Shown: positions 1-18,588 of the stretch, in pieces | Layout: each line of letters starts with the position of its first letter | Numbering within the stretch: the first letter of the stretch is position 1 | From: a virus | IMG/VR virus record: IMGVR_UViG_3300045988_079303 | Coordinates: 1-18,588 of that record | Direction: 5' to 3' (one strand) | DNA: 18,588 nt | Program-made: the position numbers and the translations under genes | The notes under the pieces: model-generated | The model's input: only the letters and a program-made list of their open reading frames with translations | Told to the model about the DNA's origin: nothing | Database searches by the model: none

Positions 1-178
1 CAGTTGGGATCTTTCAGCTAACCGTTCTGTATCAGTTTTAGAAGAACTAGAGGGCTGTACTCCTCCCAACTCGACTCACCCCAACCACACCACAGCGCGA
101 CACACGCCGCACCCACCACAGCGCGACACAGCACACGGCATGTCTGCTCGACACACCGCATGGCTAATGAATGCCACA
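1..178. repeat. Left inverted terminal repeat (ITR) of a linear genome. It is the exact reverse complement of 18411..18588.
   Basis: I reverse-complemented the last ~180 nt by hand and it matches the first ~178 nt base for base (cagttgggatctttcagctaacc... vs ...ggttagctgaaagatcccaactg). A 2-nt indel lies at the inner boundary. Termini of this kind are typical of protein-primed replicons. Confidence 0.95.
88..130. repeat. Direct 17-mer repeat caccacagcgcgacaca (88..104 and 114..130, period 26) inside the ITR. It is mirrored at 18459..18501 in the right ITR.
   Basis: Read directly in the sequence. Its function is unknown; it could be a binding site for replication or packaging proteins. Confidence 0.8.
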
Positions 179-389
179 TGTCAACCTCCTAATCTGTAAG
201 CGGCTGTTACATACCGTTCGCCGATTATCTCAATTTGTGCTGTGATCTACTCATGGCACAGCGTACTATATCTCATGGTACCTTGATAATCGAATCCAGC
301 TGGCCCGCGCTCCGGGGTTGACTTGTCCCCTGGTTCAACGCGGTGGCAATCCGGCTGGGGTCTATAACTGTCAGGCATGGAGGTACATC

Positions 390-692
390 ATGGAAGAGAT
401 GACTACTAAGCTCATCAATCGAGCTATCAAGACTGAGGAGCGACTGCGCTACCTGGCTGAGGAGTTGGCCGTGGAGGCGCAAGCTGCTAAGGATCGCAAT
501 ACTTTTGAGTGGATTGCTTACCGTAACATGCGGGCGATGTGGCGTGGTTCGCGCGAGGTCCTTAAGGACATGGGCGTCAAGCTCTGCGGCTGGGATGATG
601 AGATATTTGGCTATTTGCTGGATGGCGTCTGGCACGACTATAACGAGGAGGGGCTGGATGACTATTCCGAGGAGGGCTTCGATGAGGACTAG
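390..692 (+). CDS. Hypothetical early protein, 100 aa, with a strongly acidic C-terminus (GWDDEIFGYLLDGVWHDYNEEGLDDYSEEGFDED).
   Basis: ATG at 390 follows GGAGGT (379..384) with a 5-nt spacer. It lies in frame within track ORF 318..692, which begins at a TTG with no RBS. It is the first gene after the left ITR. Confidence 0.5.
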   Translation: MEEMTTKLINRAIKTEERLRYLAEELAVEAQAAKDRNTFEWIAYRNMRAMWRGSREVLKDMGVKLCGWDDEIFGYLLDGVWHDYNEEGLDDYSEEGFDED

Positions 693-782
693 CGGGGATT
701 GGGTTCTTAGGCTGTTCTTCTTCGTCCTTGCAATCGTCATGGTCTATTGTCTCTGGGTCGCCCCGCTGAAGGGGTGGTAGTG

Positions 783-998
783 ATGAACATGATGACACAG
801 GATCAGAGAGCGGCCTACGGGCTGGCCATTGACGCGATCATGGGCATCCATGACGCGCTCAATGATTCCGATGACGAGGGCGTGAGGTGGGCGCTTTGCG
901 ACATCTGGCGCGGACTTGTCCAGGATTGCCAGAGGCTCGGGTGCACTGTCGGCCACATTGACGGCATGGTGGTGGTGGTGCCACGTGCCAAGGTTTGA
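783..998 (+). CDS. Hypothetical small early protein (71 aa).
   Basis: ATG at 783 is preceded by GAAGGGGTGG (769..778). It lies in frame within track ORF 747..998. Confidence 0.4.
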   Translation: MNMMTQDQRAAYGLAIDAIMGIHDALNDSDDEGVRWALCDIWRGLVQDCQRLGCTVGHIDGMVVVVPRAKV

Positions 999-1062
999 TG
1001 GGGACGATCAGCGCATCCAGATCGTTTACAAGCGCCCCTGTGAGACTTGTACGGAGAGGGGC

Positions 1063-1275
1063 ATGGCACAGGATTCCTACGAGGATGTCATGGCTTACAT
1101 TCGTAAGAAGAGGGCCAAGTGCATGCGGATTAGGGATCTGGGGGTTGCCAAGAAGAAGCCTGACATGGTGAATGCGGCACTTAACGAGCTGGCCTTATTG
1201 GATTGCCTATCCAAGGCTGCCAGGGGCTGGTTGAATGACAAGCGGAAGCGGGGAAAGTATGAGAAGATACACTGA
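1063..1275 (+). CDS. Hypothetical small basic protein (70 aa, K/R-rich). It may be a DNA-binding early protein.
   Basis: ATG at 1063 follows GGAGAGGGG. The upstream part of track ORF 916..1275 overlaps the previous gene in another frame, so the shorter form is preferred. A start further upstream cannot be excluded. Confidence 0.4.
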   Translation: MAQDSYEDVMAYIRKKRAKCMRIRDLGVAKKKPDMVNAALNELALLDCLSKAARGWLNDKRKRGKYEKIH

Positions 1276-1603
1276 TGATGTGAGCTTCCATAAGAAGCGG
1301 TTTCTGGTTCGCATCGCTGATACTTACGCTCTTATGGCCGTGGATGGCTACACGTTCGAGGATTCCTTGACCGGCCTCACCTTGGGAGTTCACAAGGACG
1401 GCAGGGATGGCATGTGGCACGTAGATTGTCTGCGGACGGGAATGTGCCTGGTGGTCGAGAAGACGCGTGGGCGAGCATACGTCCGCTACAAGCGTGTTCG
1501 TTGGAAGTACGCTGACAAGTTGCAAGCCGGTGATTTTAATAGGCTTCAGGAGGAGTTCGCCGATCTAGTCGATGACTGGGAGAAGAGCAATGGCCGTCCG
1601 TAA
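1259..1603 (+). CDS. Hypothetical early protein (114 aa).
   Basis: ATG at 1259 follows GGGGAAAG. It lies in frame within track ORF 1235..1603 and overlaps the upstream gene by 17 nt, a typical compact phage arrangement. Confidence 0.45.
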   Translation: MRRYTDDVSFHKKRFLVRIADTYALMAVDGYTFEDSLTGLTLGVHKDGRDGMWHVDCLRTGMCLVVEKTRGRAYVRYKRVRWKYADKLQAGDFNRLQEEFADLVDDWEKSNGRP

Positions 1604-1841
1604 CATAAGGCGCCGGGTCACGTTTACCTGCGCGAGGGGAAACAGGCTTAACGCTCTTGGCGAGTTCGAGCCGGTCACTGAGGTTATCTGTGGCCGTCTT
1701 GATAGGCAGGAGGCACAGGACCGAATGAGAAGGGAGTATAGGGATGACACGATCGTAGTTCAGACCGTCGAGCATGACACGAGCACCTACGTTTTGGACT
1801 TTTGGAAGTTTTTGGAACTGGCAACGATTGAGGAGAACTAG
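1590..1841 (+). CDS. Hypothetical small basic protein (83 aa).
   Basis: ATG at 1590 follows GGGAGAAG with a 4-nt spacer. It lies in frame within track ORF 1572..1841. Confidence 0.4.
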   Translation: MAVRNIRRRVTFTCARGNRLNALGEFEPVTEVICGRLDRQEAQDRMRREYRDDTIVVQTVEHDTSTYVLDFWKFLELATIEEN

Positions 1842-1842
1842 C

Positions 1843-2292
1843 ATGAGCATCTTTGACGTCAAGAAGAGCAGCGCCTGGAACTACACGCGCATCGAGAAGG
1901 ATGACTATACCGACACGTTGGGCGGCGTCGTTGTCGGCATGGACAACCCGCAGGCCTACGACTACCGAACCAAGCAGGCCCGCAAGTGGGATGACGGCAC
2001 CCCGGTTCGCAACATTCGCCTGTTCATCGCAATTGCCGATGGCTCCGAGCGTTCCGTCACGTTCCGGCCCAAGAGCGCCCTTTATGACGCGATCGTGAAG
2101 GCGGGTAACCTCGACTCTCTTACCGAGCTTGTCGGTCGAAACATCACGATCAGCACCGAGCCCGGCGCCTATAGCGTGACAAACCCGCGCCCCTGGAAGG
2201 TTATCGTGGGGGACGTTGTTGAGGGTGCCAAGCTCCACAAGGTGCCGGTCATCGACTATGACTCGGACGTGAGCCCCATCACGGGGGAGTAG
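1843..2292 (+). CDS. Hypothetical early protein (149 aa). By position upstream of the terminal-protein and polymerase genes it could be a replication accessory protein (SSB or dsDNA-binding), but this is synteny-based speculation only.
   Basis: ATG at 1843 follows GAGGAGAA (1831..1838). It lies in frame within track ORF 1774..2292. A strong terminator follows. Confidence 0.5.
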   Translation: MSIFDVKKSSAWNYTRIEKDDYTDTLGGVVVGMDNPQAYDYRTKQARKWDDGTPVRNIRLFIAIADGSERSVTFRPKSALYDAIVKAGNLDSLTELVGRNITISTEPGAYSVTNPRPWKVIVGDVVEGAKLHKVPVIDYDSDVSPITGE

Positions 2293-2302
2293 TACCATTT
2301 GA

Positions 2303-2333
2303 GGGCCGGGCGCTTGCCCGGCCCTTTCCTTTG
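2303..2333 (+). terminator. Rho-independent terminator. Stem gggccgggc / gcccggccc (9 bp), loop gctt, then tttcctttg.
   Basis: Perfect GC-rich hairpin at 2303..2324 followed by a T-rich run, immediately after the stop codon at 2292. Confidence 0.75.
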
Positions 2334-2344
2334 ATTGGAGAACC

Positions 2345-3181
2345 ATGGCGGATAAGCGACCCTCGCTATCAAGGCTTCAGAAGCGCGCCCGGGACAAGGC
2401 ATCACGTCTGCGCGGGCGCGGCGCATCCGTCGAGGCTGTGGCCGCAGTGTCTCCGGTCAAACCCTGGGCAGAGGTCAAGGCCTACACGCCAGCGCAGAAG
2501 CGCGCGTATAGGAAGCAGTTAAAGAAGTGGACCTCGCGGGACACGGCATTTGTCGTGTCTACCCCTGGCACCGCTTTTGGGCAGATGCCAGTGGGCGGGG
2601 ACCTAATACCCAAGGAGGACGTCAAGAGGCTCAGGAGCCTTGCCAAGGAACTGCAAAGGATGTCGCGCAAGATGTACGAGGATGTCGCGGGCATCAAGGT
2701 GGACTATTCGGTGCCAGGGGCCAAGGGTGGCATCCGCAAGGACGTGGTGGGCGGCGAGGGTGACCTCAACGCCTTCCAGACAACCAAGTATAGGAGCGTC
2801 TACGGGGGCTTGCCTGAGTTTGAGGTCAAGGTCACGCCAACGAGCGCCAAGGGCGCAAAGCGCATGCAAAGGAACCTTGAGCACGCCATAGCACGTGACA
2901 TTGCCAAGCGCCGCAAGCAGTCACGCGCCAATGCCGTGAAGATGGCAAGGCAGCTGGGCAACGACAAGCTCGCGCGAGGGCTTGCCAACATGAGCGCCAA
3001 GGCCTTTGACGTGCTGGCAAATCGTAGCGACTTCTTCGAGCTGCTGGCCCTGGCCTACTCAGAGAGTCAGGTTGCATCGGGGTACAAGGGTGCGGCGATC
3101 GAGAGCGCCGAGGACACGCAGAGCTCGATGCTGGGCAAGGCCGAGGAGCTATACCACGTGGCGCGCAAGGCGGTGAGGTGA
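2345..3181 (+). CDS. Putative terminal protein (278 aa, very basic) that would prime DNA replication.
   Basis: GGAGA RBS then ATG at 2345. It sits immediately upstream of the protein-primed PolB and is translationally coupled to it (GTGA overlap), as with phi29 gene 3 and gene 2. Its size is comparable to phi29 TP (266 aa). I could not recognise direct sequence similarity from memory. Confidence 0.5.
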   Translation: MADKRPSLSRLQKRARDKASRLRGRGASVEAVAAVSPVKPWAEVKAYTPAQKRAYRKQLKKWTSRDTAFVVSTPGTAFGQMPVGGDLIPKEDVKRLRSLAKELQRMSRKMYEDVAGIKVDYSVPGAKGGIRKDVVGGEGDLNAFQTTKYRSVYGGLPEFEVKVTPTSAKGAKRMQRNLEHAIARDIAKRRKQSRANAVKMARQLGNDKLARGLANMSAKAFDVLANRSDFFELLALAYSESQVASGYKGAAIESAEDTQSSMLGKAEELYHVARKAVR

Positions 3182-4893
3182 GATGCGTGGAGTGGGCCGC
3201 AGCTGACTTCGAGACCACCACGATTGCCGAGGACTGCCGCGTGTGGGCCTGGGCCGTGGCGCCAGTGGGCGAGGGCGAGACGGTGTATGGCAACTCCATC
3301 GACACCTTCTTGCTTTACATGGCTGGGCACGCAGATGTCACGTTTTGGTTTCACAACCTTGCCTTTGATGGGCGTTTCATAACGGACCGCCTCTTGCGCC
3401 TTGGGTATGTGTGGGTTGCCGCCGAGCCGATGGCAGGGCAGTTCACAACGCTTGTGAGCTCCACGGGCAAGTTCTACAGCATGACTATTGCCTTCTACAA
3501 TGGCCGCACGGTTGAGGTGCGCGACTCGCTCAAGGTCTTCCCCATGTCGGTTGCCAACGTCGCCAAGGCCTTTAACCTTCCCGAGGGCAAGGGCGAGCTG
3601 GACTATGAGACGGTGCGCCCGGTGGGGCACGAGTTGACCCACGGGGAAATTGATTACATCCGGCGCGATGTCGAGATCATGGCGGCGGCGCTCAAGTCCA
3701 ACATGGACGAGGGCCTCACCAAGATGACCGTTGGGTCGAATGCCTTCGGCTACTTCAAGGAGCAGACCGGCAAGAAGGCATTCCGAACGCTCTTCCCCAC
3801 CATATCAATGCAGGCGGACGAGGACATAAGGCGATCGTACCGAGGCGGCTTTACCTATGTTAACCCGCGATTCAAGGGTGTTGACGTCTACGGGGGCATC
3901 TCCGTGGATTACAACTCGATGTACCCGAGCATGATGATTTCCAAATGGTACCCGGTTGGGAAGCCACAGCCCTATGATGGTGTGTTTGGCCCGATTGTCG
4001 GTGGGTTTCCCGCGTTTGACCCGGCAAAAGAGTTGTATGTGCAGCGCATGACGGTGACGTTTGCGCTCAAGCCCGATGGCATCCCCATGGTGCAGCTGCG
4101 CTCAAATGGCTTGTTCGGGATGCACGAGTACGTGCGCGAGTGCTCAGAACCCGTGCAGATAACGCTCACCTGCGTTGACTGTGACCTGTTCTTTGGCAAC
4201 TACGACGTCGAGGTGTGGAGCTGGGACGGTGGGTATTCGTTCCGCACGGCGCACGGGTCAAGGCTGTTCGGTGAGTATGTCGAGCACTGGGGGAGCATCA
4301 AGCGTGCGTCAAAGGGGCCAAAGCGGCAGATCGCAAAGCTGATGCTTAACAACATTTACGGCAAGTTCGCCACGAACCCGGACGTTACGCCAAAGGTGCC
4401 GGTCATGGACGAGGGCGGCACGGTGCGCTGGATGCTGGGGCCCGCCGAGACGAGGGATCCGGTTTACCTTCCTGTTGGTGCGTTCTGCACGGCGTGGGCT
4501 AGGCACACGCTCATCTCGGCGATTCACGCGAACCAGGATCGTTTCATTTACTGCGACACCGACTCAATGCACCTGGCCGGAACTGAGGACCCCGAGGGCA
4601 TCCCACTTCATGACACGAACCTTTGTGCATGGAAGGTGGAAGGCACATTCAGCCACGCGCGGCATCTTCGCGCCAAGTGCTACATCTGGGACCTAAACGG
4701 CGAGGTGTCGGTAACGTGCGCGGGCATGCCTAGCAACGTCAAGGCGCTTTGCACCTTCGAGAACTTCCATTTTGGCCTGTCAAACGTTGACCCGCTCACG
4801 GGTAAGGTAATCGAGGGCGCGGGCAAGCTGACACCCGTGAGCGTGCCAGGCGGCGTCGTGCTTGAGCCACGCGCGTATGAGCTTCATGAGTGA
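3178..4893 (+). CDS. Protein-primed family-B DNA polymerase, phi29 gp2-like, 571 aa.
   Basis: The N-terminus ...AAADFETTTIAEDCRVWAWA closely resembles the phi29 ExoI region (CDFETTTKVEDCRVWAYG). FHNLAFDGRFI is the ExoII motif. KLMLNNIYGKF (~4336..4368) is motif B. FIYCDTDSMHLAG (~4548..4580) is motif C, YCDTDS. The GTG start at 3178 overlaps the upstream stop (GTGA). Confidence 0.95.
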   Translation: MRCVEWAAADFETTTIAEDCRVWAWAVAPVGEGETVYGNSIDTFLLYMAGHADVTFWFHNLAFDGRFITDRLLRLGYVWVAAEPMAGQFTTLVSSTGKFYSMTIAFYNGRTVEVRDSLKVFPMSVANVAKAFNLPEGKGELDYETVRPVGHELTHGEIDYIRRDVEIMAAALKSNMDEGLTKMTVGSNAFGYFKEQTGKKAFRTLFPTISMQADEDIRRSYRGGFTYVNPRFKGVDVYGGISVDYNSMYPSMMISKWYPVGKPQPYDGVFGPIVGGFPAFDPAKELYVQRMTVTFALKPDGIPMVQLRSNGLFGMHEYVRECSEPVQITLTCVDCDLFFGNYDVEVWSWDGGYSFRTAHGSRLFGEYVEHWGSIKRASKGPKRQIAKLMLNNIYGKFATNPDVTPKVPVMDEGGTVRWMLGPAETRDPVYLPVGAFCTAWARHTLISAIHANQDRFIYCDTDSMHLAGTEDPEGIPLHDTNLCAWKVEGTFSHARHLRAKCYIWDLNGEVSVTCAGMPSNVKALCTFENFHFGLSNVDPLTGKVIEGAGKLTPVSVPGGVVLEPRAYELHE

Positions 4894-4925
4894 TGTATAG
4901 TGATGGCGTGGGCGGTTGCCGCAGG

Positions 4926-4964
4926 TTCGCAATGGCGCTGATGGGGATTCGCAAGGCTGATCGG
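4926..4964. promoter_or_regulatory. Two imperfect direct repeats, ttcgcaatggcgctgatgg and ttcgcaaggctgatcgg (period 22), in the gap between the polymerase and the structural genes. They may be an operator for an early/late switch regulator.
   Basis: Read directly in the sequence. The location is analogous to the regulator-binding region at the phi29 late promoter. The function is inferred. Confidence 0.3.
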
Positions 4965-5016
4965 CCTTCCCCGCGCTGGCAGGCGGCGCGGCGATGGCGG
5001 TTTGCTGCCCGCAAAC

Positions 5017-5044
5017 TTTACGGCGGCTTGCCACGGTCTATACT
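5017..5044 (+). promoter_or_regulatory. Candidate sigma70-type late promoter: -35 tttacg (5017..5022), 16-nt spacer, -10 tatact (5039..5044).
   Basis: The hexamers match the consensus 4/6 and 5/6 with near-optimal spacing. It lies ~40 nt upstream of the RBS of the scaffold-like gene. A small hairpin gtttgc-tgccc-gcaaac (5000..5016) abuts the -35 element. Confidence 0.3.
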
Positions 5045-5082
5045 GTGAGCAGGCCGCTTTACTTTTAGACAAGGAGGATCGC

Positions 5083-5343
5083 ATGGACGAGAACGAGGAC
5101 AAGCGACCCGCCGAGGAGGAGCCCGAGGGCACCCCCGAGGAGGAGCACGAGAACGAGCAGGACGAGACCAACGCCGAGCAGAGCGCGGGCATCGCAGAGC
5201 TGAAGGCGGACATTGCCGCCATCAATGACAAGATCGATGGCATCATCGCCACGATCGCCACGCTCACGGTGACCGGCGAGGACGAGGCCGAGGATGAGGA
5301 TGATGAGGTCTACCCGGACCTCTCCGACCTGATGGGAGACTAG
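5083..5343 (+). CDS. Extremely acidic small protein (86 aa; MDENEDKRPAEEEPEGTPEEEHENEQDE...EDEAEDEDDEVYPDL). It is probably a head scaffolding protein (phi29 gp7-like position); alternatively a DNA mimic.
   Basis: AAGGAGGA RBS then ATG at 5083. It lies in frame within track ORF 5002..5343. It sits immediately upstream of the major capsid gene, as phi29 gp7 (98 aa, acidic) does. Confidence 0.5.
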   Translation: MDENEDKRPAEEEPEGTPEEEHENEQDETNAEQSAGIAELKADIAAINDKIDGIIATIATLTVTGEDEAEDEDDEVYPDLSDLMGD

Positions 5344-5346
5344 CTA

Positions 5347-7056
5347 ATGGCAGAGATCGTAAACGGCAAGCTTCACGCTACCAACGCCGAGATTCTTAAC
5401 GAGATTCGCAAGTATGCGTCCCAGGACTACCAGAACCGCATTCCCGCTGCCACGCAGGGGAGCGCTGCCGAGTCCATCAAGGCGCTGAACCAGTACCCTA
5501 ACGACTGGAACACGGCCATTGAGATTCTGCACAATCAGATTGGCCGCCGTCTCGTGCGTGACAAGTCCTTTACCACCAAGTTCACGCGCCTGTTCGGCGA
5601 GTCGCTGACCTACGGTACGTCCGTGCAGGAAATGCAGGTCAACCTTCTTCGCGCCAAGACCTATGACAAGGATGCCCTGGATGTCTGGACGGTCGAGGGT
5701 CGTGAGCCTGACGTCCACGTGAACTATCACACGATGAACACCAAGCTCAAGTACGAGCTGCAAACGCCGATGGAGGACATGCTGCGCGGCGCCTTTGACG
5801 CGTCCCAGTCGCTTGACTCGCTCATGAACTCGATCTATGCCAAGCCCAAGGACTCGCTTGAGAACGACACCCAGCTCAACGTCATGCGCATGTTGGGCCA
5901 CTACCAGCAGTTCGAGGATGGCGGCTTCTACAACATCCATGTTGACGATGTTGCTACGGCAGATGACCCCGCCGCCGCCTGTCGCAAGATCGCCAAGATC
6001 GTGCGCCAGCTCAAGACAGACACGGACGTCTACAACACCATCTATTCCCCCGAGGGGCGCACGCGCGGCCTTGCCACGCGCACGAGCGGCAACATTGTGG
6101 TCATTCCGTCCACGGTCGATGCCAACCTCACCGTCGAGATGATGGCCTACATGTTCAACGAGCAGAACGGGGAGCTCTTGGCCGACCGCATCATCACGGT
6201 GCCGCAGGCCCAGATGGACGAGCTCGTCTTCCCCGGCTGCCAGCTCCTTTGGCTTGACGAGGACTTCTTCGTATGCCACAACAACCTCGGGCCCATCCAG
6301 CTCACGGCGCCCATTAACCCGCTGAACATGTACCAGCTCTCCGTCCTGCATTGCTGGCAGACGATCAGCTACTCTCGCTTCTGCAATGCCATTGCGCTGT
6401 CCACCATGCCTGACACCGAGGTTGCCGAGATTAACTCCACGGTCACGGGTGTCACGCTCACGGACGCCAAGGGTCAGGACAACTCCACGATCACGCCGCA
6501 GCTGGACGTCATGACCGGCGGTGTGCTCGACCCGTCCGTGCGCCTCTCCGCTGTGGTGCAGGGGGCCAACTTCCCCTCCCAGGCGGTGCGCTTCGACCTC
6601 GCGGCCTACAACGGTCGCGGCAAGGCCATGACGGTGCCCGATCGCTGCTATGTGGACTCGCTTGGCGTGCTGCACGCTGGCAACGTCCCCGCTGGCACGG
6701 TGCTCAAGGTCACGGCCACGTCTCTTCAGGACGAGACCAAGAGCGCGACCTACACGGCCACGGTCGAGGGTTCAAAGGCGCTTACGGCGCTTGCTGCCAG
6801 CCCCGCATCCGTCACGGTCAAGGTTGGCAAGTCTGCCACGTTCGCGGTAACGCCCACGCCCAAGGACGCCACAGACCCGAGCTTTACGGCGTCGCTTGCC
6901 ACTGGCACGGACAACGCCACGATCAAGCTTGACCGCATCCACTCCACGGTCACGGTAACGGGTGTTAGGGCCGGTGACGCCTCCGTGGCACTCGTTGCCA
7001 CGGGCGCTGACGGCACGCCCATCACCAAGAGCGTTTCCGTCACGGTGCAGGCCTAG
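5347..7056 (+). CDS. Major capsid protein, phi29 gp8-like HK97-fold, with a C-terminal bacterial Ig-like (Big_2) domain. 569 aa.
   Basis: The segment ...LHCWQTISYSRFCNAIAL... resembles phi29 gp8 ...YHVWQTLSVSRFANAVAF.... The C-terminal ~110 aa (nt ~6700..7053) are T/V/A-rich Ig-like repeats (VTVKVGKSATFAVTP...SVSVTVQA), like the gp8 Big_2 insertion. It is followed by the strongest terminator in the genome. Confidence 0.85.
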   Translation: MAEIVNGKLHATNAEILNEIRKYASQDYQNRIPAATQGSAAESIKALNQYPNDWNTAIEILHNQIGRRLVRDKSFTTKFTRLFGESLTYGTSVQEMQVNLLRAKTYDKDALDVWTVEGREPDVHVNYHTMNTKLKYELQTPMEDMLRGAFDASQSLDSLMNSIYAKPKDSLENDTQLNVMRMLGHYQQFEDGGFYNIHVDDVATADDPAAACRKIAKIVRQLKTDTDVYNTIYSPEGRTRGLATRTSGNIVVIPSTVDANLTVEMMAYMFNEQNGELLADRIITVPQAQMDELVFPGCQLLWLDEDFFVCHNNLGPIQLTAPINPLNMYQLSVLHCWQTISYSRFCNAIALSTMPDTEVAEINSTVTGVTLTDAKGQDNSTITPQLDVMTGGVLDPSVRLSAVVQGANFPSQAVRFDLAAYNGRGKAMTVPDRCYVDSLGVLHAGNVPAGTVLKVTATSLQDETKSATYTATVEGSKALTALAASPASVTVKVGKSATFAVTPTPKDATDPSFTASLATGTDNATIKLDRIHSTVTVTGVRAGDASVALVATGADGTPITKSVSVTVQA

Positions 7057-7074
7057 CACCCAGGCGGTAAAATT

Positions 7075-7109
7075 GGCCCCGAGGTTTCCCCTCGGGGCCT
7101 TTTCTTTTA
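7075..7109 (+). terminator. Rho-independent terminator. Stem ggccccgagg / cctcggggcc (10 bp), loop tttcc, then ttttctttt.
   Basis: Perfect hairpin at 7075..7099 followed by a T tract, directly after the capsid gene stop. Confidence 0.85.
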
Positions 7110-7120
7110 AGGAGGTAATC

Positions 7121-9247
7121 ATGGACGAGACTAACGCGGATGTCCTGACCGCTGCGCAATGGCCTACCAACACCAAGGTGCAGCTGCTTGAGGTGCCCTG
7201 GGACTCGGCCTATAGGGATGTCGTTGCATGGGAGTCAAAGGGCGAGCGCGACCAATGGCTTGCCGACCATCTGACCGGTTCGTGGTTTGACTCTGGCTTT
7301 CAGACCATCAGGCCCGGTGAGCCAATCGCGGTGCCAGTCCCCTATAGCTCTGCGTATAAGTACAACTACTGTTGTGTGACCAACCCCATGCAGCCGGTGA
7401 CGGACGAGGGGCCACAGCGCACCTATTGCTATTTTATCAATGACGTTACCTATCTTTCCGGCCAGGCCACGCTTCTCACGCTTCAGCTGGACGTCATGAC
7501 CACCTATGCTGGCGAGATGAAGCTGGGAATGTGCTATGTGGAGCGCGGGCACATCGCGATGGCGAATCCCAGCGCAAACACCGGCGACATTACGGGCGAG
7601 CAGCTTAACCGATACTTCACGGTGCCCGAGGGGCTGGACACGGGATCTACTCTTGTGCCGGTGGCCCGCTCGATGTGGCACGCCATTGACACGTCCGATG
7701 GCAAGGGATCGGCCGTCGTGGTGGTGTCCACCATCGACCTCACGCGCGACCCCGGCACGGTTGACAAGCCAAGTTTGCGCACGGCCTCCGGGTCTGATGC
7801 CGAGGGGCTTGTGTCAGGATGCGAGGTCTACGTGATGGAGGGTGGCGCCTTTGGATCGTTCATGGCCACTGGCGCATCCTATCCGTGGCTCATGCAGGGA
7901 ATCGTGAGCATCTACAGCTTTCCGCGAGTCTTCATTGACTCAAACCTTGCTGGCGAGTCAGTAACGCTCTTTGGTGGCAAGGTCTCCGTGTCTGGCACTG
8001 TTACCAAGCTCAACTCAAGCATCGGCGCGGGGGACCCTCGCGCCACGGTGTATGAGTCGGGTAACGTCTACGATCAGCTCGCCAAGGGGCTTGCTGACTC
8101 AAAGGATTTACGCAAGCTCTACTGTTGGCCTTATTCGGTTATCGAGCTATCGAGCTTTGATGGAAACCCCGTGTTCCTCAAGCCAGAGCTTGTGAGCGGT
8201 AACAAGCTGACGATCAACGCTATTTGCTGTGCGCTCATGCCGTTCGCCCGCGTGGGCCTCTACCCGCTCAACTACGCGCGTGTGTCGGGAGACGATCAGG
8301 GATTCACCTTCTCGTTCCCTTATGTGGGCGAATCTGGGGACACGCTCACCAAGACGGGCATCGTGGCAATGGGTGACTTCCTGGACACTGCCGTTTGGCT
8401 TTCCGACTTTCCGCAGTTCTCGATCGTGAACAACAACGCGATCCTATCGATGGCTAACACGGCCAACACCCGCGCCTACAACTACCAAAGCGCGGGATGG
8501 AGCTACACAAAGGGTGGCATGGGTGCGCAGAACGCCGCCGATGTGTCGCGTTACCAGGCTGGGGTTGGTCTTGCGAACGCCACGCAGAGCAACAACGCTA
8601 GTGCACTCAACTCTGCTATCGGTATCGGCGGCAACGTAATTGGCGGCGTGCTGGGCGGTAATATCCTGGGCAGCGTGGTGTCTGGTGCGGCCTCCGGCCT
8701 TCAGGCAGCTAACACCTACATGACCAACGCGGACATAAACCAGCGCAACTACCAGGCCGCTAACGCGGTGACTGACATGAACCTCGCGCTGGCCAACACC
8801 GTTAACCAGGGTGACTACCAAAACGCGATCGCAGGAATCAACGCGCAGGTGCAGGACACCCAGCTTACCCCGCCTTCCACGGTGGGCCAGGCTGGCGGAA
8901 ATGGCTTTAACTGGCGCAACGGCCTTGTTGGACTGTGCATCACCTATAAGACGGTGGCGCCTGGCACACGTGCCCAGCTGGTGAACTACTTCCGCCGCTA
9001 CGGATACGGCGTAAACCGCTACCTTGCGCTTGGAACGCCAAAGTGGATGCTTTGCATGGACCACTTTGCCTATTGGAAGATCAAGGAGACCACGCTCACC
9101 TGTGCCCAGGCCAACGAGAGCGAGCGCCAGGCGATGCGTGGTGTGTTCGAGAAGGGCGTGACGCTCTGGGCACAGCCCGAGTACATCGGCACAACATCGC
9201 TTTTTGCAAACAAGCCTATACTGGACGAGAAGTACAGCTACAAGTAA
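7121..9247 (+). CDS. Tail knob protein (phi29 gp9-like), 708 aa, with an internal glycine-rich hydrophobic loop.
   Basis: AAGGAGGT RBS then ATG at 7121; the upstream part of track ORF 6962..9247 overlaps the capsid gene and is rejected. The C-terminal motifs ...YFRRYGYGVNRYL... and ...GVTLWAQPEYIG... resemble the phi29 gp9 C-terminus (KYGYKINR..., GITLWHTDNIG) as I recall it. The Gly-rich segment SAIGIGGNVIGGVLGGNILGSVVSGAASG (~8611..8712) parallels the membrane-active loop of gp9. Synteny (capsid, knob, portal) agrees. Confidence 0.65.
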   Translation: MDETNADVLTAAQWPTNTKVQLLEVPWDSAYRDVVAWESKGERDQWLADHLTGSWFDSGFQTIRPGEPIAVPVPYSSAYKYNYCCVTNPMQPVTDEGPQRTYCYFINDVTYLSGQATLLTLQLDVMTTYAGEMKLGMCYVERGHIAMANPSANTGDITGEQLNRYFTVPEGLDTGSTLVPVARSMWHAIDTSDGKGSAVVVVSTIDLTRDPGTVDKPSLRTASGSDAEGLVSGCEVYVMEGGAFGSFMATGASYPWLMQGIVSIYSFPRVFIDSNLAGESVTLFGGKVSVSGTVTKLNSSIGAGDPRATVYESGNVYDQLAKGLADSKDLRKLYCWPYSVIELSSFDGNPVFLKPELVSGNKLTINAICCALMPFARVGLYPLNYARVSGDDQGFTFSFPYVGESGDTLTKTGIVAMGDFLDTAVWLSDFPQFSIVNNNAILSMANTANTRAYNYQSAGWSYTKGGMGAQNAADVSRYQAGVGLANATQSNNASALNSAIGIGGNVIGGVLGGNILGSVVSGAASGLQAANTYMTNADINQRNYQAANAVTDMNLALANTVNQGDYQNAIAGINAQVQDTQLTPPSTVGQAGGNGFNWRNGLVGLCITYKTVAPGTRAQLVNYFRRYGYGVNRYLALGTPKWMLCMDHFAYWKIKETTLTCAQANESERQAMRGVFEKGVTLWAQPEYIGTTSLFANKPILDEKYSYK

Positions 9248-9259
9248 GGAGGTGGGCTA

Positions 9260-10261
9260 GTGGCTAGGAAACCAAATTACGCCGGATTCATCCCGCCCGA
9301 GGTGGCGGCGTGGGGCAATCGCTTTGCGATTCGCTGGCAGCAGAGCGCCAAGAACCTTCGAACTTACCACATGTGGTGGCAGCTGTTCTACACTGCCGCT
9401 ACATCTTGTTTCGAGTGGGAGGGACTGCCTGACGAGATCGACACGCGATGGCTTGAGCAGGCGCTCTTCTTCAACGGCTCCGTAGCCATCACAAAGCTTA
9501 GCCCGATGGGATCGCCATTCGAGTATTTTGTGTGCGCCAGCTACTCTGCGCAGGGTATGCCGGATATCTACGGCAACCCGAACACAATCCGCATGGTGTC
9601 GGACAACTCGCGCGTCCAGTGGGTGCGCCATGCAAACCAGTGGGTGGACCCAGACACGAAAAGGCTCATGCCAGCGGACGCCGTCATTTGCTGGGATTCG
9701 CTTCAGCGTCTCCCGCTCTTCGATGCAATCGACCTCATCTGCACGCGACTCGCAGAGATGGACGTGACCATTGACCAGAACGTGCGAGCTCTGCGCGTGC
9801 CATTCATCATCACGGCCCCCGAGGAGGGCAAGAAGAACGCGGAAGGAATGTTCAAGCGCATCGACGCCGGTGAGCCCGCGATCTACATGAACCCCGTTGG
9901 CAGTGTGGTAGGCCTTCAGGTCTACCAGTCCGGCGTTAACTACGTTGTGGACAAGCTGCTCAATGACCAGCTCAAGCTAGTGTCCCAGGGCTACACGCTT
10001 CTCGGCATTGACAACAACGCCGCCGCCGAGAAGAAGGAGCGCGTGCAGACCGCCGAGACGCTGGCCAACAACGAGCAGTTCATGGTGCAGCGCAGGAGCA
10101 GGCTTCAGGCGCGCGCCATGTTCTGCGTCGGGGTGTCTAAGACCTTTGGCAAGGATGTGGCGTGCACATGGGCGATTCCACACCTTGACGAGGATGCCGG
10201 AACGGGCGGTGGCCCTGACTTTGACGATGTGATGGAAGGTGGAACGGATGCTGACATTTAG
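9260..10261 (+). CDS. Portal (head-tail connector) protein, phi29 gp10-like, 333 aa.
   Basis: GTG start at 9260 after AAGGAGGTGGG. The N-terminus MARK...CFEWEGLPDEIDTRWLEQALFFNGSV resembles gp10 MARK...[25 protein letters not shown]. ...YVVDKLLNDQ...GIDNNAAAEKKERVQTAE... resembles gp10 ...YVVDKLNAQ...GIKNANLEKKERMVTDE.... Confidence 0.8.
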   Translation: MARKPNYAGFIPPEVAAWGNRFAIRWQQSAKNLRTYHMWWQLFYTAATSCFEWEGLPDEIDTRWLEQALFFNGSVAITKLSPMGSPFEYFVCASYSAQGMPDIYGNPNTIRMVSDNSRVQWVRHANQWVDPDTKRLMPADAVICWDSLQRLPLFDAIDLICTRLAEMDVTIDQNVRALRVPFIITAPEEGKKNAEGMFKRIDAGEPAIYMNPVGSVVGLQVYQSGVNYVVDKLLNDQLKLVSQGYTLLGIDNNAAAEKKERVQTAETLANNEQFMVQRRSRLQARAMFCVGVSKTFGKDVACTWAIPHLDEDAGTGGGPDFDDVMEGGTDADI

Positions 10262-10922
10262 CGACATCGACCGGCTTTGGAGCACGGAACAGGACTTCAC
10301 GCTCGATGACATCGTGACCGCCTTTGGCCTGAGCCTTGGGCTTGCTGACTACCCCATCTTCGATGAGACGTATAGGCCGGTGCTAAATGGCAGGATCTTT
10401 GATCACTTCCAGTTTCGCAAGCCCGCGAGTGACACGCCGCAGATGTTCGTCTTCTACCTAAATAGGCGTATGCGCGAACGGATGCCCACCTATAACGCGA
10501 TCTACAAGAAGCTCCTTGACGGCGAGCTGGACCCGTTCGCCACCAGCGACAGCAAGGCCTTTGGCACGAGCAAGGACGTGAGCGACACCACGAGCAACGC
10601 CAAGGGCACCGGTTCTGAGACGAGCGACGCCAAGACGATTCTATCCAACACCCCGGCGAGCTACCTTCAGAATGCCGAGGAACCCCGGTACATGTCGCAG
10701 CTCACGCACAACATCGCAGGGGGCAACAACTCCACGACTTCTGACGAGACAAGCAACGCGACTGGCACGCGTGATTATGTTGATCGTGTCGTGGGGCGTG
10801 CCGGTTACCTTGGAGACTCCGTGACGAGCGCCCTTGTTACCGGCTTCATGGACACGGACCGCCTCGTCTGCGAGATGCTCGAACCCCTGTTCCTACAGTT
10901 CTGGGACGATCAACCCCTTTAA
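10248..10922 (+). CDS. Structural protein, 224 aa, with a Ser/Thr-rich low-complexity segment. It may be a lower-collar or tail-tube equivalent (gp11 position).
   Basis: ATG at 10248 after GGAAGGTGG. Track ORF 10239 begins at a GTG 9 nt upstream. The assignment rests on synteny only. Confidence 0.4.
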   Translation: MLTFSDIDRLWSTEQDFTLDDIVTAFGLSLGLADYPIFDETYRPVLNGRIFDHFQFRKPASDTPQMFVFYLNRRMRERMPTYNAIYKKLLDGELDPFATSDSKAFGTSKDVSDTTSNAKGTGSETSDAKTILSNTPASYLQNAEEPRYMSQLTHNIAGGNNSTTSDETSNATGTRDYVDRVVGRAGYLGDSVTSALVTGFMDTDRLVCEMLEPLFLQFWDDQPL

Positions 10923-10931
10923 GGAGGACGC

Positions 10932-11669
10932 ATGTATAACAACGCCACGACCGGCTTTCACAGCTGGATCCCCAACATGCCTGGTTACAGCGACTTCAAG
11001 ACAAAGCAGTTTGAGGACATGCGCACGCCCGAGCAGCAAATTTGGTGGCTTTACGCGCACATGAACGAACTTCCCGACATGGGAAACTATGACGATATCC
11101 TCGATAGGCTCAACAATCTTGAGCGCGAGGTGAGCAAGCTTTGGGCAGCTCTCGAGGACTTGATGCGCCGCATGGGCGAGCTTGAACAGAAGTTTGACGC
11201 CCTCGCGCAAAACGGAATGGACTATGACGTTACCAAGGGCTGCTATGCTCCCACCATGCCCGCACAGCGCAGAATGTGGCAGGCCCAGATGTTTGAGGGC
11301 ATGAGCGTCGAGGACTTCTCGCAATTCACCGTTACCCAGGCTGGTAACATGAACGTTCGCCATATTGCGGTTGATGGCCGAACCGAATATATGGGCGTGG
11401 GCGATGCCAAGCCGGGCATTCCATGGCAGGAGGGATGGACTGAGCCTAACTTTACGCCTAACGCCTACGTGCGCAAGGACGAGCTTACGCTTATTGACAC
11501 GGACAACCTTGCAGACCATACCATTATGGGCGTGCTCAAGAAGGTTGCCGACACGCGCTGCCCCAAGCCCGCGCCTTACCTTCGCAAGGGCACGACCACA
11601 GACCTCAAGTATCTGCTTGTTCGGTCTGACGATGCGCTTTACACGACCGACCCGACTGAGAGGGGCTAA
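10932..11669 (+). CDS. Hypothetical structural protein, 245 aa, with a central coiled-coil-like region (LDRLNNLEREVSKLWAALEDLMRRMGELEQKFDALAQ). It may be an appendage or fibre component.
   Basis: AAGGAGGA RBS then ATG at 10932. It lies within the tail gene block. Confidence 0.5.
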   Translation: MYNNATTGFHSWIPNMPGYSDFKTKQFEDMRTPEQQIWWLYAHMNELPDMGNYDDILDRLNNLEREVSKLWAALEDLMRRMGELEQKFDALAQNGMDYDVTKGCYAPTMPAQRRMWQAQMFEGMSVEDFSQFTVTQAGNMNVRHIAVDGRTEYMGVGDAKPGIPWQEGWTEPNFTPNAYVRKDELTLIDTDNLADHTIMGVLKKVADTRCPKPAPYLRKGTTTDLKYLLVRSDDALYTTDPTERG

Positions 11670-11671
11670 GT

Positions 11672-11797
11672 ATGGAATTCATTGCATACCAAGTGATGCT
11701 AGCGTGCGCTACCATCCTTATGATTATGGGGACTATTAGGCTTACCTATGCATTTGTATGCGCAACTCGTGATTTTATGGGGAGGACAAATGATTGA
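11672..11797 (+). CDS. Unannotated 41-aa micro-ORF encoding a single-pass hydrophobic peptide (MEFIAYQVMLACATILMIMGTIRLTYAFVCATRDFMGRTND).
   Basis: It is below the size cut-off of the ORF track. ATG at 11672 follows GAGAGGGG (RBS-like). Its stop overlaps the ATG of the next gene (aaATGAttga). It is low-GC like that gene. Confidence 0.35.
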   Translation: MEFIAYQVMLACATILMIMGTIRLTYAFVCATRDFMGRTND

Positions 11798-12371
11798 GCT
11801 TACCAACATTAAGGCAACTGACACCGTGGGGCAGCTGCGAGGGCAGATTAACACGATGCAGAACGAGATTATGGCCGACCAACCTATGATTGGCGCATGC
11901 ATTAACCCAAGCGTTGACTTGTACAATAGAAACACGCTTGTTTCCTCCGTAACAGCTCAAAACGTCACAAACTATCTAAACGCGGTAATCCTTCCTGAGA
12001 ATAATGGCTGCTTTGTACTGGGCTTTACAGGGGTAATTCAGTTTAGAAGCCTGGCTACTGAAGCCCCTGTAGTTGACAGAATTAGCATTGACATTCCGGC
12101 AATTAAAGCAGTCAACGCGAGCGCTTCTTACACGAGCTTTCTTACGCCTGACCATCTAGGGCTTAAACACCAGGTTGTGGGCACCGAATACTTCAGATAT
12201 ATAAATTGCCAGTATCGGCATGTAACAGAAACAGGCCAGGCAACAGTGCCGCTATATGTGGCGTACATAAACACTAGCAAGAACTCACCTGGAACACTAA
12301 ACATCGAGCTTCTTTTTGATAAAGGTAACCTAGACTTTACCAATGGCGCGGCTGGATTTATTGCATTCTAA
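11790..12371 (+). CDS. Hypothetical beta-rich protein, 193 aa, in a low-GC island. It may be a receptor-binding or fibre-tip protein.
   Basis: GGGGAGGA RBS then ATG at 11790, in frame within track ORF 11748..12371. GC is about 43 % against ~60 % in flanking genes, with AT-ending codon preference. Confidence 0.5.
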   Translation: MIELTNIKATDTVGQLRGQINTMQNEIMADQPMIGACINPSVDLYNRNTLVSSVTAQNVTNYLNAVILPENNGCFVLGFTGVIQFRSLATEAPVVDRISIDIPAIKAVNASASYTSFLTPDHLGLKHQVVGTEYFRYINCQYRHVTETGQATVPLYVAYINTSKNSPGTLNIELLFDKGNLDFTNGAAGFIAF

Positions 12372-12382
12372 GGAGGTATCAA

Positions 12383-13045
12383 ATGGCCGAGACACCATAC
12401 AAAGGCTATGCGCTCTATGAGCCTGACGCAAGCCCAGACCTAACCGAGAGCGGCAAATATAACACCGCGCTTATGGCTGTGGACGCCGACATGCACGATG
12501 AGGAGCAGGCACGCATCGAGGGCGATACGGCCCTAGGCAAGCGCATTGACAATGCCGAGGTTGAAATTAGCGCCAACAGTGCAGACCTCACGGGCATTAA
12601 GGGCCTTACTTACGGCGATACGCACGTTAATTTTCTTGAGAACAGTAACGGTGAATATTCAAGCCCGGCCCTTGAGGAGATAGCAGAACAGGTTGACGAG
12701 CTGAAGGCGGTTCCCCCTTACACACTTCCGGTTGCCTCGTCTAATACCTTGGGCGGCGTCAAAATCCCGAGTGGCGCCGAAATTGGCATTAATGACGATG
12801 GAGCTATATTCCTCGCAAAGAACATCCCCGATAAAATACAGGTACAGCACAGACCAGGGAGTACCGGCCCAACTGATTACGTTGACCTTAGCCTAGAAAC
12901 AGGCGCTCTTGAGTTTGAGGGGGCCGCATTCAGTCTCAAGGCGGGTGACTACGGCTCTGCAATTGTCGGCCTTAATCTACCTAACTCTGGAATCACGGCT
13001 AACACCACATGGGGTGAGATTGAATCGGCAGCAACCCAGTCATAG
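12383..13045 (+). CDS. Hypothetical fibre-like protein, 220 aa. Its N-terminal motif (YALYEPD...YNTALMAVD) is shared with the next two genes.
   Basis: AAGGAGGT RBS then ATG at 12383. Composition is mosaic, with a high-GC 5' end and a lower-GC 3' part. It is followed by a terminator. Confidence 0.5.
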   Translation: MAETPYKGYALYEPDASPDLTESGKYNTALMAVDADMHDEEQARIEGDTALGKRIDNAEVEISANSADLTGIKGLTYGDTHVNFLENSNGEYSSPALEEIAEQVDELKAVPPYTLPVASSNTLGGVKIPSGAEIGINDDGAIFLAKNIPDKIQVQHRPGSTGPTDYVDLSLETGALEFEGAAFSLKAGDYGSAIVGLNLPNSGITANTTWGEIESAATQS

Positions 13046-13130
13046 CGTATGCTATACTTTTCTTGCGGCACGCCTAGCGCTTAATCCGCCACGGCCGTCT
13101 AAGGCGCGAATCCTGCCGCAATGCTAAGAT

Positions 13131-13166
13131 TGACCCGTACCCGCACGTGGGTGCGGGTCATTTTCA
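13131..13166 (+). terminator. Rho-independent terminator. Stem cccgcac / gtgcggg (loop gtgg), with outer tga/tca pairs, then ttttcat.
   Basis: Hairpin at 13131..13160 followed by TTTT, in the 130-nt gap after the 220-aa gene. An upstream inverted repeat ttgcggca...tgccgcaa (13063..13120) flanks it. Confidence 0.55.
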
Positions 13167-13178
13167 TAAGGAGGCACC

Positions 13179-13415
13179 ATGAGATACACGGACAATTATC
13201 ATTTCGACCTTTACGAGCCTGATGATAACGCCAACTTGCTGGATGGCTACAATCACACCATTTCGGGCATTGACGCTGTTTTGCAGCAGTTTTCAGCGCT
13301 GATTCAGACGCAGAGCAACGCAATCAAAGCTTACGACACGCGAATCACGGCGCTTGAGACTGCGTGCGCAGACGTAGAGAAGCGCATTGCCGCGCTTGAG
13401 GCCAAGCACCAGTAG
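13179..13415 (+). CDS. Small coiled-coil protein, 78 aa (MRYTDNYHFDLYEPDDNANLLDGYNHTISGID...), paralogous at its N-terminus to the 12383 and 13427 gene products.
   Basis: AAGGAGG RBS then ATG at 13179. The C-terminal part is heptad-like (ITALETACADVEKRIAALEAKHQ). Confidence 0.5.
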   Translation: MRYTDNYHFDLYEPDDNANLLDGYNHTISGIDAVLQQFSALIQTQSNAIKAYDTRITALETACADVEKRIAALEAKHQ

Positions 13416-13426
13416 GGGAGGTTGTT

Positions 13427-13957
13427 ATGGCAAACAGACCTACTACCCTGCATTACGGCATTGCCAAATATGGACCGCAGGGTACCGCCGACCCGATGGA
13501 CGTTTACCGCGTCTACAATGAGGCCATGGAGACAATTGACCGAATCCTCTTCGACCTTCAGGGGCAGATCGCAACCAACAAGAAGGCCATCGAGGACCTC
13601 GACGCCAAGGTCGAGCGCTATAACAATACCCTGAACACGCGCGTTGACAACCTCGATGCCAAGGTCGAGCAGTACCACCAGGAATTCAAGGACTTCAAGG
13701 CGACCACTGAGCAGAAGTTCACCCAGGTTGATAACCACTTTACGCAGCTTGACGGCAAGACTGACAATATCTGGACGGCCATTGCTAACATTCTCAACAA
13801 GATTCAGGGCGGCGGCACGGCCAACAAGGACACGGGCGTTATAAGTTGGGGTGACGGCACGGGGAAGATCGCGCTTGGCACCATCAATCTCAACAGCGGC
13901 AGCGGCTACATTCGCACGCACGATGGCACGCTCGACAATGACCTCAAGGCGGTGTAA
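13427..13957 (+). CDS. Fibre-like coiled-coil protein, 176 aa, with internal repeats (DLDAKVERYNNTLNTRVDNLDAKVEQYHQEF).
   Basis: GGGGAGG RBS then ATG at 13427. The N-terminus ...VYNEAMETID... shares the Y-N-x3-x-x-[VI]-D motif with the two preceding proteins. Confidence 0.5.
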   Translation: MANRPTTLHYGIAKYGPQGTADPMDVYRVYNEAMETIDRILFDLQGQIATNKKAIEDLDAKVERYNNTLNTRVDNLDAKVEQYHQEFKDFKATTEQKFTQVDNHFTQLDGKTDNIWTAIANILNKIQGGGTANKDTGVISWGDGTGKIALGTINLNSGSGYIRTHDGTLDNDLKAV

Positions 13958-13959
13958 CG

Positions 13960-14688
13960 ATGGCTGAGCTTGTGCAAGAGCTCTCCGTCCCCGTTAGAGA
14001 GGACGCGGGCGGCGATTACGGAACACCCACAAGCTTTGGCCTTCCAGGCTACGGCACGGGACATGCCAAGTACTGCAACACCAACTATACGATTGGCATA
14101 CGCGTATACGATGATTTGAGCGTGCAAGCCTGCATAAACGGATCGTTTACGAGTAACGTGCTCAAGGCTGACTACCCGGTTGCCTTTGTACTCAACCCGT
14201 CTAACTTCCGATTTGCGCTGAGCGGTAGCAATCTGACGTACCCGACCACAGCAACGCTAATGGGCAGCGCAGACATTGACGTTGATTCGGGTGGCAGCGG
14301 CACCGGAGAGACGGCAGAGTTTGTCTGGAATCTTGATAGCGGCTGGAAAAGCGTTGGGCACCTTTATGATTTTGGCGCGTCTGACACGGGCCTAGACGGC
14401 TATCTTTGGGTTGGCGGCACTGGCACATATACGCTTACTGACCCCGTATACCCCGTGCCCGTGCGAATTACTGTCCCGGGTTTCCTCAAATACCTAGGAT
14501 ATTACCCATGGGCACGCTATGGGGATGGCAAGTACAAGAGTTGCAACAGGGACGGCGGCTCTCTCATGCAGGTTCGCGGCGGTGCCTACGCTGACGTCCG
14601 CAACTCGGAGCGCGACCACAGCGTGGATAGGGCCTTTTACTACGGGGGCGGCGAATGGAACAGTTGTCTGGAGATTGGGGCAAAGTAA
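13960..14688 (+). CDS. G/Y/T/D-rich beta-type protein, 242 aa. It may be the distal receptor-binding or carbohydrate-binding domain of a fibre.
   Basis: ATG at 13960, only 2 nt after the previous stop, with a weak RBS. The composition is typical of receptor-binding beta-sandwich or beta-helix domains. Confidence 0.45.
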   Translation: MAELVQELSVPVREDAGGDYGTPTSFGLPGYGTGHAKYCNTNYTIGIRVYDDLSVQACINGSFTSNVLKADYPVAFVLNPSNFRFALSGSNLTYPTTATLMGSADIDVDSGGSGTGETAEFVWNLDSGWKSVGHLYDFGASDTGLDGYLWVGGTGTYTLTDPVYPVPVRITVPGFLKYLGYYPWARYGDGKYKSCNRDGGSLMQVRGGAYADVRNSERDHSVDRAFYYGGGEWNSCLEIGAK

Positions 14689-15047
14689 TGATCGAGCTTA
14701 ATGAACCGCAGGAGTGGGCGCTCGCCATTGTCGGCGCGGTAATGATCATTGACGTGGTAAGCGGACTTGTTAAGGCGTTTGCCAAGAAGTGCTACGATTC
14801 GGCAAAGATGCGCATTGGGCTCGTGCACAAGTTCACTGAGCTTGTTATCGTGGGCCTTGCGTTCGTGCTCGAGCTTGCGTGCGAACATATCGCAGGCCTT
14901 CCCTTCAGTGGCGTTACCGTTGTGCTTACCTGCACATACATCATCATCATGGAGGTTGGCAGCATCATGGAGAACCTTATTGCCGCCTACCCAGAGCTTG
15001 CAAACACCCCGCTTGCCAAGCTTTTTGCCGAGCACAAGGAGGACTAA
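14688..15047 (+). CDS. Holin, 119 aa, with three predicted transmembrane helices. It resembles the phage_holin_4_1 / phi29 gp14 type.
   Basis: ATG at 14688 overlaps the upstream stop (taATG), in frame within track ORF 14655..15047. The hydrophobic stretches are WALAIVGAVMIIDVVSGLV, LVIVGLAFVLELACEHIAGL and VTVVLTCTYIIIMEVGSIM, followed by a charged C-terminus. It lies immediately upstream of the endolysin. Confidence 0.7.
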   Translation: MIELNEPQEWALAIVGAVMIIDVVSGLVKAFAKKCYDSAKMRIGLVHKFTELVIVGLAFVLELACEHIAGLPFSGVTVVLTCTYIIIMEVGSIMENLIAAYPELANTPLAKLFAEHKED

Positions 15048-15124
15048 CGTGGTTGACGATGACGAGAAGAAACTAATTGAGTCTCAGGACTCCCAGGATG
15101 AACCAGACGTGGAGGAGGTCAAGG

Positions 15125-15946
15125 GTGAGTAACACGGCGTCTGGCGTGCTTTCCATCGCACGTGGCGAGATCGGCTATGACCGATTCCGCGACCCCGAGC
15201 AGGGAACCAAGTATGGCCGTTGGTACGCGCGGCAGACGGGCGAGCCCTACTATGGCGAGTCGGGCGTGCCCTACTGTGCCATGTTCGTCTCTTGGGTGTT
15301 CGCTGCCGCATCCGCATACTGCGCTGGCATCCCCGCTGCCTACTGCCCTTACATCGAGCGTGACGCCAAGGCGGCAGGCCGCACCGTGGGCAAGACGAGC
15401 GCCCAGGCGGGGGACGTTGTGATTTTCGACTGGGGCAATGACGGCGTTGCCGACCACGTGGGCATTGTCGGGGCAAACAACGGCAGCTACCTTACCACCA
15501 TCGAGGGCAACACCAACAACGGCAAGGTCGCGCGCCGAACCCGCGCGTTTTCCTCCGTCCGCTGCGTGGTTCGCCCCAACTACGATGGCGGCTCTGACCC
15601 CACCCGCATCGAGGAGGACGGCTATTGGGGCGAGAAGACCACGCGCCTTGCCCAGCGCATCGCGCACACGCCGATTGACGGCATCGTGAGCTCTCAGGAC
15701 TCCGGCTGGAAGGGTTCTCTTGCTGGCTGCACGTCCGGATGGGAGTTCGTGAGCAACGCGGTAGGCTCTCAGCTCATCACAGAAATCCAGATCAAGTGTG
15801 GGGTGGCTGCTGACGGCATCATGGGCCGCAACAGCATCAACGCATTCATCAAGCGCTACGGCAACGGCGTGTGTGACGGACGCCTCGACGCGCCGAGCAT
15901 CGCCATCAAGGGATTCCAGCACGCGCTCAATGAGGGTTGGATCTAG
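15125..15946 (+). CDS. Endolysin with an N-terminal CHAP (cysteine/histidine peptidase/amidase) domain and C-terminal PG_binding_1-like repeats.
   Basis: GVPYCAMFVSWVF carries the CHAP catalytic Cys and DHVGIVG the His. The C-terminal EDGYWGEKTTRLAQ and ADGIMGRNSINAFIKRYG are peptidoglycan-binding repeats. GTG at 15125 follows GGAGGAGG; the in-frame starts ATG 15098 and TTG 15077 are alternatives. Confidence 0.75.
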   Translation: MSNTASGVLSIARGEIGYDRFRDPEQGTKYGRWYARQTGEPYYGESGVPYCAMFVSWVFAAASAYCAGIPAAYCPYIERDAKAAGRTVGKTSAQAGDVVIFDWGNDGVADHVGIVGANNGSYLTTIEGNTNNGKVARRTRAFSSVRCVVRPNYDGGSDPTRIEEDGYWGEKTTRLAQRIAHTPIDGIVSSQDSGWKGSLAGCTSGWEFVSNAVGSQLITEIQIKCGVAADGIMGRNSINAFIKRYGNGVCDGRLDAPSIAIKGFQHALNEGWI

Positions 15947-15983
15947 GGTATACTGACATCAGGCCTCATGCCTACCTTCCACA

Positions 15984-16019
15984 AAGGCCGCTCCCTTACC
16001 AGTCCAGGGGAGCGGCCTT
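15984..16019 (+). other. Stable hairpin, aaggccgctccc / gggagcggcctt (12-bp stem, 12-nt loop), with no U-tract.
   Basis: A perfect 12-bp inverted repeat between the endolysin stop and the RBS of the next gene. It may be a partial terminator, an RNA stability element or a processing site. Confidence 0.5.
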
Positions 16020-16038
16020 CATTAGTTCGGGTGAGATC

Positions 16039-17364
16039 ATGCCATTCACTGACGCGCAGAAGAAATATGCGTACTACGTAATCGCAACGGTGGAATCCGA
16101 GTGCGACTATGGCAGCGTATACCAGGAGGACCCTATCACTCTGGGCATCGCCCAGTGGTATGGGCAACACGCCTGGCGCCTCATGAACAAGATGAGGAGC
16201 GAGGCGCCAAACGCCTACGCCAAGCTCTCTGGCAGACTGCGCGGGCTCATGGACGATCCGGGCAAGTCCACATGGGATTTCTGGGCGTCAATCTATACCA
16301 ACAACGATGACGCGGCATCCTTCAGGGATTCCGCCACGCTGGACGAGTGCAAGAGGGTGCAGGACGAGCTATTTCTCTCCGACGCATTCAGTGGCAGGAA
16401 TGAGATTGGCGATCTCAATTACTACGACACGCTCATCAACATGCATGTCGAGGATGACCCCAAGAAGATAATCTATTGGATGTGCGTCTACCACCAGCTG
16501 CCCCGATGGGCGAGCAGGGGCATCTCAGCGATAGGCGGCGGCTCTAGCATCGAGCGAATCCGCGACTGGCTACTCTCAACTCAGGGCCCATCCCAGTACA
16601 GAAACAGGTACCAGACCACCTATAACCTTCTGGCAAAGTGGGACGGCGTGAGCGACCCTCCCGACTTCGGCATGGTGGGCGAAGTCTCGAGTGACCCGAG
16701 CGGCAACATCGAGCAGACCACGCTACAGTCACAGGTGAGCTACGTGGAGCTTGTCGGAAACGATCTCATCATCCATGGAAAGGTCACGAGCTCAGAGCAG
16801 TTGCTATGCCATTACAACGGCACTGGGCGCTGGCTCCCCAAGAGCGGAACCAACGTCGATAATCCTGCTGGCGGCAGCTCAGCCCCGGGAGACGCCCCAG
16901 CGGCAAGCCCAGACGATCCCACCGACTTTCCAGCAATGCGCAAACTCTGGTATGACAACGCCGAGAAATGGGGCTATGCCCAGGCCCCAGGCCGTCTCAA
17001 TCCGCCATCAAGCGGATTCAGCGACTGCTCAGCATGCATCTACTGGGCGGCAAACGCTGCGACTAACAACAAATACTCGTGGATCGGGACGAGCACCCGC
17101 GCCATGCGCGATAACGTGCACATCGTCTATGAGACGAGCGGGCGCACGCTACCACTTAGCGTGCTCCGCCCAGGCGATCTAATCATCATGGACTACAACG
17201 GGGACAACGTGACAGACCACGTGGAGTGGTACATGGGAAATGGCGTAGTATGGGGCGCCGGAAACGCGCCGCTACCGCACCACACCAGCGATGACGTGGA
17301 ACACTTTCTTGAGACATTCAGCTCAAGGCTCGCGCACGTGTGGGTAGGGAGGTTTCTAGACTGA
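16039..17364 (+). CDS. Second peptidoglycan hydrolase, 441 aa. It has an N-terminal lysozyme/lytic-transglycosylase-like region and a C-terminal CHAP/NlpC-P60-type Cys-His peptidase. It is likely a virion-associated (tail) lysin, analogous to phi29 gp13.
   Basis: The C-terminal FSDCSACIYWAAN carries a Cys nucleophile and TDHVEWYMGNG a His. The N-terminal TVESECDY...PITLGIAQWYG resembles the ES...GLMQ signature of SLT domains. ATG at 16039 follows GGGTGAG, and the TTG-extended track ORF is rejected. It overlaps the ATPase start by 1 nt. Confidence 0.55.
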   Translation: MPFTDAQKKYAYYVIATVESECDYGSVYQEDPITLGIAQWYGQHAWRLMNKMRSEAPNAYAKLSGRLRGLMDDPGKSTWDFWASIYTNNDDAASFRDSATLDECKRVQDELFLSDAFSGRNEIGDLNYYDTLINMHVEDDPKKIIYWMCVYHQLPRWASRGISAIGGGSSIERIRDWLLSTQGPSQYRNRYQTTYNLLAKWDGVSDPPDFGMVGEVSSDPSGNIEQTTLQSQVSYVELVGNDLIIHGKVTSSEQLLCHYNGTGRWLPKSGTNVDNPAGGSSAPGDAPAASPDDPTDFPAMRKLWYDNAEKWGYAQAPGRLNPPSSGFSDCSACIYWAANAATNNKYSWIGTSTRAMRDNVHIVYETSGRTLPLSVLRPGDLIIMDYNGDNVTDHVEWYMGNGVVWGAGNAPLPHHTSDDVEHFLETFSSRLAHVWVGRFLD

Positions 17365-18425
17365 TGCAGATTGACAAGAGCTTTCGCTATGACATCTCAG
17401 GCGTCATGGGCTCAGGCTGTGCCGTTAACATCGTCACGGGGGCCCGAGGATGCGGCAAGACGTATGCCTGGAAGAAGAAGTGCATTGAGCTATTCATTAA
17501 GCGCCACTGGACGTGGGCATACACGCGCACGTTCGAGGAGGAGCTAAAGCAGCTGGTTAGCAAGGGACCATATGCGTTCTTCTCCGACATCATGGAGAAC
17601 GACGAGTTCCCCGGATGGATGTTCCGCGTAAATGGGCGCCTTATGCAGGCAGGCAAGGTTGGCAAGGACGGCGGCGTCAAACGATGGGAGACCATGGGCA
17701 ACCTACTGGCACTAACCCAGGCGCAAAACTATAAGGGAACCACGCTTGCCACGCTGCACTATGTAGTCTTTGACGAGTTCATCCGTGAGACGAACATTCC
17801 CTCATACCCAAGAGACTGCGTGTGGAAATTCTATAACCTATGGGACACGCTAGATCGCAATTCCGACCGCGTGCGTTGGATCATGCTCGCCAACGCGGCG
17901 GACGTGGTGAACCCATACTTTGCCGAGTGGCACATAACCCCGCCCGATCCAGGGCGCACCAAGCGCGTGCGCGTAGGCAAAGACTATGCCTATATAGAAA
18001 CATTCGACAACCCCAAGTTTACCGAAGCAACAGGACAGAGTGCAATCGGCAGGTTCACGGCAGGAAGCGCCTATGCTGCCTATGCACGGTTCAACCAATT
18101 CCGCAACGCAGGGCAAGACTTTGTGGCTCCCATGCCCAGGCGCTGCCAGCCGCAGGTAAACATCAAGTGGAGCGGCAATACATACTGCGTATATATGTCA
18201 CTGGACATGGACGGCACCGCTTACGTGTCACGCAAGGCAAACCCTGACGCGCAGACGGTAGCGCTCACCAAGGAGGACATGAGCCCGAACCTATACATGA
18301 TCGAGCGAAACAGCCCGCTACTCAAGGCGTACGGAAAATACTACCGGCAGGGCAACATGAGATTTGACAGCGCCGCGACGCGAGAGAAGTTCGCCAACGT
18401 ACTAGCCATGTGTGGCATTCATTAG
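17364..18425 (+). CDS. DNA packaging ATPase (phi29 gp16-like), 353 aa.
   Basis: Walker A is IVTGARGCGKTYAW and Walker B is LHYVVFDEFIRE. VFDEFIRE...NIPSYP...VRWIMLANAADVVNPYF resembles gp16 VFDEFIREK...YIPNE...VRCICLSNAVSVVNPYF. ATG at 17364 overlaps the upstream stop (tgATG). It is the last gene before the right ITR. Confidence 0.9.
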   Translation: MQIDKSFRYDISGVMGSGCAVNIVTGARGCGKTYAWKKKCIELFIKRHWTWAYTRTFEEELKQLVSKGPYAFFSDIMENDEFPGWMFRVNGRLMQAGKVGKDGGVKRWETMGNLLALTQAQNYKGTTLATLHYVVFDEFIRETNIPSYPRDCVWKFYNLWDTLDRNSDRVRWIMLANAADVVNPYFAEWHITPPDPGRTKRVRVGKDYAYIETFDNPKFTEATGQSAIGRFTAGSAYAAYARFNQFRNAGQDFVAPMPRRCQPQVNIKWSGNTYCVYMSLDMDGTAYVSRKANPDAQTVALTKEDMSPNLYMIERNSPLLKAYGKYYRQGNMRFDSAATREKFANVLAMCGIH

Positions 18426-18588
18426 CCATGCGGTGTGTCGAGCAGACATGCCGTGTGCTGTGTCGCGCTGTGGTGGGTGCGGCGTGTGTCGCGCTGTGGT
18501 GTGGTTGGGGTGAGTCGAGTTGGGAGGAGTACAGCCCTCTAGTTCTTCTAAAACTGATACAGAACGGTTAGCTGAAAGATCCCAACTG
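18411..18588. repeat. Right inverted terminal repeat (ITR).
   Basis: Reverse complement of 1..178. The packaging ATPase stop codon (tag 18423..18425) lies inside it. Confidence 0.95.

What the first reader, a model, noticed from the sequence alone, without database searches (positions are those of the whole stretch)
1..18588. The window is an entire linear protein-primed phage genome bounded by ~178-bp inverted terminal repeats.
Positions 1..178 and 18411..18588 are exact reverse complements. Between them lies a full, single-orientation gene set: early proteins, terminal protein and pPolB, scaffold, capsid, tail knob, portal, fibres, holin, lysins and packaging ATPase. Gene order and motif-level similarity (polymerase, capsid, knob, portal, ATPase) place it with phi29-like podoviruses. 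The 178-bp ITR is much longer than the 6-bp ITR of phi29 and is closer to Cp-1-type phages. No integrase or repressor is present, so it is probably strictly lytic.
Basis: partly seen in the sequence, partly recalled or inferred. Interest (0 to 1): 0.7.

Follow-up and report, generated by a model that had tools for sequence, protein, structure and literature searches.

The report
Complete small protein-primed phage genome
The window is a whole (or nearly whole) 18.6-kb genome of a phi29-like phage of gut Actinomycetota with long inverted ends; that kind is well known, but the genome also carries a conserved, previously undescribed structured RNA gene that might be this lineage's DNA-packaging RNA.

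Summary
Positions 1-178 and 18411-18588 are exact reverse complements, and every credible gene lies on the + strand. The hallmark phi29-type genes are all present: protein-primed PolB, phi29-type capsid, tail knob, connector, lower collar and gp16 ATPase. A terminal-protein gene lies just upstream of pol; its family matches the Av-1 terminal protein (hhalign 95%). Independent assemblies of the same and closely related phages are all free-standing contigs of about 18-19 kb. They break at exactly the same inner ITR boundary, so the ITR is real. Only ITR positions 49-178 are corroborated; the outer 48 nt and the true termini remain unverified. Nearest isolates are actinobacterial phi29-like phages (Av-1, Curtobacterium, Glutamicibacter, Arthrobacter). 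Pol identity is 43-45% and MCP identity at most 30%. ITRs of 176-236 bp are already known in this group. This is therefore a new member of a known kind, probably a new genus infecting gut Actinomycetota. In passing I found a ~160-nt structured RNA gene (4903-5068) with its own promoter and terminator. Covariation is strong across 28 relatives and there is no Rfam match. Its layout resembles phi29 pRNA. I also found a swapped tail-fibre module.

The parts
1..178 (.). Left inverted terminal repeat. It contains two copies of CCACAGCGCGACACA (90-104 and 116-130, 26 nt apart).
   Evidence: Exact reverse complement of 18411-18588. Positions 49-178 are corroborated in relatives and 56-178 in an independent assembly of the same phage. 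Positions 1-48 are seen only here.
18411..18588 (.). Right inverted terminal repeat. Its inner 15 nt encode the last four codons and the stop codon of the ATPase.
   Evidence: The inner boundary is identical in L078, L081, L084, L085, L088 and L089.
390..1603 (+). Five small early ORFs of unknown function (390-692, 658-780, 783-998, 1063-1275, 1259-1603).
   Evidence: No Pfam or PHROG family. They are conserved in close relatives and called as genes in independent records.
1590..1841 (+). p6-like dsDNA-binding (histone-like) protein.
   Evidence: phrog_6370 at 3e-8 and PF17548 p6 at 3e-4. It is 41% identical to phi29 gp6 over 61% of its length.
1843..2292 (+). Putative ssDNA-binding protein, assigned by position only.
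   Evidence: It sits directly upstream of the TP gene, like the annotated SSBs of Av-1, Reje and Voltaire. No family hit.
2301..2326 (+). Intrinsic terminator after the early genes.
   Evidence: 11-bp GC-rich stem followed by a T-run. It was also picked up as a terminator-like weak Rfam hit.
2345..3181 (+). Terminal protein (278 aa). Tyr238 is invariant in 12 aligned relatives and nearly invariant in 24, and is a candidate priming residue.
   Evidence: Its stop codon overlaps the pol start. Homologues are always immediately upstream of pol. The profile matches the Av-1 TP at hhalign 95%, E 2.8e-8. The top PDB fold hit of a low-confidence model is phi29 TP 2ex3_B, E 0.56.
3178..4893 (+). Protein-primed family-B DNA polymerase.
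   Evidence: PF03175 at 6e-54 and phrog_1907 at 2e-130. Identity is 39% to phi29 Pol and 43-45% to the Av-1, Reje and Voltaire polymerases.
4903..5068 (+). Conserved structured RNA gene: a three-way-junction domain (4908-5012), a linker, and a terminator hairpin (5022-5058) followed by a U-run. A -10-like TATAGT lies at 4896-4901. The presumed late-promoter -10 (TATACT) lies in the terminator loop.
   Evidence: Covariance models find it at the same site in 28 relatives. 92% of cells are paired against 63.5% in shuffles, and 47 of 52 pairs show double changes. No Rfam match.
5083..5343 (+). Scaffolding protein (acidic, 86 aa), assigned by position and composition.
   Evidence: It lies immediately upstream of the MCP, as in phi29 and Cp-1. 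No family hit.
5347..7056 (+). Major capsid protein with a C-terminal Ig-like (Big_2) domain.
   Evidence: PF25622 Phi29_MCP at 1e-47 and PF02368 at 1e-5.
7075..7099 (+). Intrinsic terminator after the capsid gene.
   Evidence: 10-bp stem followed by a T-run.
7121..9247 (+). Tail knob protein (gp9-like).
   Evidence: phrog_2248 at 7e-87 and PF20934 at 2e-15.
9260..10261 (+). Connector / upper collar (portal, gp10-like).
   Evidence: PF05352 at 2e-34 and phrog_2038 at 4e-48.
10248..10922 (+). Lower collar (gp11-like adaptor).
   Evidence: phrog_3225 at 3e-16 and phrog_5472 at 6e-5.
10932..14688 (+). Six tail-fibre or appendage candidates (10932-11669, 11790-12371, 12383-13045, 13179-13415, 13427-13957, 13960-14688), with a terminator at 13131-13160.
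   Evidence: Assignment rests on position between collar and holin, and on the coiled-coil hits of the 13427-13957 protein. The module is 94.5% identical to IMG/VR contig L047, whereas the rest of the genome is about 67% identical.
14688..15047 (+). Holin.
   Evidence: PF05105 at 4e-14 and phrog_199.
15098..15946 (+). CHAP-domain endolysin with a C-terminal wall-binding part.
   Evidence: PF05257 at 3e-12 and phrog_21825 at 4e-57. Homologues occur in Actinomyces/Schaalia and Bifidobacterium phages and in Eggerthellaceae and Collinsella genomes.
16039..17364 (+). Candidate tail-associated peptidoglycan hydrolase, by analogy of role and position to phi29 gp13; no similarity to gp13 itself was detected. 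It has a weak C-terminal NlpC/P60 match.
   Evidence: PF00877 at E 0.002. tblastn gives 24% identity to a region of Voltaire, which encodes an annotated cell-wall-binding endopeptidase, and 27% to a region of Av-1; the subject coordinates were not recorded.
17364..18425 (+). gp16-type DNA-packaging ATPase, the last gene; it runs into the right ITR.
   Evidence: PF05894 at 6e-39 and phrog_2150 at 8e-54. It is 31% identical to phi29 gp16.

Best explanation
The window is the complete or near-complete linear dsDNA genome of a virulent phi29-like (picovirus-type) podophage. It replicates by protein priming. A terminal protein (2345-3181) pairs with the family-B polymerase (3178-4893) and starts synthesis at both ends. 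The ~178-bp ITRs supply identical origins, probably organised by the p6-like dsDNA-binding protein and an SSB. Transcription runs left to right in blocks bounded by terminators. The DNA is packaged by a connector plus a gp16-type ATPase. The host is most probably a gut member of the Actinomycetota (Coriobacteriia, Bifidobacterium or Actinomyces-like). Shown here: the ITR, the gene content, homology of all hallmark proteins, recovery as free-standing ~18-19 kb contigs in many samples, and the shared ITR boundary. Inferred: linear topology, covalent attachment of TP, the exact termini, the lytic lifestyle and the host.
For: The ITR is exact over 178 nt.

All hallmark families are present: protein-primed PolB, Phi29_MCP, gp9 knob, gp10 connector, lower collar, gp16 ATPase, p6-like protein, holin and CHAP lysin.

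The TP family lies upstream of pol in about 60 relatives. It matches the Av-1 TP at hhalign 95%, E 2.8e-8. The top PDB fold hit is phi29 TP, but the match is weak.

The same phage was assembled independently as an 18518-bp contig that is identical over window 56-18528.

Close relatives (nucleotide identity about 88-90% to L078 and L081; most proteins 76-100% identical in L078 and L084) occur in at least 10 other runs or assemblies. The longest contigs are 16-19 kb, and no contig exceeds 20 kb.

Logan (k=31) and SPAdes (k=55) contigs of relatives end in exact 30-nt and 55-nt terminal inverted repeats. These are the innermost part of this ITR, and the inner boundary is identical, as expected when an assembler breaks at a true ITR.

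Related isolates have comparable ITRs: Av-1 210 nt, Voltaire 176 nt, Cp-1 236 nt.

The late-gene order matches phi29 gp7 to gp16.

No tRNA gene and no integrase or repressor family were found.

The nearest endolysins come from phages and genomes of Actinomycetota. Sample names VATA22 and MUNK22 hint at a human-gut or sewage origin.
Against: There is no direct evidence for linear ends or protein-linked 5' termini.

The outer 48 nt of the ITR are found only in this contig and differ in composition (GC about 40%).

The independent ENA assembly starts at position 56 on the left. On the right it diverges after ITR position 61 into 45 unrelated bases.

The relatives L084 and L086 end at ITR position 49.

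The terminal sequence 5'-CAGTTGGG has no short reiteration of the kind used for sliding-back in phi29, Cp-1 or PRD1 (established knowledge). The true ends may therefore differ by some bases.

Perfect identity and symmetry of the arms can arise from graph collapse during assembly.

The TP has no significant sequence or fold match to phi29 TP.
Confidence: 0.9

Rival explanations
1. The genome call is right but the ITR is shorter than 178 bp. The true termini would lie near window positions 44-56. The outer ~48 nt would be a chimeric tip, mirrored onto both ends because the assembler collapsed the repeat.
For: Positions 1-48 match nothing in any relative or elsewhere in the genome, and their GC content is about 40% against about 62% for the rest of the ITR. 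L084 and L086 end at ITR position 49. The same-phage ENA contig starts at 56 and diverges at 60 on the other arm. More distant relatives carry a similar motif (AGTATGTG.. / TATATGGGCTGT..) within 0-17 nt of their contig ends.
Against: Ends of metagenomic contigs are routinely truncated by falling coverage, so shorter arms elsewhere prove little. L084 and L086 may come from the same sample. The ENA tail is itself clearly chimeric. An arm of 178 nt exceeds the usual maximum k, so the contig ran to a real tip.
Confidence: 0.25
2. The terminal inverted repeat is an assembly artefact, for example an inverted chimera. The real molecule would be circular or terminally redundant, with no protein-primed ends.
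For: Assemblers can create mirrored ends. Perfect arm identity is what an artefact would also give (inference).
Against: At least eight independent assemblies made with three assemblers show both junctions, ITR to left unique sequence and ITR to right unique sequence, at the same nucleotide. No contig closes into a circle. The genome encodes the TP and protein-primed PolB pair, and related isolates have sequenced ITRs.
Confidence: 0.03
3. It is not strictly lytic. It would persist as a linear phage-plasmid or carrier-state element in its host, as reported for some phi29-related Enterococcus and Clostridium elements.
For: Five early ORFs have no known function. The 2024 review lists phi29-related sequences deposited as plasmids (PMC11476376).
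Against: No integrase, repressor, partition or plasmid-maintenance family was found. The lysis cassette is complete. All contigs are free-standing and 10-20 kb long. The endolysin search of species-representative genomes returned only distant homologues (33-64% identity), none attributable to this phage.
Confidence: 0.07

Closest known systems
Actinomyces phage Av-1 (Dybvigvirus) and other actinobacterial phi29-like podophages (Curtobacterium Reje, Glutamicibacter Voltaire, Arthrobacter Mendel/Anjali, Microbacterium PineapplePizza)
   Same: Genome size is 17-20 kb. The order SSB, TP, Pol, scaffold, MCP, knob, connector, collar is the same, with rightward transcription. ITRs are long (Av-1 210 nt, Voltaire 176 nt). 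These are the best protein matches: Pol 43-45%, knob 29-32%, ATPase 27-30%. The TP families are related.
   Different: There is no nucleotide similarity: megablast finds nothing, and blastn covers about 1% of a 7.9-kb query. MCP identity is at most 30%. Here the ATPase is the last gene and ends inside the ITR. There is no leftward right-end gene block such as Av-1 ORFs A-D or Voltaire gp23-24. Holin and lysins precede the ATPase, as in phi29.
Bacillus phage phi29 (Salasmaviridae, Picovirinae)
   Same: Both have a protein-primed PolB (39% identity), a p6-like protein (41% over 61% of its length), and phi29-type MCP, knob, connector, collar and gp16 ATPase. The late-gene order matches gp7 to gp16.
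   Different: phi29 has a 6-bp ITR, against 178 bp here. Its early genes are transcribed leftward from both ends, whereas here all genes run one way. The phi29 pRNA (RF00044) lies at the left end and has no detectable homologue here. The TP is not detectably similar by sequence.
Streptococcus phage Cp-1 (Salasmaviridae, Cepunavirus)
   Same: It has a long ITR (236 bp) and rightward early and late genes, with TP directly upstream of Pol.
   Different: Pol identity is only 30% and connector identity 24%. Most other proteins give no hit. Cp-1 has leftward genes at its right end.
Uncultivated relatives in IMG/VR (e.g. IMGVR_UViG_3300045988_075114) and in Logan/ENA assemblies
   Same: Logan and ENA contigs share most proteins at 76-100% identity (the g15 and g16 fibre proteins only 37-54%), have the same gene order and have the same ITR boundary. 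IMG/VR contigs share Pol at 56-70% identity and carry the same RNA element.
   Different: None is described or named. The IMG/VR relatives are about 67% identical in DNA, except for a 4.1-kb tail-fibre and holin module at 94.5%. One sub-clade has ITRs of only about 10 nt (AGTATGTGAG).
phi29 prohead RNA (pRNA, Rfam RF00044), compared with the RNA element at 4903-5068
   Same: Both are small RNAs of about 160-174 nt. Each has a ~105-117-nt three-way-junction domain closed by a 5'/3' helix. One arm has an internal loop plus a distal stem-loop, and the other arm is a plain hairpin. A short single-stranded linker and a 3' hairpin domain follow. Each is encoded by a phage with a gp16-type ATPase (pRNA layout from PMC5066667).
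   Different: There is no detectable homology to RF00044. The element lies between pol and the late genes, not at the left end. No consistent complementary loop pair for ring formation is seen; only L010 shows a GGCA/UGCC swap. Its function is untested.

Membership tests
phi29-like protein-primed podophages (former Picovirinae sensu lato) | Small (about 12-25 kb) linear dsDNA genome with inverted terminal repeats | tested here: met
   The contig is 18588 bp with an exact 178-nt ITR. Relatives break at the same ITR boundary. Linearity itself is inferred.
phi29-like protein-primed podophages (former Picovirinae sensu lato) | Protein-primed family-B DNA polymerase | tested here: met
   PF03175 at 6e-54 and phrog_1907 at 2e-130. 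Full-length identity to phi29 Pol is 39%.
phi29-like protein-primed podophages (former Picovirinae sensu lato) | Terminal-protein gene adjacent to pol | tested here: met
   A 278-aa ORF overlaps the pol start. Its family profile matches the Av-1 TP at hhalign 95%, E 2.8e-8. Synteny holds in about 60 relatives. The match to phi29 TP is weak.
phi29-like protein-primed podophages (former Picovirinae sensu lato) | Terminal protein covalently bound to the 5' ends; initiation at the termini with sliding-back | not testable with these tools
   This needs virion DNA biochemistry or raw reads. The terminal 5'-CAGTTGGG shows no reiteration.
phi29-like protein-primed podophages (former Picovirinae sensu lato) | phi29-type structural set: MCP, tail knob gp9, connector gp10, lower collar gp11 | tested here: met
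   PF25622 at 1e-47, phrog_2248 at 7e-87, PF05352 at 2e-34 and phrog_3225 at 3e-16.
phi29-like protein-primed podophages (former Picovirinae sensu lato) | gp16-type packaging ATPase without a separate small terminase | tested here: met
   PF05894 at 6e-39 and phrog_2150 at 8e-54. No small-terminase family is found in any ORF.
phi29-like protein-primed podophages (former Picovirinae sensu lato) | Prohead/packaging RNA (demonstrated only for Bacillus phi29-like phages) | tested here: inconclusive
   RF00044 is absent, although the model does find phi29's own pRNA. A conserved RNA with a pRNA-like layout exists at 4903-5068, but its function is unknown.
Family Salasmaviridae (ICTV) | Clusters with phi29, Cp-1 and relatives rather than with other phi29-like lineages | tested here: not met
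   The best hits are phages outside Salasmaviridae. Av-1 (Dybvigvirus) and Mendel (Anjalivirus) have no family assigned, and Reje and Voltaire are unclassified. Identity to phi29 and Cp-1 is lower: Pol 39% and 30%, with MCP 24% to phi29 and no hit to Cp-1. No formal phylogeny was run.
Any existing phage genus (ICTV 70% nucleotide-identity rule, established knowledge) | At least 70% nucleotide identity over the genome to a classified member | tested here: not met
   megablast finds no match among 50,697 phage records. blastn matches cover about 1% of a 7.9-kb query.

The most novel reading that the evidence does not exclude
The conserved ~160-nt RNA encoded between pol and the scaffold gene (4903-5068) would be the functional counterpart of phi29 pRNA in actinobacterial phi29-like phages. 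It has its own -10 element, a three-way junction closed by a 5'/3' helix, a linker and a 3' hairpin terminator. If so, it would be a second, sequence-unrelated family of packaging RNAs, showing that RNA-dependent packaging motors extend well beyond Bacillus phages. The main rival reading is a cis-acting leader or antitermination element, or a lambda 6S-like terminated transcript, that times late-gene expression.
Probability: 0.3. Interest if true: 0.75.

Novelty: new member of a known kind. Interest (0 to 1): 0.4.

Why it matters
As a genome, it adds a well-supported reference for an uncultivated lineage of tiny protein-primed phages that recurs in many public metagenome runs and assemblies. 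That lineage probably preys on gut Actinomycetota, such as Coriobacteriia or Bifidobacterium, for which few virulent phages exist. It would probably define a new genus. It also documents how such genomes fragment at their ITRs in short-read assemblies.

The more interesting by-product is the structured RNA gene. pRNA is regarded as peculiar to Bacillus phi29-like phages (PMC11476376). A covarying RNA with a pRNA-like layout, found at a fixed position in a distant clade, turns the question 'do other phi29-like motors use an RNA?' into a directly testable one.

The swapped tail-fibre cassette also gives a natural experiment on host-range exchange between phages that are only about 67% identical.

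Tried and rejected
- megablast of the whole window against 50,697 phage records found no match.
- tblastn of the TP against phage records found no match.
- The TP family profile gave nothing meaningful against PDB sequences or Pfam.
The accepted job gave only pLDDT 62, so the fold search is no more than suggestive.
- An ATPase-based locus search in IMG/VR matched no pattern.
- Exact look-ups of two ATPase start variants were not on record.
- Two JGI metagenome scans and one IMG/VR scan for ITR motifs gave nothing useful, so the outer ITR could not be checked there.
- The ends of the about 67%-identical relatives do not align with this ITR.
- Rfam has no pRNA or any other family here. It also misses Av-1's annotated pRNA, so that negative result is weak.
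- The left non-coding region 179-389 folds better than shuffles (z -3.5) but shows no covariation among close relatives, so it is not claimed as an RNA.
- The strongly conserved intergenic regions at 11665-11795 and 13040-13182 were first suspected to be RNAs. They are explained instead by the 94.5%-identical recombinant module.
- The final RNA model found no significant full-length homologue in Av-1, Reje, Voltaire, BP1, Mendel or BadAztec1. It gave only weak hits at the syntenic site.
- I rejected a consistent loop-loop complementarity of the kind seen between the pRNA CE and D loops. It is not seen except in L010.

Full report
**Observation.** The repeat finder reports arms 1-178 and 18411-18588 as 178 nt and 100% complementary. 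A direct comparison of the window with its reverse complement gives an exact run of 178 that breaks at 179. The window has 57.5% G+C, with a dip to 0.49-0.53 around 11-13 kb. All ORFs with family support lie on the + strand. The long minus-strand ORFs are antisense shadows of plus-strand genes in a GC-rich genome.

**Gene content.** Pfam and PHROG scans give the following.

| Coordinates | Assignment | Evidence |
|---|---|---|
| 3178-4893 | protein-primed PolB | PF03175 6e-54; phrog_1907 2e-130 |
| 5347-7056 | phi29-type MCP with Big_2 domain | PF25622 1e-47 |
| 7121-9247 | tail knob | phrog_2248 7e-87 |
| 9260-10261 | connector | PF05352 2e-34 |
| 10248-10922 | lower collar | phrog_3225 3e-16 |
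| 14688-15047 | holin | PF05105 4e-14 |
| 15098-15946 | CHAP endolysin | phrog_21825 4e-57 |
| 16039-17364 | second wall hydrolase | weak NlpC/P60 match |
| 17364-18425 | gp16-type ATPase | PF05894 6e-39 |
| 1590-1841 | p6-like dsDNA-binding protein | phrog_6370 3e-8; 41% identity to phi29 gp6 |

There are no tRNA genes, and no ORF hits an integrase, repressor or partition family. Strong plus-strand terminators lie at 2301-2326, 7075-7099 and 13131-13160, and another at 5022-5058. The late-gene order from scaffold to ATPase mirrors phi29 gp7-gp16. Unlike phi29, Cp-1 and Av-1, this genome has no leftward gene block at the right end. The ATPase is the last gene, and its final four codons and stop codon lie inside the right ITR.

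**Terminal protein.** The 278-aa ORF at 2345-3181 overlaps the pol start codon. It has no Pfam, PHROG, PDB-sequence or tblastn match.
- phmmer against ORFs of all fetched loci shows that its homologues always sit immediately upstream of pol. They reach Voltaire's annotated 'putative terminal protein' and Reje gp02.
- A 24-member profile matches the annotated Av-1 terminal protein at hhalign probability 95%, E 2.8e-8, over 210 columns. Its match to phi29 TP is only weak, though it lies at the equivalent N-terminal position (E 0.005, probability 7%).
- An AlphaFold model from a shallow alignment is of low confidence (pLDDT 62). Its best hit among 350,542 PDB chains is phi29 TP 2ex3_B, but at E 0.56. 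I treat this as suggestive only.
- Tyr238 is invariant in the 12-sequence alignment and nearly invariant in the 24-sequence one, and it aligns with a Tyr of Av-1 TP. It is a candidate priming residue (inference).

**Is it a whole genome with real ITRs?** The window is a JGI contig of exactly 18588 bp.
- The same phage was assembled independently by MEGAHIT (ENA ERZ27272174, 18518 bp). That contig is identical from window 56 to 18528, then ends in 45 unrelated bases, which I read as a chimeric tip.
- Relatives about 88-90% identical in DNA occur in at least ten further runs or assemblies. The longest contigs are 16-19 kb, and no contig exceeds 20 kb.
- Logan contigs (k=31) of these relatives carry exact 30-nt terminal inverted repeats, and SPAdes scaffolds carry 55-nt ones. 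In every case these are the innermost bases of this ITR. The junctions to the left and right unique sequence are at the same nucleotide as in the window. This is the signature of assemblers breaking at a genuine ITR.
- One relative (L084 and L086) carries 130 nt of the right arm, starting at window ITR position 49.

ITR positions 49-178 are therefore corroborated. Positions 1-48 (GC about 40%) exist only in this contig and match nothing else. Because an ITR collapses to one path in the assembly graph, symmetric ends and 100% arm identity may be constructional. The terminal 5'-CAGTTGGG lacks the short reiteration used for sliding-back in characterised systems (established knowledge). The exact termini are therefore open, and I give 25% to a shorter true ITR.

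**Comparison with known phages.**
- ITRs of comparable length are normal in the group: Av-1 210 nt at 94%, Voltaire 176 nt at 100%, and Cp-1 236 nt as annotated. phi29 has 6 nt. A sub-clade of IMG/VR relatives has only about 10 nt, AGTATGTGAG.
- At the DNA level nothing known is similar: megablast finds nothing, and blastn covers about 1% of a 7.9-kb query.
- By protein, the nearest isolates are actinobacterial phi29-like phages. Pol identity is 45% to Reje and 43% to Av-1 and Voltaire, and MCP identity is at most 30%. phi29 Pol is 39% identical and Cp-1 Pol 30%.
- A 2024 review already counts more than 2000 phi29-related sequences, including isolates on Bifidobacterium, Eggerthella and Actinomyces (PMC11476376).

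The finding is therefore a new member of a known kind. It probably represents a new genus outside Salasmaviridae.

**Host.** The closest full-length endolysin homologues are in Actinomyces/Schaalia phage LC001 (48.5%) and Bifidobacterium phage Bbif-1 (43.7%). Among genomes they are in Eggerthellaceae MAGs (49-64%) and in Bifidobacterium, Collinsella, Olsenella, Atopobium, Varibaculum and Actinomyces. Record names of close relatives (VATA22, MUNK22) suggest human-gut or sewage data sets; that reading rests on my own knowledge of those study names. I infer a gut Actinomycetota host and cannot be more specific.

**Recombinant module.** Window 10958-15043 (fibre candidates plus holin) is 94.5% identical to IMG/VR contig 3300045988_075114, whereas the rest of the two genomes is about 67% identical. 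Conversely, the relatives that are otherwise 76-100% identical at protein level differ sharply in the proteins at 11790-12371 and 12383-13045 (37-54% identity). The gene at the position of 12383-13045 (220 aa here) encodes 250-477 aa in six relatives, and in three others a single 365-387-aa gene replaces the two genes at 11790-13045. This cassette coincides with the GC dip. It explains the unexpectedly conserved intergenic stretches first seen.

**A conserved structured RNA gene (4903-5068).**
- The 189-nt gap between pol and the scaffold gene showed nucleotide similarity to relatives that are only about 67% identical overall, although the adjacent scaffold gene is not conserved with them.
- In unaligned sequences, one hairpin keeps its shape while its stem sequence changes: GGGGA/UCCCC, CAGGG/CCCUG, CCACC/GGUGG, CCCUC/GAGGG, CCCCG/CGGGG, GGGAC/GUCCC and GGCGCG/CGCGCC. 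The stem encloses a conserved GCAA-containing internal loop. A second hairpin has a covarying stem with a nearly invariant GGCA loop.
- A covariance model built from seven close relatives found full-length matches at the same site in nine more distant genomes (E 1e-6 to 1e-12). A second model added two further sub-clades (E 1e-7 to 1e-11).
- On 28 sequences, 92% of cells pair, against 63.5% in shuffles and 35-43% when partners are slid. 47 of 52 pairs show double changes. The covariation score is 0.67, against 0.18 for shuffles and 0.09 for slid partners. The alignment is fitted to the model, which inflates these figures, but the covariation was already visible before any model was built.
- The structure is a long 5'/3' helix carrying an invariant G.U, G-C, U.G triplet. 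Those wobble pairs mean the + strand is the folded strand. The helix leads to a three-way junction with the two hairpins (4908-5012), then a 9-nt linker, then a 16-bp terminator hairpin with a U-run.
- Every sub-clade has a -10-like hexamer 5-12 nt upstream of the first helix. Two sub-clades have a perfect TTGACA-N18-CATAAT. It therefore looks like a discrete RNA of about 160 nt with its own promoter.
- Among close relatives the element is 97% identical, against about 88-90% genome-wide.
- Rfam has no match, even in a 211-nt search at E<=10. Its pRNA model does find phi29's own pRNA at 145 bits.
- Isolates (Av-1, Mendel, Voltaire, BadAztec1) show no significant homologue. At the same site, however, each has a ~100-nt helix-closed domain, a linker and a strong terminator (z -2.4 to -5.9).
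- The layout parallels phi29 pRNA: domain I of 117 nt with a three-way junction, a 13-nt linker, and a domain II hairpin (PMC5066667). I do not see consistent complementary loops for ring formation.
- The position just before the late genes equally suits a leader or antitermination element, or a lambda 6S-like terminated transcript. I put the pRNA reading at about 0.3.

**Verdict.** The refinements concern lineage (actinobacterial phi29-like, not Salasmaviridae), the ordinariness of a ~180-bp ITR in that lineage, and the unverified outermost 48 nt. The interest of the finding itself is modest. The RNA element and the swapped fibre cassette are the parts worth following up.

Noticed in passing
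window 4903-5068 (+): A conserved structured RNA gene lies between pol and the scaffold gene. It has a three-way-junction domain, a linker and a terminator, with its own -10 element. Covariation is strong across 28 relatives and there is no Rfam match. Its layout resembles pRNA.
   Followed up: yes
window 10958-15043: The tail-fibre and holin module is 94.5% identical to IMG/VR contig 3300045988_075114, which is otherwise about 67% identical. The proteins at 11790-13045 differ (37-54%) from relatives that are otherwise 76-100% identical at protein level, and the module coincides with a GC dip to 0.49. This looks like a swapped receptor-binding cassette.
   Followed up: partly
window 1-48 and 18541-18588: The outermost 48 nt of the ITR (GC about 40%) are found in no relative. 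An independent assembly of the same phage starts at 56 and, on the other arm, diverges at ITR position 60 into 45 unrelated bases. The true termini are therefore uncertain. The terminal CAGTTGGG has no reiteration for sliding-back.
   Followed up: partly
window 18411-18425: The packaging ATPase gene ends inside the right ITR (codons C-G-I-H-stop). The inner 15 nt of the repeat are therefore coding on the right and non-coding on the left, and no gene lies beyond the ATPase.
   Followed up: yes
window 90-104 and 116-130 (mirrored at 18459-18499): There are two direct copies of CCACAGCGCGACACA, 26 nt apart, inside the ITR, plus a third CGACACA at 149-155. They could be binding sites for the p6-like protein or another origin-binding or regulatory factor.
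   Followed up: no
window 2345-3181, residue 238: A tyrosine in the C-terminal helical part is invariant in the 12-sequence alignment and nearly invariant in the 24-sequence one. It aligns with a Tyr of the Av-1 TP and is a candidate priming residue.
   Followed up: partly
window 5022-5058: The terminator hairpin that ends the RNA carries a conserved -10-like TATACT in its loop. In other sub-clades the hexamer lies just after the hairpin, and some have an extended -10, TGnTATTAT. No -35 is evident, which suggests an activator-dependent late promoter overlapping the terminator.
   Followed up: partly
window 179-389: The left non-coding region folds better than shuffles (z -3.5) but shows no compensatory changes among eight close relatives. 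It probably holds the early promoter and leader.
   Followed up: partly
window 18-179 (-) and 18410-18571 (+): A 53-codon ORF lies inside the ITR and is therefore present at both ends. It was called as a gene in the ENA record. It has no family hit and is probably spurious.
   Followed up: partly
L063, L065, L066, L069, L074 (IMG/VR relatives), both ends: A sub-clade with Pol about 56% identical has only a ~10-nt ITR, AGTATGTGAG. ITR length therefore varies from about 10 to about 200 nt within this actinobacterial phi29-like group.
   Followed up: partly
L068, L070 and L076, contig ends: Several IMG/VR contigs of relatives end in Nextera or Illumina adapter sequence (TGTATAAGAGACAG, GCTCTTCCGATCT). 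These are untrimmed adapters at contig ends, which may mark real DNA ends.
   Followed up: no
L001 4469-4611; L119 2435-2584; L003 4769-4918; L120 12700-12849 (-): In Av-1, Mendel, Voltaire and BadAztec1, the gap upstream of the scaffold-like gene also folds into a ~100-nt helix-closed domain, a linker and a strong terminator (z -2.4 to -5.9). Av-1's annotated pRNA lies elsewhere (16295-16402) and is not recognised by Rfam.
   Followed up: partly
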